This document shows positions 1 through 64,000 of a stretch of DNA of 64,000 bases, piece after piece; position 1 is the first letter of the stretch, and the number at the start of each line of letters is the position of its first letter. Position numbers and translations under genes: made by a program. Location of the stretch: IMG/VR virus record IMGVR_UViG_3300028592_000004, positions 1 to 64,000 of that record; one strand, given 5' to 3'. The notes under the pieces were generated by a model. It did not search any database, was not told where the DNA came from, and was given only the letters and a program-made list of their open reading frames with translations.

Positions 1-2
1 AC

Positions 3-281
3 AAGGTTCTCTACGCGGTGATCGTCGCCTGCAACCCACTTCTCCTGAGAGGTAAAACCACTCGTATATAGTGACGCAATTCCGCTGCCAATGAAGGCGT
101 CGCTGCCGAACGCCATGTGCGGCCGGAAGATCATATCGCCCAGCAACAAAACATGCGGCCGTTTGGAGCCCATCAGCAGAGGGGCGCCGTTGGTGGTCTG
201 AAAGACACCAGCCACGTGATTGGGATCACCGGTGTCTTGAACGATGAAGTTCATCGGGATGTGAAACGCCCGATCACCCAT
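3..281 (-). CDS. Hypothetical protein, 3' end outside window
   Basis: Own translation MGDRAFHIPMNFIVQD..., open to window edge; start overlaps stop of upstream gene. Confidence 0.5.
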   Translation of the reverse strand, partial: MGDRAFHIPMNFIVQDTGDPNHVAGVFQTTNGAPLLMGSKRPHVLLLGDMIFRPHMAFGSDAFIGSGIASLYTSGFTSQEKWVAGDDHRVENL

Positions 282-651
282 CAGGAGTTTGGCCGGGTTC
301 GTCCCCAGGAGGTTGTCCATCTGGTGGTGCCTTTCTCATGAGTTGCCAGACTCGATAGCGGTAGTAGATCCACTGCGCGGCCATCGTCGTCAGGAGCAGT
401 GCGCGTTCATTGTGCGACATGTCCTTGATGGCGACGCCACCGAGGCGGTTGTTGTGGAAGTACTTGTAGTGCTTGTTGACGAACAAGACTCCGCAGAGCA
501 TGTTCAATGACGACCCGAGCCACATGCCGGCGAGCTCAGCACGTGCACCAAACACGACACTGAGCAGAAACCCGCCCGCGACAGTCACTAGGAACGAGGT
601 ACAGATCGCGTAGAAGAACTCAGCGACGAGGATTCGATGGAGAGGTCGCAC
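274..651 (-). CDS. Hypothetical membrane protein
   Basis: Two to three hydrophobic segments; GGAG before GTG. Confidence 0.6.
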   Translation of the reverse strand: MRPLHRILVAEFFYAICTSFLVTVAGGFLLSVVFGARAELAGMWLGSSLNMLCGVLFVNKHYKYFHNNRLGGVAIKDMSHNERALLLTTMAAQWIYYRYRVWQLMRKAPPDGQPPGDEPGQTPDG

Positions 652-950
652 TCAATGGTCTCCGATTTTGTAACGACACGGCGAACACGCACTGTGCTCA
701 GGTGCTTGATCGTGTAACCCGCATTGAGCAGGTCAGCGATGCGAGTCTGGTACCAGACCGCGAGCTCCTCTGGCGTATCGCGAACGATGATCCGCTTCCA
801 ACCTTCGGATGTCTTCGTCTCCAGCGCATAATCCAACTGGATCTCAGGCTCATTCGGATCCGGCTCGACCGGACGCTCGATACGATCCAAGGCGGTGTTG
901 TAGTCGGGATCATCCGCACGACGATCCCAGTTGCCAAGTACATCCGGCAT
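588..950 (-). CDS. Hypothetical protein
   Basis: ATG 2 nt after upstream stop. Confidence 0.55.
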   Translation of the reverse strand: MPDVLGNWDRRADDPDYNTALDRIERPVEPDPNEPEIQLDYALETKTSEGWKRIIVRDTPEELAVWYQTRIADLLNAGYTIKHLSTVRVRRVVTKSETIECDLSIESSSLSSSTRSVPRS

Positions 951-952
951 AG

Positions 953-1177
953 CTATCTCCGCGGGTAGTGGGGACCGCCGATCACAGGACCCGGGACGCT
1001 GACCTTGACCGGAAAGCCCTCCCAGTCCGCGATCTTCTCGATCTCCGGATTCTTGCGGTCGAGATAGACGAAGAGGGTCGAGACGGCGGCGCCGATCCCA
1101 ACCCTCCCCTCTGATCCGACACGCTCCTGGAGGCGTTCAGCAGCCTCCTGCATCTGCTGTGGGTTGGGCTCGTTCAT
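953..1177 (-). CDS. Hypothetical protein
   Basis: ATGA overlap with upstream gene (MNEPNPQQ...). Confidence 0.55.
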   Translation of the reverse strand: MNEPNPQQMQEAAERLQERVGSEGRVGIGAAVSTLFVYLDRKNPEIEKIADWEGFPVKVSVPGPVIGGPHYPRR

Positions 1178-1665
1178 AGGCCGAGATCTCTCAGCACGAC
1201 AATGCTGGCGTCCACCGCGGCCAGGAATTGCTGGGGATTCGTCGCATCCCACTTGCACTCCGGCAGAGCTCGCGAACCGGGCTTGTACCTCCGCTGCAAA
1301 GACTTCGCCTTCCCGAACGCCTCAAGCGTCAGAAGGCTCGGCATCTGGACCATGTAGCCGAGCAAGCCAGCCAGCGTCCCGAGCCGAATGCAGTCGATGG
1401 CCTGCATGAGGTTTTGCACCTCTTCGGTCAAGAAGTGATAGCCCTCCTGACCCCACGTCACCGGCCGAATTGGCAGCAGCATGGATCCAGCCAGGCAGAC
1501 CATACAGACATCAGGATTGTCTGCATCAAGCCGGATGAAGACGTGCATGTTGATCTCCACATTCGGAGTCGACATCGCAGTGACGAGGTCATTCCGCGCC
1601 ATCTGCAACCAGTCCGCCATCGAGCGTGCCTTCTCGCCGAACTTCTTCTGATGAAAGTCGTGCAT
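1174..1665 (-). CDS. CxxCLAG-family protein, copy A
   Basis: SMADWLQMARNDL, CMVCLAGS, AIDCIRLG motifs shared with five paralogs. Confidence 0.75.
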   Translation of the reverse strand: MHDFHQKKFGEKARSMADWLQMARNDLVTAMSTPNVEINMHVFIRLDADNPDVCMVCLAGSMLLPIRPVTWGQEGYHFLTEEVQNLMQAIDCIRLGTLAGLLGYMVQMPSLLTLEAFGKAKSLQRRYKPGSRALPECKWDATNPQQFLAAVDASIVVLRDLGL

Positions 1666-2530
1666 CGCGCTCTTGCTTTCCCGGGACAGATCGGCGCCCG
1701 TTCCGGTCCCACACCTTGATCATGGCAATCATGCGCTTGGCAGCGCTGGAGCGATTCTCGGCGGTGATGGGACCGTGAGCCGAGATCGTATCGAGGAGAG
1801 CGTCAGCCAGTGCCTTTTCAAGCGTCGGCCGGTCGCTGCCCATGTTGATCGGCAAGTGGGCCTCGGTATCGAGAGCCTCCTTCCGTTGAGCATTGAGCCT
1901 TGCGGTTTCCTGCCTGTGCTTCTCCAGTGCGATCTCATCACCCTGGAGGCCAGCCAGTGTCTCTCGCAGAACGAGAATCTCGATCTGCCGCGAGGCTTCC
2001 AGCGCGGACCGAAGCCGAACCGCATACTCTTCGAGCGTATGCACGCGGTCGTTGAGGTTCCGGACGATCCGATCGCGCTGAATCCGAATGTCCTCGACAG
2101 GCTCGCCAGCCGGACCCGGAAGATCCTGAGGACCGGCTGCGCCCAGATGACCGGATCGGCCGTCGCAGAAGCCGTCCGGCGCGTGGTGCTGATGGACTGG
2201 CCGAAAGCCGGCCGGCCAACCCGGGCACCGCGGATCCATCGCATACTTGCCACAACCTTTGCAGCGAGGTGCGCGGTGAGGCGGATAAGGCAGCAGTGCC
2301 TTAATCCAGTCGTCAGCGAGCTGGTAGTCGCGAGTGTGCTGGTGCGTGACAGGATGCTCGTAGTCGTCCCACGAGTCGTCACCGCCGCGATACGACTGCG
2401 TGATCAGAGCCCGGCGCAACTGGTCCCAGGGAATTTTGTCGTCAGAGATGGGAACTCCTGCGATGAAGAGCGCACCTCTGACAATGATGAACGTCTCTCT
2501 ATCACGAGAGATGATGATTTCGTCGGACAT
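1589..2530 (-). CDS. Hypothetical protein with CxxC and coiled coil
   Basis: Long ORF from MSDEIII; CKGC motif; heptad-rich middle. Confidence 0.6.
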   Translation of the reverse strand: MSDEIIISRDRETFIIVRGALFIAGVPISDDKIPWDQLRRALITQSYRGGDDSWDDYEHPVTHQHTRDYQLADDWIKALLPYPPHRAPRCKGCGKYAMDPRCPGWPAGFRPVHQHHAPDGFCDGRSGHLGAAGPQDLPGPAGEPVEDIRIQRDRIVRNLNDRVHTLEEYAVRLRSALEASRQIEILVLRETLAGLQGDEIALEKHRQETARLNAQRKEALDTEAHLPINMGSDRPTLEKALADALLDTISAHGPITAENRSSAAKRMIAMIKVWDRNGRRSVPGKQERDARLSSEEVRREGTLDGGLVADGAE

Positions 2531-2531
2531 A

Positions 2532-2594
2532 CTACCCTGCAATGAGCCAGCCCAGGCCGAAGCCCAGTACGAGAAGAAAGAGAAGGCAACCCAC
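2532..2594 (-). CDS. Possible 20-aa hydrophobic peptide
   Basis: GTG start, MGCLLFLLVLGFGLGWLIAG, stop 1 nt before next ATG. Confidence 0.3.
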   Translation of the reverse strand: MGCLLFLLVLGFGLGWLIAG

Positions 2595-2624
2595 CGGACC
2601 GTGCCAAAGCGGCCGGTCCGGTGG
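2591..2624. other. Strong hairpin (terminator or translation-occluding stem)
   Basis: CCACCGGACCG / CGGTCCGGTGG perfect 11-bp inverted repeat; pyrimidine run downstream on minus strand. Confidence 0.55.
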
Positions 2625-2633
2625 ATGCTGCGA

Positions 2634-2653
2634 TTCAATCCGCGGGTTTTGAT
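2634..2653. promoter_or_regulatory. 20-bp TTCAAT-N8-ATTGAA site, copy 1
   Basis: TTCAATCCGCGGGTTTTGAT at gene junction. Confidence 0.7.
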
Positions 2654-3042
2654 CAGGCCTTGGCAGGATAGTAGCCCTCGGGCGGTGCGTGGGCCTCCCA
2701 GAAGGAGTCCTTCTCACCGTTCCAGTAGTTGGCCTGCTGGAGCATCTGCAAGGAGTGCTCCTGATCGTCCGACAGGAGCAGGAGCATGCCAATCCGGGCG
2801 ACCGAAGTGGTGATCTTCCGGCGACGCTCCGAATCGCTGGAAGCGAAGTTAGCGCCGTCCATGAAGTCAGACAGCGCCATCTCCAGGTCGTCGAGTGCTC
2901 GATCCTTCGCCCAGAGGATCCCGGCTTCCGGCATGGAAACGGTCTTCATTCGATTTCCTTCAATACAGCTGCCAAAGGCCCCGGTCGCTTCAGTCAGGGC
3001 CTGCTCCAGCTTCGTCTTTGCCTCGTCGATCCGGGTCGCCAT
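2653..3042 (-). CDS. Hypothetical helical protein
   Basis: ORF in the same-strand gene run. Confidence 0.6.
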   Translation of the reverse strand: MATRIDEAKTKLEQALTEATGAFGSCIEGNRMKTVSMPEAGILWAKDRALDDLEMALSDFMDGANFASSDSERRRKITTSVARIGMLLLLSDDQEHSLQMLQQANYWNGEKDSFWEAHAPPEGYYPAKA

Positions 3043-3904
3043 AGCGTCGCTTCTTGAGGAGTCGAACGGCCGCTGCCGGGTTCAGCAGCGTGAAGAAGAT
3101 CAGATGAGTCGGCTCTCCGGTGAGAAAGGTCCCATCCGGGTGCGGATCGTGGACATAGTCGAAGCCCATGAGGCCACGACAGCGTCCGACAACCGCGTGC
3201 CGACCAGTCGTGCATTCCCGCGGCGAGTTCCCGATGATGATCACTGGGGCCTGGCGCGGGACAGGGTAGAGGATCGGACGGTCGTCGAGAATCAACTCGA
3301 TGGCCTGGAGTCCGAAGCCAGCCAGCCACTCCTGAAACACGTCCCAGTCCCAGGAGTCGCCGTCGCAGGCGGTCGGAACGTGCTCGACAGGGACGTCCAG
3401 CACGGTCGCGACACAAGCCCGGAAACAGCTCGTCGGGGTCGGCTGCGTCACCCGGATGGCCACAGGCACCAGTGTACGGGCAGTCAGCTGCTCCGTTAGC
3501 ACACTAATGTCATTGCAGGCCGCGTCCCAGCAAGCCTTCATGGCTCGGGCGTCGGCGTGTGCCATCCGAAGCATTTTGCGGGCTGCTACGAGCGCAGGCG
3601 TCGCGTCAGGCGGCTCCGAGGACGTTTCCGCGGCCCGAATCTCTCGGGAACGCCTCAAAACGTCTCGGAGAGCCTCTCCGTGACCCATAAGCCCGCCAAA
3701 AGCCAGCTTCGCATCGGAACTCATCCATGCGAAAGCTGGCTCAGATTCAACTCTACCGATCTGTCCGAAGATCTGGGCGGCAATGCCGGCCAGCAGATCG
3801 AGGAGGAGGTTTTCGGTCGGGATCTCCGCCGCAGACCGCGCGAACGACTCGCGTGCTTCTGCGACAAGCTCGTCATAGGACTTAGAGGGTCCACTCGTCG
3901 ACAT
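2990..3904 (-). CDS. Protein with C-terminal papain-like (C39-type) cysteine peptidase domain
   Basis: Q-x5-C in VTQPTPTSCFRACVA, HAVV, VHDP: C39-like Cys/His/Asp order. Confidence 0.5.
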   Translation of the reverse strand: MSTSGPSKSYDELVAEARESFARSAAEIPTENLLLDLLAGIAAQIFGQIGRVESEPAFAWMSSDAKLAFGGLMGHGEALRDVLRRSREIRAAETSSEPPDATPALVAARKMLRMAHADARAMKACWDAACNDISVLTEQLTARTLVPVAIRVTQPTPTSCFRACVATVLDVPVEHVPTACDGDSWDWDVFQEWLAGFGLQAIELILDDRPILYPVPRQAPVIIIGNSPRECTTGRHAVVGRCRGLMGFDYVHDPHPDGTFLTGEPTHLIFFTLLNPAAAVRLLKKRRYGDPDRRGKDEAGAGPD

Positions 3905-4155
3905 CAGTTCGTGTCCAATCCGCGGATGCGATCAAACTCTTGCGGTGCGTCCTCAGGAACGGCGTCCGTGAAGGTCACCAGCCCGAGAATGTAGTGGTAG
4001 CCGTGGTAGTACATCGGCTCACAGCGGGTGATCTCGATTTTCTGCGTCTCGGGGCGAGTCAGCGAAACGATGCAGTTCTGAAACTCCACTTCGGCACCCG
4101 CTTTACTGTCCTCAAAGCCGGTGTCGATCTTCTCCAGGCGAAGTTGCGTTTTCAT
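3904..4155 (-). CDS. Hypothetical protein
   Basis: Tight packing with neighbours. Confidence 0.55.
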   Translation of the reverse strand: MKTQLRLEKIDTGFEDSKAGAEVEFQNCIVSLTRPETQKIEITRCEPMYYHGYHYILGLVTFTDAVPEDAPQEFDRIRGLDTN

Positions 4156-4156
4156 C

Positions 4157-4516
4157 TCAGACCGTCGCGAAGAAGTTGAGGGCCTTCCGAAGCAGCTCCA
4201 TCGTCGTCGGCCGGATGGCGACGCGTTCCGGCATACCGGTCTGTAGATGCCACTTCCGGAACTTCGTGTGCCAGGTGCTGATCAGCTTACGAGCGGCTTC
4301 GCTGAATTGCTTCTGCCACTCACAGCGGACACGACCGTACTTGGTCTTGTCCCACATTTCGACGATGACCGCGTACGGGAAGGTCCTCGCGAACTCATCC
4401 CCGCGGATCGTCATGACGAAAGCGACAGCCTTCGAGCTGTTCATGGACGAGTCGAGATCCTCGAACTCGGTGCGGTGTTCGGGCGGCTCGTACCGCCCTT
4501 GAAGGACTCCGCTCAT
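4157..4516 (-). CDS. Hypothetical protein
   Basis: ATGA overlap. Confidence 0.6.
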   Translation of the reverse strand: MSGVLQGRYEPPEHRTEFEDLDSSMNSSKAVAFVMTIRGDEFARTFPYAVIVEMWDKTKYGRVRCEWQKQFSEAARKLISTWHTKFRKWHLQTGMPERVAIRPTTMELLRKALNFFATV

Positions 4517-4758
4517 TCGAGCACCTCATGATCCGATAGAGACTCGCCGCAAGCGGAGCAACGAGTGTCTGAATGAAGGCCCTTAGCGATGTTGCCGTCT
4601 GTGTCGACCAACTCGGCGCCGGCGCCGAGCCGAGACGGCGTCACCCAGGGCATGCTGCCCGTCGCAACAAACTCGACATCCACCGAGTTCGGTAACAGAA
4701 GGTTGGCCCCACATTCAGGGCATTCAGTGACCTTGTAACGGTGACGGAAGTCGCTCAC
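4513..4758 (-). CDS. Zinc-ribbon protein
   Basis: CPECG ... CSACG. Confidence 0.65.
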   Translation of the reverse strand: MSDFRHRYKVTECPECGANLLLPNSVDVEFVATGSMPWVTPSRLGAGAELVDTDGNIAKGLHSDTRCSACGESLSDHEVLE

Positions 4759-5120
4759 TCCACTACCTCGTCACCCTGGAAGGCGTGCGGGAATTCGTGG
4801 AAGCCGAGCACCTTCCGCTCGCCGGCCACTCGCTTCTCCAGCCGCCACTGCGCCAGGTTGGCGACATTGGCACTGCGGTGGGCGATGAGCCCGTACCGGC
4901 GGTCCCGGTCCCACACCTCTTTGACGACCTTAGAGATCAGGTGCGGTGGCTTGTCGTACCGCTTCGGACGAAAGACTCCCAGGATCGGGCCATAGACGAC
5001 TGGCAACCAGCCATCCTTCTCGGCCCAATCCCAGAGATCCTTCAGAGCCATGTCCACTTCAAGCTGATCTTGCTCGTGGAAGGCTCGAAGAAGACGTTCA
5101 AGGCAAAGCAATGGATCCAG
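4755..5120 (-). CDS. Hypothetical protein (LW-x-[HW]A...LPV family), probable CTG start
   Basis: AAGGAGG 6 nt before CTG-GAT-CCA, 1 nt after upstream TGA; LWDWAEKDGWLPVVYGPILG matches two paralogs. Confidence 0.6.
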   Translation of the reverse strand: MDPLLCLERLLRAFHEQDQLEVDMALKDLWDWAEKDGWLPVVYGPILGVFRPKRYDKPPHLISKVVKEVWDRDRRYGLIAHRSANVANLAQWRLEKRVAGERKVLGFHEFPHAFQGDEVVE

Positions 5121-5121
5121 G

Positions 5122-5673
5122 TCACGCCTCCTTTCCGTTGATGCCACGCAGGATCTGGAACTGGTCCCCAATCAGGAACTGCATACCGTCCCGCTTCTCG
5201 TTGAAGATCCGATGTCCGGCACACTGTGGTTCGCGGCAGTACTTCAGCAGCTCCTGTTCGAATGCGGCGGGGATCACGATAAAGTTTGGCCGAGCGCCAA
5301 CGAACTGACCGCGGGAGTGCTGGATTGCCTCGCCGATCGAGTCTCGGGTGTAGATGTTCCGCCACACCTGCAGGTCGATGTGGTCGAGACTGGCCGTCTG
5401 AGCCGACAGCAGATCGAACTTCGCGCCGACCAGAACCTGGAGGCCGTAGATCGACCTTGTGTAGTCCCGATCGGTGGGCAGCGGAACGACGCCTTGCGGA
5501 TTGTCGTTCCAAAGGTACATCGTCTGCCACATGTCGGGCGGGGCGATGAGGTGGGTCACCCGACGCTTCATCGGGCGAAAGAGCCGGTCGAGCTCCTGGA
5601 TCGCCGGGGACAGCTCCTCCGGCGTCTCGGGATACTCACCGTTCAGGAACTTCGGAGCTTCGAAGTGGGTCAT
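5122..5673 (-). CDS. Hypothetical protein, weak capsid A-domain-like segments
   Basis: THLIAPPDMW...IYGLQVLV and RPNFIVIPAAFE. Confidence 0.55.
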   Translation of the reverse strand: MTHFEAPKFLNGEYPETPEELSPAIQELDRLFRPMKRRVTHLIAPPDMWQTMYLWNDNPQGVVPLPTDRDYTRSIYGLQVLVGAKFDLLSAQTASLDHIDLQVWRNIYTRDSIGEAIQHSRGQFVGARPNFIVIPAAFEQELLKYCREPQCAGHRIFNEKRDGMQFLIGDQFQILRGINGKEA

Positions 5674-6082
5674 GAGTTGCCTCGGGATGGGCGTCGACCT
5701 TCAGGTAGAAGAAATCGACGTCGTGGAATTCGAGATAGACCCGGGCCTGCTGGAAATCCTGCCCGAGAGCGAAGGCAAGATGCTGGACGGCGGCGCGGAA
5801 GTTATGCCAGGTGTCACCGAGCTTCCAGATCTCTGGATTACGAACACCAGTGATGACGAAGACAGGCTCGCCGTCCTCGGGACAGCCGCGGGCCATCTCG
5901 TAGAGGGCATTTCCAAGCATGACAACACAGCTGACTGCATTGCCCCACTTGTCGCGAATGTGGAGGTTGTGCCTGTCGATCGCGTGCTGAAGGAGCCGAC
6001 GATCATTCATCGGCACTTCGCCCTGAAGCTGTTTGTAACCCGGCTGGATGCCAAGAGTGATGCGGAAGGCTTCAGTCTTCAT
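5636..6082 (-). CDS. Hypothetical protein
   Basis: ORF with GCPEDGEP...RNP motif. Confidence 0.6.
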   Translation of the reverse strand: MKTEAFRITLGIQPGYKQLQGEVPMNDRRLLQHAIDRHNLHIRDKWGNAVSCVVMLGNALYEMARGCPEDGEPVFVITGVRNPEIWKLGDTWHNFRAAVQHLAFALGQDFQQARVYLEFHDVDFFYLKVDAHPEATHDPLRSSEVPER

Positions 6083-6530
6083 CTTCAGCTCCGAAGTGGA
6101 GAGCGTCCTTCAAGCGGACTTCCGGGTTGTCCGGAGCCGCAGAGCACTCGTCATTCGCCTGGAACGCCGTCAGGTTCGGCGTCCCACAGTAGACGCACTG
6201 CCCCAGGAAGTCCTGACCCTTCGGGCTCGTGCGTTCGAGAACATGCGTTGCCATGAGGTTCCTCAGGAATGTATCGCCGAGGGGAGCATTCACCGCTGCA
6301 AAACCCAAGCGGCGAGCGAGACACGCGCTGAGCTGGACTGTGTCGTAGAACGGCCTTGTCTTCGACAACTCGATGACGTAGACCGGCCCGCGAATAATCC
6401 CATTCGGTATAGGCCCCGCAAACGGAATAGTGAGCCCTGCGTACGGTGCGAAGTACTGAGTGGCCGGCCGAGCTCCCAAGGCAGCGGCAAAGCCACCCAG
6501 GAGTCGGCCGAAGAAGGTTCTGCGTTTCAC
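6072..6530 (-). CDS. Twin-arginine-signal protein with C-terminal CxxC
   Basis: MKRRTFFGRLLGGFAAALGA; CVYC. Confidence 0.65.
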   Translation of the reverse strand: MKRRTFFGRLLGGFAAALGARPATQYFAPYAGLTIPFAGPIPNGIIRGPVYVIELSKTRPFYDTVQLSACLARRLGFAAVNAPLGDTFLRNLMATHVLERTSPKGQDFLGQCVYCGTPNLTAFQANDECSAAPDNPEVRLKDALHFGAEDED

Positions 6531-7039
6531 GAGTCGTCCTCGTCTTCGTCGGGCGCAAATTCGATCTCGACGTCGAGATGGTGTTGGAGCTTAGCCAGAT
6601 CCGCATCCGAAACAAACCGAAGCGCGATCTGAAAGGCTTGCTGCAGATCACCGATCTCGTGATCCGGTTCAGACTCCTCGCCGTGCCGCTGAGCACGGTC
6701 GATCATCTGCTGATAGATTTCGTCGCGAGACACTGTTGGCTCCTGCCCCGGGCTGGGCATTTCATAAATCCGCGTCGGCGGAAGGATCTGAAGCTGGCCG
6801 AGAGCCCCAGGATTCCGAAGAAGCCCAGTGATCTTCTCGCAGTCGGCCGGCGACAGCCGATTCATCGTGAGCACCGATTGCCGCTCCATCGAGCTGTAGT
6901 CGGCGAGCCGGAACGGCATGGCTCCGGACATCGGCGGCATGTCATAGAGCGGAGACGGCGCCGAAGCCGCCACTTTACCGAGACCGAGCATCGAGGCGAC
7001 ACCGCCCACAACCCGGCCGAAGAAAGTTCTACGTTCCAT
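6527..7039 (-). CDS. Twin-arginine-signal protein
   Basis: MERRTFFGRVVGGVASMLGL. Confidence 0.65.
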   Translation of the reverse strand: MERRTFFGRVVGGVASMLGLGKVAASAPSPLYDMPPMSGAMPFRLADYSSMERQSVLTMNRLSPADCEKITGLLRNPGALGQLQILPPTRIYEMPSPGQEPTVSRDEIYQQMIDRAQRHGEESEPDHEIGDLQQAFQIALRFVSDADLAKLQHHLDVEIEFAPDEDEDDS

Positions 7040-7046
7040 GTAGCAC

Positions 7047-7517
7047 CTAGACTCCCTTTGCTTTGAGCAGAGCGAGGACGGCGTCCATTCCAGTCCGCCA
7101 GTCCTCCGGGCTGTCTGTATACCGGGTCACGTGGACGTTTGGAATCTCATTGCGCAACCAGAGCTCCTCGCACCGCGAGCGCGTCGCGGCAGGGATCAGC
7201 AGCGAATGGCGCACATCACACAGAGCGGATTCGATGTCACCACTTCGAAGGTAATCCAGCGCCTGAAGAATTCGTGCGAATTCAGGCGTCATGTGGTGCG
7301 GATAGGTGGTTCGCTCAAGCGGCACTTCGCCGGTCTGAGCCATGACCGCCCCGCCCAAGCAGACCAGACACACACCCTCCGCCGGGTGGTGCCAGCTGCT
7401 CATGTCGATTTCGTAGCGAGGATCCTGCTCGCATTTGCGTAGGTCCTCAAGGGCAAGCTCCAGCCACTCGGACAAAGCCCGGGGCTGGAGCTGATCAACA
7501 GCAGCAAATTCCGACAT
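7047..7517 (-). CDS. CxxCLAG-family protein, copy B
   Basis: LSEWLELALEDL, CLVCLGG, ALDYLRSG. Confidence 0.75.
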   Translation of the reverse strand: MSEFAAVDQLQPRALSEWLELALEDLRKCEQDPRYEIDMSSWHHPAEGVCLVCLGGAVMAQTGEVPLERTTYPHHMTPEFARILQALDYLRSGDIESALCDVRHSLLIPAATRSRCEELWLRNEIPNVHVTRYTDSPEDWRTGMDAVLALLKAKGV

Positions 7518-7525
7518 AGACTCCT

Positions 7526-7768
7526 TCAGCAGGGCTCGCCCCGCGCTGGTGGGACCATTTCAAAGAGCACCTGAACGAGCTGCTGCTCACTCAGGATCTC
7601 CGGATGCTGTCGCGCAGCCGCGATCAATCGCACCACAGCCACCGGGCCGTCCATACCACGAATGCTGTCGGCCAAATCGTAAAGCGACGTCGTGTCTGCG
7701 TTCGGAAAGGAGCGGTAGTTCGAAAACGACTCCTTGGCGTTGAGAATCAGCGTCGAGAGACCGTTCAT
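7526..7768 (-). CDS. Hypothetical protein
   Basis: ATG 2 nt after 20-bp site. Confidence 0.5.
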   Translation of the reverse strand: MNGLSTLILNAKESFSNYRSFPNADTTSLYDLADSIRGMDGPVAVVRLIAAARQHPEILSEQQLVQVLFEMVPPARGEPC

Positions 7769-7770
7769 TG

Positions 7771-7790
7771 TTCAATACCCGCGGATTGAG
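7771..7790. promoter_or_regulatory. 20-bp site, copy 2 (inverted spacer)
   Basis: TTCAATACCCGCGGATTGAG fills most of the intergenic gap. Confidence 0.75.
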
Positions 7791-7791
7791 T

Positions 7792-8127
7792 TCAGAGCAT
7801 CTTCGCGGCCAAGAGCAGCGTCAGCAGGTGGAACGCATTGTCCACCACGATGCTGCTCCAAGGCCCCATGTTGTCACGGAAGCCGGCCTGGCCGGCATGC
7901 CCCATGTACCAGTGGATAAACTGGCTGCGGTCGATCGCAAAGTGCGTCGCGAACAGCCAGAAAAGCGGCAGCAACGACCAGCAGCCACTGCAGGTCGCCA
8001 CCGCCAGGGTCCAGACAAGGCAATGCACCGCACAGGGCAGTGACGCCTTCTTCTTGTTGAGGGCCATCCAGTGGTTCTGGAGCAGATAGTCCCCAACCAT
8101 GTGGCCGACAATCATCTCGGCAAGCAT
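7792..8127 (-). CDS. DUF3307-like membrane protein
   Basis: GHMVGDYLLQNHWMALNK...VHC...VDNAFHL His/Asp pattern in hydrophobic helices. Confidence 0.65.
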   Translation of the reverse strand: MLAEMIVGHMVGDYLLQNHWMALNKKKASLPCAVHCLVWTLAVATCSGCWSLLPLFWLFATHFAIDRSQFIHWYMGHAGQAGFRDNMGPWSSIVVDNAFHLLTLLLAAKML

Positions 8128-8618
8128 TACAACTCCACCTCTTTCAGTTTGTCGGCGACGGCCTGGATGTAGGCAAAGAACTCAGCGTTCGAATCATTGC
8201 GGCTGTAAACCCACTCGACAGCGTCCGGCAGGCTAACAGGCCAACCAGAAAAACCGAGTGGACTCATCTTTTTGCGATCTGCCTCAGGAATGTAGCCGAC
8301 TGCGTCCTGAGCGTAGATGAGCGAGGTCTGGATGTGGCCACCACGGACAGCGTCGATTGCCTGGAGCAGATTTCGCTCAAACTGCGTGAGGCTGTGGAAC
8401 TCGTCCGCGAACCGGCTTGTCGGGTTGTGCCCGGCACCGGCCAGCACAGAGCCAGCCAGGCAGACGCGGCAGACACCCGGACGGGTGTAGTGCTGTTTGA
8501 GAAAGCAGGTCATATCGACCTCAAAGACTGGGTCCAGTTCGACCCGCTTGAGATCAGCAATAGCGAGTTCAAGCCACGCGGAGAACTTCCGCGGGCTCAT
8601 GTCGTGGGCTGGCGTCAT
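8127..8618 (-). CDS. CxxCLAG-family protein, copy C
   Basis: HDMSPRKFSAWLELAIADL, CRVCLAGS, AIDAVRGG. Confidence 0.75.
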   Translation of the reverse strand: MTPAHDMSPRKFSAWLELAIADLKRVELDPVFEVDMTCFLKQHYTRPGVCRVCLAGSVLAGAGHNPTSRFADEFHSLTQFERNLLQAIDAVRGGHIQTSLIYAQDAVGYIPEADRKKMSPLGFSGWPVSLPDAVEWVYSRNDSNAEFFAYIQAVADKLKEVEL

Positions 8619-9184
8619 ATCCCAAGCTCTTTCAGCTTAGCGACCACCCGATCCATGCCGTCGTAGAACGGCTGTTGGTCCGAAGCCGATTTCTTGTGCT
8701 CCCAGTAGCCGATTTCCAAAGAGCAGTCGTCGCCGGCAAAGCGAAGCTCAGCAATTCTCGGCCGCACAGCAGCGTCAATGAACCGGTTTTCGCTACCCAG
8801 CTCATCAAGTGCCGCGTCGATGTTGCCGTTCCGTAGCTGGTTGATCGCTTGCAGCAGCTCTTGGCTATCGGCACTGAGGTAGTTGAAGACATCTCGTTCA
8901 AAGGTCGTGGAGACGCCGGCGCCGGCCAGGACAGAGCCAGCCAGGCACATTTGGCATTGCGGAGTCAAATAATCCTCATGGCGGTGATGCGGATTGACTC
9001 TCGACTGCACGTAGAACACACCCATGTTCACTACGAACCCGGGCGTGACGGCGAACCGTCGAAGGTCCGCAACGGCAAGTTCGAGCCACGCGGAGAGGGA
9101 CCGCGGACTCATGTCGTGTACGATCTGCTCCTCTTTGAATTCGAGAAGAGATCCCAGCAGCGTCTTCGTGTCAGGCTCAGTCAC
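8615..9184 (-). CDS. CxxCLAG-family protein, copy D
   Basis: GTGA overlap start; HDMSPRSLSAWLELA, CQMCLAGS, AINQLRNG. Confidence 0.75.
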   Translation of the reverse strand: MTEPDTKTLLGSLLEFKEEQIVHDMSPRSLSAWLELAVADLRRFAVTPGFVVNMGVFYVQSRVNPHHRHEDYLTPQCQMCLAGSVLAGAGVSTTFERDVFNYLSADSQELLQAINQLRNGNIDAALDELGSENRFIDAAVRPRIAELRFAGDDCSLEIGYWEHKKSASDQQPFYDGMDRVVAKLKELGI

Positions 9185-9714
9185 AGCCCAAGACCTTTCA
9201 GTTCGAGAAGAACAGAGTGGATGTCTTCGAAGAACGGTTCGTTGTCGGGATCGTTCAGCTCCCAACTCGCCATCTCGTCTTCGAAGTTCGGTAGACGAGA
9301 CCCCTCGTCGAGCAGCTCACGGATCCGCTTCCAGTCGCTCTCGACGATGTAGCGGTTCTCGTCCTTGCTAAGCATGAGGTTGTAGAGAGCGCCCGCGATG
9401 CGACCACGTCGCAGCTTATCGATCGCGAACAGGAGGCCAGCGAGGTCCGCGTCGCCGCGGGTGATGTTTTCCATCGTGCCAGCCGGCGTCCAGTGATCCA
9501 ATCCGGCTCCGACGAGAATGGAACCGGCCAAGCACACGTAGCACGTGTCCGTGTGGAGCGTCGCCAGGAAGTAATCCATGTGCGGCGTGTATCTGGGGTC
9601 CTGCATGACCAGCTTCAGGTCCTGCACCGCCAGTTCGAGCCACTCGGAGAGTTTCCGAGGGCTCATGTCGTGCTGTTTAAGTGCGGTTTCCATCGCTACT
9701 TTCTGCGGCGTCAC
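9181..9714 (-). CDS. CxxCLAG-family protein, copy E
   Basis: HDMSPRKLSEWLELA, CYVCLAGS, AIDKLRRG. Confidence 0.75.
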   Translation of the reverse strand: MTPQKVAMETALKQHDMSPRKLSEWLELAVQDLKLVMQDPRYTPHMDYFLATLHTDTCYVCLAGSILVGAGLDHWTPAGTMENITRGDADLAGLLFAIDKLRRGRIAGALYNLMLSKDENRYIVESDWKRIRELLDEGSRLPNFEDEMASWELNDPDNEPFFEDIHSVLLELKGLGL

Positions 9715-10025
9715 AAGATGCCTTTCCGCGCTTTGAGCGCCTTGAGCTCATCCCAAATCAGACCGAGCCGGCCGCGGTACTGCGCTCCGTAGAACGTGAC
9801 CAGGGCATACCCGGGCATCGCTGTCGGCACGCCAAGGATGCCGGGCTCGGTCGTTTCGATGTTGAGGCCGGGCCAGGTCTGAACGACCTCCCGAAGATGA
9901 GGGATGTCCGCGATCTTGACGTTCTGATCGCACACCCACTGTGCGTTCCCGGTCCGCATCTTTGCTTCGTAGGCCAGAAACTTTTCATGCCAGTCATCGA
10001 AGCCCGGCACCTGCAGCTTGAGCAT
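9711..10025 (-). CDS. Hypothetical protein
   Basis: MLKLQVPGFDDW..., tight packing. Confidence 0.55.
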   Translation of the reverse strand: MLKLQVPGFDDWHEKFLAYEAKMRTGNAQWVCDQNVKIADIPHLREVVQTWPGLNIETTEPGILGVPTAMPGYALVTFYGAQYRGRLGLIWDELKALKARKGIL

Positions 10026-10026
10026 G

Positions 10027-10212
10027 TCAGATCCCCGTAATTTCGTCGTCGAACTCGTCAAACGCGTAGAGCAGCTTGATCGCCCAGTACATGGCAAGCA
10101 GCGTCAGTAGCACAACCTGCGAGAGCGGCTTCACGTGAAAGGCAGTCCACATCAGAGCCACGAAGGTGCCGCCCATCATGATGATGTGGACCCACAGCAG
10201 GAAGCGTTTCAT
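10027..10212 (-). CDS. Small two-helix membrane protein
   Basis: Two hydrophobic stretches. Confidence 0.6.
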   Translation of the reverse strand: MKRFLLWVHIIMMGGTFVALMWTAFHVKPLSQVVLLTLLAMYWAIKLLYAFDEFDDEITGI

Positions 10213-10400
10213 CGCAGCCCTTTCCAGCGGTCGCGAGATCGGAGCTTGCGTCGCTCCTTTCGCTGGGTTTTCTTCTTGGCCCTCAGCCTCTGCAGATCCT
10301 CGCCAGTCGGCTTGACGTGGTAGCCGTTGTGGTGGCTACCCCAGGCCGCAACGATCGCCTGCAGGGTGTCGTGAGGCTTAATCTTGATATCCCAGCTCAC
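10209..10400 (-). CDS. Small basic protein
   Basis: AAGGAGGAG before GTG; K/R-rich C-terminus. Confidence 0.5.
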   Translation of the reverse strand: MSWDIKIKPHDTLQAIVAAWGSHHNGYHVKPTGEDLQRLRAKKKTQRKERRKLRSRDRWKGLR

Positions 10401-10674
10401 GAAGCTCCTCCTTGGCCTGCTTGCCAACTCCGATACGGAGGTGGTGCATGAAGACCGGCTGGCCCGGTGCTTCCAGCGGCGAGCGCATCCATGCGCCAGG
10501 CAGAGCCATAGATTTCCCGATCGAGCGACCGATCCGAAGAACAATGGATCGTTCCTCGTAATACGCAGCCGGCAGGTCAGTGTAGGGCGGTGCTGTAAAG
10601 CGATGAGCCTCCAACAGCATATTCTCCAGCGTCGTGACGTGGTCAAACGACGCTGGATTGGTTGCAGGTCTCAA
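10378..10674 (-). CDS. Hypothetical protein
   Basis: AAGGA before TTG. Confidence 0.5.
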   Translation of the reverse strand: MRPATNPASFDHVTTLENMLLEAHRFTAPPYTDLPAAYYEERSIVLRIGRSIGKSMALPGAWMRSPLEAPGQPVFMHHLRIGVGKQAKEELRELGYQD

Positions 10675-10976
10675 GGCGTTCCTTTCTCTGGCTCTTCAAC
10701 CAGCGTCACTTCCCAGAAGTAGTAGAGCGCGTCAACCGCCTCACCATCCTTGCCGGCAGAGCGGACACGAACCATCTCCGGATAGACTTCACGCACATAG
10801 CCAGGCAAACCGGCCTTTGGCTGCACCCGCTTGCCCTTCCACTGGGTTTCGAGGTCCTGCATCCGGGCGTTGTAGGCTTCGTTGGCCTCCCGGGTCTGGA
10901 TCACAAGGTGAGCCAGCCCGTACAAAACGGCACCGCCGAAAACGGCGGTCAGGACGCCACTCCAGAACTTGTTCAT
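10671..10976 (-). CDS. Protein with N-terminal transmembrane helix
   Basis: MNKFWSGVLTAVFGGAVLYGLAHLVI; ATGA overlap. Confidence 0.6.
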   Translation of the reverse strand: MNKFWSGVLTAVFGGAVLYGLAHLVIQTREANEAYNARMQDLETQWKGKRVQPKAGLPGYVREVYPEMVRVRSAGKDGEAVDALYYFWEVTLVEEPEKGTP

Positions 10977-11629
10977 TCCCTTGCCTCTCCCGTGTAGGTC
11001 TTGCCACACGCCCGCGACCAGCCGTCCGGAATGTCCGGCTCAAAGACGGTGCCAAACTTAACCTTTCGGCAGCCACAAGCCCAGATCGTCCCCTTCGGAC
11101 TGATCAGCATGTCCTCGCAACAGCACCAGTCGTCGTTTGACTGGATGCCGTTCTTGAGAGCCGAGCCGTGAGGAGTGATGATCGTGTTCGACCGCACACC
11201 CTCGTGGTTCTTCCGGCGTTGCAGGTCGCGAAACGCGACAACGACAGCCTTGTCGATCGGGTCGTGCCACTCGTCTTGCGAGAGCACAGCCTCCAGCTTT
11301 CCTTCAGCGCACAGTCGAGCCAGCCGGAGAGCCGTCTTCGTCTGTGAGCCGTTGGTGATGATCAGCAGCGGGATACCGCTGTTGGAGAGCATCACTTCCT
11401 CACGGCGGTCCCACTCGTGGTACTCCAGCGCCCGCGTGACGAACGGCCAGAATTCCGGATGAAGCGTCGGTTCACCGCCACCGAGGCAGAAGTGATCACC
11501 GCGGTCGTGCGTGAGGCCCAGCGCCCGCAGAAAGACCTCACGTGACATGTCGACACCGATGCCCGGTCTGCAGCTGAAACAGCAGTGGGCACAGGCCATA
11601 TCGCAGCGTGTCGTGATCTGGATGTAGAT
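10973..11629 (-). CDS. Radical SAM protein, apparent ATC start
   Basis: IYIQITTRCDMACAHCC gives CxxxCxxC; GGEPTLHP; ITNG; C-terminal CCC...ACGC. Confidence 0.8.
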   Translation of the reverse strand: MYIQITTRCDMACAHCCFSCRPGIGVDMSREVFLRALGLTHDRGDHFCLGGGEPTLHPEFWPFVTRALEYHEWDRREEVMLSNSGIPLLIITNGSQTKTALRLARLCAEGKLEAVLSQDEWHDPIDKAVVVAFRDLQRRKNHEGVRSNTIITPHGSALKNGIQSNDDWCCCEDMLISPKGTIWACGCRKVKFGTVFEPDIPDGWSRACGKTYTGEARE

Positions 11630-11631
11630 GA

Positions 11632-11877
11632 CTACCCTCCGGCGTGAGCGAACTCAGGCGCGCTCTCGGCGAAGTCCTCCACAGTGCACAGCTCAACGAG
11701 CGACGTCGGGCTAACCGAGATCAGGTCGCCAGTCGGCGAAGCGCCGTAAACGAGCCGCGGGTTGAGCCCGTGATGCTGCACGGACTTTGCGCTCAGTCGG
11801 AGATGGACCTTGCCACCGCTCCGCTTCCGGAAGTACTGCCCTTCGGCAATGACCTCCGCGTCAACGATCAGTCTCAT
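11632..11877 (-). CDS. Hypothetical protein
   Basis: ATGA overlap. Confidence 0.55.
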   Translation of the reverse strand: MRLIVDAEVIAEGQYFRKRSGGKVHLRLSAKSVQHHGLNPRLVYGASPTGDLISVSPTSLVELCTVEDFAESAPEFAHAGG

Positions 11878-12107
11878 TTCGACTCCAGGATTTGAGGATC
11901 GAACGAGCTCATCTCCCAGTAGGCGAGAGGATCGAGATCGTCCCAGGCTTGATGTGGCAGATCGCTGAACTGAGGCGAGAATCTCGCTCGCCAGGACGCA
12001 GCAAATTGCCGGACATAGATACGTCTGACATTGACGACCCGGATCCGCGGCACAGGTTCGCTCGGATCCTTCCGACCGAGGCAGATGCAGTAATCGACCT
12101 CAGTCAT
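11874..12107 (-). CDS. Hypothetical protein
   Basis: MTEVDYCICL..., ATGACTGA overlap. Confidence 0.5.
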   Translation of the reverse strand: MTEVDYCICLGRKDPSEPVPRIRVVNVRRIYVRQFAASWRARFSPQFSDLPHQAWDDLDPLAYWEMSSFDPQILESK

Positions 12108-12405
12108 CCGCCGGCTCTCCCCCATCCGGATCCGGATTGGGCCTGTTGTGCCGGCTAGTCTGGTCGACCGTGAAGACTCCAGTCGCCGCGAGAACGCCCT
12201 GGATCCAACCCAGCCAACGGAAGGCTTTGTCGATCCGGTTGTCCCGCACAAACCCGATGATCCCGTCGCAGACGTAGATCAGGTGGTTGTGCTGCTGCTC
12301 GTCAGTCCACAGGCTCCAATCCAGTTCGACTGGACCGCGGACCGGCTCGCCCTTGAGCAGCTTTCGGTAGAGCTGCGCCACCTCAATGATCTTTTCGTTC
12401 GTCAC
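12100..12405 (-). CDS. Hypothetical phage protein (RWLGWIQG motif)
   Basis: HLIYVCDGI...KAFRWLGWIQGVL; paralog at 30783. Confidence 0.65.
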   Translation of the reverse strand: MTNEKIIEVAQLYRKLLKGEPVRGPVELDWSLWTDEQQHNHLIYVCDGIIGFVRDNRIDKAFRWLGWIQGVLAATGVFTVDQTSRHNRPNPDPDGGEPADD

Positions 12406-12415
12406 ACTGTGCCTT

Positions 12416-12526
12416 TCAAATGCTCCAGTACTGCGGAGGGTCGTCGTTCCGTCCCCAGAAGAGGATGATCAGAACAACGATCCCAACCGCGACATAGAAA
12501 CGCCAGTCGCTCGCAGCATCTTGCAT
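12416..12526 (-). CDS. 36-aa single-TM protein
   Basis: Own translation MQDAASDWRFYVAVGIVVLIILFWGRNDDPPQYWSI; AAGGA upstream. Confidence 0.55.
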   Translation of the reverse strand: MQDAASDWRFYVAVGIVVLIILFWGRNDDPPQYWSI

Positions 12527-12541
12527 GGGATCCTTCCCAAG

Positions 12542-12964
12542 TCAGCGGCGTCTGGATCTCACCCGGCGCCGGAGATCCTTCAGCTGTTCAGCCCGGTCAT
12601 GAGCCGTGACCAGGCCTTTCTTCTTCCGCCAATTCTCTACGATCTGGCGAGCTGCATTCCACCATGCGGCCACCTCTTCTTGGCCGTAGATGCCTTTCGT
12701 CTGGCGGTGTGCGACCGGCGAGGGTAGTTCCGCGGCCGTCAACCGGCCCTGGTCTGACCCGTCGATCATGTCTCCGCACTGGATCACCAGCGCGGTGAAA
12801 GCCACCCGGGTTTTGAAGTCCGGGAAAGTCTCCCTCAGGAGATCGGGGAGCGACCTCGCGTTGGGGCGAGGCTCGACGTACGGGCAGAGCTTGGCGCCGG
12901 AGATCTCGGGGATCGGCCAAGCCTCCGCCCAGTTGACAGTCGGATCGAGCCGTGGCTTAGCCAT
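12542..12964 (-). CDS. Hypothetical protein
   Basis: MAKPRLDPTVNW... Confidence 0.55.
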   Translation of the reverse strand: MAKPRLDPTVNWAEAWPIPEISGAKLCPYVEPRPNARSLPDLLRETFPDFKTRVAFTALVIQCGDMIDGSDQGRLTAAELPSPVAHRQTKGIYGQEEVAAWWNAARQIVENWRKKKGLVTAHDRAEQLKDLRRRVRSRRR

Positions 12965-12978
12965 CAGCAAACTCCTTG

Positions 12979-13347
12979 TCAGGCACTGATCGGCGCTTCG
13001 CAACGAGCGCACTTGGCGTCGCCTGGCACAACTGACGGCGACAGATCCTTGTAGTCGTGGGCGTGGCCAGGACTGAATGGGAGCGTTGCCCCGAAACGGC
13101 AATCCGCGCTGCAGAAGTACCAGACGACGCCGGATGGCTCCGGATCCCGATCACTGTTGGGGTTCTTGAACATCCAGTCCTGCCACGGAACTTCGCCCCG
13201 CGAGGCATGCTGACTCGGGGTGAGCACGCTGCCATTGTCGTCAATGGCGAACGCCTCTTCGAGATCCCACTGAATCGAGTTGTTCGGTGCGTCTCGATAG
13301 CTCCAGAGGCAGATGACTGCCTCGACCGGCCGCTTTTCTTTAGCCAT
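12979..13347 (-). CDS. Hypothetical protein, Cys-containing C-terminus
   Basis: FCSADC ... KCARC. Confidence 0.55.
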   Translation of the reverse strand: MAKEKRPVEAVICLWSYRDAPNNSIQWDLEEAFAIDDNGSVLTPSQHASRGEVPWQDWMFKNPNSDRDPEPSGVVWYFCSADCRFGATLPFSPGHAHDYKDLSPSVVPGDAKCARCEAPISA

Positions 13348-13567
13348 CAGCTTCCTCTGCCGCAGCATAGATGCTCTCCTCGGGCTGGCGTCGCTCCGCG
13401 AACAGAGCATAGCCGTACCAAGTACCGGACGCGAAACAGAACATGGCGAGCAGACAGATGCCTGAGAACAAACTGATTCCGCAGACGTCCTCCAGATAGA
13501 GCCACGCCCGAATGACGGCCTTCAAGAGTTCGTCATCTGTCGTGATCGTGAACTCTGTGAGCTGCAC
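13340..13567 (-). CDS. Small membrane protein
   Basis: Hydrophobic central segment. Confidence 0.5.
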   Translation of the reverse strand: MQLTEFTITTDDELLKAVIRAWLYLEDVCGISLFSGICLLAMFCFASGTWYGYALFAERRQPEESIYAAAEEADG

Positions 13568-13866
13568 GGACGGTCCTCGCGAACGATGTTGTGGGGATAG
13601 GAGTAGTCGTGGTGCGTCCCGGTGCAGCGACCGGCGTCCACACTGTCAGTGGAACGATCGTAGCGATGGCGCTTATCGCTACAGATCAGCGTTTCGTAGC
13701 CCCTCGTGGTCGTGCGTCCGAGCACAGTGATCCACTTGCCGGCCTGAGTCAGATACTGCTGGCCGACAACGTACTTGAAGGGGCTCGGTGCGGCTGGCAC
13801 AGCTCCGGGAAGAGCCAGCGCCGCCGTAAGCCCGGCAGTCTGTGCCAGAAAGGTTCGTCGCTTCAT
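13522..13866 (-). CDS. Twin-arginine-signal protein
   Basis: MKRRTFLAQTAGLTAALALPGAVPA. Confidence 0.65.
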   Translation of the reverse strand: MKRRTFLAQTAGLTAALALPGAVPAAPSPFKYVVGQQYLTQAGKWITVLGRTTTRGYETLICSDKRHRYDRSTDSVDAGRCTGTHHDYSYPHNIVREDRPCSSQSSRSRQMTNS

Positions 13867-13878
13867 GGTGCTCCTGTT

Positions 13879-14463
13879 CTACTGGTAGTCGCCAGTGGTT
13901 CTGGGAATGGTCGCCTCGATCTGTCGCTCGCTCGCAAGGGCACGGTCGTGCACTTCTTGAGTGACCTTTTTCTTCCCACGGCAAGTTGGACAAATCGGGT
14001 TGTGCGAATGGACCTCACCCGCTCCGCCACAGGATGGGCAGTCCGCCAACGCCTCGATTTTCTTTGGAACGTAGGCCGGCGGATTGCCGGACAGGCAGCA
14101 GGGCTCGCCGTCCTTATCGAGGTCGATGAAGCCCTTTGAATCGAGCTCCGAGTCCAGCTTGAGCAACGCGTCCCTGGCTGCTTGCTTCTGCTCTTTCGTG
14201 CCAGCAATTGGATCAACGCCGGCGATGAAGTACCGCGTCGGGATGTGCCGCAAGCGGTGCATCTCTTCACGAACGGCCTCTGTGATCGCTGCGACGGCTT
14301 CAGTCTCATTCGCCATCAAGGCGGCGATCAGACTGCCGTTCGGATCCGGCTTCAGTTTCAGAAGCTCCCGACACTCGGTGATGAGCGGGTCGAGCTCTTC
14401 GTCGCTGAGGTCCTCGTCGTACCACTCAACAAGGCGTCGAGCGATCTCTTGAGCTGTCAGCAT
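13879..14463 (-). CDS. Protein with DnaJ-type zinc-finger repeats
   Basis: CPSCGGAG and CPTCRGKK. Confidence 0.6.
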   Translation of the reverse strand: MLTAQEIARRLVEWYDEDLSDEELDPLITECRELLKLKPDPNGSLIAALMANETEAVAAITEAVREEMHRLRHIPTRYFIAGVDPIAGTKEQKQAARDALLKLDSELDSKGFIDLDKDGEPCCLSGNPPAYVPKKIEALADCPSCGGAGEVHSHNPICPTCRGKKKVTQEVHDRALASERQIEATIPRTTGDYQ

Positions 14464-14464
14464 G

Positions 14465-14635
14465 TCAGAGTGCTCCTTTCCGAGTCCAGCCGTAAATGGC
14501 AAGCGCGATCAGCACCATTGCGATCCAGCCTGTCAGCAGACGCGACAGTGGATCCAAGTCGCCCAGACCCACAACCAGGATGAAGCAACCAGCAATGGTG
14601 AGCTGACAGACAGCCAGGAATTGAAGGAAGGTCAT
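14465..14635 (-). CDS. Small membrane protein
   Basis: Two hydrophobic helices; AAGGAG upstream. Confidence 0.55.
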   Translation of the reverse strand: MTFLQFLAVCQLTIAGCFILVVGLGDLDPLSRLLTGWIAMVLIALAIYGWTRKGAL

Positions 14636-14636
14636 G

Positions 14637-14804
14637 TCAAGGCTCCTTATGCCGGTTCGCCCGCCGCTTGTGGATCTCGGCCAAAGCACGCTCGGCTTGC
14701 GCCCGCTCTTCCGGATCCGGCGATTCGTTGATGATCAGACGCAGGGTCAGGGCATCTGTGTCGTCAAGGGCGTCCTGCAGCCAGGGGTCAAGGTCGTCGC
14801 TCAT
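14637..14804 (-). CDS. 55-aa hypothetical protein
   Basis: Own translation MSDDLDPWLQDALDD...; ATGA overlap. Confidence 0.55.
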   Translation of the reverse strand: MSDDLDPWLQDALDDTDALTLRLIINESPDPEERAQAERALAEIHKRRANRHKEP

Positions 14805-15028
14805 GGCTGCGGGATCAGCTCCTTGAGTTTCGCAAGCATCTCCGGCTTCGACTTTGCCACGAAGAAGCCGTCACGTTCCTGCACGCCCCAGGTGTTCGGA
14901 GTCAACTGGCACATGTCGACCAGGAGAGTCCACGAGATGTCGTAGTACGGGATGGGCACCAGCACCACATGAGTCAGCTGCCCGTCCCGAACGAAGTAGC
15001 TTCCGTCACCAAGGCTGACGTCGCTCAC
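14801..15028 (-). CDS. Hypothetical protein
   Basis: GTGA overlap. Confidence 0.5.
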   Translation of the reverse strand: MSDVSLGDGSYFVRDGQLTHVVLVPIPYYDISWTLLVDMCQLTPNTWGVQERDGFFVAKSKPEMLAKLKELIPQP

Positions 15029-15387
15029 GGCTTCAGTCGCTCCTTGAAGGCCTCGACCTTCTTGTTGAACGCGGCCTCCTCACGACGAGCCGCGGCGTCA
15101 CTGCTCCCCGTTCCCAGGAAGTCGAGGTAGCCGGCAGCCTCCTCCATGATGGCGAGGAAGTCCGTCAGCAGTGAGTGCTTGAACCAGCTGATGTCACCTG
15201 TGGTGAGCCCGCGGTGGGCATTCCAGCTGGTGACGAGCCGCTCGTAGACCTCTTTGGTGTCGGGGTTCGTGCGCAGCTCACTGTTTGCCCATCCGTTTGC
15301 AACGAGCTGACCCTCGGTCGTCTCAATGCACAGAGGGTTGTTGGGGTCGATCCGTAGTTCGAGGTTGCGGAGGTCCTTGTCTCTCAT
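15025..15387 (-). CDS. Hypothetical protein (ERL-x-x-x-WNA family)
   Basis: YERLVTSWNAHRGL. Confidence 0.6.
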   Translation of the reverse strand: MRDKDLRNLELRIDPNNPLCIETTEGQLVANGWANSELRTNPDTKEVYERLVTSWNAHRGLTTGDISWFKHSLLTDFLAIMEEAAGYLDFLGTGSSDAAARREEAAFNKKVEAFKERLKP

Positions 15388-15860
15388 CCGATCACCACCT
15401 CTTTCGCGTAGAGGGACTGCGCCTGCTCATCGAGTTCTGCGTAGTCGAGTTTGGCATCGTCACAGGCATGCCGGGCTTCGGCAAGAACTGTAAGGATCGC
15501 CAGCTCGGTGGTCTCCACGCCGAGCTGGATGCGGAGTTGTGCGAAGAGCTTCCGCGCCCGCAGCGTGTGCGGATCGACAGGCTCCTCCAGCGCCTCGGCA
15601 GGGAACTTCAGCTTGTGGCGGGTACACAAGGCCTTGATCGGAGTGATCGCAGCCTTGAGCTTCGCCTCTGTCGCTGTCGTCGGCTCCTGAATCAGAGCCA
15701 CGAGCTTCTGGACAGCCTTCTGTGGCGCCTTCCAGTAGGCCCAGCCGTCTGAGTTGGCGTCGACAAGGTCTTGAAACTCGGACAGCAGGCGGGTTGCGCG
15801 ACCGAGGACGGGATGCGACTTGTGTCGATCCGCAGCCTCGCTCACTTCCCAGGTGTTCAT
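15384..15860 (-). CDS. Hypothetical phage protein
   Basis: NSDGWAYWKAP motif. Confidence 0.6.
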   Translation of the reverse strand: MNTWEVSEAADRHKSHPVLGRATRLLSEFQDLVDANSDGWAYWKAPQKAVQKLVALIQEPTTATEAKLKAAITPIKALCTRHKLKFPAEALEEPVDPHTLRARKLFAQLRIQLGVETTELAILTVLAEARHACDDAKLDYAELDEQAQSLYAKEVVIG

Positions 15861-15865
15861 GAAAA

Positions 15866-16033
15866 TCACGGCTTCTGTCCTTTCTTCTCGCGGACGATGG
15901 AGGCGTCGATCTCTCGAACGCCTGCCTTCGCTGTTTGCCAGACCTTGTGGTCGACAGTGACACCGACGACCCCTTCAAGAATCCAGGCCAGCGTCGTCCA
16001 CTGCCTCGGCGTCAGATCAAGCGTTCGCTTCAT
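15866..16033 (-). CDS. Small hypothetical protein
   Basis: MKRTLDLTPRQW... Confidence 0.5.
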   Translation of the reverse strand: MKRTLDLTPRQWTTLAWILEGVVGVTVDHKVWQTAKAGVREIDASIVREKKGQKP

Positions 16034-16505
16034 CGGGTTTCGGCTCCGCAAACTTGTCTTCCGGCTTGCGCTCAGACTTCGCCTCAATGAAGGAGCTCGG
16101 CTTGCGCGACTGCGTGGCGATGTACGCCTCGGAGTAGATGGTGAAGTCGCCGTAGTAGACCCCGTCGTAGTAGACGAGGTCTTCGACGACCCACAGCATG
16201 TCTTCGTCACCGTTCGCCTTCATCAGGCGAATGGTCGACATGTACGTCTGGTGGACGCAGGTGTAGGGACCGAACAGCGGACCGTTGACGCCCCAGTCAT
16301 CAAGCTCCTCATCCTTCGGACTGCGGCCGTGGAAGAGCTCGATATAGACCCCGCGGCCAGGCTGCTGGATCTCCGGGCTGACCTGGCTGATCGCTTGAAC
16401 CTGGAACCAGCTGCGAAACCATCGCATGAACCACTGCATCAACTCGGATCCCTCGGGAACGGAATAGCGCTTGGGCGGGCGCATTTTGGCGTACATCTCG
16501 GTCAT
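16017..16505 (-). CDS. Hypothetical protein
   Basis: GGAGGAG before ATG. Confidence 0.6.
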   Translation of the reverse strand: MTEMYAKMRPPKRYSVPEGSELMQWFMRWFRSWFQVQAISQVSPEIQQPGRGVYIELFHGRSPKDEELDDWGVNGPLFGPYTCVHQTYMSTIRLMKANGDEDMLWVVEDLVYYDGVYYGDFTIYSEAYIATQSRKPSSFIEAKSERKPEDKFAEPKPDEANA

Positions 16506-16975
16506 AGCTCCTCCACCCACAATGGATCCAGGCGGGCTTCCTGCTGCTCGCTCGGCGGGGAGATTGGCAGCCAGAACCACGTGTACCACATCTCGACCAG
16601 CCCGCTCGCCAGCGGATGCAGGACGAGCTTTGGATAGGAGGCCAGGACCGAGTGCTTCGGTTGCAGCTCGAAGACCTCCATGTACCGCCCGAAGGAGGTC
16701 TGCGCGAAGTTCCGGAAGGCCGGCAGAGTCGGTTCCATCACAGCGTGCGTCGACTGCCGCTTCAGTTGGCCGTGCGGAGCGAGAACAGCCAGGAAGCAGT
16801 CTTGCACGACCTGAACGTACTCGCTCATCATCACATCGCTGCGATGGCCGAGCAGGACTGCCAGCAGCGAGCTCTCAAGGGCTTTCTTCTTCCCCGGAGT
16901 CTCCAGGGACCGCACCACCCGAGAGAACTCCATCTCCAGCATCAGCTTCAGGTCGGGAAATTCCACGGTTGGCAT
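16502..16975 (-). CDS. Hypothetical protein
   Basis: ORF in gene run. Confidence 0.55.
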   Translation of the reverse strand: MPTVEFPDLKLMLEMEFSRVVRSLETPGKKKALESSLLAVLLGHRSDVMMSEYVQVVQDCFLAVLAPHGQLKRQSTHAVMEPTLPAFRNFAQTSFGRYMEVFELQPKHSVLASYPKLVLHPLASGLVEMWYTWFWLPISPPSEQQEARLDPLWVEEL

Positions 16976-17687
16976 CAGGGGCCTCAGGCGCGGGGTCTTC
17001 GGGGACGTGGATCCGATCGCCGGTATCGAGCCACACCCGCTGGGAATAGCTCAGATCCTCATACGGACGGTTCTTCAGCTTCTGCCGCTCGACCTCGATC
17101 ATCTCGGGCGTAACGGGCGAGCGCAGGAAGGGCGGCATCTCTCCGTGGTAGGCGAGATACGCGTCGAGCGACGACCAGTGGAGGCCGTGCTCGGTCATCT
17201 CCCCGGCGAGCATCGTGCGAACTGCTTCGGTGACGGCCTGGACCAGCGTCAAGCTACCGACCGCACGGTGGTAGTGGATGTAGTTGCTGGGATGCAGCCG
17301 ATAGAACACGTAGGCGATGGCGGTTTCCTGGGGCGAATCCCAGGGGACGACCCTCGTCACGTAGAGGCCGGCAGCGACCTTACGGAACTGGACCGGCGCC
17401 ACGTCGTACGGGCTCTTCGCCGTCAGCCTGCGCAGCGCGGGATGCAGCGGGTTCGTTGCTGTGAAGTGGTGGACAGCCAGAGCCTTGGTCGACTGCAGCA
17501 CAGCCGCAACAGTCGACGGGTCCAGTTCGGCCTGGTCCATGTCCAGAACCTGATTGGCTTCGTCTCTGTTTTCCTCCTTGCGCTGGAAGCCGTCCATCGT
17601 AATGGCGGAGTCGAAGATGACCTGGATCTCCGCCGGCGTTATGCCGTACGTGCGGAGTTCCTCAGCGGCAGCTTCACGAATCGTCAT
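16875..17687 (-). CDS. Hypothetical protein
   Basis: 270-aa ORF, ATGA overlap. Confidence 0.6.
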   Translation of the reverse strand: MTIREAAAEELRTYGITPAEIQVIFDSAITMDGFQRKEENRDEANQVLDMDQAELDPSTVAAVLQSTKALAVHHFTATNPLHPALRRLTAKSPYDVAPVQFRKVAAGLYVTRVVPWDSPQETAIAYVFYRLHPSNYIHYHRAVGSLTLVQAVTEAVRTMLAGEMTEHGLHWSSLDAYLAYHGEMPPFLRSPVTPEMIEVERQKLKNRPYEDLSYSQRVWLDTGDRIHVPEDPAPEAPDANRGISRPEADAGDGVLSGGAVPGDSGEEESP

Positions 17688-18106
17688 GGTTTCTCTTTCT
17701 TGAGGAGGGCCTCGGCAACGTCCAAGGCCTCTCGGGCAATCTCGCGGGGCTCTTTGTGGTTTCCCCTAACGGCGTGGTAGGCGATCACCGCCAGGAAGGC
17801 GATCACGCGGACGCCCAGAACGACGGGCAGAATCGGCGTTTCGGTCAGAGGCGATTTCATGGGTGTTCCTTGGAGAATGTGTGTGCGGAGCAGATAGCCG
17901 ACAGCCTTGTGGCCGGGATCCGCCCGCCGGGATGCTTCGCTCTCCCACAGGAATCGCCGAGAGCGGCCGAGGCCAGACTGCATCCAGTGGGAACCAAGAA
18001 CGCAGTTCGGGTAGGTCTTCCGTGCCGCGGCGACCGCCGACCTCTCGTTAGGAAACTGCTGCGTCTCGGGCTCGGTCTTGTACAGGCAGAGGGTGTACCT
18101 CATCAA
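17684..18106 (-). CDS. Hypothetical protein
   Basis: GAGGAG upstream; hydrophobic C-terminal half. Confidence 0.55.
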   Translation of the reverse strand: MMRYTLCLYKTEPETQQFPNERSAVAAARKTYPNCVLGSHWMQSGLGRSRRFLWESEASRRADPGHKAVGYLLRTHILQGTPMKSPLTETPILPVVLGVRVIAFLAVIAYHAVRGNHKEPREIAREALDVAEALLKKEKP

Positions 18107-18110
18107 CTCC

Positions 18111-18500
18111 TCACAGAATCTGGCGGAGGTTGGCTTCGAAGTCCTCGCCTGCGATCTGGATGATGTCCAGGTTGGTGATCTGGTAGTGGAAATTCCACTT
18201 CCCAGAGAACCCGTTCAGGCGAGCCCCGGGATCCTTCGGGTAGTGCGGCAGAAGCCGCTTGGCTTTCTCGACATCATCGAACCGACAGGCGATCCAGTTC
18301 CCGTAGACGTGAACCTTCAGCTCGCCGGCCTGGGTGTCGATGGTGTATTGCGTGGGATCCTCGGTGAGTGCCGGCTCGGCGCCGTGCTTCTGAAGGATCC
18401 CACAGATGGTGCGGATGAAGGTCTGCTCGCGCTTGACCTCAACCTGAGACTTGCCGTGGCGTTTGGTTCTCATAGGCAATCCTATCGGCTGGGTGGTCAT
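18111..18500 (-). CDS. Hypothetical protein
   Basis: GGAG before MTTQPIG. Confidence 0.55.
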   Translation of the reverse strand: MTTQPIGLPMRTKRHGKSQVEVKREQTFIRTICGILQKHGAEPALTEDPTQYTIDTQAGELKVHVYGNWIACRFDDVEKAKRLLPHYPKDPGARLNGFSGKWNFHYQITNLDIIQIAGEDFEANLRQIL

Positions 18501-18507
18501 GGTCTCC

Positions 18508-18789
18508 CTAAGCGAAGTTGACGCGATCAAGGGCCGCACGGCTGTAGATGCACGTGACAACCCAACACTGTCGGGCTGGACAGAAGCCGAGCGACCCCAG
18601 CAGATGCGTGCCGGTGACGCTCTTCTGACTCGGATCCACGATGGCGTTGACAGTCTCGCCGAGCAGACCTTTGAAGGTGACCTGCGTTCCGGCTGGCGGC
18701 GGATTAGCACCGTCCACAAACAGCTCGTCGTGTGGACCGCGGAGCTCTACGCCAACGACCTCGACAGGCATCTGAAAAGTCATGCTCAT
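18508..18789 (-). CDS. Hypothetical protein
   Basis: ATGA overlap. Confidence 0.55.
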   Translation of the reverse strand: MSMTFQMPVEVVGVELRGPHDELFVDGANPPPAGTQVTFKGLLGETVNAIVDPSQKSVTGTHLLGSLGFCPARQCWVVTCIYSRAALDRVNFA

Positions 18790-19205
18790 CTCGCGTGTCG
18801 AAGTTCTACGACGCCGAGAGCTTCCCTCGGCTCCTGGAAGACGCGATTTGCGTCGGTCGACTGCTGGATCTGGAAGTCGATCGGCAGGCCGGTCATCTTG
18901 TGACCCAGCTCACTGAAGGCCATGTTGAACGCCGCTAGCTTACCGTTCAGGCCTTGGTGACGCACGTCACCGAACAGGGCCTGGTATTCGTTGTCGGGCA
19001 GCATCAGCCGCACGTCAACATCTCGCCAGTCCCGAGTGTGGAGCGCGGAGCCAACCAGGTACGGCGGATGCCCGAAGGCGTGCCACACCTGGTGACCGAA
19101 CTCCTGCAGATAGCGATAGGCCGGCATCCCAACGCGGGACGGGCCGTGCCGCTCAGGCTTGGGCGGGTGGATCCGGCTGAGCGCTCTCAGGTTTCCGAAC
19201 AGCAT
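18786..19205 (-). CDS. Pol-beta-superfamily nucleotidyltransferase-like protein
   Basis: YLVGSA...WRDVDVRLM...IDFQIQ; start uncertain (19205 or 19127). Confidence 0.6.
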   Translation of the reverse strand: MLFGNLRALSRIHPPKPERHGPSRVGMPAYRYLQEFGHQVWHAFGHPPYLVGSALHTRDWRDVDVRLMLPDNEYQALFGDVRHQGLNGKLAAFNMAFSELGHKMTGLPIDFQIQQSTDANRVFQEPREALGVVELRHAR

Positions 19206-19545
19206 TATCATCCTCCCATCCATCACGTTGCCGCAGGTACTCGTCGGGAACGGCCGCGAACAAGACCTCAGGTGCGTTGAACTCGACCTCGTCTTCCCAC
19301 GTGCCATCGTAGTCAGAGCGGACGCTCTTGAGCGTGCCTACTGTCAGCACCTGGTAGTTGCCTTCGGCCGGCAGCTTGAACAGATCGCGTAGCTCAGCAT
19401 CATCGTAGGTGAGCTCGATGACCTCCTTGGCCCACGTCGCCAGAGGGATCACTGAGCCACTGGTTGGAACGAGCTCGTGTGCCCAGGTCTCAACCTCGAT
19501 CCCGTCCTCGCCGAGAAGCCACAGGCGTACGAAGAATGTCCTCAC
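19153..19545 (-). CDS. Hypothetical protein
   Basis: GTGA overlap. Confidence 0.55.
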   Translation of the reverse strand: MRTFFVRLWLLGEDGIEVETWAHELVPTSGSVIPLATWAKEVIELTYDDAELRDLFKLPAEGNYQVLTVGTLKSVRSDYDGTWEDEVEFNAPEVLFAAVPDEYLRQRDGWEDDNAVRKPESAQPDPPAQA

Positions 19546-20057
19546 CCGGACGCTCCTCCCGAGATGATGGGCTTCGTCTCGACGTACTCCTCGATCTGCA
19601 CGTGATCGTAGTAGGAGTCGTCATTCGAGTTGAAGATCCACCACTGGTTCTCCTTCTGGAGACGGGCGATCGGTTGGAACGTACCGCCGCCGGATCGCAT
19701 GCCCGGCAGATCATTGTTCGCGAAGCGGACCGTTGAGAATGGCCCCTCGACACGTCGGTCCTTGACGTCGACCTTGTCCCAGAAAGCGACCTGGAATCGC
19801 GTGGACCTCTCCTGCGGCGATGCGAACGCCGGCGAGGTCAGCTGGTTCACGAGGTGCTCGGCGTGCTGGGCGAGCCAACCGTTGCACAGTCGGTGAAGCG
19901 CGTTCGGAGTTTCCAGCAGCACGGCCTCCATCACTCCGGGTGTGACGTGGTCCCGCATCAGGTGGTAGATGAACGCGACCAGCGGCGGGTACTCCACCTC
20001 CAGCCCGCCAGAGGCAGCCACCAGCTTTTCACGGGAATCAGTTCTCGTCAGCGTCAT
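19542..20057 (-). CDS. Hypothetical protein
   Basis: GAGG before MTLTRTD. Confidence 0.55.
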   Translation of the reverse strand: MTLTRTDSREKLVAASGGLEVEYPPLVAFIYHLMRDHVTPGVMEAVLLETPNALHRLCNGWLAQHAEHLVNQLTSPAFASPQERSTRFQVAFWDKVDVKDRRVEGPFSTVRFANNDLPGMRSGGGTFQPIARLQKENQWWIFNSNDDSYYDHVQIEEYVETKPIISGGASG

Positions 20058-20337
20058 CGTCTTCCTCGGTTTCGTCGAGTTCTTCCAGGTCCGCTTCCAG
20101 CTCTTGCAACTCCTCCCCGATCTCTTCGGCGTAGTTCTCCTCGACTGAGAACAGCAGCGTATGGATCGAAAACTCACCGTTACGATGAGCGAGGTGGCAC
20201 AAGTCGACCATCAGATCCGTGATGGCACTCATGGGATCCGCGGTCAGCACTGAGGGGTGATCCCCGCAGGCTTTCACGAATGTTTCGAGCGCTTCCTGCG
20301 CCCAGTCAGCCCGTTGGTCGTTCGTGGGCGTTGTCAT
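20038..20337 (-). CDS. Small acidic protein
   Basis: C-terminus EEIGEELQELEADLEELDETEEDDDADEN. Confidence 0.6.
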   Translation of the reverse strand: MTTPTNDQRADWAQEALETFVKACGDHPSVLTADPMSAITDLMVDLCHLAHRNGEFSIHTLLFSVEENYAEEIGEELQELEADLEELDETEEDDDADEN

Positions 20338-20780
20338 GATGGCTTCTCGGGAGCAGGAATCGGTTCAAGCCGAGTCCGCTCGATGAACTTTTTCGCGGCG
20401 GACGCCAACGCGTTCCACTGCTCAGTGCTGACCTGGACTTTCGTCCAACCGTCTGCCCCGGGGTGACTCATACTTTCAGCCAGAACTCCAGCCACCCGCC
20501 GCACGATCTGGATCGCCTGGTGGGCATCGGAAAGATCGTCATACTGCGGTCGGAACTGCTGTACGGCGAGATCGTCTTCCCACCGGTCGTCGAACATCTG
20601 CATGATGTCGTACTGCACGGTCCCCATCCGTTCGAACAGTTCTCGCAGGTGGAATGCGAGTCTGGCACGCTCTGAAGCGTAGGTCGTAGGTGGGGACAGT
20701 TCTTTGACGACCTCTCTGATCAGGTCGGCGCCGGCGCAGGCCTCCGCTACCCGAGCCAGCAATTTAGTTGCCAGGGCCAC
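20334..20780 (-). CDS. Hypothetical protein
   Basis: AAGGAGG before GTG. Confidence 0.6.
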   Translation of the reverse strand: MALATKLLARVAEACAGADLIREVVKELSPPTTYASERARLAFHLRELFERMGTVQYDIMQMFDDRWEDDLAVQQFRPQYDDLSDAHQAIQIVRRVAGVLAESMSHPGADGWTKVQVSTEQWNALASAAKKFIERTRLEPIPAPEKPS

Positions 20781-20795
20781 GTGGCCCTCCTTTCA

Positions 20796-21119
20796 TTAGG
20801 GTCGGACTGCCGTCTCTCCTGTTTCGCCGGTCCGGATACGGATCGCCTCTTCCAGGTTGCTCACCCAGATGAGTCCGTCTCCAGTCTTACCGGTCCTGGC
20901 CTTTGCGATCGCTGCGACGGCCGCGTCGACCTCGCTGTCCAGGACCACGATGTCGAGCTTCAGCTTCGGCAGGAAGTCGGCGCAAAAGTCCTTCGGGTTT
21001 TGCTTCCGACCGATTCCACGAGCCTCGGTCACCGTCATCGCGTGGATGCCGGCTTCGAGAAGTGCTTGCTGGACATCCGACAGCTTGTAGTGGCGGATGA
21101 CCGCTTCGATCTTCTTCAC
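20796..21119 (-). CDS. glnB: PII-family nitrogen signalling protein with shortened T-loop
   Basis: MKKIEAVIR, MTVTEARGIGR, DFLPKLK, TGKTGDG, IRIRTGE align colinearly with GlnB/GlnK. Confidence 0.9.
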   Translation of the reverse strand: MKKIEAVIRHYKLSDVQQALLEAGIHAMTVTEARGIGRKQNPKDFCADFLPKLKLDIVVLDSEVDAAVAAIAKARTGKTGDGLIWVSNLEEAIRIRTGETGETAVRP

Positions 21120-21130
21120 GTCGATTCTCC

Positions 21131-21601
21131 TCAGACGACCTTGTGCTGGCGGTACACGACCGCCATGTCGACATGGCGGTCAGACTCTGGAAGCCGATAT
21201 CTGCAGGTCTTCGGTTCCGCGGTGAGGTCATAACCTTCTGAGGTTCCGTGGCGAAGCAACCACTTAATCCGGGCAACGGCCGCGTTCCGATTTGCACAGC
21301 CGGCCTGCATCAGGAACAGAAAGGACGCGAGCTGCCCGTTCAATCCAAGATGCGCGGCCGCTGCATCAAACACTCCACGTTGGCGGGCGTGGATGTCGTC
21401 ACCGTGCAGATCAAACAAAATGCACGCGTGCCCAGCAACACACGCAGTTGTCCCGCAGTTGTAGACTGCACCCTTCGTGCCTTTCTTCGCCTGGAACTTC
21501 CGCTCGGCTATCGAGCGCCCGAAGTAGATCTTGTAGTTGAACTTCTCGGGCGGAGATTCCAGCAGGTACTTCATCAACCTTCGCAAACGACCCTTTCGCA
21601 T
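21131..21601 (-). CDS. Hypothetical phage protein (CGTxAC-x-AG motif)
   Basis: FNYKIYF...NCGTTACVAGHA. Confidence 0.6.
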   Translation of the reverse strand: MRKGRLRRLMKYLLESPPEKFNYKIYFGRSIAERKFQAKKGTKGAVYNCGTTACVAGHACILFDLHGDDIHARQRGVFDAAAAHLGLNGQLASFLFLMQAGCANRNAAVARIKWLLRHGTSEGYDLTAEPKTCRYRLPESDRHVDMAVVYRQHKVV

Positions 21602-21603
21602 GA

Positions 21604-21954
21604 TTACTCCTCAGATCGGGTTAGAAGGGATTTGTGGAAGCGAACTTCCTCGTCGGGCAGTGCATCGGGAACGAGATACCCGTGCTCCCAGACCTTTTTG
21701 CCGTGGCTGTCTGCGAACATGACGCCGAAGCAACCTGGCCGGTTGAGTCGATGTCCGGTCAGCGGATTCCAGCCGATGATGATGTAGTCTCGGTATGCGG
21801 AATTGGCGTACGGGGTCCGCGTGTAGGTGAACAGCTCCCCGTTCCGCATCTGCATCAGGATCGGAATTCGCTGGTGTGCGACCATCCGTGTGACCGTGAA
21901 ACTCCTCGCGGAGATCCTCGGGAGCTTGGATAGGGGCGTTGAGTCGTCAGCCAC
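21604..21954 (-). CDS. Hypothetical protein
   Basis: Start uncertain (GTG 21954 or ATG 21885). Confidence 0.5.
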   Translation of the reverse strand: MADDSTPLSKLPRISARSFTVTRMVAHQRIPILMQMRNGELFTYTRTPYANSAYRDYIIIGWNPLTGHRLNRPGCFGVMFADSHGKKVWEHGYLVPDALPDEEVRFHKSLLTRSEE

Positions 21955-22141
21955 TCTTGTCCTCCACGACGAGGGTCTCGTTGCCTTTCGGCTCGCCCTC
22001 ATCGACCCAGCCGATGCCGACCCAACGGAGGCGTTTGCCTCCGGCGACAACTACCTGCGGCAGGTCCTTGCTGTTGGTGAACTCCAGCCGTTTGAGGCGG
22101 GAGTATTCGATGGTCTTCCGTGGCTTCTTTTTAGCCATCAC
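21947..22141 (-). CDS. Small hypothetical protein
   Basis: GGAG upstream. Confidence 0.55.
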   Translation of the reverse strand: MMAKKKPRKTIEYSRLKRLEFTNSKDLPQVVVAGGKRLRWVGIGWVDEGEPKGNETLVVEDKSG

Positions 22142-22520
22142 AATCTCCCGGGTTGAACTGGTTGAGCGGGATCATCGGATAGTGCGTGACCCCGAGAGCC
22201 TTCAGAGCGTAGAGGCGATGGTAGCCGTCTCGCAGCAGGCCACGCAGGCAGTCGATGATCAGCGGCGGGAACTGGCAGCCACGAGCCATCGCAACCACGT
22301 ACTCCGCAGCTTTCTTGTAGTCCTCACTGGACCAGCAGGCGCCGCTGCTGCGGTCGTCGTTGCACAGATCGTCCCACTCGTCCCAGTGGTCTGAGATGGG
22401 GCGGAGCCACACCTGAATGACCTGGTCAGGCCGAAATCCTCGTCTGACCAGGTCGGTGAGCAGCACCTGCATGTCAGCCGGCAGGCTGTCGAAGCGAATC
22501 CGGAATGGCGGACCGCCCAC
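22131..22520 (-). CDS. ParB/sulfiredoxin N-terminal-like domain protein
   Basis: FPPLII...LRDGYHRLYALKALG. Confidence 0.65.
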   Translation of the reverse strand: MGGPPFRIRFDSLPADMQVLLTDLVRRGFRPDQVIQVWLRPISDHWDEWDDLCNDDRSSGACWSSEDYKKAAEYVVAMARGCQFPPLIIDCLRGLLRDGYHRLYALKALGVTHYPMIPLNQFNPGDCDG

Positions 22521-22521
22521 G

Positions 22522-23172
22522 TCAGTTCTGCGGCGTGAACGAGTCGGGATCGGCATCGAACGCCTTCTTGTCCACGATGTCGCCGTGTGGTGTTCGAACG
22601 AGGTTCATGGCAGCCAACTCGGCATCTGAGAGGTGAGGCGCCTGGGCTGGAACGATGTCCTCCGGCCGAGCCGGCATCTGGGGATTGTCCGGCAGCCCCA
22701 CCGCCCGTAGCTGATCGTTGGACGGGTCCACGTAGTCGCGATAGTACCACGTGAAGGTGAGGCGGATTGCTCCAGCCTCCTGTCGCTCTGCCTCGATCGT
22801 AGGCATGGTCAAGAATCGCTGACCGTCCGAGATCAGGTTCTCGCGGATGAAGTCGCCGACCGCCGTCTCCATCGCCAGTTCGACCGAGTTGGAAAGAAGC
22901 ACTGCGGTGTAGAAGGCCACCCGCTTCTTGATGTTTCCTGGGGCGCTGCTGGTCGCCATGACGATCGGCATGACGCTGTGGACCCTCGGGTACGGCGCAC
23001 CGTTGACGTACTTGGTGACGAACCAGAAGTGCTCGACGGGCTGCTTGGTCCCGACTGGCTCCAGCATGAGCTTTCCAAGCTGCTCCATCAGGAGCTTCAT
23101 GGCGAACTGCAGCAGGATGATACCGCCCATTCTCGACTGGGCCTCGTCGATTCCGAATCTCGTAGTGGTCAT
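22522..23172 (-). CDS. Hypothetical protein
   Basis: ATG 4 nt after 20-bp site. Confidence 0.6.
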   Translation of the reverse strand: MTTTRFGIDEAQSRMGGIILLQFAMKLLMEQLGKLMLEPVGTKQPVEHFWFVTKYVNGAPYPRVHSVMPIVMATSSAPGNIKKRVAFYTAVLLSNSVELAMETAVGDFIRENLISDGQRFLTMPTIEAERQEAGAIRLTFTWYYRDYVDPSNDQLRAVGLPDNPQMPARPEDIVPAQAPHLSDAELAAMNLVRTPHGDIVDKKAFDADPDSFTPQN

Positions 23173-23176
23173 TGTG

Positions 23177-23196
23177 TTCAATGCGCGGGTATTGGA
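23177..23196. promoter_or_regulatory. 20-bp site, copy 3
   Basis: TTCAATGCGCGGGTATTGGA, intergenic. Confidence 0.75.
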
Positions 23197-23220
23197 ATTG
23201 GGGATCGGGAATTGGGAATT
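23187..23220. repeat. Five imperfect heptamer tandem repeats (GGGAATT)
   Basis: GGGTATT GGAATT GGGGATC GGGAATT GGGAATT. Confidence 0.7.
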
Positions 23221-23691
23221 TCAGCCAGTGTGGTCCGGATGCGGGTAGGCCGCGATCGACTCCAGCTGCTGCGGCGTCGGCACAGGGCGGAATCGCCAGC
23301 CCCACGAGAAGCCCAGATCCATCGTTTCTGGGCTGGCCCGGGTCACGCGGATCCGCGGCAGGCAGGCCAGACCCACAAGGCCGCTCTTCTCGCCAGGGTC
23401 GCCGGCCAGTGTGAAGCGCTTGTAGATCTCACGCAGGGCGAGGTAAGTCTGATCCGGCTGACCGACAGCGGCCGACTGCGAGAGGTAGCCGTGCTGCAGA
23501 TCACTGGGTTCCCCGGTAATCGCCAGCACCTGCGGAGTGACCAGGTAGATGCGTGGGCAAGGCTCAATCGAGCTCGCCAGCAGGAAGTACAGCGCCGTCA
23601 GATCCTTGGATTGATCCAGGTCGACGCCGGCTGCGTTGCGATGGAGGCGAACAGCCTCCTTGTGGAGCATTTCGTACTGCTCATCCGTCAC
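23221..23691 (-). CDS. Hypothetical protein
   Basis: GAGGAG before GTG-ACG-GAT. Confidence 0.6.
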   Translation of the reverse strand: MTDEQYEMLHKEAVRLHRNAAGVDLDQSKDLTALYFLLASSIEPCPRIYLVTPQVLAITGEPSDLQHGYLSQSAAVGQPDQTYLALREIYKRFTLAGDPGEKSGLVGLACLPRIRVTRASPETMDLGFSWGWRFRPVPTPQQLESIAAYPHPDHTG

Positions 23692-23728
23692 GGGATTCTC
23701 CTCGGGTATTGGAGTTGGTAAGTCGGAT

Positions 23729-23908
23729 CTACCAGTTTCCACCGGCAGTGCTGGCGTCGCCGAAGGAGCAGGGACCGCACATGCCCGTTGCAGGAAGCGT
23801 CGGCACACTTCCACAGACACTGCACGGTTTTGACCAGTCTGGCTTCGTCATCTCGGGCGAGAGGACTTCCGGCTCTGGCTCGTCATTAGCATTTTCAGTA
23901 TCAGACAC
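23729..23908 (-). CDS. 59-aa zinc-ribbon protein
   Basis: Own translation ...PDWSKPCSVCGSVPTLPATGMCGPCSFGDASTAGGNW. Confidence 0.65.
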   Translation of the reverse strand: MSDTENANDEPEPEVLSPEMTKPDWSKPCSVCGSVPTLPATGMCGPCSFGDASTAGGNW

Positions 23909-23911
23909 TAC

Positions 23912-24700
23912 TCAGACCTCAGCTTCGAGAAACAGGGCGACGGCTGCCTCCTGCGCAGGCGTGATGCGCGGCACAAACCGACAGCACCAGCACATCGAAA
24001 ACTCGACTTCCAACTCATTGAACCGATTGGCCCACAGATGCGGCGTAGTCGTGAGGCTGACGAGGTCGCCATCGCCTGGATTCGTAAAAGTGAGGTAGCG
24101 AGCGTAGAGCTGGTCTACCGTCGATACGAATCGAGCAGCACTTCCGGCATCGAGCCCAATCGTAAACAGGAGCTGACCGAACTTGATGTCGGCGGGCGGG
24201 CCAAACATGGCGATAACTTCGGCACCAGCCAGTACGGTGTTCGGCTGCTCCGCCGCGCCGTGAAAGTAGAAGTACGCAGTTTGAACCCGCCGCTTTTCGC
24301 CGATCGGGAACGCCTTGACCTTGCCAAGGAGTTCCTCGGCGTCTGCGAGCGGCGTGAAAGTCGTATGACGGGATGCGTTTGACACGCCAAACTTGTCCTT
24401 TCTGTTGAGATCTCGGAGGAAGGCCTGAACGTGGTAGGCCCCGCTCTGAGCGCTAGCCGCAAAGGCATCGACCGGTAGACCGTAGATGTGCTGCCGCAGC
24501 CGCACAGCAACGAGACCCCGGCACTTTTCGATGAAGCTCTTCTGCAATGGGCCTTCGCTGTGCTGTCCGGCGCGGGCCAAAACGTCCTCCGCCAGGCCGG
24601 CGTCGAACATGGGGAGATCGCCTGCCATCTTACGGAGTTCGTAGTGCGGGCAGTTGCTGAAGATGTTTGGCAGCTTCGGTATGTCAGTTGGTCTTTTCAC
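23912..24700 (-). CDS. Hypothetical protein
   Basis: 262-aa ORF. Confidence 0.6.
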   Translation of the reverse strand: MKRPTDIPKLPNIFSNCPHYELRKMAGDLPMFDAGLAEDVLARAGQHSEGPLQKSFIEKCRGLVAVRLRQHIYGLPVDAFAASAQSGAYHVQAFLRDLNRKDKFGVSNASRHTTFTPLADAEELLGKVKAFPIGEKRRVQTAYFYFHGAAEQPNTVLAGAEVIAMFGPPADIKFGQLLFTIGLDAGSAARFVSTVDQLYARYLTFTNPGDGDLVSLTTTPHLWANRFNELEVEFSMCWCCRFVPRITPAQEAAVALFLEAEV

Positions 24701-24709
24701 AGCGTCTTT

Positions 24710-24877
24710 TCAACTCCAGATACCGATGGCAAAGAGAGCGAAGAAGAACAGCAGCACCCACTCGTACCAGCTCCAGCCCCACCGCTCCCGGTCGCAGTGC
24801 AGGCAGACGTAGCGAAGCGGAACGGGAAAGCGAGCCGGGCAGTGCGGGTTGTTTCGGTTGCAGCGTTTGCAGTGCAT
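24710..24877 (-). CDS. Small Zn-finger plus TM protein
   Basis: CKRC ... CLHC then hydrophobic tail. Confidence 0.55.
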   Translation of the reverse strand: MHCKRCNRNNPHCPARFPVPLRYVCLHCDRERWGWSWYEWVLLFFFALFAIGIWS

Positions 24878-24890
24878 CAGGTTTCCTGGG

Positions 24891-25334
24891 TCAGTAGTCG
24901 CCGGCAACACGGTACGGGAAGACGTGCGACTTGACCGTCTTCAAGACATTCGGCTGCATCTCGATCCACTCGATGTGCCAGCGCCGCTCGGGCGCCGCAT
25001 CTGGATCGTCGGTGTGCTCCTCGAATTCCACGATCCGGATCGACTGAGTGGAGTTAGTGACCGATTTGATCACCTGCCGTCTGAGGTACGGATACGGCTC
25101 CTCGCCGGTGTCGCGCTGTGTTGTTCCGAAGATCGCACCGCGCAGAACCGGCAGAGCCCGTCCTAATTCCGCGTGATCCCACAGAGCTTTCAACGCTTTG
25201 TCGATATCCGCCGTCCCTCGACGCGACTGGCGAACTCCGACAGCCGCGACCAGCCAAGCCACAATCTCCAGACCCTTGGCCGCTTCTTCCATCCGTTGTC
25301 TATGCGCCGGGTTCGTTTCTTCGGTTGCGCTCAT
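24891..25334 (-). CDS. Hypothetical protein (LW-x-HA...LPV family)
   Basis: LWDHAELGRALPVLRGAIFG, VTNST, HVFPYR. Confidence 0.65.
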   Translation of the reverse strand: MSATEETNPAHRQRMEEAAKGLEIVAWLVAAVGVRQSRRGTADIDKALKALWDHAELGRALPVLRGAIFGTTQRDTGEEPYPYLRRQVIKSVTNSTQSIRIVEFEEHTDDPDAAPERRWHIEWIEMQPNVLKTVKSHVFPYRVAGDY

Positions 25335-25843
25335 GATCCGGTGACTTCCTTTCTGAGACGCTTGTAAGGGAATGCGTAGGCGGACACGACACGCAGATCC
25401 TCGTCGCGATCGACCACGCTCTCAATCCGCCATTCTTTGTGCTTGAAGACCTGGCCCAGAATCACCGTCTCGACCTGCCGCATGCGAAGGGTCTTGGTCG
25501 AGTTCACCACGGAGGTATTGTCCGCGTACCAGAGGATCGGAGACTCCGTTTGGCCGGCCAGCAGGAGTTCTGGAATCTCGTAAACCCCGAAGATCGGCCC
25601 TATGAGCACAGGGAGTGCCAGCCCCTCAGAGGCGTGTTCCCAGAGCCGGTTCAGCCATTTGTCCACATCCGCATCCGCCCACGAGCTATTCAGCTGCTTG
25701 ACAAACAGGCCACCCAGCAAAGCTCTGACGTATCCCAGCGCAAGGCGGGCGTCCTCTGTTTCTTTGCTCGTCTGCTCGCTGGGCGCCGGTTTCCGCGGCT
25801 CCCGATCAAACGCGGAACCGGCACTTCCTGGTCCGTCACCCAT
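25331..25843 (-). CDS. Hypothetical protein (LW-x-HA...LPV family)
   Basis: LWEHASEGLALPVLIGPIFG, VVNST, YAFPYK. Confidence 0.65.
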   Translation of the reverse strand: MGDGPGSAGSAFDREPRKPAPSEQTSKETEDARLALGYVRALLGGLFVKQLNSSWADADVDKWLNRLWEHASEGLALPVLIGPIFGVYEIPELLLAGQTESPILWYADNTSVVNSTKTLRMRQVETVILGQVFKHKEWRIESVVDRDEDLRVVSAYAFPYKRLRKEVTGS

Positions 25844-25882
25844 GTTCGTTGTCCTCGTGTATTGGAATCAGCCCTGGCCCGG

Positions 25883-25922
25883 AAAAGGTGAATGAGTGTC
25901 GGGGTTGCCTGACTCATTCACC
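25883..25922 (-). terminator. Probable intrinsic terminator
   Basis: GGTGAATGAGT / ACTCATTCACC 11-bp stem followed by TTTT on minus strand. Confidence 0.55.
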
Positions 25923-25987
25923 CTCCCCGCGCCATTTTGCATCACTCTCCCACGCTCCGCCCAGAGGGGCGCAATCGCACGGGATGG

Positions 25988-26188
25988 TCAAATTCGGCGT
26001 TTCACACTACGCCAGCGAACAAGGGCCGCATCGTGCTCCCGTGACCAGAAGTAGGCAATAATCCACGCCAGCATCAGAAACCGTGTTTTGCACGTCTTCT
26101 GTGGATACGGGCAGATATCGCCGTACCACGTGTGTTTGCTCACCTCGTAGTACACATTCACTCCTTCCTGCGTTGTCTTCAGACGCAT
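25988..26188 (-). CDS. Small hypothetical protein
   Basis: Overlaps upstream stop. Confidence 0.5.
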   Translation of the reverse strand: MRLKTTQEGVNVYYEVSKHTWYGDICPYPQKTCKTRFLMLAWIIAYFWSREHDAALVRWRSVKRRI

Positions 26189-26286
26189 CCCTGGTTTCGC
26201 ATTTCTCTCTCAGGAGTTCTTTCGCCCGTAATCCGCCTGATCTCTCGTTGTTGGCGGGCTTCACGTTCCAATTCTCCCCACGTCAC
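26179..26286 (-). CDS. 35-aa hypothetical protein
   Basis: GGAGGTG then GTG; MTWGELEREARQQREIRR... Confidence 0.45.
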   Translation of the reverse strand: MTWGELEREARQQREIRRITGERTPEREMRNQGCV

Positions 26287-26302
26287 TTCGCATCACCTCC
26301 TC

Positions 26303-26956
26303 TCACGGCCCCAGCAATCTCTCCAGGGCTTGTAGATCCGCAATCGCGTTCTGGCATTCCGTATCGTTCGAGTCTTCCTCCATGACCGCGTACTGCTCTG
26401 TTTCCAGCGCAGCAATCTCATCCTTGATCGTGTTCACTGCAGCATTCTTCTGCGCAATGAGGGCGTCAATGCGTGTCAGCTTCTCTTTTCGCACTTGGGC
26501 TCGGCTCGCAATCGTCTCCAATCGGGCGAGTTTCTCCGACAGGGACAGCTTTGGTGGCTCAGGCTCTGGGGTAGCTGCCTCCAGCGTCTCTGGTTCCTCG
26601 TTCGGTGGCAGAAGTTTGTCGTCGTACCGCTCGAAGTGCATGTGGATGTCTCGGGCGTCCCATTCCTTGAAGTCCCCGATGATCAGGGCTTCATAGATTC
26701 CGCCGTTGTCCATTCCATCCGGCCTGAGCAGGACAATGATGGCGTTTCGTTGGTACGGGCGCAGCCTCACTTCCCCTGGTGGGAGGCCCGACTTCACTCG
26801 CCGCGAGATCCGCACCGAATAAGAGCCTGGCGGAGCATCCCGCTCCTGGAGAAAGTCCAGAACCTGCTCCCGGTAGGGATTCCAGTTCTTCAGAATGAGG
26901 TTCCCGGTCTCGAACTTAGAGATCCGGTGCTGGCTTTGGGCCTTGGTGACGTTCAT
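26303..26956 (-). CDS. Hypothetical protein with C-terminal coiled coil
   Basis: GGAGG before MNVTKAQ. Confidence 0.6.
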   Translation of the reverse strand: MNVTKAQSQHRISKFETGNLILKNWNPYREQVLDFLQERDAPPGSYSVRISRRVKSGLPPGEVRLRPYQRNAIIVLLRPDGMDNGGIYEALIIGDFKEWDARDIHMHFERYDDKLLPPNEEPETLEAATPEPEPPKLSLSEKLARLETIASRAQVRKEKLTRIDALIAQKNAAVNTIKDEIAALETEQYAVMEEDSNDTECQNAIADLQALERLLGP

Positions 26957-27032
26957 AGAGCCTCCCGTGGGTAGAAGTGAGCATCCAAGGCCGGAGCTCT
27001 CTGGCAGGCTCCGGCGCGGGGCGCCCACTCCC

Positions 27033-27500
27033 TTACAGAAGGGCAGAAATGCTGCAGCTCTTCAGCCCAGTCGTGAGATCGGTCAGCTGCAGCCCCTTTG
27101 TGAGCGCTTTCGCCACGTCCTCGTATTCGTCGCGAGCGAAATCCTCGCCGAGACCAGGTCGGCCCGGCCTGCTCAGATGCGTCTCGAACACATTGTCGAA
27201 CAAGCGGATCCTGAACTCGTGTCCGTTGACCGGGTTGTAGATCCTCCTGTCCGTCAGGCGTTCAATCGTTGCTTCGACGCTGTCGGTCTCCAGGTCGCGG
27301 CGTGAAACCACACCCGCCTTGAGATCCTCCAACGAGATGTCTCTGCAGGCATTCCAGCACGCCACGAGGCGCTCAGCGTCCTGCGGATCCGACGCTGTGA
27401 AGATGACAGTCCCAGAGAAGTTCGCCGGGACCGCGTTCGTGTAGTCCTGGTCCTTCTGGAGTTTGGGATACACCATCAGGACCGTAATGGGGTCAGTCAT
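27033..27500 (-). CDS. Hypothetical protein (ERL-x-ACWNAC family)
   Basis: AERLVACWNACRDIS. Confidence 0.6.
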   Translation of the reverse strand: MTDPITVLMVYPKLQKDQDYTNAVPANFSGTVIFTASDPQDAERLVACWNACRDISLEDLKAGVVSRRDLETDSVEATIERLTDRRIYNPVNGHEFRIRLFDNVFETHLSRPGRPGLGEDFARDEYEDVAKALTKGLQLTDLTTGLKSCSISALL

Positions 27501-27699
27501 CGGAACTCCCAGGGTTGATTTCGTGAGCCTGGTCCTCCGGATCGAGCTTCCTACTCATCACGCCCATGACGGTCGTGTACTCCTCATCCTTGGTGTCGCC
27601 GGCCAGGGCCTTCTGGATTGCCGCCTCAAGTGAGTCGGCTTCCACGGTGTAGTCGCACCCGTGCATCTCAGTTGTGATGACGGGAACACGATAGAGCGG
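27493..27699 (-). CDS. Small hypothetical protein
   Basis: AAGGAG before TTG; TVEADSLEAAIQKA. Confidence 0.55.
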   Translation of the reverse strand, partial: PLYRVPVITTEMHGCDYTVEADSLEAAIQKALAGDTKDEEYTTVMGVMSRKLDPEDQAHEINPGSSDD

Positions 27700-27713
27700 C
27701 AAAGCGGCTCCTT

Positions 27714-27956
27714 TCAGGCTGGTGGAAGAAGTTCCTCGGGCTGGTAGCCATACTTGTTGAGAACGGCAGCCATATCGGCTGCCGTAAGAGACTGAGTCAC
27801 CATCCCATCGGACAGCGAGATCGACACATAGCGTTTCGACGGCGTTTCCAGACACTCCGTGCCTGCCACGTAGCCGATCAGCCAGCGTTCTTTCGTATCT
27901 GGCTTTCCATAGCGGCGCCCAGGCTTGATGTCGTCGGCTTGCCATTCAACTTTCAT
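27714..27956 (-). CDS. Hypothetical protein
   Basis: Tight packing. Confidence 0.55.
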   Translation of the reverse strand: MKVEWQADDIKPGRRYGKPDTKERWLIGYVAGTECLETPSKRYVSISLSDGMVTQSLTAADMAAVLNKYGYQPEELLPPA

Positions 27957-28170
27957 TGGGCATCATCCATTCTGGGAAGGTGATGTTGATCCGGACGGGC
28001 ATCCAGTCCCCGTTCGGGTCGCTCGTCACCTCTACGTTGATCTCTGGCGGGCCGTACACCTCCTCAGCGACAGCCTTGAACGCCTGCAGGAACTTCGCGT
28101 GGGTCTCTGGTGTCAGAGGCTTGCCAATGAAGCCCTGGAGGCGTTCGCGTAGCTGGTCCTTGTAGCTCAC
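27946..28170 (-). CDS. Hypothetical protein
   Basis: GTGA overlap. Confidence 0.55.
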   Translation of the reverse strand: MSYKDQLRERLQGFIGKPLTPETHAKFLQAFKAVAEEVYGPPEINVEVTSDPNGDWMPVRINITFPEWMMPNES

Positions 28171-28625
28171 GGGAGCTCGTCCGCGTAGACAGACTCGTAG
28201 TGCAAGCCGAGAGCATGTAGCTCACCGCCCAGAACCGAGCACCACATGTGGAAGAGATACTCCAGGGACAACGCGTTGTATCTCCGCAACAGTTCTCTAC
28301 AGGTTTCGGGATCGGGTTCCTGAAACCAGAGGCAGTGAGGCGCAATACGATCGCCAGAATGCAGAGCCAACGTGAGAGTCGGCCAGTTGCGCTGTGGGAA
28401 CGTAATGCGGATCCCTCGCAGGGCGTACTTCTGGCCAGTGAGGAACTCGTGAGCGGCGGTGATATCGACCAGACGCGGCATGTACTTCTGGCAGATGTAG
28501 TGCAGCTCCCTGAATACCTCGGCATGGCTGCGTCCGTAGACAGGTGCAGCCGCCGGCACCCTGCTGACGACAAAGGTCGACAGGGCCGTGGCAGCCATAG
28601 TTCGTAGAGCGTCGCGTCTGTTCAT
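28167..28625 (-). CDS. Twin-arginine-signal protein
   Basis: MNRRDALRTMAATALSTFVV. Confidence 0.6.
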   Translation of the reverse strand: MNRRDALRTMAATALSTFVVSRVPAAAPVYGRSHAEVFRELHYICQKYMPRLVDITAAHEFLTGQKYALRGIRITFPQRNWPTLTLALHSGDRIAPHCLWFQEPDPETCRELLRRYNALSLEYLFHMWCSVLGGELHALGLHYESVYADELP

Positions 28626-28858
28626 GGCGTTTCGTTCTCGTGGGCGCTGACATCGAAATCTTCCAGATTCCGTATCGGCACAGTTTCGTGAAACCAATCC
28701 AGAGCATCATCCTCTGTTTCGTCGCGGCCGGCGGGGACCTCGTAGTCCCGATAGGACAGCTTTCCGTCGAGGCCGGCTGGCAGGTCCACACGATCGTCAG
28801 CGTCGAGCTTTTGCGTCGGCACCAGCTGCGTGCATCGCACAATGTAACCGAGGCTCAT
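28622..28858 (-). CDS. Small acidic hypothetical protein
   Basis: ATGA overlap. Confidence 0.55.
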   Translation of the reverse strand: MSLGYIVRCTQLVPTQKLDADDRVDLPAGLDGKLSYRDYEVPAGRDETEDDALDWFHETVPIRNLEDFDVSAHENETP

Positions 28859-29064
28859 GGCGACTTCCTCCGATACAGGTCAGTCAGCTGCAGGCGGCGA
28901 TTCTTCCACCAGCCCTGCATATCGTAGTTCCTCTGTCGCTGGTGGAACTCCTCGTGCTGCATTACCGCTAGGGCTGCAGTCGCAAGGGCGTCTCGGGAGA
29001 GACGAAAGTCCTCGGGGAAGAGGTGTGTCAGAACCATGCTTTGAAAGGGGTGGGTCAGAACCAT
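28855..29064 (-). CDS. Hypothetical protein with duplicated N-terminus
   Basis: MVLTHPFQS-MVLTHLFP. Confidence 0.5.
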   Translation of the reverse strand: MVLTHPFQSMVLTHLFPEDFRLSRDALATAALAVMQHEEFHQRQRNYDMQGWWKNRRLQLTDLYRRKSP

Positions 29065-29077
29065 GCTTTGAAAGGGG
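29027..29077. repeat. Tandem duplication, 27-bp period
   Basis: GTCAGAACCATGCTTTGAAAGGGG exact at 29027-29050 and 29054-29077. Confidence 0.9.
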
Positions 29078-29426
29078 CCAGGATGCGACGTAGAGACTTG
29101 GTAGCGCTGTACTCCTCGCCAGTCTCATCGTTCCTGTCCTCGCCAGTATCCTGCAAATCCAGCAGCTGAGCACGGGCCGCGTTGACCACCTTCTTGAGTG
29201 CACCAGTCTTGAGCTGGACTGTCGAAATCCCGCGGCAGGCGTTCCAGCAAGCAATCAAGCGTTCGGTTGTGATCTGCTCAGTGGCGTCGCTGAATTCCGT
29301 ACCTGAGCATTTGGCGATGATCGAGTTTGTTGCGTCTCGCCAGATCGTCGCCTTTGGGCCACTCGACAGCTTTTCGAGTGAAAGATCAATCGGTCCAGAT
29401 GACGTTTTCTTCTTCGCCACACTCAC
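29055..29426 (-). CDS. Hypothetical protein (ERL-x-ACWNAC family)
   Basis: TERLIACWNACRGIS. Confidence 0.6.
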   Translation of the reverse strand: MSVAKKKTSSGPIDLSLEKLSSGPKATIWRDATNSIIAKCSGTEFSDATEQITTERLIACWNACRGISTVQLKTGALKKVVNAARAQLLDLQDTGEDRNDETGEEYSATKSLRRILAPFKAWF

Positions 29427-29959
29427 CTCCGCTCTTTGAATTCCTTGTGGGCCTTAGCGGTCGCCTCGATCAGCGAGGCCCGCTTTCCTACAGCGTCAGC
29501 CCGCTCCAAGTAGGCCTCACACTGGATCTTGGTCTCGGAGTGATCATCCCCAGGCTTCGTCAGGCCGAGTTTCTCTGCCATCCTGTGGCGGGTCACCCAA
29601 GGCAACTCGAAGAGCTGGAACACAAACGTCCGCAACTCTTCTACGGTGAACTCCTTCTCCGGCGGCTTGCCGAAGGTTTCGGTCAGAAGGGCCTCAGCCG
29701 CCTCCACCTCTTCCTTCGTCACCTTCCCTGGATGAACAGGACAGCCATAGACGTAGATGAACTCGCCAGGCCGCTCGCGATAGCCGCGGCCGTAGCAGTT
29801 GTCGATCGCAGGGCACTGGCAGCCAGCCGCGATCGCTTCTTTGGTCCCAGGGTTGGGCGCCAGCTGCTCCTGGTATTTATCGCCGCAGAGGCAGTCGTCT
29901 CCAGGAGCGTAGGGAGCGTCCTGAGTCGAGCCACAGCTGGGGCATTTGAGAAACGTCAT
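29423..29959 (-). CDS. Cys-rich multi-zinc-module protein
   Basis: CPSCG..CLCG; PNPGT-x-EA...GCQCP..DN...CPVH. Confidence 0.6.
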   Translation of the reverse strand: MTFLKCPSCGSTQDAPYAPGDDCLCGDKYQEQLAPNPGTKEAIAAGCQCPAIDNCYGRGYRERPGEFIYVYGCPVHPGKVTKEEVEAAEALLTETFGKPPEKEFTVEELRTFVFQLFELPWVTRHRMAEKLGLTKPGDDHSETKIQCEAYLERADAVGKRASLIEATAKAHKEFKERR

Positions 29960-30357
29960 CAGGGATCCTGTCTGAGCAGCCCGTTCTCACGAGCCTTTTC
30001 CTCGTAGATTGCGTGCAGCTGATCGAGCATTTGTTTTGAGTCTGCACGGACCGGGCCTCGACGTATGCGCTCGGCCCGAAGAGCAAACAGATTCTGGTCG
30101 TAGACGACCTCTCGTCGGCGAGCTTCGACATAGTCTGGGCTGTTAGCGTGGCTGCCCACTGTGCCGAGCATGATCGTACGAATCCGGCTTGTTTTCACCA
30201 GGTCGTCGAAGATGTAGATGAGACGCTGCAGTTGTGCGTCCGACAGCTCAGCAAGCCGATAGGGCCTGATGTCTTTCTCGACAGCACCGGCAACAGGGAT
30301 GCTCGGCAGCACGAGGGCTGCCAGCGTGGTCTTGAGAAACTCTCTGCGGTCCATCAT
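29959..30357 (-). CDS. Twin-arginine-signal protein
   Basis: MMDRREFLKTTLAALVLPSIPVAGA. Confidence 0.65.
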   Translation of the reverse strand: MMDRREFLKTTLAALVLPSIPVAGAVEKDIRPYRLAELSDAQLQRLIYIFDDLVKTSRIRTIMLGTVGSHANSPDYVEARRREVVYDQNLFALRAERIRRGPVRADSKQMLDQLHAIYEEKARENGLLRQDP

Positions 30358-30773
30358 CCCTCCGCCCAGGAGAACCACTCTGCGCCAGCAGCAATCAATG
30401 CAAGGCGAACGGCTACCGACGCTGACACCATGTTGATGTATCCGATCCCGATGAACCATTCCTCGGGAGCTACTTGGCAACGCCCTACGCGGGCGTCTTC
30501 TGAGCCACTGTAGAGAAGACCGAGTTCCGGTTCGAGATCGGCTCGAATGTTGAGCTTGGCCAGGATCTCTTGCTTGAGGGTCAGCTTCTCCGCAGCAAAC
30601 CACTCAGGCTCGTAGTCGTCCTCTTCGTCGTCGAGTTCCTCATCATCGAACTCTTCGTCGTCCGCGCCTTCCGCTTCCTGCAGACGCTTAGCTTCCAGGA
30701 GATGTATGCGAGTGTAGAACTCCTGCGGCACCTGGACGCCGAAGAGAGCATGGACAAAGACGTCCGCGGACAT
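30354..30773 (-). CDS. Protein with acidic tract
   Basis: EAEGADDEEFDDEELDDEEDDYEPE; AAGGA before ATG. Confidence 0.6.
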   Translation of the reverse strand: MSADVFVHALFGVQVPQEFYTRIHLLEAKRLQEAEGADDEEFDDEELDDEEDDYEPEWFAAEKLTLKQEILAKLNIRADLEPELGLLYSGSEDARVGRCQVAPEEWFIGIGYINMVSASVAVRLALIAAGAEWFSWAEG

Positions 30774-30781
30774 GCTGTCCT

Positions 30782-30801
30782 TTCAATGCGCGGGTATTGA
30801 A
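30782..30801. promoter_or_regulatory. 20-bp site, copy 4
   Basis: TTCAATGCGCGGGTATTGAA spanning upstream stop, 8 nt before next ATG. Confidence 0.8.
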
Positions 30802-31109
30802 TCCGGCTCAGGGCCGGAGGGAGGCGGCGAGATGTGAGCCTGAGCTTCCTCGACCGTGATATGGCCAAGGACGATCAGGTAGTTCTGCAGACTCGCCAGG
30901 GTGGCACACATTCCAGCGTACCGGTCCTGCCTGCCGTACAGACTGATCCGCTCCGCCAGATAGGCTATGTGGTCGTACTTCTCATCCTGAGTCCACTTAG
31001 GCCAGTGCTTCTCGACAGGGCCGCGGATGGGCTCTGCGTGCGGAAAGAACCCGGCCCTGTAGGTTCTGACCAAGGCTTCCACGAAGTCCACGTTGAGGAC
31101 GACCATCAC
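30783..31109 (-). CDS. Hypothetical protein, paralog of 12100..12405
   Basis: WTQDEKYDHIAYLAERI...LASLQNYLIVLGHITVEE. Confidence 0.6.
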   Translation of the reverse strand: MMVVLNVDFVEALVRTYRAGFFPHAEPIRGPVEKHWPKWTQDEKYDHIAYLAERISLYGRQDRYAGMCATLASLQNYLIVLGHITVEEAQAHISPPPSGPEPDSIPAH

Positions 31110-31711
31110 AGTTCCTTGAGGGGAATTTCACCCAGTCGCGGCCATTGCTCATCGAGCCACGCGTTCAGCTCGACAAGATTGGCCATCGTCTGAATGTCAG
31201 CTTTGATACTCGGGCTGCTGATGTCACAGCGATACTTGCCGTCGTCGTCAACGTAGGCGAGCAAAGCCGCATCAGCGCCGACGACAAGAATGCCATGCCC
31301 GAAGGCCATAGCTTCTTCAAGGCTCTCGCGATCAAACAAACGAACCACTCCCTTGCTGGCAGCAGACACATTCGGGAGGCCAGACATGGGGATCATGTCC
31401 CATGCTTTGGGGGAGAACTCACCCGGCACTGCTGCCGCGTTTACAACCTCACGAGGATCAGCTCCTCCGAGGTGCTTACTGTCAAAAGCAAGGCTGACCG
31501 CGATCTGCTGCTGCGGATTGAGATGAGCCACGACAACAAGCGGGTATCCAGCATCGTCGATGAGCTCCTGCAAAGCGCCTTGTACGATCTCAGGAAGTAG
31601 CTCAACATCAATGCCTCGCTTATAGAATTCACGCTTGGCGATGTTGATGACCTGGCTGCAAGCCTGTTGAATCTCGGCGAGCACTTCGGCGTTGATCCGG
31701 GGATGCGTCAT
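31106..31711 (-). CDS. Hypothetical protein
   Basis: First ORF after a 440-bp ORF-poor gap. Confidence 0.6.
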   Translation of the reverse strand: MTHPRINAEVLAEIQQACSQVINIAKREFYKRGIDVELLPEIVQGALQELIDDAGYPLVVVAHLNPQQQIAVSLAFDSKHLGGADPREVVNAAAVPGEFSPKAWDMIPMSGLPNVSAASKGVVRLFDRESLEEAMAFGHGILVVGADAALLAYVDDDGKYRCDISSPSIKADIQTMANLVELNAWLDEQWPRLGEIPLKEL

Positions 31712-32150
31712 ACCAGCATCTCTTTCTCTTTGCGGCACATTGTATAGCCGGTTCGGGTACGGCTTTGTCCAACTCCTGGGCGGCGAATGTTTCCACTATG
31801 GCCGGCACCCGCCTTCGGTTGACGACGTAGGTGATACTGGGGCTGTGGGCACGTTGCCCGGAATCCCAAATGCTTTCGCAGCGTTCCGCGAGTGTACCGA
31901 GGCGGCTAGCGCTCTCGGCCTGGTTCGCGCTTGGCCCTAGCCGTGGGCCTGTTCGCAGAGGTTGATGATCAGGGCCTCTGCTGACTGTTGTTTCTGAGAA
32001 TATGGCTTGGCAGCCTCAACTCGGTATGTCGAGCAATGCACTACCGGCAAATCTGGTCGGTTGGACCCGGCTGGTTACCACTCGTTACTGGCTCCCTGTT
32101 CGTTACGGCTGTCGGCTTTCCCGGCAAACTTCCATGAGGAAGCGGCTCAC

Positions 32151-32378
32151 CTACTGAATGACGAAGACCTCAACCAGGGCTTCGCCCTCTTCGAAATCTT
32201 CAGGCTTGAGATCCTCCGGATCTGGTGCCTGACCAAGGCTGCCATCTGGCAGCTCCAAAGCTGTCGCTGATGACATGTCGTAGACCGGTCTATACGCGTG
32301 GTCGTCCGCGGGCACGACCAGCCTTACGCTGTCTGGGAGACTCGCCGTGGCTCTTCGCCAGTCGCCGAGCGTCTTCAT
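32151..32378 (-). CDS. Small hypothetical protein
   Basis: GGAGG before MKTLGDW. Confidence 0.55.
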   Translation of the reverse strand: MKTLGDWRRATASLPDSVRLVVPADDHAYRPVYDMSSATALELPDGSLGQAPDPEDLKPEDFEEGEALVEVFVIQ

Positions 32379-32688
32379 CTGCTGCCTCCTGTTCCTGGTA
32401 CGCTTTGAGAATCTCCGTGGCGTCTCCGGTGATCTCGATGAGCACGAGTTGCTTCCGCTCGTCCATGCCAACAATGCGGTACTCCAGCTCCATCAGATAG
32501 GAAGCGCCGTAGCTGCAGTACTCATCGGCCAGGGCCTCACCCGAGATCTCTTGACTCATGAGATGCTCGAACGAGACCTGGACGACGAAGCTGATTTGCG
32601 TCTTCTCTGTTGAGCCCTTGGGCGCAAACAGAAGCCGACGAAAGGTCTTCTCGGTGAGAGAATTTCTCAGCGGTCTGACGGTGGGCAA
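32290..32688 (-). CDS. Hypothetical protein
   Basis: AGGAGG before TTG. Confidence 0.55.
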   Translation of the reverse strand: MPTVRPLRNSLTEKTFRRLLFAPKGSTEKTQISFVVQVSFEHLMSQEISGEALADEYCSYGASYLMELEYRIVGMDERKQLVLIEITGDATEILKAYQEQEAADEDARRLAKSHGESPRQRKAGRARGRPRV

Positions 32689-32696
32689 GATCCCTC

Positions 32697-33272
32697 CTAG
32701 ACAACAAGGCCATCAGTTTCAGGCAGCATCCATCCCCGAGGTTCAGCCAGGATCTGATCCATGTCCCAGACCTCTTCAATGCCTGCCTGATGCCGCTTCA
32801 GCAAGCGGTCGTAGAGCAGAAGATACACTGCCGCGGCCAGGTTCGTACAGTGCCGCGTGGGGATCACGACAAAGCGGTGACAGTGCCTAGTTTCGACCTT
32901 GTCGAGGCTTCCATCCTCCGGGCCGAACACGTAGACCGGATTCTCCGGATGCTCGAACGAGGTCAGCAGCTCGCTGCCCTGTCTGAGCTCCACAGCGACC
33001 GGTGTGGCCCCTGGAAACTGCTCGAAGGGATAATCGTGTTGCCGAAGCTCCACGCTCTTGTAGCCCTTCATACGCTCTTCTCGCGGCAGCCGCTGGCCCT
33101 TGGCGGGGTCCAGGCTGACACGGTCCCCAGTGAACCAAACCTGGTTCACACCAAAGCAGGCTGCAGCACGCACCGCAGCCCCGACGTTGTGGGCGTACTT
33201 GGGCCGGCACAAGACGATTGCCGGCGCCGTTCCTTGGGGCTTCATCCCCTTGCCATATTGAGCTGTCTGCAT
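32697..33272 (-). CDS. SPOUT (TrmH/SpoU-family) RNA methyltransferase
   Basis: PKYAHNVGAAVRAAACFG; VFGPEDG; IPTRHCTNLAAAV. Confidence 0.85.
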   Translation of the reverse strand: MQTAQYGKGMKPQGTAPAIVLCRPKYAHNVGAAVRAAACFGVNQVWFTGDRVSLDPAKGQRLPREERMKGYKSVELRQHDYPFEQFPGATPVAVELRQGSELLTSFEHPENPVYVFGPEDGSLDKVETRHCHRFVVIPTRHCTNLAAAVYLLLYDRLLKRHQAGIEEVWDMDQILAEPRGWMLPETDGLVV

Positions 33273-33323
33273 GTGTACGAGGGCCGCGGGAGATCCCGCG
33301 GCCAGGTTCCTTTCTTGTAGCTA

Positions 33324-33827
33324 TCAGGACTTCGATTCGAGCGGCGCCGGGTACTCGATCAGATGGCCCGTGACGAGCCAGATCCACTTCCCCGCCGTCG
33401 CCATTGGCTCACAGGAATCCACCGACATCAGCATCCGCGCGATCAGCGGCGCCATGTCCTTAGCAGACTCCCAGTGGTAGACAGGAATGTTCTCACGAGT
33501 TGAAGCTCGGTACTGGACACGGAGTCTAACCGTGGCCTCCCCGCCCTTGAACTCGACGAACTTGAATCGGCTGAAGCCGAACTCTTCGAGCAGGAGGATC
33601 TTCTCACCCGACTTATAGAGTGGCTTCGCCGAGTGGTAAACGTTTTGAGTATGGTTCCCTCCCCACCAAGTCCAGTTTGGCTCACCACGATGAGGCGGAT
33701 CCACACTCCGGTGCTTAGGGTCTGGCGTCGGCTGCGGGTCCATCGGGATGGACTGGGACAGGATCGCTCCTACCCCAGTCGTCCACAGCCGCTTTGCGGT
33801 GTCGAGATCGACGGCGAGTGTCTTCAC
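33324..33827 (-). CDS. Possible ASCH/PUA-like phage protein
   Basis: LYKSGEKILLLEE...YRAS...WESAKDM...ARML resembles the G-D-x-LWVRE...W-x-PSIHMPR family. Confidence 0.4.
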   Translation of the reverse strand: MKTLAVDLDTAKRLWTTGVGAILSQSIPMDPQPTPDPKHRSVDPPHRGEPNWTWWGGNHTQNVYHSAKPLYKSGEKILLLEEFGFSRFKFVEFKGGEATVRLRVQYRASTRENIPVYHWESAKDMAPLIARMLMSVDSCEPMATAGKWIWLVTGHLIEYPAPLESKS

Positions 33828-34105
33828 TCGGCGGGCTCCGCTTTGTCGACTTCGTCGCGGTTCTTGAGCATGGCGTCAAAGAAGACGTTCTGCATCATGA
33901 ACCGAGTTCGACTATGCACCTCGGCAAACCGACTGGCGATATCGGACCGGATCCAGGCAGCCTTTGTCGCCTCGTCCAGGGCCGGTTGCAGCCCGTCGAA
34001 GATGGACATCACGTGCATCGTAGCGGTGAAGTCGACCGGCTCAAGTTGCTCCACTGTTGGAGGGTTGGCCAGCATGTACTCCAGGCTCTGTAGCCCCTTC
34101 TCCAC
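33824..34105 (-). CDS. Hypothetical protein
   Basis: ORF in gene run. Confidence 0.5.
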   Translation of the reverse strand: MEKGLQSLEYMLANPPTVEQLEPVDFTATMHVMSIFDGLQPALDEATKAAWIRSDIASRFAEVHSRTRFMMQNVFFDAMLKNRDEVDKAEPAE

Positions 34106-34580
34106 CAGGGTCAGCAGCTCCGGAACCGTCTCCTGGCTCAGGGTCTTGCCGTTGAACAGAATCGGTCTCAGTCTCCTTCTGGGCCGGAATCCCGGCGGTG
34201 TTGATCATCACGTACGGCATCCCTCCAGGAAGAAGGGGCCAGGTCTCACGCTCAGACATGAACGCGGCGTAGCCGAGGGCCATGCCCAAGCACAGCAGCC
34301 CTTCGGCCTGGATGTGGAACCCCGTCCACATGACTCCATCCTTGCGAGTGACGAGGTTGAGGAAGCTCCATCCTTCCTTGAATTGATCCGGGAGCTGGTC
34401 GAGCATCGCGATCACGTTTTTGCGTTGCTCCTCCAGCCTCTCGGGATGAAACGCGAGCCTGTGAACTGGCCCGATGACAACCTTGGCCCACTCCGGAGCC
34501 GTGACACCGTCGATCAAGTCCTTCCTATCAAGCAGGCACGCCAATGCGACTGCGTCAACGTTCTCCCCTGTGAGCTCCAT
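34041..34580 (-). CDS. Conserved-looking phage hypothetical protein
   Basis: FHPERL...GWSFL...WTG-x-H...LPGGMPY. Confidence 0.6.
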   Translation of the reverse strand: MELTGENVDAVALACLLDRKDLIDGVTAPEWAKVVIGPVHRLAFHPERLEEQRKNVIAMLDQLPDQFKEGWSFLNLVTRKDGVMWTGFHIQAEGLLCLGMALGYAAFMSERETWPLLPGGMPYVMINTAGIPAQKETETDSVQRQDPEPGDGSGAADPGGEGATEPGVHAGQPSNSGAT

Positions 34581-34581
34581 G

Positions 34582-34926
34582 TCACCTGTCCTTTGCTTGG
34601 TTGTAGGCCGCGGCAAACTCCGCCAAGGAGTACGGCGTGGCCCGCTTTCCTTCCTCGATTGCGTCGGCGATCTGCTTTCTAACCGTCTTGCGGTCAGTCG
34701 CTTCCAGATCCTTGACGACCTGGTCCAGATCGTTACCGACAATGCCTCCACTCTCATGCTCGACAATCAGTGTTCGGTCAACGCCCGGCAGATTGACGAC
34801 ATGAAGCTGGACTCCGTGCTTGTACTTCTTCGGGCGTCCGAGACTGACCTCGATCGAAATCGGGGTATGCGGACTGCCGAACAGGAACGGCCGATATGCG
34901 GCGGTGTAGATCTTACGTTTGGCCAC
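34582..34926 (-). CDS. Hypothetical protein
   Basis: AAGGA before GTG. Confidence 0.55.
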   Translation of the reverse strand: MAKRKIYTAAYRPFLFGSPHTPISIEVSLGRPKKYKHGVQLHVVNLPGVDRTLIVEHESGGIVGNDLDQVVKDLEATDRKTVRKQIADAIEEGKRATPYSLAEFAAAYNQAKDR

Positions 34927-35299
34927 GGCGCTTTCCTTTCTTGCGAGCTTTCACGCGCTCCTGGATGTGGGCTTCGATGAACTCTTCACGGCTCGCGTAG
35001 ACGGGCGCGTTCATGTCCATCGCTTCGTAGTCCCACCCAGTTCGAGCGAAGATACGGGCCATCTGGCCCAGGTTCTCCTCCTTGAGCTGGAGGATCAGAT
35101 GACCAGCACAATGCTGCGCGGTCGGCGGCGGGGCAAAGACTTTCGGCACGTCGCCTTCATCGTTGTCCACGGTCTTGTGACACGGGAACACCCCATCCAT
35201 GTGAGCCACGATCTCCCGCGCTCGGCCCAGTGTCAGGAAGACGGGAATGTCGCTCCTGAACGGGCACTGCGAGCACGGACTCTTCAGATCGGTGCGCAT
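34913..35299 (-). CDS. Cys/His metal-binding phage protein
   Basis: PCSQCPFR...FPCHKT...HCAG. Confidence 0.65.
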   Translation of the reverse strand: MRTDLKSPCSQCPFRSDIPVFLTLGRAREIVAHMDGVFPCHKTVDNDEGDVPKVFAPPPTAQHCAGHLILQLKEENLGQMARIFARTGWDYEAMDMNAPVYASREEFIEAHIQERVKARKKGKRRGQT

Positions 35300-35820
35300 C
35301 AGAGACCCACGATCTTCAAGATCTCGATCGTCCGGTTGATCTGCGTGTAGAAAGTCGTATCACCCTTCGCCCACTGCCACTGACGTGCAGGATAAACAGG
35401 CAGCGGTCGGGGTTGACCGAGGATCTCCGCCAAAGACAAACCTTCGCCAAATCTCCTGACGACTGTCCTCACCCGATTACGAGTTTCGCGATCGAGTAGC
35501 TCCGGAATGTTGTCTGCGCAGGCGATCGCGTGTCGCAAATCACCGCCGCGAAGCGAGTCGACCATATCGAGAAGCCATCTCTCAGAAGGCAGCGTCGAAG
35601 ACCAGGCGTTGAAGTCGATAGGTAGTGACGCGGGATCACATCGCCTGTAGAGCATTGCTCCCGCCAAGCAGACATGGCACTTTCCATCGCTGCCGCTTGA
35701 GAGGAAGGTTCGCATGTTGACAACGACATCGGGCAGATCCTCGATCCGCTGCAAGTCGTCCCGAGCTGCTTCAAGCCAGCCCGACATTGATCTCTGCTCG
35801 TTCGCAAACTTCGGTTTCAT
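35299..35820 (-). CDS. CxxCLAG-family protein, copy F
   Basis: SMSGWLEAARDDL, CHVCLAGA, MVDSLRGG. Confidence 0.75.
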   Translation of the reverse strand: MKPKFANEQRSMSGWLEAARDDLQRIEDLPDVVVNMRTFLSSGSDGKCHVCLAGAMLYRRCDPASLPIDFNAWSSTLPSERWLLDMVDSLRGGDLRHAIACADNIPELLDRETRNRVRTVVRRFGEGLSLAEILGQPRPLPVYPARQWQWAKGDTTFYTQINRTIEILKIVGL

Positions 35821-35830
35821 GTTCTCTCCA

Positions 35831-35850
35831 TTCAATCCGCGGGTATTGAA
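35831..35850. promoter_or_regulatory. 20-bp site, copy 5
   Basis: TTCAATCCGCGGGTATTGAA, intergenic, directly upstream of GGAG RBS. Confidence 0.85.
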
Positions 35851-35861
35851 ACGCCCGCAGA

Positions 35862-36110
35862 TCAGTCACCCAGTTTCTGCTGCCAATCGTCGTCAACGTC
35901 TGGCGGTTCGGCCTCTACATTTCGACGGGCCGCGTCAAGCATGTCGATAGCAACAGAGTCCGGTGCGTTCGTCGACAGATAGCTGAAGCCGGATTCCGTA
36001 TGCAGCACGATCGTCATCAACAGAACGCTCGGATGTTTTCGGGTAAGCGCGTCGGTCAGCTCACGCGCGACGTTCTGAAGTTCTTCCCTTATAGCCTCTT
36101 CGTCTGCCAT
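35862..36110 (-). CDS. Small hypothetical protein
   Basis: MADEEAIREEL... Confidence 0.55.
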   Translation of the reverse strand: MADEEAIREELQNVARELTDALTRKHPSVLLMTIVLHTESGFSYLSTNAPDSVAIDMLDAARRNVEAEPPDVDDDWQQKLGD

Positions 36111-36120
36111 GAGTTTCCCC

Positions 36121-36152
36121 AAAAGCACCGGCCCAGTTTCCCGGGCCGGTGC
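36121..36152 (-). terminator. Intrinsic terminator
   Basis: GCACCGGCCC / GGGCCGGTGC stem followed by TTTT on minus strand. Confidence 0.7.
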
Positions 36153-36189
36153 GAACTCATCTAGTTAAGGTCTTACGACCTACTCAGAA

Positions 36190-36378
36190 CTAACGGTCGC
36201 TGTCGGCATCGCCGGCCGCGGGCGGATCGGACTGCTCGGCGCCGGCCTCGGTGGGCTCGCCCGGCGTCGGTTCATCGGCGCTGGCCTCTTCAACGGGCAG
36301 TTTGCTCTCGTCAGCAACGGCCACGCCGCCCTCATCCCGACGACCCCGATACCCGTGACGCGGTTCATTTCCACACAT
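36190..36378 (-). CDS. 62-aa acidic, probably disordered peptide
   Basis: GAGGAG before ATG; E/D/P/A-rich tail. Confidence 0.5.
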   Translation of the reverse strand: MCGNEPRHGYRGRRDEGGVAVADESKLPVEEASADEPTPGEPTEAGAEQSDPPAAGDADSDR

Positions 36379-36433
36379 GGCGAACTCCTCAGAAACGTTT
36401 TGGCTCCTCTCGAAATGAGAGGTCGGCCCAGCA

Positions 36434-36456
36434 GAGCACCGGAACATCCGGTGCTC
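36434..36456. other. Perfect 10-bp hairpin
   Basis: GAGCACCGGA-ACA-TCCGGTGCTC, no U-tract. Confidence 0.6.
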
Positions 36457-36844
36457 ACTCGTCATTGAGACAGTGGCACATGCGTCCAGCAGGAGTTTCA
36501 TCTCCGCAATGAACGCAGAAGTCATGCCTGAGCTGTCCCATCACCTCTTCCCGCTGGAGAGCAGGGAGTGATCGCAAATGAGCGAAGAACTGCGCGGGGA
36601 CGCCCGCGGACAGCTCTTCAAAGGTCGGCATCTTCGGTCCAATGGCTGACGGGGCCATGTGGAAGAGCCATTTCTCGCCGGTCCAGAAATTGAAGAAGTC
36701 GACGGTGATCCAGGCCAGGTGGTCCTGCTGCCAGATCTTGCAGGTATACCACCCCGGTTCTGTTGGGTCCTGGATGTCACCGCTTCCAAGCTCCGGATCC
36801 TTAGTCGGAATCTTCGGGTCGCTCTGCGCTTTTGACCGCGGCAT
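36455..36844 (-). CDS. Hypothetical protein with C-terminal zinc ribbon
   Basis: FCVHCG...CHC. Confidence 0.55.
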   Translation of the reverse strand: MPRSKAQSDPKIPTKDPELGSGDIQDPTEPGWYTCKIWQQDHLAWITVDFFNFWTGEKWLFHMAPSAIGPKMPTFEELSAGVPAQFFAHLRSLPALQREEVMGQLRHDFCVHCGDETPAGRMCHCLNDE

Positions 36845-37001
36845 CAACTTCCTTCCTGGCCTGTTCGGCACGGTTGTAGGTGTTCGAGAGCTGCTTGACG
36901 CCTTCGGCGATGGCAGGATGGCCGAGCACACGCAGATTGGCCTCAACATCTGCGAAGCCCTCCACCGTCTCCGAGGCTGTTTGTTTACGCGGTTTGGTCA
37001 T
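36801..37001 (-). CDS. Small helical protein
   Basis: MTKPRKQTASE... Confidence 0.5.
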   Translation of the reverse strand: MTKPRKQTASETVEGFADVEANLRVLGHPAIAEGVKQLSNTYNRAEQARKEVDAAVKSAERPEDSD

Positions 37002-37140
37002 GGCTCTTTCGAGGCAAGAGAACGGAGGGCCTAGCGGCCAACTCACCACACGGCAGGTGACGCCTCTGGACGGCCAAGTGTGGGGTAGGGCTGGCCGCAC
37101 CGTCCCTGGATGGGGAATGTGCCGCGGTGCCCTGCTCGGC

Positions 37141-37365
37141 CTATACGGTGACCGGAACCGTTCGCGCGATCCTTCGACCCTCGCGATCGATCCGGTAGTT
37201 CTTGACATGGCAAGCCGCACAGAGGTGCAGCTTGGCCTTTCGATAAATGTCCCACTTCGAGCGCCTAGCCTCCTGTACAGCTGTACTGAAGTTGCGCGCT
37301 TCGAAGCTACGAACGGCTCCGCAAATGGTGCAGACGAGCTTCAAAACGGTCGTTTGGCGGTCCAA
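37141..37365 (-). CDS. Zinc-ribbon protein
   Basis: CTICG ... CAAC; AGGAGG before TTG. Confidence 0.6.
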   Translation of the reverse strand: MDRQTTVLKLVCTICGAVRSFEARNFSTAVQEARRSKWDIYRKAKLHLCAACHVKNYRIDREGRRIARTVPVTV

Positions 37366-37482
37366 AGTGGCCTCCTAGGGCGTTGAGAAAGTTGCCCACG
37401 TGGTCTCCAAAATCCGGTTTCATTTGTCAACAAGACCGGTTTTGGGCGATTTTCCTGGAACTATTTCGATTTTCTGTCCGAG

Positions 37483-38301
37483 TTACGGTCGACTGAGACG
37501 CGCAATCACAGGCACCTTCCAGAGCCACGGAGAGGGATGCTGGAAGGTGTCGGTCGTCGCGACCGTGTCGTACATACTCAGCGCGTCGAGGCCTTTGGAG
37601 AAGATTCCGTGGGCCACAAACAGGGCTGTTGATCTGGCGCCGGCGAGCCGCGGATGAAGCATCTTGAAGGTTGCTCCACCATCGCAGATGTCGTCCACAA
37701 CGAGGACGTGCAGACCAGTGGCATCAACAGGCTTGTCGTCAACGCCGCGGATCTCCTTGTAGACGAGAGATCCGGTCGACGGATCTCGCGACTTCTCGCC
37801 GTACCAGACGTGAAAAGAGGGAACACGAACCGCCGCTTCCTGCTGACTGCGAAGGAAGGCTCCCTTATCCGGCAACAGGATGACCGTATCTTCGCTTGGC
37901 CAGCCCAGGCGCTGCAGGAGAGTGTCGACCTCGGGCCACATCGAAACGTTCTCAAGATTGTCGATCTCAGCGAACGCTGCCGCACTGTGGGCCTCGTAGG
38001 TACGCACGCGGGAGTAACCGAGCTCGTTGATCAGCCGGCCGAACACGCGTAGCGAGAACGGCGACAGCTTCTCAGGGTCAGTCACACGATCCTGCCGGCC
38101 GTACGGTAGATAAGGGAGAACGAGAGTCCTCGGCTGCATACCGTTCCGCTTGAGGACGTCTGTCGCAAGGAGCAGATTCATCAGCGCGGAACTGGATCGA
38201 ATGTCGGCCAGGAGAAACCCGTCGTTCTCCATGCCGGCTTGCAGCACAACATGCTGCTCCCCGGCGGAGAAGGTCAGCGTCTTAAAACTGGACAGAAGCA
38301 T
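37483..38301 (-). CDS. prs: PRPP synthetase-like protein (possible Adps of NARP1)
   Basis: FSAGEQHV, LPYLPYGRQDR, EAHS, LPDKGA, VVDDICDGGATF, AHGIFSKG. Confidence 0.85.
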   Translation of the reverse strand: MLLSSFKTLTFSAGEQHVVLQAGMENDGFLLADIRSSSALMNLLLATDVLKRNGMQPRTLVLPYLPYGRQDRVTDPEKLSPFSLRVFGRLINELGYSRVRTYEAHSAAAFAEIDNLENVSMWPEVDTLLQRLGWPSEDTVILLPDKGAFLRSQQEAAVRVPSFHVWYGEKSRDPSTGSLVYKEIRGVDDKPVDATGLHVLVVDDICDGGATFKMLHPRLAGARSTALFVAHGIFSKGLDALSMYDTVATTDTFQHPSPWLWKVPVIARLSRP

Positions 38302-39685
38302 GGAAGTTCCTTCGCACTTCGTCGAACGTGTAGCGCCGCAGGATCTGCCCGTTTCGGAAAACAGGCATGAGTTCGCTGGGCGCGTCGGGCGGTGCCGAGT
38401 CGTAGGTGACCCCGGCGCGGAGAGCGACCCGGCCAACATGGCTCTTCTTGCCAGAGTCGGTGATCGGGTCCTTGAAGATGTTGACGTTGCGACCGTTCCG
38501 CGTGATCTGCGTGGCCTTGATCGCCATCCCCAGAGTGTCCCGCGTGCCGGCCCGGAGCAGACCACCAGCTCCGATGACGATATTCGATCCGTCGTACCCA
38601 GAGCCGACAGAGCGAATCAGCGTCTCCTCGTACCGCTGATGGTACATCCCGTCCCCGTAGATCAGCCCGATCTTCGGATTCAAGATACGGTACGGACTGT
38701 CGGCCAGCCGCTCGCTGCCGAACAACTCGTCCAACAGGACCAGCACACCCTTGGCCTCCGGCGTACCTGGCTCAGCCTTGGCATCACCGCAGATGATGTC
38801 CGGCGGGTAACCGCTATCGGGACGGATGATGACCCGACCGTTACGGGCAAGGATCTTGTCCTTCAGCCGCGGCAGAATGTTCGTACAGACGTGCCAGATC
38901 GAGTAGGTGTCCGAGACGATGGAAACGTAGCCGTCCGGATACAACTCCAGCATCCGCTCGAACGCCTCGAACTCGAACTCGCGACCGTAGGAGCACATGA
39001 CAGAGTGCTCGGAGGCGGGCACAGACATCATGCACGGCGATTCCGTTGGGAGGCTGTAGTACTCCTCAATGAACGGCTCGGCCACGATCGTGTCGCTGCC
39101 GCGGAACACGATGAGATGCGCTGCGCCGGAGATTGCCGCTGACTCCTCAGACGTGTCGCTCCGGTAGCCGAAGTCGTGCACGTTGAATTCCAGAGGCTGT
39201 CGCGAGTAGCGACGAGCGATTCGGTAATACTCCAGACTGTTTGTCGCGACGGTGCAGGGATACCACACCTTCAGCAGCAACGATTCCAGAAAGCCCGGCG
39301 CCCACGGGAAGTCGTCGTGCGTCGACTCCAGCGTGAGCAGGGCATTCTTCACCGGCAGGACGGTGCCCTCAGGCACGGCGCTGATCTCGACAGGCCACTG
39401 ACCGAGGTCAGCGATGCCGTGGAGCTTCTCCTTGATGTCGTCGCTCGGCTCGGACCCGAGGATCCGCCGACGCCGCTTGAGGAAGTCCTCGACGTTGGCC
39501 GTCGTGATGGGCTGAGTCAAGTACTCCATCAGGTAGTACTGCAAGCCGAAGAACAGGAGCTCCTCGAAGTACTTGTCGCTTCGGGCGTTCAGATACGAAA
39601 TCACCCGGGTGGTCCCGGGTGCGTACTGTTCCATGTGGCCCATCTTGTAGACGTCAGTCCGCAGAAGCGGGTGAACTAGCTTCAT
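38282..39685 (-). CDS. nadV: Nicotinamide phosphoribosyltransferase-like protein (possible Namat of NARP1)
   Basis: TDVYKMGH-x-x-QY, HDFGYR, ASEHSVM, SIVSDTY, IIRPDSG, IYGDG, KDPITD-x-GK-x-S. Confidence 0.92.
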   Translation of the reverse strand: MKLVHPLLRTDVYKMGHMEQYAPGTTRVISYLNARSDKYFEELLFFGLQYYLMEYLTQPITTANVEDFLKRRRRILGSEPSDDIKEKLHGIADLGQWPVEISAVPEGTVLPVKNALLTLESTHDDFPWAPGFLESLLLKVWYPCTVATNSLEYYRIARRYSRQPLEFNVHDFGYRSDTSEESAAISGAAHLIVFRGSDTIVAEPFIEEYYSLPTESPCMMSVPASEHSVMCSYGREFEFEAFERMLELYPDGYVSIVSDTYSIWHVCTNILPRLKDKILARNGRVIIRPDSGYPPDIICGDAKAEPGTPEAKGVLVLLDELFGSERLADSPYRILNPKIGLIYGDGMYHQRYEETLIRSVGSGYDGSNIVIGAGGLLRAGTRDTLGMAIKATQITRNGRNVNIFKDPITDSGKKSHVGRVALRAGVTYDSAPPDAPSELMPVFRNGQILRRYTFDEVRRNFHASVQF

Positions 39686-39694
39686 GACTCGCTT

Positions 39695-40087
39695 TCATTC
39701 GATGTCGATGCCTCGCACGTTTGTTGGCGAGGCTGGTGGAGGAGGTGATTCAGGCGACAACATAGCCTGACGCTGCAGAAAGTCGAGCAAGGCGACAGCC
39801 TGAGAACGTGTCACAGGTTTCATCGCCGTCAGCTGCTCAGTGCCGCGAACCCAGACCTCGAACTTCACGGGGTCTGTTTCGATGATGAGGTTGAGTCGGC
39901 CGAAGCGGAGTGAAAAGCCAGAAGCCGACTGCGAATGCTTCGGTCCTGGATCCTGGTCAGCGAAGACAGCCAACGCATTCGCCTGCGGACCAGTCATCAG
40001 CAGAACAAGATCGACATCGGAGTTGGGCTTTGGCGATCCGTAGACGCGACTCCCTGTCAGGATAGCGTTCGGCCGCAGGTCAGGCAC
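39695..40087 (-). CDS. Minimal nucleotidyltransferase (MNT)-like protein
   Basis: ILTGSRVYG...SDVDLVLL. Confidence 0.7.
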   Translation of the reverse strand: MPDLRPNAILTGSRVYGSPKPNSDVDLVLLMTGPQANALAVFADQDPGPKHSQSASGFSLRFGRLNLIIETDPVKFEVWVRGTEQLTAMKPVTRSQAVALLDFLQRQAMLSPESPPPPASPTNVRGIDIE

Positions 40088-40496
40088 CGGTCTTGAACCG
40101 CCCCGGCCAGAAGATCTCAAGCTCGCGAGCCGCCGCTTCGGGGCTATCGCTCGTGTGGGACACCGAGAACGGCAACCTCCGCATGAAGTCCCCGCGGATG
40201 GTGCCCGGCTCCGGGTCCACAGTAGAACCCTGCATTGCTCGGGCTTTCTCGATCGCGTTCTCTCCGGAGATGACCACTGCGATCATCTCCAAGTCCGCGG
40301 TGACGTCGATCAACCGCTCGAAGAAGTCCTTTGACTTATGCTCTTCGTACAGCTTCTCGATCTTGCCGTAGTTCGGCGTAATCATCTCCACATGGAGAAT
40401 ATCGAACCGACGCTCAAGCCGGGCCAAGATCGTCCCTGCCAGCTCTCGCTTCAGGGCGTGGTTCTTGATGAGAAAGAGGGTGACTTGCTGCGACAT
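40080..40496 (-). CDS. ndk: Nucleoside diphosphate kinase (divergent)
   Basis: TLFLIK, HKSKDFF, PGTIRGDF, HTSDSPEAAAREL. Confidence 0.85.
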   Translation of the reverse strand: MSQQVTLFLIKNHALKRELAGTILARLERRFDILHVEMITPNYGKIEKLYEEHKSKDFFERLIDVTADLEMIAVVISGENAIEKARAMQGSTVDPEPGTIRGDFMRRLPFSVSHTSDSPEAAARELEIFWPGRFKTGA

Positions 40497-40771
40497 TTGG
40501 AAACCGTGCTCCTCGGTGAGAGGTCTGCGGACAGACCCAGGGCGGAAAGAACGACGCCAAGAAGTCGACGCTGAGCCAGGCGTCGATATCGACCGTAAAT
40601 CGCAACCCAGTTGATAGGCCCGTGGGTGCGGCCGGCGGCGTCTGACAGAAACGACGGAAGATCACGCCAGGTGACTGGCATGGTGACGTAGTAGTGGAGA
40701 GCGAGGGCCACGCACTTCGAGCTCACGACGGGCTTGCGCCCGCAAGTGATCTCGCCTTTCGCCTCAGCCAA
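40451..40771 (-). CDS. Hypothetical basic protein
   Basis: TTG start overlapping upstream stop; uncertain. Confidence 0.4.
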   Translation of the reverse strand: MAEAKGEITCGRKPVVSSKCVALALHYYVTMPVTWRDLPSFLSDAAGRTHGPINWVAIYGRYRRLAQRRLLGVVLSALGLSADLSPRSTVSKCRSKSPSFSSRTTP

Positions 40772-41108
40772 AGCAGTCGCCGCGAGGGCGAGCTGCCTTC
40801 GGTTCGGCGGGACCCATGCTGAGGAATTGCTCGAACCAGTGCCAGCACGACAGATCAATTTCCGACTTGTGCTGCTCGATCGACCTGCGGACATACTGGA
40901 AGTTCCCGACGTACTTTTGGTGGCCAATGCCGAACCCGTACACGCCGAGATTGAGCGATTGTGAGCCCAGGTCGTCGTCCGTCAGGCGAAGCACAGCCTG
41001 CGTGAGAACGACCTGGCGACCGTCCGACATCGTGCGGACGAAAGAAGGCTCCTCGAACATGTCGACGATTTCGACCTGTCGGGGAGGATCGTAAAGATTC
41101 AGCATCAA
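40764..41108 (-). CDS. Hypothetical protein
   Basis: Overlap with upstream stop. Confidence 0.55.
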   Translation of the reverse strand: MMLNLYDPPRQVEIVDMFEEPSFVRTMSDGRQVVLTQAVLRLTDDDLGSQSLNLGVYGFGIGHQKYVGNFQYVRRSIEQHKSEIDLSCWHWFEQFLSMGPAEPKAARPRGDCFG

Positions 41109-41332
41109 CGCATCCAGTGGGACTTGGTCATATCCCAGCCCCCTGTCGGCACCGGTGCGATCGTCGCCTGAGGCGCCTGTGCGTTGACCCCGGGAGGAGC
41201 CATCGGCGACATCGGCTTCTGCGGCATGGCAAGGGGCTTGGGCAGAGCGCTGGGTGGCTGCGGAAGCGGAGGCTTGCCGAGACCCATGCCCATCTTCTCC
41301 AGTGCCTTCATGGCAATTTTGACGCGGTCCAT
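41105..41332 (-). CDS. Small Pro-rich protein
   Basis: KPPLPQPPSALPKPLAMPQKPMSPMAPP. Confidence 0.45.
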   Translation of the reverse strand: MDRVKIAMKALEKMGMGLGKPPLPQPPSALPKPLAMPQKPMSPMAPPGVNAQAPQATIAPVPTGGWDMTKSHWMR

Positions 41333-41362
41333 CGCTTAGGTCTCAATCGAGGTCAAGGTGCC

Positions 41363-41686
41363 TCAGTGTGTGATCTGGATCGCCCGGAAGTCCGCGCTGG
41401 TTGAGCGTGCGGGCGGGTTCCCCGCCAGTTCGCCCGTCACCGGAATCACGTCGCGATCCTGCATCTGCAGCTCTTCCTCCGGCTTCTGGATCAGGACCTG
41501 ACGGCCGTCCTGGAGCAGGAGGGAGTTGTACCCCGCATGATACCCGTTCCCGGTCACGGGATTTCGCGCGAGCCGCTCGTTCGAGAAGTTCACGAACTCT
41601 CGCAGCGCGGAGGAGACCGCTTCGGGTAGTGATCGGCCGGCCGAAAACTCGTCCAGCGCATGCTCGTAGATCGTCTTCACATCCAT
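41363..41686 (-). CDS. Hypothetical protein
   Basis: MDVKTIYEHALDEF... Confidence 0.55.
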   Translation of the reverse strand: MDVKTIYEHALDEFSAGRSLPEAVSSALREFVNFSNERLARNPVTGNGYHAGYNSLLLQDGRQVLIQKPEEELQMQDRDVIPVTGELAGNPPARSTSADFRAIQITH

Positions 41687-41692
41687 CGGTGT

Positions 41693-42100
41693 TCATTCCG
41701 TGTCTATGTATCGGGCTTCAGATGGAGTCTGTTGAACGGCCTCATGATACGTGACCGTCAACTCTTCCGACAACGGAATTGCCTGGTCGTACCTCTCGGC
41801 CAGGCGGAACGTCCAGTCCAACTGGGCAAAGCGATTGACCCGTTCCGTGATCAGCAGCCGGCAGCGAACCGGACTCGACAGCAGAACGGAGAGTTCACCG
41901 TCTTTGGCCGAACAGGTGTTGACGGTGCCTTCCAGATCGTGAATCGAACACCGGACATCAAAGAGGCGATCCAAAGCGAACTGGATCATCAACAACAGCT
42001 GTGAGCTGGCGATGTCGTGGGTGTTGATGTCCCACAGCGACTGCCGGATGGCTTCAATCGTCCAGGCGCACTTACGACTCAGTCCCGGGAAGAGGCTCAT
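41693..42100 (-). CDS. Hypothetical protein
   Basis: ATGA overlap. Confidence 0.55.
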   Translation of the reverse strand: MSLFPGLSRKCAWTIEAIRQSLWDINTHDIASSQLLLMIQFALDRLFDVRCSIHDLEGTVNTCSAKDGELSVLLSSPVRCRLLITERVNRFAQLDWTFRLAERYDQAIPLSEELTVTYHEAVQQTPSEARYIDTE

Positions 42101-42723
42101 TTGCGGCGAGGGGTCCGGGCCAGATCAAGCGGGCGTCCTGCCTCCTCGAACAGCCGGTCAATCTCTTTCACTTCACTGCGAAAGAATGGACTTTGACACA
42201 GGGGATCCTCAAACGCAGCCAGAAGATCCCGACAGTCTTCCACCCACACTCGCACAGCTTCGCCGTGGTCTTTGTAGGTGAACGGTGTGAATCCGATCGT
42301 GAGATCGGCCGCGGCGCGGAGCTCAGCCAGCTTGGCGAGTTTCTCAGGCTCCTCGGCAGTGACGATGGCGGAGCGGAGAGCTTGATGGCGCCTGGCGGTG
42401 CCGATGCGAGGATCAGGCGAAAGCATGCAGACGGCCCGAGCGATCGAAAGCTCGCTCATGTCGCAGACCTCTTCGAAGGTCATGCCGTAGTGCTGAACAC
42501 AGTAGATCATGCGGGAGGCACAGCGAATGACCGCGACGTAGATCTGGATGTCATCCAGGGTCGGGTCGGCCCACTCGCGGGCATAGCGATCGGCGATGTC
42601 TCCGATCGCTTCTGGGTCCGCAATGGTCGGATCCTTTCGGCGAGCAAGCAAGTAGACATGCTGCCGATTGACCTGATCCATGAGCGCGTCCAAGTCAATG
42701 GACGGAGAGAACTGCAGTGACAT
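42097..42723 (-). CDS. Degenerate Mesh1/SpoT-like HD-domain protein
   Basis: RRKDP, MTFEEV, ARAV-x-x-LS-x-D, KLAKLAE align with Mesh1, but LHD-x-x-ED is MIY-x-x-QH. Confidence 0.6.
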   Translation of the reverse strand: MSLQFSPSIDLDALMDQVNRQHVYLLARRKDPTIADPEAIGDIADRYAREWADPTLDDIQIYVAVIRCASRMIYCVQHYGMTFEEVCDMSELSIARAVCMLSPDPRIGTARRHQALRSAIVTAEEPEKLAKLAELRAAADLTIGFTPFTYKDHGEAVRVWVEDCRDLLAAFEDPLCQSPFFRSEVKEIDRLFEEAGRPLDLARTPRRK

Positions 42724-42741
42724 CCCTGCCTCGCGTGAGGA

Positions 42742-43104
42742 CTACTTACCCGAGTTGCCGGAGAACCGGCCACCCTTCTGATCCTTGTCCTTCTTGTCCT
42801 CTCGCGACTGCTGGCCCTTACCGCCCTTCTGGGCCTGGGCAGTCGCCTTCGGGGGCTCCGCGGCCTTCTCAGCCGGAGCGCTGGCAACCACCTGAGGAGC
42901 CGGCGTGCTGGTCACCGGCGGGTCGACAACCGCTGGCACCGGAGCAGGGGACGCAGCGACCGGTGCAACGACCGTTTCGGCAGTTGCTGCAGGTTTGGAA
43001 GTGACAGGCTCGGGAGCGGGCTGGGTTGTTGCCGACCGCGGCCGAGCCCGATCCACCAGTTTGCCCTGTTGCCGAAGACGTTCGCGGTAGTCGATCTGAC
43101 TCAT
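42742..43104 (-). CDS. Pro/Ala/Thr/Val-rich low-complexity protein
   Basis: TTQPAPEPVTSKPAATAETVVAPVAASPAPVPAVVDPPVTSTPAP. Confidence 0.6.
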   Translation of the reverse strand: MSQIDYRERLRQQGKLVDRARPRSATTQPAPEPVTSKPAATAETVVAPVAASPAPVPAVVDPPVTSTPAPQVVASAPAEKAAEPPKATAQAQKGGKGQQSREDKKDKDQKGGRFSGNSGK

Positions 43105-43116
43105 TCTCGGAATCCA

Positions 43117-45333
43117 TTACGAGTTAAGTCCGTAGTGCCAGCGGATTTCTTTCTGCCAATCTGAGCCGTACTTCGCACGGAAGACGTCTCTGGCAGCCGC
43201 GGCATCACAAATCTGGTGATGAGCGATCTGGTCGCCCCTTTGACCGTCCAAGTATACCCGACGCGAGCGATAATGGAACACGAAGCACCGGTCTGTCAAT
43301 AGAACCCGGAATCCGTCATCCCGAGCCCGCTTCTGAAGTTCGTGGCCTGCGCCAAATCCACTCAGTGGAAAGTCCTCGTCCAGGAGGCCCACGCGATCAA
43401 ACACAGACCGGGAAACCATCATGGCCTCAGTCGAAACGACGGGGCATTCTTCAGTCGTCACGCCAGCTTCGTAGTGGTGGATATCACCGAAATGTCCACG
43501 GTTCTGCAACTCCTGAGCGTTCGACACAGCGGCGATGATTCCATCCGCAGGCTGCGGGTGGTCATGAGCGACGACAGCCATCTCGTGAAAGAAGCCTGCG
43601 CTCAGAGCCACGTCATTGTGCAGCAGCAGAAAACGGTCGTATGCCGGATTCGGCATAACCGATTCCAGAGCCATGTTGACTGCCTTCGACCAGCCGATGT
43701 TCTTGCCCGGCACCAGTACAGTCTCGTCAGCAACAGCGTGGTAGTCCCCACTGTTGTCGACCACCACGACCGGTAACCCGGCGTCCCGCGCCTTATGCAC
43801 GAGCCCGGTCGTCATGTCGTGATACTTGAAGGTGACGATGATCACGACAATTCGGCCTGCTGTCTTCTCCGCTGGGTCGAGCCACTGGTCGTCCAGCCGT
43901 TTGAGCATTCGCCTCAGCGACTGACGACGGACATTGAGGCGGTGCCCCATGTCCCGCTCAACCTGATGATTGTCGAGAGCGACGTGGTTGCAGTGGCCGA
44001 CCACAACCGTCTTTGCATGCTTGGAGAGTACGCGAAGCTCGCGGCCCCGGACGTGCCCCAGCCGGTACATGAGCTCGTACTTGTCGTTGTTGCCAAAGCT
44101 GATGTCCTCCCGGAATTGCTCCTTCGTCAACCCGCGGAAAGCAAGCATGCACTCCGTGGCCGGCGACAGCACGTGACCTGACTGCGATGTGCGCTGACAA
44201 GGGATCGAGTAGTAGCGGCGGCTCTGATGCTGCTCACAACCCTGCCGGAACGCCTCCCACTGCCGATCGGTGAAGAACGTGTCACCATCGAAGACGACTG
44301 TCACCTGAGCCACGAGCGAGCCGTACCAGATCCCGAGGTTGCGAGCCCGGTTGATCTGGATGGCCCGCACGACCTTCTGTGCGGTCGACTTGGCCTTGCG
44401 GTAGGCGTGAGGAGAGAACGGCAGTTCCATCCAATGCCGCTGGTACTTCTCCAGCAGCTCGATGTACTTTGCGCGAAGCTCCTCGTTGTGGAGCGAGTTC
44501 ACGATGTAGATCTCGTGACAGTCCTCTTGAGCCGGCATCTGGAGAATGTGCTCCAGCGTGGCTAGCCGTGAGCCCGCGTTGTCCCGCGGCGGCAGCTCGT
44601 TGCCGACGATCCGCACGACGCAGAACGAGAACTTACGGAGCACCTCTTTGCCAGGCAGCTCCACCTTGTGATTTCGGGATCCACGGCGCCGAATCGTGAC
44701 GAACTGATTCGGCGGTCCGTGGTGGATGAACCCGGGTCCCAGAACGTGGCCCTTCACCTTGTGCTTCCACAAGACATAGGGCAGGCTGATCTGGTCCCGG
44801 TAGGAACCACGGGCGATCTCTTTCCACCAGGAGGCCAAGATCGGAGCCGCGGCGCGATCGGCGATCAGAACGCCTGTCTCGAAGTGGTCTCCCTTGTCAG
44901 GGAACCCTTCCTTGCGATACCGGCGGAGTTGGCGGTTCTGAATACCGCTCTTGTCCCACCCGTCACGGTTGATGCAGTCGACCTCCTGGGCCACAGAGTG
45001 AACCAGGGGCCGGCGGAAGGCCGCAATCGGCCCGTGGAGCTTCATGTCCCGAAAGACCGCCAGATCCATCTTGGCGATCAGGTTCGAGTCCATCCAGACG
45101 ACGCGTTTCGCCCTCGGGAAGAGCCTCAGGATGTGGGTCTTGTGCCACCGGGCGGTCCGGCGGGACGGCAGCGCCACGTCGATCGTAGGGACCGCAATCC
45201 AGCCTTTCCGTCCCATTCGCTCACGAACCGTAGGATCGGAGCAGAAAGCAATGCACGGGTATTGAACAGACGGCACCCGTGGAATGACATCGGTCGCCCC
45301 GATCATCGCCGTGACAAAGACCAAGTCGTCCAT
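43117..45333 (-). CDS. Three-domain glycosyltransferase (DUF616/TOD1-MUCI70-like, GT-A-like, GT2-like)
   Basis: RWHK...VVWMDSN...RDQISLPYVLW; VVFDGD; VVVVDNSG...NIGWSKAVN...LLLHND...FDRVGLLDEDF. Confidence 0.75.
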   Translation of the reverse strand: MDDLVFVTAMIGATDVIPRVPSVQYPCIAFCSDPTVRERMGRKGWIAVPTIDVALPSRRTARWHKTHILRLFPRAKRVVWMDSNLIAKMDLAVFRDMKLHGPIAAFRRPLVHSVAQEVDCINRDGWDKSGIQNRQLRRYRKEGFPDKGDHFETGVLIADRAAAPILASWWKEIARGSYRDQISLPYVLWKHKVKGHVLGPGFIHHGPPNQFVTIRRRGSRNHKVELPGKEVLRKFSFCVVRIVGNELPPRDNAGSRLATLEHILQMPAQEDCHEIYIVNSLHNEELRAKYIELLEKYQRHWMELPFSPHAYRKAKSTAQKVVRAIQINRARNLGIWYGSLVAQVTVVFDGDTFFTDRQWEAFRQGCEQHQSRRYYSIPCQRTSQSGHVLSPATECMLAFRGLTKEQFREDISFGNNDKYELMYRLGHVRGRELRVLSKHAKTVVVGHCNHVALDNHQVERDMGHRLNVRRQSLRRMLKRLDDQWLDPAEKTAGRIVVIIVTFKYHDMTTGLVHKARDAGLPVVVVDNSGDYHAVADETVLVPGKNIGWSKAVNMALESVMPNPAYDRFLLLHNDVALSAGFFHEMAVVAHDHPQPADGIIAAVSNAQELQNRGHFGDIHHYEAGVTTEECPVVSTEAMMVSRSVFDRVGLLDEDFPLSGFGAGHELQKRARDDGFRVLLTDRCFVFHYRSRRVYLDGQRGDQIAHHQICDAAAARDVFRAKYGSDWQKEIRWHYGLNS
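45247..45266. promoter_or_regulatory. Variant of 20-bp site inside 5' end of GT gene
   Basis: AGCAATGCACGGGTATTGAA. Confidence 0.4.
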
Positions 45334-45336
45334 GAC

Positions 45337-46140
45337 TTACCAAGTTGTACGCGTCCTGGGAACGTTGCCACCGATCGCGGTCGGGGTCTCCGTGAACTCC
45401 GCAACATACGCTGGCCGGAGCAGGGATTCCAGACCGAGAAGAATCGCAGCCTGGATGATGTTGGGTGCCCAGGTCGCTCTACGCCAGGAAACATGCCCAG
45501 GCGTGAACATGTAGTAGAGGGTGGCACGCTGCTGCGTCGTCTTCAGCGGCCTGGCGCCGTGAATCATCGTCTCAGTGAAAGCGATGATGTCGCCCTGTTC
45601 CAGCCGCGGAGCAACGAGAGCACCGTCAGCCACGGGATAGCCATCCTCAAAGACATGCTTTCGGACAGCACCACCCTGCATAGCGAAGGCACTCTTGTGA
45701 GAGCCCGGAAGGAGCACCAGGCCACCCTCGTCACCACCTTGTGCGTGAAGTGGGATCCCGACAGAGACCTGCGTACAGAAGGGCGATCCGTTCTGGTTGA
45801 AGAACAGATGGGTTCCTTGGGCGGCGCCTGGACCGCCATGAAGATTGCTGACTTCGACCCCGTTGCTGTCTGGCTGCAGTCGAATGAAAGCGTGGTCCAA
45901 GCGAAATCCGCTGCCCAGGACCTTTTCAAGCAACTTCATCAAGTTGATGCTCTTCAGCAAGCGAAGCCCGCCGTACGGAGTGACGTCAAGGAAGGGCACC
46001 TTGACCGACTTGGCTTCCTTGATTCGGGCCTCAAGACCCACCCGAACCTCCTCAACCCAGTCCGCCGGCAGCAACTTGCTAAAGTGGACAAAGCCGAGGG
46101 AGTCGAACAGATACTCTTCACGACTCGGAACATAGCTCAT
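45337..46140 (-). CDS. PhyH-like 2OG-Fe(II) oxygenase, copy 1
   Basis: RLDH, LHGG, GGLVLLPGSHKS, GDIIAFTETMIHG. Confidence 0.8.
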   Translation of the reverse strand: MSYVPSREEYLFDSLGFVHFSKLLPADWVEEVRVGLEARIKEAKSVKVPFLDVTPYGGLRLLKSINLMKLLEKVLGSGFRLDHAFIRLQPDSNGVEVSNLHGGPGAAQGTHLFFNQNGSPFCTQVSVGIPLHAQGGDEGGLVLLPGSHKSAFAMQGGAVRKHVFEDGYPVADGALVAPRLEQGDIIAFTETMIHGARPLKTTQQRATLYYMFTPGHVSWRRATWAPNIIQAAILLGLESLLRPAYVAEFTETPTAIGGNVPRTRTTW

Positions 46141-46913
46141 GTGGGAGGCCTTCTTTCATTGCCGATCGGCATCGGCTTTCCGGGGGAATCATCGAACCGA
46201 CCAGACCACGGCAGAGCAATGAGGCGTCTCTCCTCATCGTTCCTCGGATAAGATCCGTATCGATTCTGTTGTTGGATCGGATCGCGCCAGGCAATGAAGC
46301 CGGGAGCGAACTTGTAGTACAAGACACGGCGCTCTGAGGCGCCAATTTTCAACCCGCGATCGCCATGCACCAGGCTCTCGCTGAAGACAACAACGTCGCC
46401 CTCAAACAGATCCGGCGTATAGGTCGCTTCGGCCATAGTGTCGAACACCTCGGCCATCAGCTTGTGGCCGTCTGCGTCGTACCGCGACTTGTGAGAGCCC
46501 GGGATGAAGCAAAACCCGCCATCGTCTTTGAGCTGACCCCGGAGTGTGACACCGATCGTCAACTGGCTGTAGAGCACGCGCTCGCCGACGCCGGTGATGA
46601 AACAGGTGCTCTGGGAGGAGAGCGGGCCGCCGTGGAGATTCGGCTTTGAGGAGTTGCTGGAGAGCCCGACTGCGTGATCCAGCCGATAGCGATCGCCGCA
46701 CAGCGTGCGACAGATGTCACGAATCGCTGGCAGCGCCATGATGTCCCAGAACACAGCCCCAAGATCCAGGATCGGGAACCGGTGCGGGAGAGTTTCACCG
46801 AAGCGGGACACGATAGCGGCATTGGCCTTCTGCGTCAGGTCGGCCGAGATCGCATTTCGAACAACGGTGCAGCCAACCGAGTCGAGGATGTAGTTTTGAG
46901 CTTTTGTCAGCAC
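46137..46913 (-). CDS. PhyH-like 2OG-Fe(II) oxygenase, copy 2
   Basis: RLDH, LHGG, GGFCFIPGSHKS, GDVVVFSESLVHG. Confidence 0.8.
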   Translation of the reverse strand: MLTKAQNYILDSVGCTVVRNAISADLTQKANAAIVSRFGETLPHRFPILDLGAVFWDIMALPAIRDICRTLCGDRYRLDHAVGLSSNSSKPNLHGGPLSSQSTCFITGVGERVLYSQLTIGVTLRGQLKDDGGFCFIPGSHKSRYDADGHKLMAEVFDTMAEATYTPDLFEGDVVVFSESLVHGDRGLKIGASERRVLYYKFAPGFIAWRDPIQQQNRYGSYPRNDEERRLIALPWSGRFDDSPGKPMPIGNERRPPT

Positions 46914-47974
46914 AGGGGTTCCCTTTCGGAAAGCAGATCGAGCCAGCGCTTCTTGAAAAGCTGTTCGGATTTGACGGCCGTCGCGCCACACCCATTCTGC
47001 AGGTGATTCAAGACGCGCACGTTGTTGGAAAGGAGCATGACCGAATCGGCAACAAGTTGCGGGTCCACCTTCACAGTCGGAATGTGGCCGCAGTTATCTT
47101 TGAGGCGACCCTCAAACAGGATCCCGTCTTCACCATCGGTTAGCAGCTGATTGATCGGCGGGTTGTTCGGCGCTACAACGGGCGTACCGCTTCGTACCGA
47201 GAGGTACGGCATGAGACCAAAGATCTCTTGAGCCACCGGGAACACCGTCACGTCGTGAGCAGCCAGGGCCAGCAGCTGATCCGTATACGAAGCAAACCGG
47301 ACCAGATCCAGTCGGCCGCGGACCTGACGCGACATCCGCTTGAGCAGGACATCCGCCCCGGAGGACAAACGACCGTGCAAGATCGTCAGGCCCACTCGTG
47401 GATTCTCCAGAAGCGAATTGCAGACGTCGAAGAACGACTGGTCGACGAACTCAGTCTGAGAGTACGTCAGAGGGATCAGCACCCGAAACAGGGACAGATC
47501 CTTCTTGGGCAGCTTTCGCTGTTGTGGCCGCGGTGGAGCCCAAGGGACATGGAAGGGGCTGCCGTAGTCATAGCGGCGTCGCAGGACCATCTTCGCTGCA
47601 GCGTTCGGCGCGACAACGAAGTCGAACTTCTTCAGCAGATCCTTCCAGTTCCCAGCGTCCTCATGCCACTGATAAACGAAGATCGTCCGAATCTTCTGCC
47701 GCTTAACCCACTCAACTTGAGCGATGGCGTGGGTGGGATCGTCATCTGGCAAGTTGGCCCAGATAACGACTTCCTGCTTGCGAGCCCACTCAGCAAAGCG
47801 AAGGCGTTTGTGATTGAAAACACTCTTGTCCCACTCCGGTCGCACGACAGGGATTTGTCGCAGCGACGTATGGAACGTGACAGTCATGCCGCGCTGATAG
47901 AGGAAGTCGGCAAGCGCGAGCACGGCCAGAGTTGAGTCCTGACGCTGGTAACGCAAGCAGATTCCAACATTCAC
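46907..47974 (-). CDS. GT-B (GT4-like) glycosyltransferase
   Basis: DFVVAPN; HDVTVFP...EIFGL...LSVRSGTPVV...LLTDGEDGILF. Confidence 0.75.
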   Translation of the reverse strand: MNVGICLRYQRQDSTLAVLALADFLYQRGMTVTFHTSLRQIPVVRPEWDKSVFNHKRLRFAEWARKQEVVIWANLPDDDPTHAIAQVEWVKRQKIRTIFVYQWHEDAGNWKDLLKKFDFVVAPNAAAKMVLRRRYDYGSPFHVPWAPPRPQQRKLPKKDLSLFRVLIPLTYSQTEFVDQSFFDVCNSLLENPRVGLTILHGRLSSGADVLLKRMSRQVRGRLDLVRFASYTDQLLALAAHDVTVFPVAQEIFGLMPYLSVRSGTPVVAPNNPPINQLLTDGEDGILFEGRLKDNCGHIPTVKVDPQLVADSVMLLSNNVRVLNHLQNGCGATAVKSEQLFKKRWLDLLSEREPLC

Positions 47975-48750
47975 TTTCCGCCTCCGAGAACGGTCAGACA
48001 CTTTGAGCGGTGCATGATTCGAACCGGACCATCGCCAAAGTGGAAGAACCGACTCTCGGCCTCAATCTTAGGGAGCATCTCGCGAATTGAGGAGCGGCTA
48101 GGCGCCTTTGTTCGCACGTTGGCCCATAGTCGGTCGTGATCCCAGGTGTTTTGACCGTGACAAACACGCATGTACAGCCAGGGTTTTCCCTTAACCCAGG
48201 AGAGGCTGTCAAGGTCGATCCCGTCGCGAATGACGGAATCCTCGCCAATCCGTTGCTCGGGATAGAGGAGCGGAAGGGGGACCCGGTGGATGATCGTGCC
48301 CGGAATGAACTTCTTCCGGTAGTCGCGAACGATCACCGAATCCCAGGAAACAACATGCAGCTCGCGATCCGCAGGAAACCAGTAAAGCTGAGACGTCAGG
48401 AACGAGGCGGTGATCGACGGCCCATGCGTCGCCAGCTGCGTGAACAACCGGTTCGGATGCGACTGGTCATCATCGTCCCACTGGACTGCGAGCGGCGTCT
48501 GGACGGCGTTGACGGCGATCTGCCTCAGGAAGCCCAACGTTTGCTTCTCCGAGTGGATGATTCTCACCTTCAACCCGTAGCCGTCGCAGAGCTTCAGCAG
48601 CAGATCCTGGTCACGAGGCGTGAAGTCGTCTTCGACAACGATGAGCTGACTAACGCGATGAGTCTGGCGACTCAAGCTGGCCAAGCTCCATTGAACCATC
48701 GGCAGGCGGGAAGCCTGCGTGACCATGAGCGCGGTGATTGCTTGCGACAT
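47971..48750 (-). CDS. GT2-family glycosyltransferase
   Basis: SLSRQT, LIVVEDD, TLG-x-LRQIAV, QWDDDDQSHPNRL. Confidence 0.8.
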   Translation of the reverse strand: MSQAITALMVTQASRLPMVQWSLASLSRQTHRVSQLIVVEDDFTPRDQDLLLKLCDGYGLKVRIIHSEKQTLGFLRQIAVNAVQTPLAVQWDDDDQSHPNRLFTQLATHGPSITASFLTSQLYWFPADRELHVVSWDSVIVRDYRKKFIPGTIIHRVPLPLLYPEQRIGEDSVIRDGIDLDSLSWVKGKPWLYMRVCHGQNTWDHDRLWANVRTKAPSRSSIREMLPKIEAESRFFHFGDGPVRIMHRSKCLTVLGGGK

Positions 48751-49441
48751 CTCGACCCTCATCGAATAGGAGACCTCGACGGCCCCATTGAATGCTAGGG
48801 ATCTTGTGTCGTCCGAGGGTGCTCCACTCATTTCCAGTGTGATCCACAAGGCTGGGAACGTGGACCAGGATAGGAAGTCGAAGCTCGACACGGAACACGT
48901 TCCCGACGAGAACGTCCACCTTGCGGTGGCTGTCGTGCTTCTGGAAGCGAGGGTGAGCCAGCAGGGCGTTGGCGGATTCTCGCGGCATGCAGATGGCCAG
49001 GGCGCCCACGAACGCGTTGTCGTGGAACGTCGCTTCCTGCCAATGATCAGGCTCACGAACCTTTTCCCGCTGGTAATGCGGGACCATCTTCGGGCTCGTG
49101 TAAGGCGACAGGAAGCCCACGGTCGGATGCGGAGAGAACGCATCCTTGAGGATGTCCGCCGCTCCGGGACGCCAGACATGGTCGTCCTGAAGCATCAGGA
49201 TCCAGCTGGCATTCGTATGCGTCAGAAGATGGTGCACACCGCGCTTCCAGTTCGGAAAGCACCCGAGCGGATGATCCGAAGGAAGCCATTCGCAGCTGTC
49301 CACGAGCTGAGGCCGCTCCATCGGTTCAGCGAAGACGTGGATCGTCTCGCTGAAGCCGGCCTCACGGATACTGCGAAGCGTCTTGAGAAGGAGAGACCGC
49401 GGACGAAACGCGGTCTGGATTCCAATCGCGAGCGACTGCAT
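48650..49441 (-). CDS. GT-A-fold glycosyltransferase-like protein
   Basis: LGCFPNW, WILMLQDD, PSLVDHTG-x-x-WST. Confidence 0.65.
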   Translation of the reverse strand: MQSLAIGIQTAFRPRSLLLKTLRSIREAGFSETIHVFAEPMERPQLVDSCEWLPSDHPLGCFPNWKRGVHHLLTHTNASWILMLQDDHVWRPGAADILKDAFSPHPTVGFLSPYTSPKMVPHYQREKVREPDHWQEATFHDNAFVGALAICMPRESANALLAHPRFQKHDSHRKVDVLVGNVFRVELRLPILVHVPSLVDHTGNEWSTLGRHKIPSIQWGRRGLLFDEGRDVASNHRAHGHAGFPPADGSMELGQLESPDSSR

Positions 49442-49445
49442 GGTC

Positions 49446-51434
49446 CTACTTCACCAGGTTGAATACCCGGCACGCAAAGGCTCCTGGCATGATCTTCGGC
49501 TTGGGCTTCGGCAGCGCCGCTGCCTTCTGACCGCCTCCGAACTGCTGAGACAGGATCTGAGCGCCACCGGCTGTCTGGGCATCGTTTCGATACTGCTCCA
49601 CTTTCGATTTGACAATGCTGTGGAGGGCTTCATTTTCCTTCTTGAGCTGCATCATCTCGGAGCGCCGCTGCGTCTCCTCCATGCCCAGCAGCTCCTGAGC
49701 AATCTGATCGGCCTGGGCCATGAGGTCCTGCGGCGTATCGGCACTGGTCTGACCGCCCGCTCCTCCACCCATACCGCCACCCATGCCACCCATCATGCCA
49801 GCTGCAGCCTGAGCGTTCGGGTCTCCCTGACCGCCGGCCGCGGCATTCGGATCCCCGGGCGGAGGCTGTTGCCCAGCCATCGCGCCGAGCTGCTGCTGAT
49901 CGGCCTGACCCTGCATGTCTTCCTGGAACTGCTTCTGCAGCTGCATGACGTACCGCTGCTCTTCCAGAAGCCGCTTCTGCTCTTCGCGGAAGTCGACACC
50001 CATCGCGGCCAGCCCGGTCTCCTGGCTGATCTGCTGCCCCATCATGAGCTGCAGTTTCGCCATCTGCTGATTGAGATCGTCCGCCATCGTGATCGGCTTG
50101 AGGCGGGCCGACACCGGCTCCCACGAGAAGTACTGGGCGACGGACTTGATGAGCCACCGCAGGAATCCGTTGAGATTGTGCGTGAGCGGCGTCCAGAGGC
50201 TCTCGAACAGCCGCAGGGCTGCCGGAGCTGCCTGGGCCGTGAGGGTGCCCTTGTAGAGCTCTTGAGGCACACCCACGTCGTTCAGCAGCGTGTTCTGGCC
50301 GAACTCCATGAGCTGGTACGGAGCCATCTGCGCAGCTTCGCCACCAAGAGCCTGGTACTGCACGGCCTGGGGCAAGACGTTCCACGCCGCGGGATCCCGG
50401 CGCCGGCGCCGCAGCATCGCATTGACGTGCGACACGAACTGACCCATGTTCGTTCCGACGAGCGGATCCGACGCAGCCTCGTTGGCACCGCCGCGGGGCA
50501 TGGGCGTGATGACGCGGAAGGGGATGACGTAATCGAGCGCGATCGCTTCGTTGAAGCGATGCAGGACCTGGACGTACCACGCCTGGCGGAAGTTCGTGAT
50601 GGCCCGCGGGATCCCCCAGCTGCGGTTGCGAAGCCCGGACAGGGCCGCATCCTTCATGTGGAAGACAATCTCGGGATCGAACAGCAGGTCGTGGTTCTTC
50701 TTGACGGCCTGAATGATCTCCCAGTCGGCTCGCTCCAACACGAACAGGTCGTCGCCGCGGGTGATCTGCTGGCGATAGTCGTGGGGGATCTTCCAGCGGT
50801 ACTGGCAGTCTCCCGACTTCGGATCTTCCTTGATCTCGATCTCGTGCGGGCTCCACCGCTTGATCTTGACCTCGCCCTCTTCCCCGGACCTGCGGTCGAT
50901 GTGGTTCCACTCGCCGTCGTAGCCGCACTTGGGGCACTTGGCATGGAAGTTGAAGTCCTTCCAGCGGAAGTTGTACTTGTCGTTGTTGTAGATCTCGCGC
51001 AGAGGTGCTTCGTGGCCGCAGCCTCGACCCTCCGGCCCGTGACCTTTGCAGGAGAGCGAGCGACGGAACGGAACCAGCAAGGACAGGAACGCGTTCCCGT
51101 AGCACAGATAGTCGCTCGCAACCTCCCGGCAGAGGTTGTAGATGTTCAGGCGATCTTCGAGGAACTCCTTGAACTTCTCTTTTTCCTCATCACTGGCCTC
51201 GGTGTCCGTGAACTCCACGGTCGTGATGAAGTACGCAATGACACGTTCCATCGCTTGGCGATAGGTGCCATTGGCCATCCAGATGTACTCGGCCCAGCGC
51301 AGCGCATCCTGCATCGAGTCCGGCATAGCCGTGCTGGCCATGTCGCAGAACGGATCCGGAAACAGCTCGCCGCTACGGAGCGAACTGTAGTAGGAGCCGC
51401 TGCCAGCTCGATTGGAGAGGAGTCCCTGCGCCAT
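49446..51434 (-). CDS. Probable portal protein with zinc-finger insertion
   Basis: 662 aa; DYLCYGNAF...IKRWSP...VFHMK...GIP pattern and Q/G/M-rich disordered tail typical of portals; no search performed. Confidence 0.55.
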   Translation of the reverse strand: MAQGLLSNRAGSGSYYSSLRSGELFPDPFCDMASTAMPDSMQDALRWAEYIWMANGTYRQAMERVIAYFITTVEFTDTEASDEEKEKFKEFLEDRLNIYNLCREVASDYLCYGNAFLSLLVPFRRSLSCKGHGPEGRGCGHEAPLREIYNNDKYNFRWKDFNFHAKCPKCGYDGEWNHIDRRSGEEGEVKIKRWSPHEIEIKEDPKSGDCQYRWKIPHDYRQQITRGDDLFVLERADWEIIQAVKKNHDLLFDPEIVFHMKDAALSGLRNRSWGIPRAITNFRQAWYVQVLHRFNEAIALDYVIPFRVITPMPRGGANEAASDPLVGTNMGQFVSHVNAMLRRRRRDPAAWNVLPQAVQYQALGGEAAQMAPYQLMEFGQNTLLNDVGVPQELYKGTLTAQAAPAALRLFESLWTPLTHNLNGFLRWLIKSVAQYFSWEPVSARLKPITMADDLNQQMAKLQLMMGQQISQETGLAAMGVDFREEQKRLLEEQRYVMQLQKQFQEDMQGQADQQQLGAMAGQQPPPGDPNAAAGGQGDPNAQAAAGMMGGMGGGMGGGAGGQTSADTPQDLMAQADQIAQELLGMEETQRRSEMMQLKKENEALHSIVKSKVEQYRNDAQTAGGAQILSQQFGGGQKAAALPKPKPKIMPGAFACRVFNLVK

Positions 51435-51457
51435 CGTCGATCCTTCGACTTCGCGGA

Positions 51458-51477
51458 TTCAATGCCCGCGGATTGAA
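51458..51477. promoter_or_regulatory. 20-bp site, copy 6 (inverted spacer)
   Basis: TTCAATGCCCGCGGATTGAA, 23 nt upstream of portal ATG. Confidence 0.8.
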
Positions 51478-51642
51478 CTACGAACGCCGAATCCGGTCCT
51501 TGGCTCGTTCGAGCAGGTCCCGGCGATACTCAGCCTGGTTGTCCTCTGCGGACTTGGACCGTGGCTGCGGCGTCGGGCGTGTCTCAGTCGGACGGTCGTC
51601 AAGGTCGGGCGTGTGTGCTCCGATATCAGCGCGTTTGATCAT
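51478..51642 (-). CDS. 54-aa hypothetical protein
   Basis: Own translation MIKRADIGAHTPDLDD... Confidence 0.5.
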   Translation of the reverse strand: MIKRADIGAHTPDLDDRPTETRPTPQPRSKSAEDNQAEYRRDLLERAKDRIRRS

Positions 51643-52627
51643 CCTGATCTCTCCTGACGTCGAACACCATCAACACGCAGTAGTGCGTATCGCCGTCTTG
51701 GAAGTCCATGCCGACCGACCGGCAGAGGTACGAGCAACGGTGGCTTGCGACGTAAACTCCAATGTTATCGTCGGATGCAGGAGGGAAGTAGCGGTAGCCC
51801 TTGTAGGATCGCTGGAAGGCCAGGATCAGGAAGCCCGTGGTCTCCGTCTTGAGCGACAGGACAACCCGGTGGTAGTAGCTCTCGTGATGCCCGGAACCGT
51901 CGATCTCAAACTCAACCTGCTCTTCGGGTTCTGCAGCGTGAGAGCGAGGTGCTGCAGGCGCGGGCGAAGGTGCAGCGCCGAAGTTCTCACCCGAGAACTG
52001 CTGGATGATCTGCCGGGACGGAGCTGCTGCCGATGCCTGGGCTCGATTCGCATTCGACCGGAACGCACCCACGACTCCGGCCTGTGGTGCGGGGGCCGGA
52101 GCGGCCGGCGGGGCCTGTGCCGTCTTGACGTCGTCCGGCAGGATGAGGGACTTACGCGTCGGACCTGCCGTCTCGTCGGCGAGACCGGCGACGAACATGC
52201 TGAGAAGCCGGCGGCGACCGACCTCGTCATCGGTGATCTCGATGCCCTGGCTCTGAAGTCTGGCCTTGAGGTTCGCCAGGGCCTGCTGCATTGCCTCGCC
52301 GGTGAGGTTGCACTGATTCATGACGTGCGAGGAGAAGCCGTCCTCGTCCGGATCGACCACAACCGGGATCTTCCGATAGTCGGTCTGGCCGTTCAGAGCC
52401 CTCGGAACGCCGTTCTCAGTCGCCCGGGAGAGCATCACAGCTCCGCCACCTGCGGAGAAGCGCGGGGCGTTGACGGCAACACCGTCCGAACTCGGCGAAC
52501 TCATCCCCAGGGCTGCGCCGCTGTGGTAGTTGCTCGGATCAGGCGTGTGGGCCACCCAGCCCAGCGAACCGGTCTGCGTCGGCGGGGCCTCGTTGAAGAA
52601 CGGGTTGAGAAGAATGTGTCCGGCCAT
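51626..52627 (-). CDS. Hypothetical protein with Ala/Pro linker
   Basis: 333-aa ORF, AAGGA upstream. Confidence 0.65.
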   Translation of the reverse strand: MAGHILLNPFFNEAPPTQTGSLGWVAHTPDPSNYHSGAALGMSSPSSDGVAVNAPRFSAGGGAVMLSRATENGVPRALNGQTDYRKIPVVVDPDEDGFSSHVMNQCNLTGEAMQQALANLKARLQSQGIEITDDEVGRRRLLSMFVAGLADETAGPTRKSLILPDDVKTAQAPPAAPAPAPQAGVVGAFRSNANRAQASAAAPSRQIIQQFSGENFGAAPSPAPAAPRSHAAEPEEQVEFEIDGSGHHESYYHRVVLSLKTETTGFLILAFQRSYKGYRYFPPASDDNIGVYVASHRCSYLCRSVGMDFQDGDTHYCVLMVFDVRRDQDDQTR

Positions 52628-52675
52628 GTGAATCCTTTCCTTGGGACGCCGGCATCATAGCCAGAGGCAATAGCT

Positions 52676-52725
52676 AAAGAAAAGCACGGATTGCCCGGTC
52701 CCGGTCGGGACCGGGCATCTGTGCT
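52676..52725 (-). terminator. Intrinsic terminator
   Basis: TGCCCGGTCCC-GGTC-GGGACCGGGCA stem, extendable, followed by TTTTCTTT on minus strand. Confidence 0.8.
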
Positions 52726-53093
52726 CATCGGTCAGTGGGAAAATCAAAATCTAACGATCGTGGCAAGTGGTTTCGAACGACTTCGCGCGGTGCGAGATAG
52801 TACATCTTGGGGACGTAGTCTTCTCTCGCTACCAGTGTTTCAAGCCCCTGGACCGTATGGGCAATGACGAGTCGAAGTGTTGGCTTCGACTCACCTGCCT
52901 GTGCGGGTGCGTCACCGTAGAAGTGACACATCGCCAAGACGACTACTGCGGCGTTCGCATCCAGAGGAGCGAGCGGCATTGTCGTCGGTCGGGACCTTGC
53001 GTTGTCGTCGATCCATTGCCACGGATCATCAGATTCGATTTCCCAAAGACCATCAGGAAGAGGCTTCGGCAGATCCCTCGGACGGGTGATCAC
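52725..53093 (-). CDS. Hypothetical protein
   Basis: GGAGG before GTG. Confidence 0.55.
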   Translation of the reverse strand: MITRPRDLPKPLPDGLWEIESDDPWQWIDDNARSRPTTMPLAPLDANAAVVVLAMCHFYGDAPAQAGESKPTLRLVIAHTVQGLETLVAREDYVPKMYYLAPREVVRNHLPRSLDFDFPTDR

Positions 53094-54510
53094 TGCTATC
53101 TGCCTCCACTGTTACTGAGGAGTGACCCATCAAAACGGGCATCATCTCCGGAGACTTCGGTTGGGTGTGGGCCGGCTCTTCAGGCATTTCTGCCTGCAGG
53201 ACCTGCGTCTCTTCCGGGGCCTCATTCTCAGGACCCTGGTTCTTGTTGCGGCGCTTCTTGTTCCGCTTCTTGCCAATCGGCTTGGACGCCGGCGGAGGCG
53301 CCGGCACGGGCTTCGGAATGGTGATCGGCATCCGGGCGCTTCTGTCCCTCCACAAGGCTTTCGGCACCGGGTCGAACTTACCACTCAGGGAGTAGAGATC
53401 CAAGTCCAGGCCCCTTCCCTTGAAGGTCAGGGCTTCGAGACTCGGATATCCGATCTCCAGCACGTCGATACGTCCTTGCTTCATGTTGACAATCGGCTCA
53501 AACGGATCGGTAATCGCGGCGACCACGTCGGCTTCCGCGAGACCGATAGCCGAACTCCCCAGGCGACTGCGAACCTCGTCAATCAGACCTCGCAGCTCGG
53601 GTTCAGCGAGTTGCTCGATCTGAGTCCGATACGCCTCGACATTGCCAGGGGAAAGAGACTTCGGCCAGATGCCGATGTCCTGCACCGCGCCGATCGTCGG
53701 GTTGTTGACCACCAGACCCCGGAGTTTCTCCGTGTCGACGATCACCCGATCCGGCTTCACATCCCGTCTGCCGATCAGATACGCCTGCGGGAGAAACGAC
53801 TCCGAGAAGCCTTCCGGCGACCAGGTGTTTCCGACCCAACAGGCTGCGAGGATATCGGCAATCACCGCATCACCGTAGCGAGCCTTCGCCGCCGCCCAAT
53901 CGGGCGCAACAGGCCAGTGCTCAATCTCCGGCGCTCCGCCAACCGTGACCAGACCACGAACGTACTTCAACCCGTCCTGTTCCAGTGCCGGCGTCACCTG
54001 GTAGCTCGGGAGAGCCCCATCGGCGAAACCGAACCAGACGTCAGGCATCCGCGGAGACAACACGGGATTCTGCGCCCCGTGGTGAACCGCCTCGATCGAA
54101 TCGAAGCAATTCACAACCAGCGTGGACATCGCCAGGCTGCGCTCGGGGTTGAATCGCCGGTTGTCCCACTTCATTTGAGCGGGCAGGAGCAGTTCGAACT
54201 CAGCGTGAGGATCCGGCTTGGCGACGACGATGTTGTCGGCGTTCAGCACCAGATTGAACACGGTGAGGGGTGCAGACTTCCAGGGACGACCCCCGCGAGG
54301 CTGCACGAACTGACGACGAAACACAACAGCCTGCAGAGATTGCAGGGGAATGAAGTCCGGTAGGATTCCTCCACCGGCTCCGTCAGGACGGTCCGACCTC
54401 CAAGTGAGGACGGCGAAACGGGAAAGATCTTCATGATCTCGGTTGGCCGTTTCACCCAACGCAAAAAGCCTGTCGTGAACAGGCGGGCCTTGCATCGCGT
54501 TCATTTGCAC
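53053..54510 (-). CDS. Large hypothetical protein
   Basis: 485-aa ORF, GAGGAG upstream. Confidence 0.7.
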   Translation of the reverse strand: MQMNAMQGPPVHDRLFALGETANRDHEDLSRFAVLTWRSDRPDGAGGGILPDFIPLQSLQAVVFRRQFVQPRGGRPWKSAPLTVFNLVLNADNIVVAKPDPHAEFELLLPAQMKWDNRRFNPERSLAMSTLVVNCFDSIEAVHHGAQNPVLSPRMPDVWFGFADGALPSYQVTPALEQDGLKYVRGLVTVGGAPEIEHWPVAPDWAAAKARYGDAVIADILAACWVGNTWSPEGFSESFLPQAYLIGRRDVKPDRVIVDTEKLRGLVVNNPTIGAVQDIGIWPKSLSPGNVEAYRTQIEQLAEPELRGLIDEVRSRLGSSAIGLAEADVVAAITDPFEPIVNMKQGRIDVLEIGYPSLEALTFKGRGLDLDLYSLSGKFDPVPKALWRDRSARMPITIPKPVPAPPPASKPIGKKRNKKRRNKNQGPENEAPEETQVLQAEMPEEPAHTQPKSPEMMPVLMGHSSVTVEADSSDHPSEGSAEASS

Positions 54511-54590
54511 ACTCCTCGCACTGCCCTCCGCCTCGACAACGTGTCATGGCTAGAAAGCATCAAGGATAATGACGCGTATCCGCACGCAAT

Positions 54591-55070
54591 TTAGGACTTC
54601 GCAGTGCCCATGAAACCCGTCTCGTCGAGCGATTCATCGTCGCCAACGTCGAACAGGGCGTGGCGTCCGCCAGGAGTCACAAGGAACCGCGGCGGCTTGG
54701 AGATGCCCAGCCTCTGACCGGAGAACGCGAACACCTGGCAGTCCTTACCGTGGAAGGGCCGCAGGAGTTTGGCGAGCTCTTCGGCTGTCGCCGCGGAGAT
54801 GCACTGCGCGGAACCGGAATCCGGAACGAGAACGGCGTAGTGCGCGACCGGCGGAAGCGCCGCCTGAGCGATCGCAATGTCGATGGAATCCCGCAGGAGC
54901 TTCAGTGCGTCGACGGCCGGCAGTACTGGCGTCGGATCCGGCACGGGAGGCCCGGACTCAACCTGTTCTGGCTCGGGCGTAACTGCGGCCTCAATCAAGG
55001 CCGTGACCGGAGCCTCCGGTGCCTGCGGTGCTTCGGGTTCACTCTTCGACTTACGCGGCGTCTTGCTCAC
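54591..55070 (-). CDS. Hypothetical protein
   Basis: GTGA overlap. Confidence 0.6.
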   Translation of the reverse strand: MSKTPRKSKSEPEAPQAPEAPVTALIEAAVTPEPEQVESGPPVPDPTPVLPAVDALKLLRDSIDIAIAQAALPPVAHYAVLVPDSGSAQCISAATAEELAKLLRPFHGKDCQVFAFSGQRLGISKPPRFLVTPGGRHALFDVGDDESLDETGFMGTAKS

Positions 55071-55711
55071 TTGAGATTCACTCCTGACATCGTGCCGGAT
55101 AGGACCTTCTCTGCCAGCTCCACAGTCTCGGGACGGACGGGCAGCGGCATCAGCTTAACCGCTACACCCTGTCCCACGTTTACGTCAGAGAAAGAGCGAT
55201 GGCAGTCCGTTGCGTCCACACCATACGCGACAACGTCGATCGTCGGCAACGGGGAAGGAACGACACCAGGCTTCAGCATGATGACCGGATCGAACACCTT
55301 CACCTGCTGAGCGAAGGTCCGCATGAACCGCTTACGGACTCGGTCGACACCGGCGACCTGGGCCAACGCGTGGCTGATCGTTGAGAAGTGCTTGTGCGGT
55401 GTGGCCAGGAGTCGACGGTTCCAGACCGCGAACTCCGAGCTGTGTTTGTTCGGGACGTAGATGTTCGAGAAGAGCATCACTGGGTAGTCGAGGACGGCCA
55501 CGACAACTTCCAGAGAGCTCTCATTGATGATGTCCTGAAGGGGATCGGTGTCGAACCCACCCCAGGTGAAAAGAGCCCCATGCGTGAAGAACGCGTAGTC
55601 GACAGCGAGATCAGACAAGGACACCGCCGTGGAATGGCGTAGGGGCGCGAGATCCTCGGGATCGTTGTCGCGATCGATCTGACTGACGCCTTCACGCATG
55701 GGGGTGGACAT
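55067..55711 (-). CDS. Hypothetical protein
   Basis: ATG 2 nt after upstream stop. Confidence 0.6.
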   Translation of the reverse strand: MSTPMREGVSQIDRDNDPEDLAPLRHSTAVSLSDLAVDYAFFTHGALFTWGGFDTDPLQDIINESSLEVVVAVLDYPVMLFSNIYVPNKHSSEFAVWNRRLLATPHKHFSTISHALAQVAGVDRVRKRFMRTFAQQVKVFDPVIMLKPGVVPSPLPTIDVVAYGVDATDCHRSFSDVNVGQGVAVKLMPLPVRPETVELAEKVLSGTMSGVNLK

Positions 55712-55713
55712 AA

Positions 55714-56316
55714 CTAGCTCCCGAGCAGACCACTCAGCTTCGCAAGGGCCATCGCCTGTTTGGCTGCCCGTTCGGCGAGGTCTTCGACCTCAGAGTAGGT
55801 GATCTTGAGATCACCGAGAAGGTTCTCGCGAGGGACGAAATCCTCTTCGCCCGAACGAATGATCGCCTTGTACGGATCGACCAGGCCGCAGTCGATTTCA
55901 CCCCAGTGGCGAACGGGGTGAACCCAGAACCGTTCGGGAGGGAGCGTGGCGCGTTCCGTCAGCAAGCTGTGGAGCGCTGCGATCCGGAACAGGGCGTTGA
56001 CCTCGAAGCCGAGGATCCGCTGCGTCTCTTGGACGACCATCTTGTGGCCGAAGTCCGCCAGCTTGACCCCAGCATCGTCACCGGCAGCCCGGGCGACCAG
56101 CTCGCCAGTCGGGCCAACGGCACACCAGCTGTCGATCTTGCTCTTGCCGGGCATCGTAAAGGTCTCGACGTACTTCTTCTGCAGCCATTCGCCCTGCTTG
56201 GGAGCGCTGTACGTCGACGGCGGGGCAGGCATAAACGTGTCTTCGAGCGCCTTGAGCGGAATCGAGACAAACCCAAAGGCAATCGCCGATGGGAGGGGAC
56301 GGGTTGACTTGCTCAC
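55714..56316 (-). CDS. Hypothetical protein
   Basis: GTGA overlap start MSKSTRP. Confidence 0.6.
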   Translation of the reverse strand: MSKSTRPLPSAIAFGFVSIPLKALEDTFMPAPPSTYSAPKQGEWLQKKYVETFTMPGKSKIDSWCAVGPTGELVARAAGDDAGVKLADFGHKMVVQETQRILGFEVNALFRIAALHSLLTERATLPPERFWVHPVRHWGEIDCGLVDPYKAIIRSGEEDFVPRENLLGDLKITYSEVEDLAERAAKQAMALAKLSGLLGS

Positions 56317-57305
56317 AGAATGAGTCCTGAGGAAACGCCGACCAGACCGGCGGGCACCTGCACCGTAATGTCCCCCATCATCCCCAGGTGGACATCGGCA
56401 ATGCCGTCTCTGATCGAACCAATGGAAAGAACACGGAGATCGGCATGCTGCCGAACTTCCGCTTCCCCGGGGATCTCCCAGGGAACACCAGCCAGTCGTC
56501 CGCCGGGGATCCCAGCGAAGACGGCACAACCATACTTCTTCGAGGCTCGCGAGAGGCGCTTCATCGCCTCCGGAATGCTCTTGTTGAAGAGCGTCAGATC
56601 TTCCAGCACGATCAGGTCAATCTTGCCCTTGAGGTAGATCGAAGCCGTGTCGAGCAGTTCATTGAGTTTGTTCGCTCCAGCGTTCTTCCACAGCTTCTCG
56701 GCATAGGAGGCCAGGAAAGGACTGTCGGTCAGCTCGGAAGCGGAGGTGAAGGCCACGACACGTTGCCGGTCATAGCCCTTCGTATCCGGAGGCATCAGCA
56801 GAGCCCCCTCCATTGCCTTTCGGCAGATGAAGGTCAGCACATCCGGATGGCCAGCCAGGACAGTCGGTCGCTTCCGATCCACAATCATGAAGCCGACGTT
56901 GATGTCCTTGCTGAGACGATACGTTTCGAGGTCGCCGTGCTTGGCGCGGATCGCGTCCTCCTCAGCAGCCCTCTTCTCCTCCATCCGCTTGGTCAGGTAG
57001 GGGAGAACGCTACCACGGAGCGTCGTGAGCATGTCGTCCATCTCGAATGGCTGGGCGCCAGCATTGAGGGCAGACTGCATCAGAATAAAGGCGTACTTCT
57101 CGACCGCAGCCGGCGAGAACTTATCGACAGGAATCGTTCCTGGCTGCTGAAGGAGCTCAACCACTAGGTCCCGAGCAACGGCGTAAACCTGCTCGGCCAT
57201 GACGGCGATCTGGAAAGCAACATTGAGCTTCGGGTTGCCCTTGATCAGGGCCACCAGCTCACGTCCGCCTTCCAGCAGTTCGTCCTTGGAGTACTTCTCT
57301 GCCAT
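56313..57305 (-). CDS. Protein with degenerate RecA/DnaB-like ATPase domain
   Basis: TVLAGHPDVLTF (no GKT), DLIVLEDL, RLSRASKKYGCAVFAG. Confidence 0.4.
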   Translation of the reverse strand: MAEKYSKDELLEGGRELVALIKGNPKLNVAFQIAVMAEQVYAVARDLVVELLQQPGTIPVDKFSPAAVEKYAFILMQSALNAGAQPFEMDDMLTTLRGSVLPYLTKRMEEKRAAEEDAIRAKHGDLETYRLSKDINVGFMIVDRKRPTVLAGHPDVLTFICRKAMEGALLMPPDTKGYDRQRVVAFTSASELTDSPFLASYAEKLWKNAGANKLNELLDTASIYLKGKIDLIVLEDLTLFNKSIPEAMKRLSRASKKYGCAVFAGIPGGRLAGVPWEIPGEAEVRQHADLRVLSIGSIRDGIADVHLGMMGDITVQVPAGLVGVSSGLIL

Positions 57306-57325
57306 TTCAATTCCCGCGTTTTGAT
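57306..57325. promoter_or_regulatory. 20-bp site, copy 7 (inverted spacer)
   Basis: TTCAATTCCCGCGTTTTGAT spanning MTase stop and abutting next ATG. Confidence 0.65.
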
Positions 57326-58164
57326 TTCTTCTTGGGAGGTTTTGGAGCTGGATCGATGTGCGGCGGGTCGAGCAGGCTGGCTGGCTTCACCATCGCCACC
57401 CGCGCATTCGCCGCCTTCCCATACTCCTTGGACAGCTCGAAGCCCAGGCCAAGACGACCCAGCTTCTTCGCGACGGCGATTGTTGTACCCGATCCGGAGA
57501 ACGGATCCATCACCAGATCGCCAACATTCGAGCACAGGCGGATGATCCGCCCCAGGATCTGCTCCGGCATCTGCGTCTTCACGAGCTTCTGACGGCCCTT
57601 GAAGGTGCCGCAGATCCGCGGGCAGTGCCAAACATCACCGGTCTCTTCGTAGACGAACGGGATGTCCTGGGGACGCATGATCCAGGTGTTGTCGGGAAGC
57701 CGACCATCCGGGTTCTGGCGCTGATCGTTGTAGACCAGCTGCCGAGCGCTCGGCAGACGGACCTGATCAGCGTTGAACGTGAAATTGCTCTTCTGCTTGG
57801 TGTAGTACAGCAGGTGGGTGTGGGACCGCGTGAAGTTGTTCGCACAGTTCACGCCGAACGTGTAGTGCCAGATAACGTGAGAACGTTTCCGGAACCCCTC
57901 GTTCTTGCAGACGATGTCCAGCTCCGAGACGTACTCGTCGCCGATGGCCAGCCAGAAGCTCCCGCTGGCTTTCAGAACACGCTCAACGCCAGCGATCCAC
58001 TGCTTCGACCACGTCAGGTAGTCCTGCACGGTCCGCTTGTCGTCGTAGACGTCGTAGTCAAAGCCAATGTTGAATGGCGGATCTGCGAAGACCAAGTCGA
58101 CGGATCGCTCCTCAACTTTGGCCATTCCCTTGATGCAGTCCCCCGGGCGGATCTCATGATCCAT
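57307..58164 (-). CDS. Orphan beta-class DNA amino-methyltransferase (m6A/m4C)
   Basis: DLVFADPPFN (motif IV) N-terminal to MDPFSGSGTT (motif I). Confidence 0.9.
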   Translation of the reverse strand: MDHEIRPGDCIKGMAKVEERSVDLVFADPPFNIGFDYDVYDDKRTVQDYLTWSKQWIAGVERVLKASGSFWLAIGDEYVSELDIVCKNEGFRKRSHVIWHYTFGVNCANNFTRSHTHLLYYTKQKSNFTFNADQVRLPSARQLVYNDQRQNPDGRLPDNTWIMRPQDIPFVYEETGDVWHCPRICGTFKGRQKLVKTQMPEQILGRIIRLCSNVGDLVMDPFSGSGTTIAVAKKLGRLGLGFELSKEYGKAANARVAMVKPASLLDPPHIDPAPKPPKKKSKRGN

Positions 58165-58892
58165 TACTCGTCATCCTCACTTTCCAGTGGCACCAATTTG
58201 CGTGTCTTCTTGCCTTTGTGTTCGATCCGTATCGGTTCAACAACGTCGACGTGCTCCACAGGCTTGAGTCCGGGGCGAATCTCTTCGACACCGACTGTCA
58301 GCGCCCAGAAGGCATCACAGGCATTGTCGAGCCCCGGCTCAGTGACGTCGAAGTTCAGCCCAAGCCGCTCGCCAGCGGCCTTGATGACGGCCTCCTTGTT
58401 TGCATTCCCCTTGCCTGTCGCACGGAGCTTGATCGTCTTGATCGGCACCGAGGCCTGGGCCACGCCGTGCTCTTCGCACCAGGCAGTAGCCGTCCCCATC
58501 ATGGCGCCGAAGAACTCTGTCGACGTGGCCGATCGCGCGAGCACCGCGGCGACACCCAACCGCATCATCTCTGAGGGCGGCGTGAAGCGGACATGCTCGA
58601 AGAACACGAGCTCCGGGCTGACCATCGACAGAAAGTAGCGCAACCGGAGGAACCGGATGGCGCCACTGTCGAACTGGCCAGCCGAGCAGTCCCATAGTCC
58701 GAGGTGCGTCTCGTGCTTGCTCGGATCGTAGAGCTCTCCCGGAGGGATCCAGGCGTAGGCATATCCAGTTGTCGTACCTAGGTCGGCCCCGAGGCACAGG
58801 ATCTTCTTGCCGGACGGTTTCGTTTTAGCGACGACGAGTTTGAACTCGGCGGGGTCCTTGTGCTTTTGGACGGCACGTTCCTTCTTCGCCAA
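58164..58892 (-). CDS. RuvC-like Holliday junction resolvase
   Basis: LGADLGTTTGYA, FFEHV, TIKLRATGKGNANK, DNACDA. Confidence 0.8.
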   Translation of the reverse strand: MAKKERAVQKHKDPAEFKLVVAKTKPSGKKILCLGADLGTTTGYAYAWIPPGELYDPSKHETHLGLWDCSAGQFDSGAIRFLRLRYFLSMVSPELVFFEHVRFTPPSEMMRLGVAAVLARSATSTEFFGAMMGTATAWCEEHGVAQASVPIKTIKLRATGKGNANKEAVIKAAGERLGLNFDVTEPGLDNACDAFWALTVGVEEIRPGLKPVEHVDVVEPIRIEHKGKKTRKLVPLESEDDE

Positions 58893-59616
58893 GACAACGT
58901 CTCCTCATGGCCTCGACCAATCGAGTGTTGAGCTCGCAGTCGAAAGGCGCTCGGTGAACATGGCGCTGCTCGCTTGCAGCCAAGGGCAGCTTGTACTCCT
59001 CAACGCAGTTACTGAGGCTCCACTTTGCTTTGCATTGCCAGGCGTTCAGCCTCTCGTACCACTTGTCGAGCGGGAATCCATCCTCAGGAATGGATCGCTC
59101 CAGGCGGATGGCCTTCTCGAACATGCCGGTATCGAAGACGTCCTGCGCCTTGAACCGGAAGCCCTTCATCAGCCGGCGGAAGAAGTGCCGCTCCATGACC
59201 CTCGCGTCGGAACACCAGAAGTTATGGCCAACGATCCGCAAGCCTTCCTGCTGAGCCTGCAGACAGATCTCGTGGAGTTTGCGGAGCGCATCCACAACAT
59301 CCACGCCGTCTTTCTGCATTTCGCGATAGGAGATGAACTCCGTTTGGAAGCCCTTCTTCTGCAGAGCTGTTTCCGTCTCTTCCAGAGTCTGACGCAGCCA
59401 CTCCTGATCGATACCCAGCTCGGGATTCGTCCAGTCGAGAACAATGCCGTTCTTGTCCAGAATCTTCCCGTTACGAACGTAGCACCAGCCGGCCTCGATC
59501 AAGAGGGTGCGATTGTCCTTTGCGTCCTTGCCAGCAGTCTCCACGTCAATGACGAGGTACTCATCCGGGATGCCTCCCAGATACTGCAAGGCCCGCTTCA
59601 GCCACGAGGCATCCAT
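58825..59616 (-). CDS. DEDDh 3'-5' exonuclease
   Basis: IDVET, VGHNFWCSD, HRAPFDC. Confidence 0.85.
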   Translation of the reverse strand: MDASWLKRALQYLGGIPDEYLVIDVETAGKDAKDNRTLLIEAGWCYVRNGKILDKNGIVLDWTNPELGIDQEWLRQTLEETETALQKKGFQTEFISYREMQKDGVDVVDALRKLHEICLQAQQEGLRIVGHNFWCSDARVMERHFFRRLMKGFRFKAQDVFDTGMFEKAIRLERSIPEDGFPLDKWYERLNAWQCKAKWSLSNCVEEYKLPLAASEQRHVHRAPFDCELNTRLVEAMRRRCLGEEGTCRPKAQGPRRVQTRRR

Positions 59617-60095
59617 GCGGTCAGCCGATTGAGGACTCTCTTCCAGAACGGAAGGGGTTGCTGAGCGAAGACCGTCTCCGCGGCGCTCACCAGACCAGCC
59701 AGGTCTACGATCGCCGGCACCTTGCCGTCGAACGTGACATCGCGAATCGACATGAACCAGGCACCGGTCACCATCTGGCCAATCTTGGCCGACAGGATCA
59801 GCTGCAGCCGCGGATCGAGCAGGAAGAAGCCAGCCGTCTCCAGTGCCTCACGAGGCGATTTGACAGCGGAGTTCGGGAACTCCTGCATGGCCCGCGAGAA
59901 CACCGCGCAGGCGGCTCCCAGCTGCTGGTGGGTGATTCCCTCCTTCGCCATGAAGTCGTCGATCCAGGGCTCACGAGAGGAGCTCAGGCCCATTACCGCT
60001 GCCCTCACCAGCGGCGGAACCGCGTAGGCAAGATCTCGCTGAGGCGAGTAGGGGATGGCATTCTCTGCGCCCTTAGGCGCGAACTGAAGCGTCAC
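59598..60095 (-). CDS. Hypothetical protein
   Basis: ORF in gene run. Confidence 0.6.
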   Translation of the reverse strand: MTLQFAPKGAENAIPYSPQRDLAYAVPPLVRAAVMGLSSSREPWIDDFMAKEGITHQQLGAACAVFSRAMQEFPNSAVKSPREALETAGFFLLDPRLQLILSAKIGQMVTGAWFMSIRDVTFDGKVPAIVDLAGLVSAAETVFAQQPLPFWKRVLNRLTAWMPRG

Positions 60096-60879
60096 GGTAG
60101 AGTACCTCGATCTTCGGGGTGGCGCCGGTGCGCGGACCAGGCGTGAGCTTCACGACTGTCTCACGCCCGTCAGCCGCGGTGAGAACATACAGCCCGACCG
60201 GCACGGATGCAAGAACCTTGCAGATAGGCGACTCGCTCTCGATGGCCTCCGTCAGGGTCAGGAAGCTGACGAAAACTGGATCCACTGCGCTACCAGGATG
60301 CGGAACTTCCACAACAGCACCCGTCCAACCGAGCTTGATCCGCTCCTGAACTTCCGGCGGGTGATGCGCGATCAGGGCATTCAGCACGCGACCCTGATCA
60401 GCCGGGACATGGTCCTTGGGCTTGATCCGCTTTCCATCTTCAGGACGGATGGTGGACCGACCGACCTTCATGAGGTTGTTCTGATCGACTTCTTCGAGGA
60501 CCGGGATGTCGGGGACGCCCATGCAGCACAGGCCTCCCTCGTTGACCACGGAGATATCGCTATGGGCGTCGACGGCTTCTTTGACGTTCGGGACGGCCGT
60601 CTGGATGCACATCAACGCCGCCGACTCCGGGTCCGTGATGTCCAGCGTCAGACCCTGCAGCGCCTTGTGGTCCCGGATGTCGATCACGATCTTCATGCCG
60701 TAGCCATCCTTGGCCAGCTCACGCCATTCTTCGAAGATCAGATTTAGCCGCAGCCGCATCTCTTCGGTTGTGGGAGCCGCGGGGATGACACGGACGTTCT
60801 GACCCCAGCCGACCATCAAATCCCACACACGTCGGAAGTGTGCGGTGGCCCGGCTGAAGAGGATTCCAAGTTCGAGCAT
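60073..60879 (-). CDS. MazG/PRA-PH-like NTP pyrophosphatase fused to GreA/GreB C-terminal-like domain
   Basis: LRLNLIFEEWREL, EAVDAHSD, EVDQNNLMK...EDGKRIKP; then IESESPICKVLASVPVG. Confidence 0.65.
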   Translation of the reverse strand: MLELGILFSRATAHFRRVWDLMVGWGQNVRVIPAAPTTEEMRLRLNLIFEEWRELAKDGYGMKIVIDIRDHKALQGLTLDITDPESAALMCIQTAVPNVKEAVDAHSDISVVNEGGLCCMGVPDIPVLEEVDQNNLMKVGRSTIRPEDGKRIKPKDHVPADQGRVLNALIAHHPPEVQERIKLGWTGAVVEVPHPGSAVDPVFVSFLTLTEAIESESPICKVLASVPVGLYVLTAADGRETVVKLTPGPRTGATPKIEVLYRDASVRA

Positions 60880-60888
60880 ACGAACCTT

Positions 60889-61842
60889 TCACTGAGAGGA
60901 GCACTGAATGCAGACACCCGATTCGGCGTCCGCGGGATCAAAGACCGACATCTTTTCGCAGCGGAAGCACTTCCGCTTGATGAAGGTCTTGGGGTGTGTC
61001 GCAACCGGACATTTGTCGTATCCGATCGCACAATGGTGGCACGGGTGATGAAACCCCTTCGGACATTTGAACCCCTGCCGCTTACGTTTCGCCAGCAGCT
61101 TGTGGTTAAACCCCTTGAAGGAAGCCGTTACCCGCAAGTGGAAGAAGGTCAGCCGATCTGCGCAGTGCTCCGTGGAGAAGAACACATAGAGCCGCATCAG
61201 CGTGAGTTGACGCACGTCCGCAAACCGTACTGCCTTCTTGCCTTTGTTGTAGGGCGAGGAGAAGCCTAGTGCCTGCGCGTAGAACTTGCACTGCTTGCGA
61301 GTCCAGAACTTGTCGAACATCTGGCCGGCCGGAGCACCAGCCAGGACGCAGAACGTGACCCAAGCCCCGGGCTCTCCCTTCCGATTGGTCGCCTTCCGCA
61401 CATTCGTGATCTGGACCGGGCACCACTCGTCAGAGCGTTGCTTCCGCCAGGCTCGCACAGGACGGCCCTTCTTGAGCAGCCGCAGGTTCCCAGCCAGGGT
61501 CCAGCTGTAGTCCCTGAGAAACGCATCCGTCAGGGTGACCCCAACGAGCGAACGCAGAGTCTCGAACCAGACACTGGCCGGTACGTCCTTGATCAGCTTG
61601 TCGAGCCGCTGGCCGAGAGCCGGAATGTCCTCGATCCCGAACTCAAACTCCTCGAAGCCGTGGAAGGCCTCGTGGTAGATCAAACGACGCAGTTCGAAGA
61701 CCCGCTTCAGCGACGTCGAGTAGAACTCAACGCTTGGAGCTCTTCTTCGTTGCTTTTGGTCGGCCCGCTGCCTTTCCGCCTCTTGCTGTTCGCGCCGGAC
61801 GAGTCGCTCGTCCTTCCTCCCACCGGAACTCGACATTGCCAT
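60889..61842 (-). CDS. Hypothetical protein with C-terminal Cys/His zinc cluster
   Basis: CPKGFHHPCHHC...CPVATH...CFRC...CIQC. Confidence 0.65.
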   Translation of the reverse strand: MAMSSSGGRKDERLVRREQQEAERQRADQKQRRRAPSVEFYSTSLKRVFELRRLIYHEAFHGFEEFEFGIEDIPALGQRLDKLIKDVPASVWFETLRSLVGVTLTDAFLRDYSWTLAGNLRLLKKGRPVRAWRKQRSDEWCPVQITNVRKATNRKGEPGAWVTFCVLAGAPAGQMFDKFWTRKQCKFYAQALGFSSPYNKGKKAVRFADVRQLTLMRLYVFFSTEHCADRLTFFHLRVTASFKGFNHKLLAKRKRQGFKCPKGFHHPCHHCAIGYDKCPVATHPKTFIKRKCFRCEKMSVFDPADAESGVCIQCSSQ

Positions 61843-61909
61843 CTCGCTTGCAGACGTACTCGCCGGGCGGAATCTCCCTGTTGCACCGGTTGCAGATTTT
61901 AACCTTCAT
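61727..61909 (-). CDS. Small zinc-ribbon basic protein
   Basis: ICNRCN...YVC. Confidence 0.45.
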   Translation of the reverse strand: MKVKICNRCNREIPPGEYVCKRDGNVEFRWEEGRATRPARTARGGKAAGRPKATKKSSKR

Positions 61910-62348
61910 CGAGCAATCCTGCCTGGAGGGCTGCCTGCGCCTCCGCTGCGGTCATCCAGATCGTCTCCACGCCTGGCTTGACCATGACAACGTCCTCGTC
62001 CTTGCGGCCGAAGATCGCGAACTCCAGACGCGGATCAACAGCGATCAGTTCGCCATCGACTGGAATCGCTGCACCAGACTTCGGCGCGCCGTACAGAGAC
62101 TTGACCATGCGAGCCAGGAAGATCGGCGTCATGCCGAAGTTGATCGCCGTTGCGATTGCATTCGCCGCGGCCTGAACCAGCTGCAGGTCAGCTTCATCGT
62201 CATTTGGCCCGTAGGTGGCAACGACAGCTTCCCTGCCGACTTCACCCTTCTCGTTCGTGTGGACCAGAAGTAGCGTCCGGTAGCCTTCGGCCTCCGGTCG
62301 AATCAGGCTCGACCACCCCACCAGGTGCAGATTGGGCTGCTGCCGCAT
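61899..62348 (-). CDS. Hypothetical protein, weak resemblance to RNR C-terminal (TSCPD-type) domain
   Basis: TNEKGEVGREA...AIATAINFGMTP...MVKSL. Confidence 0.45.
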   Translation of the reverse strand: MRQQPNLHLVGWSSLIRPEAEGYRTLLLVHTNEKGEVGREAVVATYGPNDDEADLQLVQAAANAIATAINFGMTPIFLARMVKSLYGAPKSGAAIPVDGELIAVDPRLEFAIFGRKDEDVVMVKPGVETIWMTAAEAQAALQAGLLDEG

Positions 62349-62646
62349 CGATCGCTTCCTTAAAGGCCTGACGCATGTCTGCTGCGGTAGACTCAACGAG
62401 TTCGATTGCCGCGTCGACATCCGCCAAGCATTTCTCTTGAATTCTCACGACGAGATCCTGAGTGGCCGCGTCACTCAGATTTGTAATGCGAATCGAAGTG
62501 CCGCCAACGTCGATATCGGCGTACCGACCACTCGCCAGCTTCTTGAGCAAGTCCGGCAAGCGCATGCCGGTTGTGATCGCGACCTCCAGGCGCCGTGCGG
62601 CAGAACACACGCTCTCCTGATGGACTTTGATGGATCGAATGTTCAT
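62242..62646 (-). CDS. Hypothetical protein
   Basis: ATGA overlap. Confidence 0.55.
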   Translation of the reverse strand: MNIRSIKVHQESVCSAARRLEVAITTGMRLPDLLKKLASGRYADIDVGGTSIRITNLSDAATQDLVVRIQEKCLADVDAAIELVESTAADMRQAFKEAIDAAAAQSAPGGVVEPDSTGGRRLPDATSGPHEREG

Positions 62647-63023
62647 TTCTTAAACGCGAACCCCAGGTAGAACCGGAAACGACCATCGCTGGTCTCTTCG
62701 ATGTCTCCAGAAAGGAAGATGTGGATGTGGTTCGGCTGAACACCAGCCGCCGCAACTTCGAAGGCGAGCTGCAGCGCCAAGGAAGCCGCGTACGCGATCG
62801 CGTGCGTCGGCTTGTTCACCGACAGGTACTCGAACATCTGTGCAACCGCCATCGCTTCCGTGCGACAGTGGGTGATCGACGTCTGGGCATCAGCTTTGAT
62901 CGGCGAAGCGGCGATATACCACGTGTCACCGGGTTTCTTTCGAATGAACCCAGCAGGTGTCTCGCGACGACCAATGGTCGCCACAATGTCCTCAAGCGGA
63001 ATCTCAGAGTGTGTGACTCTCAT
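62643..63023 (-). CDS. Hypothetical protein
   Basis: GAG before MRVTHSE. Confidence 0.55.
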   Translation of the reverse strand: MRVTHSEIPLEDIVATIGRRETPAGFIRKKPGDTWYIAASPIKADAQTSITHCRTEAMAVAQMFEYLSVNKPTHAIAYAASLALQLAFEVAAAGVQPNHIHIFLSGDIEETSDGRFRFYLGFAFKK

Positions 63024-63798
63024 GGTCTCGGAACGGGATGATGGAAGTGACAGGCTGCGGATCGACATGATCCGGGTAAAGACCCAGCGGCCTCTGACTG
63101 GTGCCGCGGCGACTGGCCGAGCTCTCCTTCTCAGGAGCCTCCAATGATGCGTTAAAACCAACGAGGTCGCGATTGATGCCGATCACCGCCGCACAGAGCT
63201 CTCCAACGGCGATGGAAAAAGCAATGTCGCCACCGCAGTGATCCAACTCCTTCCAGGGAAAGCCGAGCCGACGAACGATGTCCATTCGAGCGGCCCAGAA
63301 GGCACCTGGCATGAATCGAATCTTCGGACGTGCCAGGTCTCGACCGTTGTACCACGGCTGGGCGCGAATCCACGCAATCTGCTCTGGACGCAGCTGACGA
63401 TACAGGTACTCCCGACCAAGCAAGCCCACGTGCTCCATCTTGAACAGCGAGTTCAGATGTCGGATCAGAGGTCCAGCCTGGCGAACGAACGAGTCGTCAT
63501 CTGCCCAGATTACGAAGGGTGTGTCGATCGGATGATCGCCGTCAAACATGTACCGCATCAGTGGGTACTTGTGAGCATTTCGTCCGGAGTCGTAGATCTC
63601 TTCCGGCGTGAGTTGCTCAGCTCGGATCAACCCAGACAGGTAAGATCGTGTCGCGCCGCACGCTTCGTTGAGCCCGATACGCAGCTGAGCCCCGAGGAGT
63701 CGCAGCTTCAACAAAGAAGAAACGCACCGTACTGCATAGAGGGTGTTGTCCCCGTACAGTACGGTGCATGCAGTGTAGGCCTGGGCGTTGGGCTCCAT
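63004..63798 (-). CDS. GT-A-fold glycosyltransferase-like protein
   Basis: LRIGLNE, KYPLMR, FVIWADDDSFV, GAFWAAR. Confidence 0.65.
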   Translation of the reverse strand: MEPNAQAYTACTVLYGDNTLYAVRCVSSLLKLRLLGAQLRIGLNEACGATRSYLSGLIRAEQLTPEEIYDSGRNAHKYPLMRYMFDGDHPIDTPFVIWADDDSFVRQAGPLIRHLNSLFKMEHVGLLGREYLYRQLRPEQIAWIRAQPWYNGRDLARPKIRFMPGAFWAARMDIVRRLGFPWKELDHCGGDIAFSIAVGELCAAVIGINRDLVGFNASLEAPEKESSASRRGTSQRPLGLYPDHVDPQPVTSIIPFRDHESHTL

Positions 63799-63989
63799 TA
63801 CCGACGCCGCGCCACTTCCCGACGACCGGCCTTGGTCGCCTTTGCCGGCGCTTCGGCCTTCTCGCCTTCTTCGGCTTCCGCGGCGGGAGCCTCCGCCGGC
63901 TGCTCTTCGGCCTTCTCGTCGACGATCTTGCGACCGGCGTTGATCGCGTCAACGACACGCTCGCGGTCCGCGTCGATCTGCTCGGCCAT
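63798..63989 (-). CDS. Small Ala/Glu-rich protein
   Basis: Stop overlaps next ATG; upstream context truncated. Confidence 0.45.
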   Translation of the reverse strand: MAEQIDADRERVVDAINAGRKIVDEKAEEQPAEAPAAEAEEGEKAEAPAKATKAGRREVARRR

Positions 63990-64000
63990 CTTGTCGAGGT

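What the first reader, a model, noticed from the sequence alone, without database searches (positions are those of the whole stretch)
6072..30357. Five unrelated phage proteins carrying twin-arginine signal-like leaders
Seen: MKRRTFFG (6072), MERRTFFG (6527), MKRRTFLA (13522), MNRRDALR (28167) and MDRREFLK (29959), each followed by a hydrophobic Ala/Gly/Leu helix. The mature parts are unrelated to each other. Known: S/T-R-R-x-F-L-K is the Tat consensus, and Tat substrates are unusual in phages. Inference: folded effectors exported to the periplasm (superinfection exclusion, receptor masking), or a mobile leader that jams or hijacks the Tat translocon. It also hints at a Tat-rich host such as Planctomycetota, which is unproven.
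Basis: partly seen in the sequence, partly recalled or inferred. Interest (0 to 1): 0.6.

Follow-up and report, generated by a model that had tools for sequence, protein, structure and literature searches.

The report
Twin-arginine export leaders on phage genes
A 229-kb soil jumbo phage that probably infects Planctomycetota carries five small genes of unknown function that begin with twin-arginine export-signal-like leaders, so the phage probably sends several small proteins into its host's periplasm, a moderately unusual but not revolutionary finding.

Summary
The five leaders are real. All lie on the minus strand, at the 5' ends of tightly packed genes in the accessory-gene arm of a complete 229,210-bp jumbo phage. 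They are far more than chance: 7 N-termini pass a simple RR plus h-region rule, against 0.2-0.45 expected.

They are not equally convincing as Tat signals:
- **g5 and g3** are the top two of 7,747 possible starts under a leader profile built from Schlesneria and Planctomicrobium genomes (19.9 and 17.1 bits).
- **g4** is borderline at 9.3 bits.
- **g1 and g2**, an adjacent pair sharing one leader, have RRTFF but short h-regions and fit no profile.
- None reaches the Pfam or TIGRFAM curated cut-offs.

The g2 leader is translated and constrained. Against a mosaic relative it shows 10 synonymous and 2 conservative changes in 26 codons.

The Planctomycetota guess has independent support. A phage DUF1559 pilin-like gene is closest to Planctomycetaceae genes, and those genomes carry TatC and 50-61 Tat-signal matches each.

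The passenger domains are mutually unrelated. Relatives of two of them (g3, g2) occur elsewhere without a leader, which suggests leaders were grafted onto small domains.

What the exported proteins do is untested. Superinfection exclusion and envelope remodelling are inference only. This is a new member of a known kind.

The parts
6072..6530 (-). g1: 152-aa ORFan with a GTG start. The leader is about codons 1-20 (6471-6530): M-K-RR-T-F-F-G-R, then an 11-residue Gly/Ala/Leu h-region, then Arg. Four Cys in the mature part, including C-x2-C.
   Evidence: Translation. GTGA overlap with the g2 stop and GAGGA upstream. No homologue among 5.8 billion proteins or GenBank phages. Identical in the related strain L157. 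No match to Tat profiles.
6527..7039 (-). g2: 170 aa. The leader is about codons 1-25 (6965-7039), with the same RRTFFGR core as g1, a 12-residue h-region, Lys, then V-A-A. A variable linker and a conserved acidic C-terminal domain follow.
   Evidence: Translation. Leader similarity to g1. The relative L157 has 10 synonymous and 2 nonsynonymous differences in codons 1-26, then an 11-aa indel, then 11 synonymous and 22 nonsynonymous differences in the last 123 codons. A C-terminal motif is shared with small ORFs on L155 and L156; the L156 one appears leaderless.
13522..13866 (-). g3: 114 aa. The leader is about codons 1-25 (13792-13866): M-K-RR-T-F-L-A, 25 uncharged residues, V-P-A before the predicted cut. 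The mature part is a small beta-barrel domain of a widespread phage family.
   Evidence: Translation. TAT_signal 16.9 bits and TIGR01409 13.9 bits. Host-clade leader HMM 17.1 bits. Leaderless homologues P0006-P0008 at 66-68% identity. phrog_30047 and phrog_9244. AF2 pLDDT 80-90 for the core. BFVD hits to uncharacterised proteins of Acinetobacter phage Acj61 and Escherichia phage EcS1.
28167..28625 (-). g4: 152-aa ORFan. The leader is about codons 1-25 (28551-28625): M-N-RR-D-A-L-R, a 13-residue h-region, Arg, then V-P-A.
   Evidence: Translation. ATGA overlap with the stop of the upstream gene. TAT_signal 13.8 bits. Host-clade HMM 9.3 bits, which is at noise level for all six-frame starts. No homologue among 1.84 billion representatives. 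Alternative 143-aa call without RR.
29959..30357 (-). g5: 131/132-aa ORFan. The leader is about 24 codons from the second ATG (30283-30354): M-D-RR-E-F-L-K, 17 uncharged residues, A-G-A before the predicted cut. The mature part is predicted helical.
   Evidence: Translation. TAT_signal 17.9 bits, the best in the genome. Host-clade HMM 19.9 bits, the best of 7,747 starts. GGAGGG upstream. No homologue. The AF2 model was too poor to use, pLDDT 54.6.

Best explanation
The five genes encode small pre-proteins with N-terminal export signal peptides of the twin-arginine (Tat) type, made by a soil jumbo phage whose host is most likely a member of the Planctomycetaceae.

Proposed mechanism:
1. The genes sit in the one-strand array of small accessory genes (window about 0.5-37 kb) and are translated in the cytoplasm.
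2. The short n-region with RR-x-Phe/Ala-Leu/Phe, a weakly hydrophobic Ala/Gly/Leu/Thr h-region and, in g1, g2 and g4, a basic residue before the c-region direct the small passenger domain to the host TatBC receptor.
3. The folded domain crosses the cytoplasmic membrane.
4. Signal peptidase I cuts after a V-P-A, V-A-A or A-G-A site.
5. The released 90-130-residue domains act in the periplasm or on the envelope of the infected cell. Likely roles are exclusion of superinfecting phage, masking or modifying a receptor, or controlling cell-wall enzymes or lysis timing.

The leaders were added to passengers of separate origin. The g3 domain, and probably the C-terminal motif of g2, occur in other phages without any leader. 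g1 and g2 share one leader through local duplication.

What is shown: the leaders exist, are non-random and are positioned at supported starts. One is under purifying selection as a peptide. g3 and g5 fit Tat profiles, including one from the candidate host clade. The candidate host clade has TatC and many Tat substrates.

What is inferred: the Tat route for g4, and especially for g1 and g2; cleavage; periplasmic action; and any specific function.
For: - **Existence and starts:**
- **Excess over chance:** 7 observed against 0.2-0.45 expected.
- **Pfam and TIGRFAM Tat profiles:** the only matches in all six frames of the genome are g5, g3 and g4.
- **Host-clade leader HMM** (29 leaders from Schlesneria sp. 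T3-172 and Planctomicrobium sp. SH527): g5 19.9 bits and g3 17.1 bits, ranking first among 7,747 possible starts. The best of 2,973 internal control windows scored 7.2 bits.
- **h-region hydrophobicity:** 1.83-2.17, inside the host Tat range (mean 1.63, maximum 2.25) and below the phage's own Sec/lipoprotein-type leaders at 2.4-3.0.
- **Purifying selection on the g2 leader:** 10 synonymous and 2 conservative changes in 26 codons, immediately followed by a variable, indel-bearing linker.
- **Host assignment:** the DUF1559 + N_methyl phage gene has best relatives in Planctomycetota and Planctomycetaceae at 40-59% identity.
- **Host Tat system:** TatC is present in 4 of 4 of those genomes, and there are 50-61 TAT_signal matches in each of the two scanned for the signal.
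- **Leaderless homologues:** the g3 domain and the g2 C-terminal motif.
- **Signal peptide rather than membrane anchor:** uncharged stretches of 11-25 residues are mostly too short for a transmembrane anchor.
Against: - No leader reaches a curated cut-off: PF10518 best 17.9 against 22.7 bits, TIGR01409 best 13.9 against 16.7 bits.
- g1 and g2 match no Tat profile. Their uncharged stretches (11 and 12 residues) are shorter than any of the 29 host leaders, whose minimum is 13.
- g4's host-HMM score is no better than the best spurious ORFs, and one gene caller starts it after the RR.
- The n-regions are minimal (M-x-RR), whereas host leaders have 4-12 residues before RR.
- Passenger domains that are cytoplasmic in other phages could mean these proteins also act in the cytoplasm.
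- The host is inferred from one gene family only. There is no CRISPR spacer or prophage evidence.
- There are no expression data: no RNA run holds the sequence.
- SignalP, TatP and similar predictors could not be run.
Confidence: 0.6

Rival explanations
1. The leaders are ordinary Sec-type (general secretory) signal peptides that happen to carry two arginines in the n-region. The proteins are exported unfolded through SecYEG, and the resemblance to Tat signals comes from GC-rich codon bias towards Arg, Ala and Gly. This may hold for g1, g2 and g4 only, with g3 and g5 being Tat.
For: - g1 and g2 fail all Tat profiles, and g4 is borderline.
- All scores are under the curated cut-offs.
- The genome has 61% GC, with Arg at 6.9% and Ala at 9.3% of residues.
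- RR leaders of the same spelling sit on unrelated proteins of low-GC viral contigs, where Sec export is just as plausible.
Against: - Hydrophobicity of all five h-regions is in the Tat range and clearly below the phage's own Sec/lipoprotein-type leaders.
- All five have RR, not KR, RK or KK, at exactly residues 3-4, followed by a hydrophobic pair. Only 5 other N-termini have KR or RK with such an h-region.
- g1, g2 and g4 carry a basic residue just before the c-region. From general knowledge of Tat signals, this is a Sec-avoidance feature.
- g3 and g5 carry RR-x-F-L, the core of the Tat consensus.
Confidence: 0.2
2. The leaders are not export signals for their passengers. They act on the membrane or the translocon itself. 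They might tether the small domains to the cytoplasmic face of the inner membrane, or occupy TatBC as decoys that block export of host Tat substrates during infection.
For: - Passenger domains of g3 and g2 are leaderless, and presumably cytoplasmic, in other phages.
- The h-regions of g1 and g2 are short, at 11-12 residues.
- Several predicted cut sites lie next to proline, which could slow processing. This is an inference from the sequences.
- The putative host depends heavily on Tat, with at least 50 signal matches per genome.
Against: - There is no positive evidence.
- The architecture (n, h and c regions with small-x-small sites conserved in the g2 and g4 variants) is that of cleavable signal peptides.
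- Five different passengers would be unnecessary for a decoy.
- h-regions this short and weakly hydrophobic do not make stable membrane anchors.
Confidence: 0.08
3. Annotation artefact: the real starts lie downstream, the RR stretches are untranslated or are translated only by accident, and their similarity to Tat leaders is coincidence in GC-rich DNA.
For: - Homologues of g3 start exactly at the domain.
- One gene caller starts g4 at Met-10.
- My own codon-usage caller did not pick g3 and started g4 downstream.
Against: - 10 synonymous against 2 nonsynonymous changes in the g2 leader.
- Shine-Dalgarno motifs and ATGA/GTGA coupling sit exactly at the leader starts.
- Observed count is 7 against 0.2-0.45 expected.
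- g5 and g3 rank first and second among 7,747 candidate starts in all six frames.
- The upstream genes end immediately before the leader starts.
Confidence: 0.04

Closest known systems
Bacterial twin-arginine (Tat) signal peptides (Pfam PF10518 TAT_signal; TIGR01409), as on the Gfo/Idh/MocA-type and other periplasmic proteins of Planctomycetaceae
   Same: The RR-x-F-L(-K) core is present in g3 and g5, and RR followed by two hydrophobic residues in all five. The h-region is a weakly hydrophobic Ala/Gly/Ser/Thr/Leu stretch. The c-region is small-x-small, with a basic residue before it in three. Total length is 20-27 residues. The h-region hydrophobicity matches leaders from Schlesneria and Planctomicrobium.
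   Different: The n-region is reduced to M-x, against 4-12 residues in host leaders. The S/T before RR is missing. Scores are below curated cut-offs. g1 and g2 have F-F-G-R instead of F-L-K, with h-regions of 11-12 residues. The passengers are 90-130-residue phage ORFans, not cofactor enzymes.
Phage-encoded periplasmic or envelope-acting accessory proteins that use host export signals: T4 Imm/Sp superinfection exclusion, T4 antiholin RI with a cleavable signal peptide (PMC8385771), T5 Llp-type receptor-blocking lipoproteins
   Same: Small phage accessory proteins with N-terminal export signals, encoded outside the structural modules, that act outside the cytoplasm of the infected cell. T4 Sie is described as phage-encoded self-protection that blocks DNA entry (PMC13128918).
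   Different: There is no sequence or fold similarity to any of them. Those known cases use Sec-type signals, signal-anchor-release domains or lipoboxes (general knowledge), not twin-arginine leaders. Function here is untested.
phrog_30047 / phrog_9244 small beta-barrel domain of unknown function (for example uncharacterised proteins of Acinetobacter phage Acj61 and Escherichia phage EcS1)
   Same: The g3 mature domain matches by HMM (4e-18), by sequence to metagenomic homologues at 66-68% identity, and by predicted fold (E 3e-6, 47% identity).
   Different: In those relatives the domain stands alone (70-84 aa, no leader) or is embedded in larger proteins. Only the copy in this phage and its near-identical strains carries an N-terminal RR leader.

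Membership tests
Tat signal peptide (PF10518 / TIGR01409) | Profile score at or above the curated cut-off | tested here: not met
   Best PF10518 scores were 17.9 (g5), 16.9 (g3) and 13.8 (g4), against a cut-off of 22.7. Best TIGR01409 score was 13.9 (g3), against 16.7. g1 and g2 gave no match. In two Planctomycetaceae genomes only about a sixth of the listed matches exceed the cut-off, and scores run from 13 to 30 bits.
Tat signal peptide (PF10518 / TIGR01409) | Twin arginine followed by x and two hydrophobic residues, close to the N-terminus | tested here: met
   RRTFF (g1, g2), RRTFL (g3), RRDAL (g4, weakest) and RREFL (g5), all at residues 3-7.
Tat signal peptide (PF10518 / TIGR01409) | Uncharged, only moderately hydrophobic h-region of about 13 or more residues | tested here: inconclusive
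   Uncharged runs were g3 25, g5 17, g4 13, g2 12 and g1 11. The host leaders have a minimum of 13. Hydrophobicity of 1.83-2.17 lies within the host Tat range and below Sec-type leaders of the same phage.
Tat signal peptide (PF10518 / TIGR01409) | Signal peptidase I site (small residues at -3 and -1) after the h-region | tested here: inconclusive
   Judged by eye only. Plausible sites are V-P-A (g3, g4), V-A-A (g2, kept in the variant strain) and A-G-A (g5). g1 is unclear (L-G-A). No predictor was available.
Tat signal peptide (PF10518 / TIGR01409) | A Tat translocase in the cell where the protein is made | tested here: met
   This holds for the candidate host clade only. TatC (PF00902) scored over its cut-off in 4 of 4 Planctomycetota genomes holding the nearest relatives of the phage DUF1559 gene. 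The phage itself has no TatA/B/E. The actual host is not identified.
Tat signal peptide (PF10518 / TIGR01409) | Export that depends on TatC and on the RR pair | not testable with these tools
   Needs reporter fusions in tat+ and tat- strains and RR-to-KK variants.
Superinfection-exclusion / receptor-masking proteins of phages | Homology to a characterised exclusion protein, or demonstrated exclusion phenotype | tested here: not met
   No Pfam hit at E<=1 other than the TAT_signal matches and one weak DUF383 match, and no NCBIfam hit other than TIGR01409. No GenBank phage hit for g1, g2 or g5. PHROGs was run on g3 only and gave unknown-function families. The phenotype is not testable here.
phrog_30047 domain family (g3 passenger only) | Significant HMM and sequence match over the conserved core | tested here: met
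   phrog_30047 at 4.2e-18 over residues 28-98. 31 invariant columns are shared with four metagenomic homologues.

The most novel reading that the evidence does not exclude
This phage lineage repeatedly grafts minimal twin-arginine leaders onto small, fast-folding domains that work in the cytoplasm in other phages. That would relocate them, already folded, into the large periplasm of a planctomycete host. Tat would then serve as a general, modular delivery route for phage effectors, and possibly also as a way to compete with host Tat traffic. Leader gain or loss would act as a simple evolutionary switch of the compartment in which a phage effector works.
Probability: 0.2. Interest if true: 0.65.

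Novelty: new member of a known kind. Interest (0 to 1): 0.42.

Why it matters
Phage proteins that act outside the cytoplasm decide superinfection exclusion, receptor availability and lysis timing. The known examples use Sec signals, signal-anchor-release domains or lipoboxes. Phage-encoded Tat substrates are barely documented; a 2026 review of Tat transport mentions none.

A set of five in one genome gives a concrete, testable case. Two fit a profile of Tat leaders from the candidate host clade, and one is visibly under purifying selection. The case would show a phage exploiting the folded-protein export route of a host phylum (Planctomycetota) that relies heavily on Tat and for which very few phages have been studied. 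The leaderless relatives of two passengers also offer a natural experiment on how a signal peptide is gained by a viral gene.

If the leaders turn out to be plain Sec signals, the finding reduces to ordinary secreted phage ORFans.

Tried and rejected
- **Homology searches.** g1, g4 and g5 returned only themselves and near-identical strains. The two long repetitive proteins that hit g4 (P0011, P0012) gave only scattered sub-threshold Pfam fragments, and I dismissed them as low-complexity matches.
- **GenBank phages.** tblastn gave nothing for g1, g2 and g5.
- **IMG/VR scan with g3.** It found 27 loci, but these are convergent RR leaders on unrelated ~250-aa proteins of low-GC contigs, not relatives. 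The scan with g5 found none. The scan with the tail sheath found no related phage.
- **ESM Atlas look-ups of g1 and g2.** Scores were 0.86 or lower and TM 0.40 or lower, so leads only. The language model placed g2 near Tat-signal clusters at 0.80-0.81, which is within noise.
- **Structure.** The g3 core folds confidently, but PDB matches are weak (SH3/Tudor-like, E>0.1). The g5 single-sequence model (pLDDT 54.6) was too poor to search.
- **Single mobile leader cassette.** Rejected, because only g1 and g2 align at DNA level.
- **Phage-borne Tat component.** Rejected: no TatA/B/E match.
- **Reads.** Seven soil-metagenome runs hold the stretch and none is RNA. Contigs laid on 27500-31000 (3.5 kb, under the operators' 6,000-letter limit) were fragments of the same or a near-identical strain and gave no useful variation.
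I reached it through the look-up of encoding contigs instead.
- **HXS periplasmic defence (PMC13128918).** I considered a link because a radical-SAM-like gene lies 2 kb from g3. None of the five proteins has His-x-Ser repeats, and in the passages I read the paper mentions a Tat signal only as the CueO peptide used in test constructs, so I dropped it.

Full report
**What the window is.** The 64-kb window is the first part of a single 229,210-bp record. The genome tool identifies it as an IMG/VR virus record that CheckV rates as complete.

- It has 61% GC. A codon-usage gene call gives about 288 genes, 275 of them on the minus strand, covering 89% of the sequence.
- Large genes match phage DNA polymerase, a multisubunit-type RNA polymerase beta subunit, tail sheath and nicotinamide phosphoribosyltransferase.
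- The RNA polymerase gene is only about 32% identical to its best GenBank phage relatives, Salmonella phage Arash and several Vibrio phages.
- No close relative of the tail sheath is found in IMG/VR.

So this is a jumbo phage of a poorly sampled lineage. The DNA occurs in soil metagenomes.

**The observation.** The leaders sit at 6530 (g1, GTG start), 7039 (g2), 13866 (g3), 28625 (g4) and 30354/30357 (g5).

The genes are packed head to tail, and the starts are supported:
- g1's GTG overlaps g2's stop.
- g4's ATG overlaps the stop of the gene upstream.
- g5's first ATG does the same.
- g3 and g5 have AGGAG and GGAGGG just upstream, and g1 has GAGGA.

Public gene callers included the RR leader in g1, g2, g3 and g5. 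For g4 they gave both versions.

**Is it more than chance?** I used a simple rule: RR within residues 2-9, then an 11-residue uncharged window with mean Kyte-Doolittle hydropathy of at least 1.6.
- 7 of 289 N-termini pass. These are the five, a lipoprotein-like gene and a prepilin-like gene.
- Treating 42,936 internal positions as mock N-termini predicts 0.2. Shuffling each N-terminus predicts 0.45.

All five lie within about 58 consecutive gene slots of 289, in the arm of small ORFan genes. By my own arithmetic, five random genes would cluster this tightly less than 1% of the time.

**How Tat-like are they?**

*Curated profiles.* The Pfam TAT_signal and TIGR01409 profiles, run over all six frames of the genome, match only g5 (17.9 bits), g3 (16.9 and 13.9) and g4 (13.8). 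All are below the curated cut-offs of 22.7 and 16.7.

*A host-specific test.* I took 29 leaders found by the Pfam model in Schlesneria sp. T3-172 and Planctomicrobium sp. SH527 and built an HMM from them.
- Among the 289 phage N-termini, g5 (19.9 bits), g3 (17.1) and g4 (9.3) are the top three. The best of 2,973 internal control windows scores 7.2.
- Among all 7,747 possible start codons of ORFs of 50 or more codons in six frames, g5 and g3 remain clearly first. g4 falls to the level of the best spurious ORFs. g1 and g2 do not register.

*h-regions.* All five have best-window hydropathy of 1.83-2.17. That is inside the range of the host Tat leaders (mean 1.63, maximum 2.25) and below the phage's own Sec- or lipoprotein-type leaders at 2.4-3.0.

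*Uncharged stretches.* These are 25 (g3), 17 (g5), 13 (g4), 12 (g2) and 11 (g1) residues, against a minimum of 13 in the host set.

*Other features.* g1, g2 and g4 carry Arg or Lys just before the c-region, a feature known from general Tat biology to disfavour Sec. Plausible signal-peptidase sites follow: V-P-A in g3 and g4, V-A-A in g2, A-G-A in g5. These were judged by eye only.

*Verdict on type.* g3 and g5 are good Tat candidates. g4 is probable. g1 and g2 are RR-bearing signal-like leaders whose export route is open.

**Are the leaders translated and functional?** A scan of metagenome contigs with g2 found a mosaic relative, a 25.7-kb contig (L154/L157). Its genes are 54-100% identical to those of the window.
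- g1 and g3 are identical there.
- g2 is 77% identical and informative. In the 26 leader codons there are 12 differing codons. Ten are synonymous and two are conservative (Val to Ala in the h-region, Ser to Ala next to the cut site).
- Directly after the leader comes a variable linker with an 11-residue insertion.
- The last 123 codons show 11 synonymous and 22 nonsynonymous differences.

The leader peptide is therefore under stronger purifying selection than the passenger. That rules out an untranslated or accidental extension, at least for g2. A g4 variant from another sample changes A-A-A to A-S-A in the c-region and so keeps a small-x-small pattern.

**The passengers.** The mature parts are unrelated to each other and to every other gene of the phage. 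Only the g1 and g2 leaders are alike, about three-quarters identical in DNA. This fits a local duplication followed by divergence or replacement of the passenger.

g1, g4 and g5 have no homologues beyond near-identical strains in 5.8 billion proteins or 1.84 billion representatives.

The g3 passenger is a conserved small beta-barrel:
- AF2 pLDDT is 80-90 over the core.
- It belongs to phrog_30047 and phrog_9244, both of unknown function.
- Its fold and sequence relatives include uncharacterised proteins of T4-like Acinetobacter and Escherichia phages.
- Its closest metagenomic homologues (66-68% identity) are 70-84-residue proteins that begin exactly at the domain, with no leader. A fourth has a different N-terminal extension.
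- They sit in arrays of small ORFs on otherwise unrelated contigs of 40-50% GC.

The C-terminal motif of g2 recurs in small ORFs on two other contigs. One of these starts, coupled to the upstream stop, right before the motif and has no leader.

That points to leader acquisition in this lineage.

**The host.** Outside the window, at 216,964-218,118, the phage carries a gene with a prepilin N-methylation motif and a DUF1559 domain (PF07596, 7e-46). The 80 best genomic relatives (40-59% identity) are almost all Planctomycetota: unclassified MAGs, Planctomycetaceae, Schlesneria, Planctomicrobium, Gimesia.
- Four such genomes all have TatC.

The phage has no TatA/B/E of its own.

**Mechanism, and what remains inference.** The most economical reading is that the phage makes several small pre-proteins that the host Tat system carries across the cytoplasmic membrane in folded form. 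This is most likely for g3 and g5. The proteins would then act in the periplasm or on the envelope. Tat would suit small domains that fold quickly or bind a metal in the cytoplasm; g1 and g4 each have four cysteines.

What they do there is unknown. None resembles a characterised exclusion, receptor-masking or lysis-control protein. Those roles are suggested only by analogy with T4 Imm/Sp and RI (PMC13128918, PMC8385771).

The rivals are:
- ordinary Sec signals with RR, most plausible for g1 and g2;
- membrane or translocon-directed peptides that are not true export signals;
- mis-annotated starts, which is now unlikely.

**Literature.** A comprehensive 2026 review of Tat transport mentions phages only through SlyD and phiX174, the phage shock protein, and T4 RI. 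It names no phage-encoded Tat substrate. Other searches found nothing closer. Jumbo phages predicted to infect Planctomycetes have been reconstructed from lake enrichments (PMC9040852). RR-type leaders do occur on proteins of other IMG/VR contigs, so the feature is not unique to this phage.

**Verdict.** These are new members of a known kind: twin-arginine-type signal peptides, here on accessory proteins of a planctomycete jumbo phage. Interest is moderate. It would rise if Tat-dependent export and a periplasmic function were shown.

Noticed in passing
L010:6964-8118 (genome 216,964-218,118, minus strand; outside the window): The phage encodes a 384-aa protein with a prepilin N-methylation motif plus a DUF1559 domain. 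This family is hugely expanded in Planctomycetota. The best genomic relatives are 57-59% identical, on short contigs of Planctomycetota MAGs. It serves as a host marker and is possibly a phage-borne pseudopilin.
   Followed up: partly
window 7047-7517, 8127-8618, 8615-9184, 9181-9714 (minus strand): Four tandem paralogues of about 160-190 aa (30-43% identical to each other) lie directly upstream of g2. In the related strain they are among the most diverged genes (57-87%). This is a fast-evolving paralogue array of unknown function.
   Followed up: partly
L157 (contig Ga0247823_10000852) against window about 1,600-17,700: The related strain is a mosaic. Neighbouring genes range from 54% to 100% protein identity, with sharp block boundaries, one of them inside g2 near window 6,900. 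This indicates frequent recombination in the accessory arm.
   Followed up: partly
window 10973-11599 (minus strand): A 208-aa protein with a radical SAM domain match just over the Pfam cut-off (31.1 against 29.5 bits) lies among the small ORFans, about 2 kb from g3.
   Followed up: no
L007:8191-9375 and L007:10357-10833 (genome 176,191-177,375 and 178,357-178,833, minus strand): Two lipoprotein-like genes with a lipobox-type Cys after a strongly hydrophobic leader. The second also has Pro-Val-Asn repeats. They could be spanin or envelope components. A Sec-type leader is also seen at genome 198,870-199,511.
   Followed up: no
L008:9999-11470 and L010:17545-17619: A cluster of seven tRNA genes (Gln, Glu, Ser, Leu, Tyr, Trp, Phe), plus a separate tRNA that ARAGORN calls tRNA-SeC with anticodon TCA. 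The latter could read UGA. No sign of recoding was looked for.
   Followed up: no
L011-L037 (IMG/VR contigs, mostly from sample 3300045988): 27 viral contigs carry roughly 250-aa proteins starting with an MKRRTFLA-type leader, on low-GC DNA unrelated to this phage. RR-type signal peptides on phage-contig proteins are therefore not rare.
   Followed up: partly
window 38282-39685 (minus strand): A full-length nicotinamide phosphoribosyltransferase (phrog_448, 9e-133), an NAD-salvage auxiliary gene typical of large phages.
   Followed up: no
window 13879-14502 and 7792-8127 (minus strand): The gene directly upstream of g3 has a weak DnaJ-type CxxCxGxG zinc-finger match (E 6e-4, below cut-off). 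The 111-aa gene at 7792-8127 carries DUF3307, according to the precomputed Pfam hit on its 99%-identical homologue.
   Followed up: no

What the first reader, a model, noticed from the sequence alone, without database searches (positions are those of the whole stretch)
20796..21119. Phage PII protein lacking the uridylylation site: candidate signal-blind or dominant-negative nitrogen regulator
Seen: between GR and DFLPK there are 9 residues (KQNPKDFCA), and the B-loop reads GDGL. Known: E. coli GlnB has 15 residues there (Q39-V53), including Tyr51 which GlnD uridylylates, and reads GDGK (Lys90 binds nucleotide). The phage protein has a 6-aa T-loop deletion, no Tyr51 equivalent, K90L and G27A, but keeps K58, R101 and R103. 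PII proteins are trimers and can form heterotrimers. Inference: it could poison or lock host PII control of GlnE/NtrB/AmtB/NAGK, or sequester ATP/ADP/2-oxoglutarate.
Basis: partly seen in the sequence, partly recalled or inferred. Interest (0 to 1): 0.75.

Follow-up and report, generated by a model that had tools for sequence, protein, structure and literature searches.

The report
Phage PII regulator with clipped T-loop
A 229-kb soil jumbo phage that probably infects Planctomycetes carries a stolen copy of the bacterial nitrogen-sensor protein PII whose signalling loop and sensing pocket have been selectively remodelled, so it probably interferes with host nitrogen control or has taken on a new job, but no function has been tested.

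Summary
Window 20796-21119 (-) encodes an intact 107-aa PII protein (PF00543, E 3e-24). Against E. coli GlnB it lacks six T-loop residues (E44-A49, including Arg47) and has Phe at Tyr51. The loop holds no Tyr, Ser or Thr. It also carries G27A, F36I, Q39K, K90L, F92W and a 1-aa deletion near residue 80.

It is not an assembly error: the DNA is identical in at least five independent soil assemblies. It is also unique. No other protein with this deletion appeared in searches of billions of proteins, IMG/VR, GTDB genomes or eight related jumbo phages, which have no PII at all.

The gene derives from a Planctomycetota PII that sits in an amt–σ54 activator–PII×3–glnD cluster, and it lies on a very long branch. 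Changes at conserved positions are concentrated in residues 36-53 (11 of 13, against 5 of 39 elsewhere). A mixed trimer with host-type PII is predicted (0.89 against 0.01 for controls).

My best reading (about 0.4) is an unmodifiable, 2-oxoglutarate-blind, output-crippled PII that interferes with host PII signalling. The rivals are a new ligand or target, and decay. There is no evidence of expression or function. I rate it a new variant of a known kind, of moderate interest.

The parts
20796..21119 (-). CDS of the 107-aa phage PII variant (GTG start; TAA stop followed by an in-frame TGA)
   Evidence: ORF list; PF00543 E 3e-24; matches to PDB PII chains at E about 1e-26; the N-terminus MKKIEAVI aligns to residue 1 of canonical PII.
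20964..21011 (-). Codons 37-52, the shortened T-loop GRKQNPKDFCADFLPK. The deletion junction lies between Lys43 (20991-20993) and Asp44 (20988-20990). Gln39 is Lys, Tyr51 is Phe, and Arg47 is absent.
   Evidence: Alignments A1 and A2; 11 of 13 conserved positions in residues 36-53 are changed; model pLDDT is below 50 for residues 36-48.
20871..20882 (-). Codons 80-83, the B-loop GDGL (GGA GAC GGA CTC), equivalent to K90L
   Evidence: Sequence read directly; position 90 is Lys in 263 of 266 relatives scored.
21127..21132 (-). Shine-Dalgarno GAGGAG, 7 nt upstream of the GTG start, overlapping the TGA stop of the upstream gene
   Evidence: Read from the sequence.
21131..21601 (-). Upstream co-oriented gene of 156 aa, function unknown (phrog_889). 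It stops 11 nt before the PII start.
   Evidence: no Pfam hit; absent from 8 related jumbo phages.
20334..20780 (-). Downstream co-oriented gene of 148 aa, function unknown, with its own AAGGAGG ribosome-binding site 15 nt after the PII stop
   Evidence: absent from 8 related jumbo phages.

Best explanation
The gene is a host-derived PII (GlnB/GlnK-type) captured by one lineage of a 229-kb soil jumbo phage, most probably from a Planctomycetota host. It has since been remodelled at its signal-input and signal-output parts.

Shown by the analyses:
- The ferredoxin-like core and the subunit interface are retained.
- The T-loop is cut from 19 to 13 residues. It lacks Arg47 (the residue that plugs Amt channels) and Tyr51 (the GlnD modification site).
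- The effector cleft has lost Gln39 (the only protein ligand of the Mg2+ that bridges ATP and 2-oxoglutarate) and Lys90 (the salt bridge to the beta-phosphate).
- Gly35, Gly37, Arg38, Lys58, Gly87, Asp88, Gly89, Arg101 and Arg103 are kept, and an aromatic residue remains at position 92.

Inferred:
- The protein still forms trimers and may still bind an adenine nucleotide weakly.
- It cannot report 2-oxoglutarate, cannot be uridylylated, and cannot make the T-loop contacts that canonical PII uses for Amt, GlnD, the NtrB/σ54 circuit and GlnE.
- Made in an infected cell, it would act as an interfering PII. It could co-assemble with newly made host PII into mixed trimers that carry fewer working T-loops, or it could compete for T-loop-independent surfaces.
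- Either way host PII output would weaken, and ammonium uptake and assimilation would be uncoupled from the cell's nitrogen status during phage replication.
For: Identity and integrity:
- PF00543 match over the full length.
- Intact ORF with a good ribosome-binding site.
- Both indels are in frame.
- GC 60.5% and GC3 0.76 match the neighbouring phage genes.
- The ESM Atlas model has pTM 0.82, and the AF2 model shows the beta-alpha-beta-beta-alpha-beta fold.

Selective remodelling rather than random decay:
- 11 of 13 conserved positions in residues 36-53 are changed, against 5 of 39 elsewhere (Fisher p = 4e-6).
- Identity to the family consensus outside the loop is 74%.

Residue roles come from the literature. 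Gln39, Lys58 and Arg47 are described in PMC3198391. Lys90, Phe92, Arg101 and Arg103 are described in PMC8395244.

Origin and host circuit:
- The tree places the gene on the Planctomycetota side of a 100/99 branch.
- The best genome hits are Planctomycetaceae.
- The nearest relative lies in an amt–σ54 activator–PII×3–glnD cluster.
- GlnD-type and GlnE-type proteins occur in 5 of 5 such genomes.
- The phage also encodes a DUF1559 protein, a family I know as characteristic of Planctomycetes.

Mixed trimer: ipSAE 0.89 against a best control of 0.01. In the tool's calibration 51 of 78 solved complexes and 2 of 108 mismatched pairs reached the mark.

The phage has no Amt, no glutamine synthetase and no second PII, so the protein must act on host components or alone.

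Engineered T-loop-deleted PIIs remain folded and still bind some partners independently of effectors (bioRxiv 10.64898/2026.08.10.743959; PMC11617674).
Against: - There is no evidence of expression. No RNA run was listed.
- There is no evolutionary conservation. All copies are identical in DNA, no diverged homologue with the deletion exists in any collection searched, and 8 related jumbo phages have no PII. Selection on the variant therefore cannot be demonstrated.
- The trimer prediction may simply recall solved PII trimers. The tool itself says a pass shows likeness, not binding.
- Identity at the predicted interface (67%) is not significantly higher than elsewhere (55%, p = 0.24).
- PII trimers are very stable and exchange subunits slowly (my own knowledge). 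Only host PII made after infection could be poisoned, and jumbo phages that carry their own RNA polymerase often shut down host transcription.
- The terminal branch is about 8 times the median, which also fits relaxed constraint.
Confidence: 0.4

Rival explanations
1. Neofunctionalised PII. The trimeric scaffold is kept, but the shortened loop and the rebuilt cleft (Q39K, K90L, G27A, F36I, I86T, F92W) now recognise a different small molecule or a different protein partner. That partner could be of phage or host origin and possibly unrelated to nitrogen. One example would be binding or turning over an adenine-containing metabolite or an immune signalling nucleotide.
For: - The changes cluster in exactly the ligand cleft and the loop, while the core is kept.
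- PII-superfamily trimers with short (10-12 residue) T-loops that bind adenosyl ligands at the subunit interface are already known as phage counter-defence enzymes: SAM lyase and SAM-AMP lyase (PMC12255297).
- The gene lies in a lineage-specific array of small genes of unknown function, typical of host-takeover or anti-defence regions.
- The phage carries other counter-defence-like modules, such as NAMPT with an NMNAT-like protein and a Nudix protein.
- Other PF00543 proteins with GDGL exist (P0213, P0192).
Against: - No sequence match to any family other than PF00543.
- No candidate catalytic residues could be identified.
- No partner gene is conserved next to it.
- No ligand prediction could be run.
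Confidence: 0.27
2. Decaying passenger. This would be an auxiliary PII gene acquired from the host that lost its function through the T-loop deletion and is drifting. It would have no current role.
For: - It occurs in a single lineage only.
- The terminal branch is very long (3.13 against a median of 0.4).
- Residues that are essential in every canonical PII are lost.
- Related phages have no PII.
- No population variation is available to show purifying selection.
Against: - The ORF is intact, both indels are in frame, and it has a strong ribosome-binding site.
- 34 of 39 conserved positions outside the loop are retained, and the fold is predicted with confidence.
- Codon composition is fully adjusted to that of the phage, which implies long residence without disruption.
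- Phage genomes are generally thought to purge useless DNA quickly (my own knowledge).
Confidence: 0.2
3. Ordinary auxiliary metabolic PII that simply supplements host GlnB/GlnK function, like the marine viral glnK genes.
For: Viral PII genes are known and are thought to act this way (PMC8115048). All 17 full-length IMG/VR PII loci recovered here are of canonical length.
Against: - Described viral GlnK keep Tyr51 and sit next to amtB (PMC8115048). This one lacks Tyr51, Arg47, Gln39 and Lys90 and has no amt neighbour.
- It scores 96 and 87 bits against NCBIfam equivalog cut-offs of 202 and 181.
Confidence: 0.05
4. Assembly or sequencing artefact, or a host fragment mis-joined into a phage contig.
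For: None found.
Against: - The gene and its flanks are identical in at least five assemblies from different runs and assemblers (ENA, Logan, JGI).
- Phage genes lie on both sides in one co-oriented array.
- Composition matches the phage.
Confidence: 0.01

Closest known systems
Canonical bacterial PII (GlnB/GlnK), specifically the glnD-linked PII paralogues of Planctomycetaceae
   Same: - Same Pfam family, fold and N- and C-terminal segments.
- 55-65% identity.
- It shares the planctomycete R9-H10-Y/F11 motif.
- Predicted to co-trimerise.
   Different: - The T-loop is 6 residues shorter.
- It lacks Tyr51, Arg47, Gln39 and Lys90.
- It fails both PROSITE-type PII signatures and the NCBIfam equivalog cut-offs.
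- It is not linked to amt or glnD.
Engineered T-loop deletion PIIs: E. coli GlnB Δ47-53, A. brasilense GlnZ Δ42-54 and S. elongatus PII ΔT-loop
   Same: They keep the trimeric core and lack the T-loop apex. They lose T-loop-dependent receptor contacts. They still bind some partners through the B-loop or lateral face, with the response to 2-oxoglutarate lost (bioRxiv 10.64898/2026.08.10.743959; PMC11617674). Jiang, Zucker and Ninfa 1997 is cited inside PMC11617674; I could not read that paper here.
   Different: Those are laboratory constructs with a wild-type effector cleft. The phage protein is natural, keeps a 13-residue loop, and has additional cleft substitutions.
Virus-encoded GlnK/PII auxiliary metabolic genes of marine phages
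   Same: A host-derived PF00543 gene carried by a tailed phage (PMC8115048; 17 full-length IMG/VR loci).
   Different: The described ones keep Tyr51, have the canonical 112 aa, are about 70% identical to host PII, and are paired with amtB. This one has none of these features.
NifI1/NifI2 heteromeric PII of methanogens
   Same: This is a precedent for natural mixed PII trimers in which one subunit type has a shorter T-loop (bioRxiv 10.1101/2025.09.09.675011).
   Different: NifI proteins are nif-linked and archaeal or anaerobe-specific, and their short-loop subunit still binds effectors. No sequence affinity beyond the family level was found (9p1x_H E 1.5e-10).
Phage SAM lyase (Svi3-3, T3 SAMase) and SAM-AMP lyase
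   Same: Phage-encoded trimers of the PII superfamily with a short T-loop and a ligand site at the subunit interface (PMC12255297).
   Different: No detectable sequence relationship. Those are enzymes with a catalytic Glu at the end of the T-loop. The phage protein is a recent derivative of canonical PII.

Membership tests
PII signal-transduction family (Pfam PF00543) | Full-length match to the P-II domain above the gathering score | tested here: met
   85.8 bits against a cut-off of 25, residues 1-99 on profile positions 1-102; 82.7 bits in the six-frame search of the phage's own genome.
Canonical GlnB/GlnK (NCBIfam NF008111 and NF007946 equivalogs) | Score above the equivalog cut-off | tested here: not met
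   96.3 bits against a cut-off of 202, and 87.1 against 181.
Canonical GlnB/GlnK | T-loop of canonical length with the uridylylation motif Y-[KR]-G-[AS]-[AE]-Y (Tyr51). The pattern is recalled from PROSITE, not fetched. | tested here: not met
   The motif is absent. There are 9 residues instead of 15 between GR and DFLPK, and no Tyr, Ser or Thr in the loop. The motif is present in 241 of 269 relatives.
Canonical GlnB/GlnK | B-loop/C-terminal signature [ST]-x(3)-G-[DY]-G-[KR]-[IV]-[FW]-[LIVM], which includes Lys90. The pattern is recalled from PROSITE. | tested here: not met
   The sequence TGKTGDGLIWV fails at Lys90, which is Leu. The pattern matches 261 of 269 relatives.
Canonical GlnB/GlnK | Side-chain ligands for MgATP and 2-oxoglutarate: Gln39, Lys58, Lys90, Arg101, Arg103 and an aromatic residue at 92 (PMC3198391, PMC8395244) | tested here: not met
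   Gln39 is Lys and Lys90 is Leu. Lys58, Arg101 and Arg103 are kept, and Phe92 is Trp. Actual binding cannot be tested with these tools.
Canonical GlnB/GlnK | Trimer assembly | tested here: inconclusive
   In silico only. A 2+1 mixed trimer scored ipSAE 0.89 against a best control of 0.01, and this may reflect memory of solved PII trimers. A homotrimer was not modelled.
Viral GlnK/PII auxiliary metabolic genes (as described in PMC8115048) | Tyr51 conserved and the gene adjacent to amtB | tested here: not met
   Phe sits at the Tyr51 column. No Ammonium_transp match exists anywhere in the phage, and the neighbours have no Pfam hits.
Phage SAM lyase / SAM-AMP lyase (PII superfamily enzymes) | Sequence family membership and a catalytic Glu at the C-terminal end of a 10-12-residue T-loop | tested here: not met
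   Only PF00543 and phrog_28307 (unknown function) match. The loop length of 13 is similar, but no structural superposition with a lyase was run.

The most novel reading that the evidence does not exclude
The phage may have converted a captured host PII into something that is no longer a nitrogen regulator: a short-loop trimeric binder or enzyme for an adenine-containing metabolite or an immune signalling nucleotide. It would then be a living intermediate showing how phage PII-fold counter-defence proteins, such as the SAM and SAM-AMP lyases, can arise from cellular PII.
Probability: 0.07. Interest if true: 0.85.

Novelty: new variant of a known kind. Interest (0 to 1): 0.5.

Why it matters
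PII is one of the most widespread signalling proteins, and it integrates carbon, nitrogen and energy status. Phage-borne PII genes have so far been read as plain helpers of host metabolism.

A natural variant has lost the modification site, the target-contacting loop apex and the 2-oxoglutarate/Mg2+ ligand, yet keeps the trimer scaffold. If it works as proposed, it would be the first candidate viral interfering PII: a way for a phage to unhook host nitrogen assimilation from host sensing. It would also be a natural counterpart of the T-loop deletion mutants used for decades in the laboratory.

It also adds to the very small set of clues about how phages of Planctomycetes, which are almost unstudied, manipulate their hosts. 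If the gene is merely decaying, it is a minor curiosity.

Tried and rejected
Searches for a diverged homologue that shares the deletion all failed:
- The word-indexed search of 5.8 billion proteins returned only the protein itself. The next hit is a canonical 112-aa PII at 58% identity.
- The exhaustive HMMER search of 1.84 billion representatives gave 150 best hits, all with canonical spacing except P0213, which is 3 residues short.
- IMG/VR searched with the protein gave nothing. Searched with an alignment it gave 17 full-length loci, all 336 nt.
- GTDB genomes gave 526 relatives, and the best 80 are canonical.
- 301 Planctomycetota genomes gave none with the deletion among the 150 matches listed.
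- The phage GenBank collection gave 16 records, all below 47% identity.

Synteny in related phages: 8 jumbo phages with about 54% identical RNAP beta carry no PII and no homologues of the two flanking genes.

Population signal: strain contigs carry no substitutions in the gene, so no dN/dS is possible. Sequencing runs with a low share of the region hold only identical fragments plus PII pieces from other organisms.

Expression: no RNA run was listed.

A phage-encoded partner was sought and not found. There is no Amt, no glutamine synthetase and no second PII. A Pfam inventory of 147 larger ORFs shows no nitrogen-assimilation enzyme among the 50 families displayed.

Interface-specific conservation was tested and is not significant (p = 0.24).

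The context of the other GDGL variants (P0213, P0192) is uninformative because the contigs are short.

Jiang et al. 1997 (PMC179260) could not be read, and nothing was found on PDB entry 5OVO.

I rejected the assembly-artefact explanation, the plain auxiliary-PII explanation, and the idea of an ATP/2-oxoglutarate sink. The last is implausible on stoichiometry and because the ligand residues are lost.

Full report
**1. What is there**

Window 20796-21119 on the minus strand is an intact ORF of 107 codons with a GTG start. A GAGGAG ribosome-binding site at 21127-21132 lies 7 nt upstream of the start and overlaps the stop codon of the preceding gene. The next gene follows 15 nt after the PII stop and has its own AAGGAGG site.

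The product matches Pfam P-II over its whole length (E 3e-24, 85.8 bits against a cut-off of 25) and about 40 solved PII structures (best E 3e-26). It scores only 96 and 87 bits against the NCBIfam GlnB and GlnK equivalog models, whose cut-offs are 202 and 181.

**2. Residue mapping**

I took E. coli K-12 GlnB from the annotated genome (L031:2071-2409:-) and aligned it with the phage protein.

The alignment adds the following:
- Q39K, K40Q, G41N and H42P.
- Loss of E44-A49, which includes Tyr46 and Arg47.
- E50D, Y51F, M52C and V53A.
- F36I, I86T and F92W.
- A second 1-aa deletion at about residue 80.

The position of the gap within the loop is not uniquely determined. Even so, the remnant GRKQNPKDFCADFLPK holds no Tyr, Ser or Thr at all, so none of the known T-loop modifications is possible.

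Neither matches the phage protein.

The literature assigns the lost residues clear roles:
- Gln39 is the only protein ligand of the Mg2+ that bridges ATP and 2-oxoglutarate.
- Arg47 is the residue that enters the Amt channel (PMC3198391).
- Lys90 forms a salt bridge to the ATP beta-phosphate.
- Phe92 stacks on the adenine (PMC8395244).

**3. Not an artefact, but unique**

The identical protein occurs on contigs of at least five independent assemblies (two ENA, three Logan, plus JGI). Their DNA is 99.2-99.995% identical to the window, and the PII gene itself has no difference. Eight soil-metagenome runs hold the region.

No other protein with this deletion turned up in any of these searches:
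- 5.8 billion clustered proteins.
- 1.84 billion representatives scanned exhaustively.
- IMG/VR.
- GTDB genomes.
- 301 Planctomycetota genomes.
- GenBank phages.

The 17 full-length viral PII loci recovered from IMG/VR all span 336 nt, which is the canonical length.

**4. The replicon and the host**

The window is the first 64 kb of a single 229,210-bp contig with 61% GC. It is an IMG/VR virus record that CheckV rates 100% complete.

It encodes a tail sheath, DNA polymerase, DnaB-type helicase and split multisubunit RNA polymerase. It also encodes a terminase, baseplate J, ligase, RecA, ThyX and NAMPT. It is therefore a jumbo phage.

About 50 co-oriented small genes surround the PII gene. Only PII and a weak radical-SAM match have any Pfam hit.

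Eight related jumbo phages, whose RNAP beta is about 54% identical, carry neither a PII nor homologues of the two flanking genes. The gene therefore lies in a lineage-specific accessory region.

Three lines of evidence point to a Planctomycetota host:
- The closest PII sequences are from Planctomycetaceae, at 55-65% identity.
- A maximum-likelihood tree puts the phage protein on the Planctomycetota side of a 100/99 branch. Its terminal branch is 3.13, against a median of 0.4.
- The phage encodes a DUF1559 protein, a family I know as typical of Planctomycetes.

The host assignment remains an inference.

**5. The host circuit it came from**

The nearest cellular relative sits in a cluster of amt, a σ54 activator, three tandem PII genes and glnD. 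All five Planctomycetota genomes tested have GlnD-size and GlnE-size proteins with the GlnD_UR_UTase domain, and the GlnD-size gene lies beside a PII gene in four of them. Uridylylation of Tyr51 is therefore probably part of host signalling, and the phage copy has lost that site.

The phage itself has no Amt, no glutamine synthetase and no second PII. This differs from the marine viral glnK-amtB pairs, which keep Tyr51 (PMC8115048).

**6. Pattern of change**

Among 116 canonical 112-aa relatives, 52 positions are at least 90% conserved. The phage protein differs at 16 of them, while the relatives differ at a mean of 0.82 and at most 6.

Eleven of 13 conserved positions in residues 36-53 are changed, against 5 of 39 elsewhere (positions 17, 27, 62, 90 and 92). 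Fisher's exact test gives p = 4e-6. Identity to the consensus outside the loop is 74%.

Further points argue for a maintained fold with targeted remodelling of the input and output parts:
- Both indels are in frame.
- Codon composition matches the phage.
- The fold is predicted with confidence (ESM Atlas pTM 0.82; AF2 model with the canonical secondary structure and a disordered loop at 36-48).

These points cannot prove selection, because no diverged copy exists.

**7. Mixed trimer**

A model of two copies of the planctomycete PII plus one phage PII scored ipSAE 0.89, against 0.01 for the best of three controls. In the tool's calibration 51 of 78 solved complexes and 2 of 108 mismatched pairs reached the mark.

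The tool warns that this may come from memory of solved PII trimers, so it shows likeness rather than binding. Identity at the predicted interface (67%) is not significantly above that elsewhere (55%, p = 0.24).

**8. Mechanism**

I commit, at about 0.4, to an interfering PII. It would be a trimer-competent subunit that cannot be uridylylated, cannot sense 2-oxoglutarate, and cannot make T-loop contacts. It would weaken host PII output by co-assembly or by competition. That would tend to keep Amt open and assimilation on, whatever the cell's nitrogen status.

The shown steps are the sequence features, the origin, the context and the predicted fit. The inferred steps are trimerisation, loss of ligand binding, loss of target contacts and any effect on the host.

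The main weaknesses are these:
- No expression data are available.
- PII trimers are known to be very stable (my own knowledge).
- The gene occurs in a single lineage.

The rivals, with my estimates, are:
- A new ligand or partner (0.27). Phage SAM and SAM-AMP lyases, which are PII-fold trimers with 10-12-residue T-loops (PMC12255297), show that such a route exists.
- Decay (0.2).
- An ordinary auxiliary PII (0.05).
- An artefact (0.01).

Engineered T-loop-deleted PIIs stay folded and bind some partners in an effector-independent way (bioRxiv 10.64898/2026.08.10.743959; PMC11617674). This fits both the best explanation and the first rival.

**9. Verdict**

The protein belongs to the PII family but fails the tests for a canonical GlnB/GlnK.

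Novelty: a new variant of a known kind. Interest is moderate (0.5). The feature is real, clean and unusual, and it is directly testable with standard assays. It rests on one phage lineage and has no functional evidence.

Noticed in passing
L117:2299-9213 (Planctomycetaceae MAG contig JAKFUG010000027.1): The nearest cellular relatives of the phage gene lie in a cluster of amt, a σ54 activator, three tandem 112-aa PII genes and glnD. Three tandem PII paralogues beside glnD is an unusual arrangement, and it would give plenty of scope for mixed trimers in the host itself.
   Followed up: partly
P0213 (L032:415-747) and P0192 (L033:144-866): Other natural PF00543 proteins also have Leu at position 90. 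P0213 (110 aa) has a T-loop 3 residues shorter and reads GDGLVL. P0192 is a tandem double PII whose second domain reads TGSTGDGLIW, nearly the same as the phage B-loop TGKTGDGLIW, and it also ends in RP. Their contigs are too short to show context; the neighbours are a beta-barrel porin and a metallo-beta-lactamase-fold protein.
   Followed up: partly
P0123 (362 aa) and P0122 (182 aa): The top hits of the exhaustive search include a triple-tandem PII fusion and a protein that looks like one and a half PII domains fused together. Covalently linked PII pseudo-trimers may be worth a separate look.
   Followed up: no
window 20982-20984 (Cys46 of the phage PII): The shortened loop contains a cysteine, at the column that is Thr or Met in canonical PII. 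No canonical relative in the set has Cys there. A redox-sensitive or metal-binding loop is conceivable but untested.
   Followed up: no
window 11095-12423: Between two otherwise 99.2% identical strains of the phage (L002 against the window), one stretch of about 1.3 kb drops to 85% identity with 30 gaps, and substitutions are clustered just before it. This is a local hypervariable gene next to the radical-SAM gene.
   Followed up: no
window 30621-30663 and genome C1:102346-102388: An exact 43-nt direct repeat is shared between two distant places of the phage genome. It could be a regulatory element or a repeated gene segment.
   Followed up: no
whole phage genome (window plus L004-L012): The gene inventory is unusual for a phage. 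It includes a Ro60/TROVE protein with a vWA domain, a caspase-domain protein, a CAP-domain protein, PAS-domain proteins, a sulfotransferase, a DUF1559 protein of planctomycete type, NAMPT with a cytidylyltransferase-like (NMNAT-type) protein and a Nudix protein, and split multisubunit RNA polymerase subunits. 198 of 211 heuristically called ORFs lie on the minus strand.
   Followed up: partly
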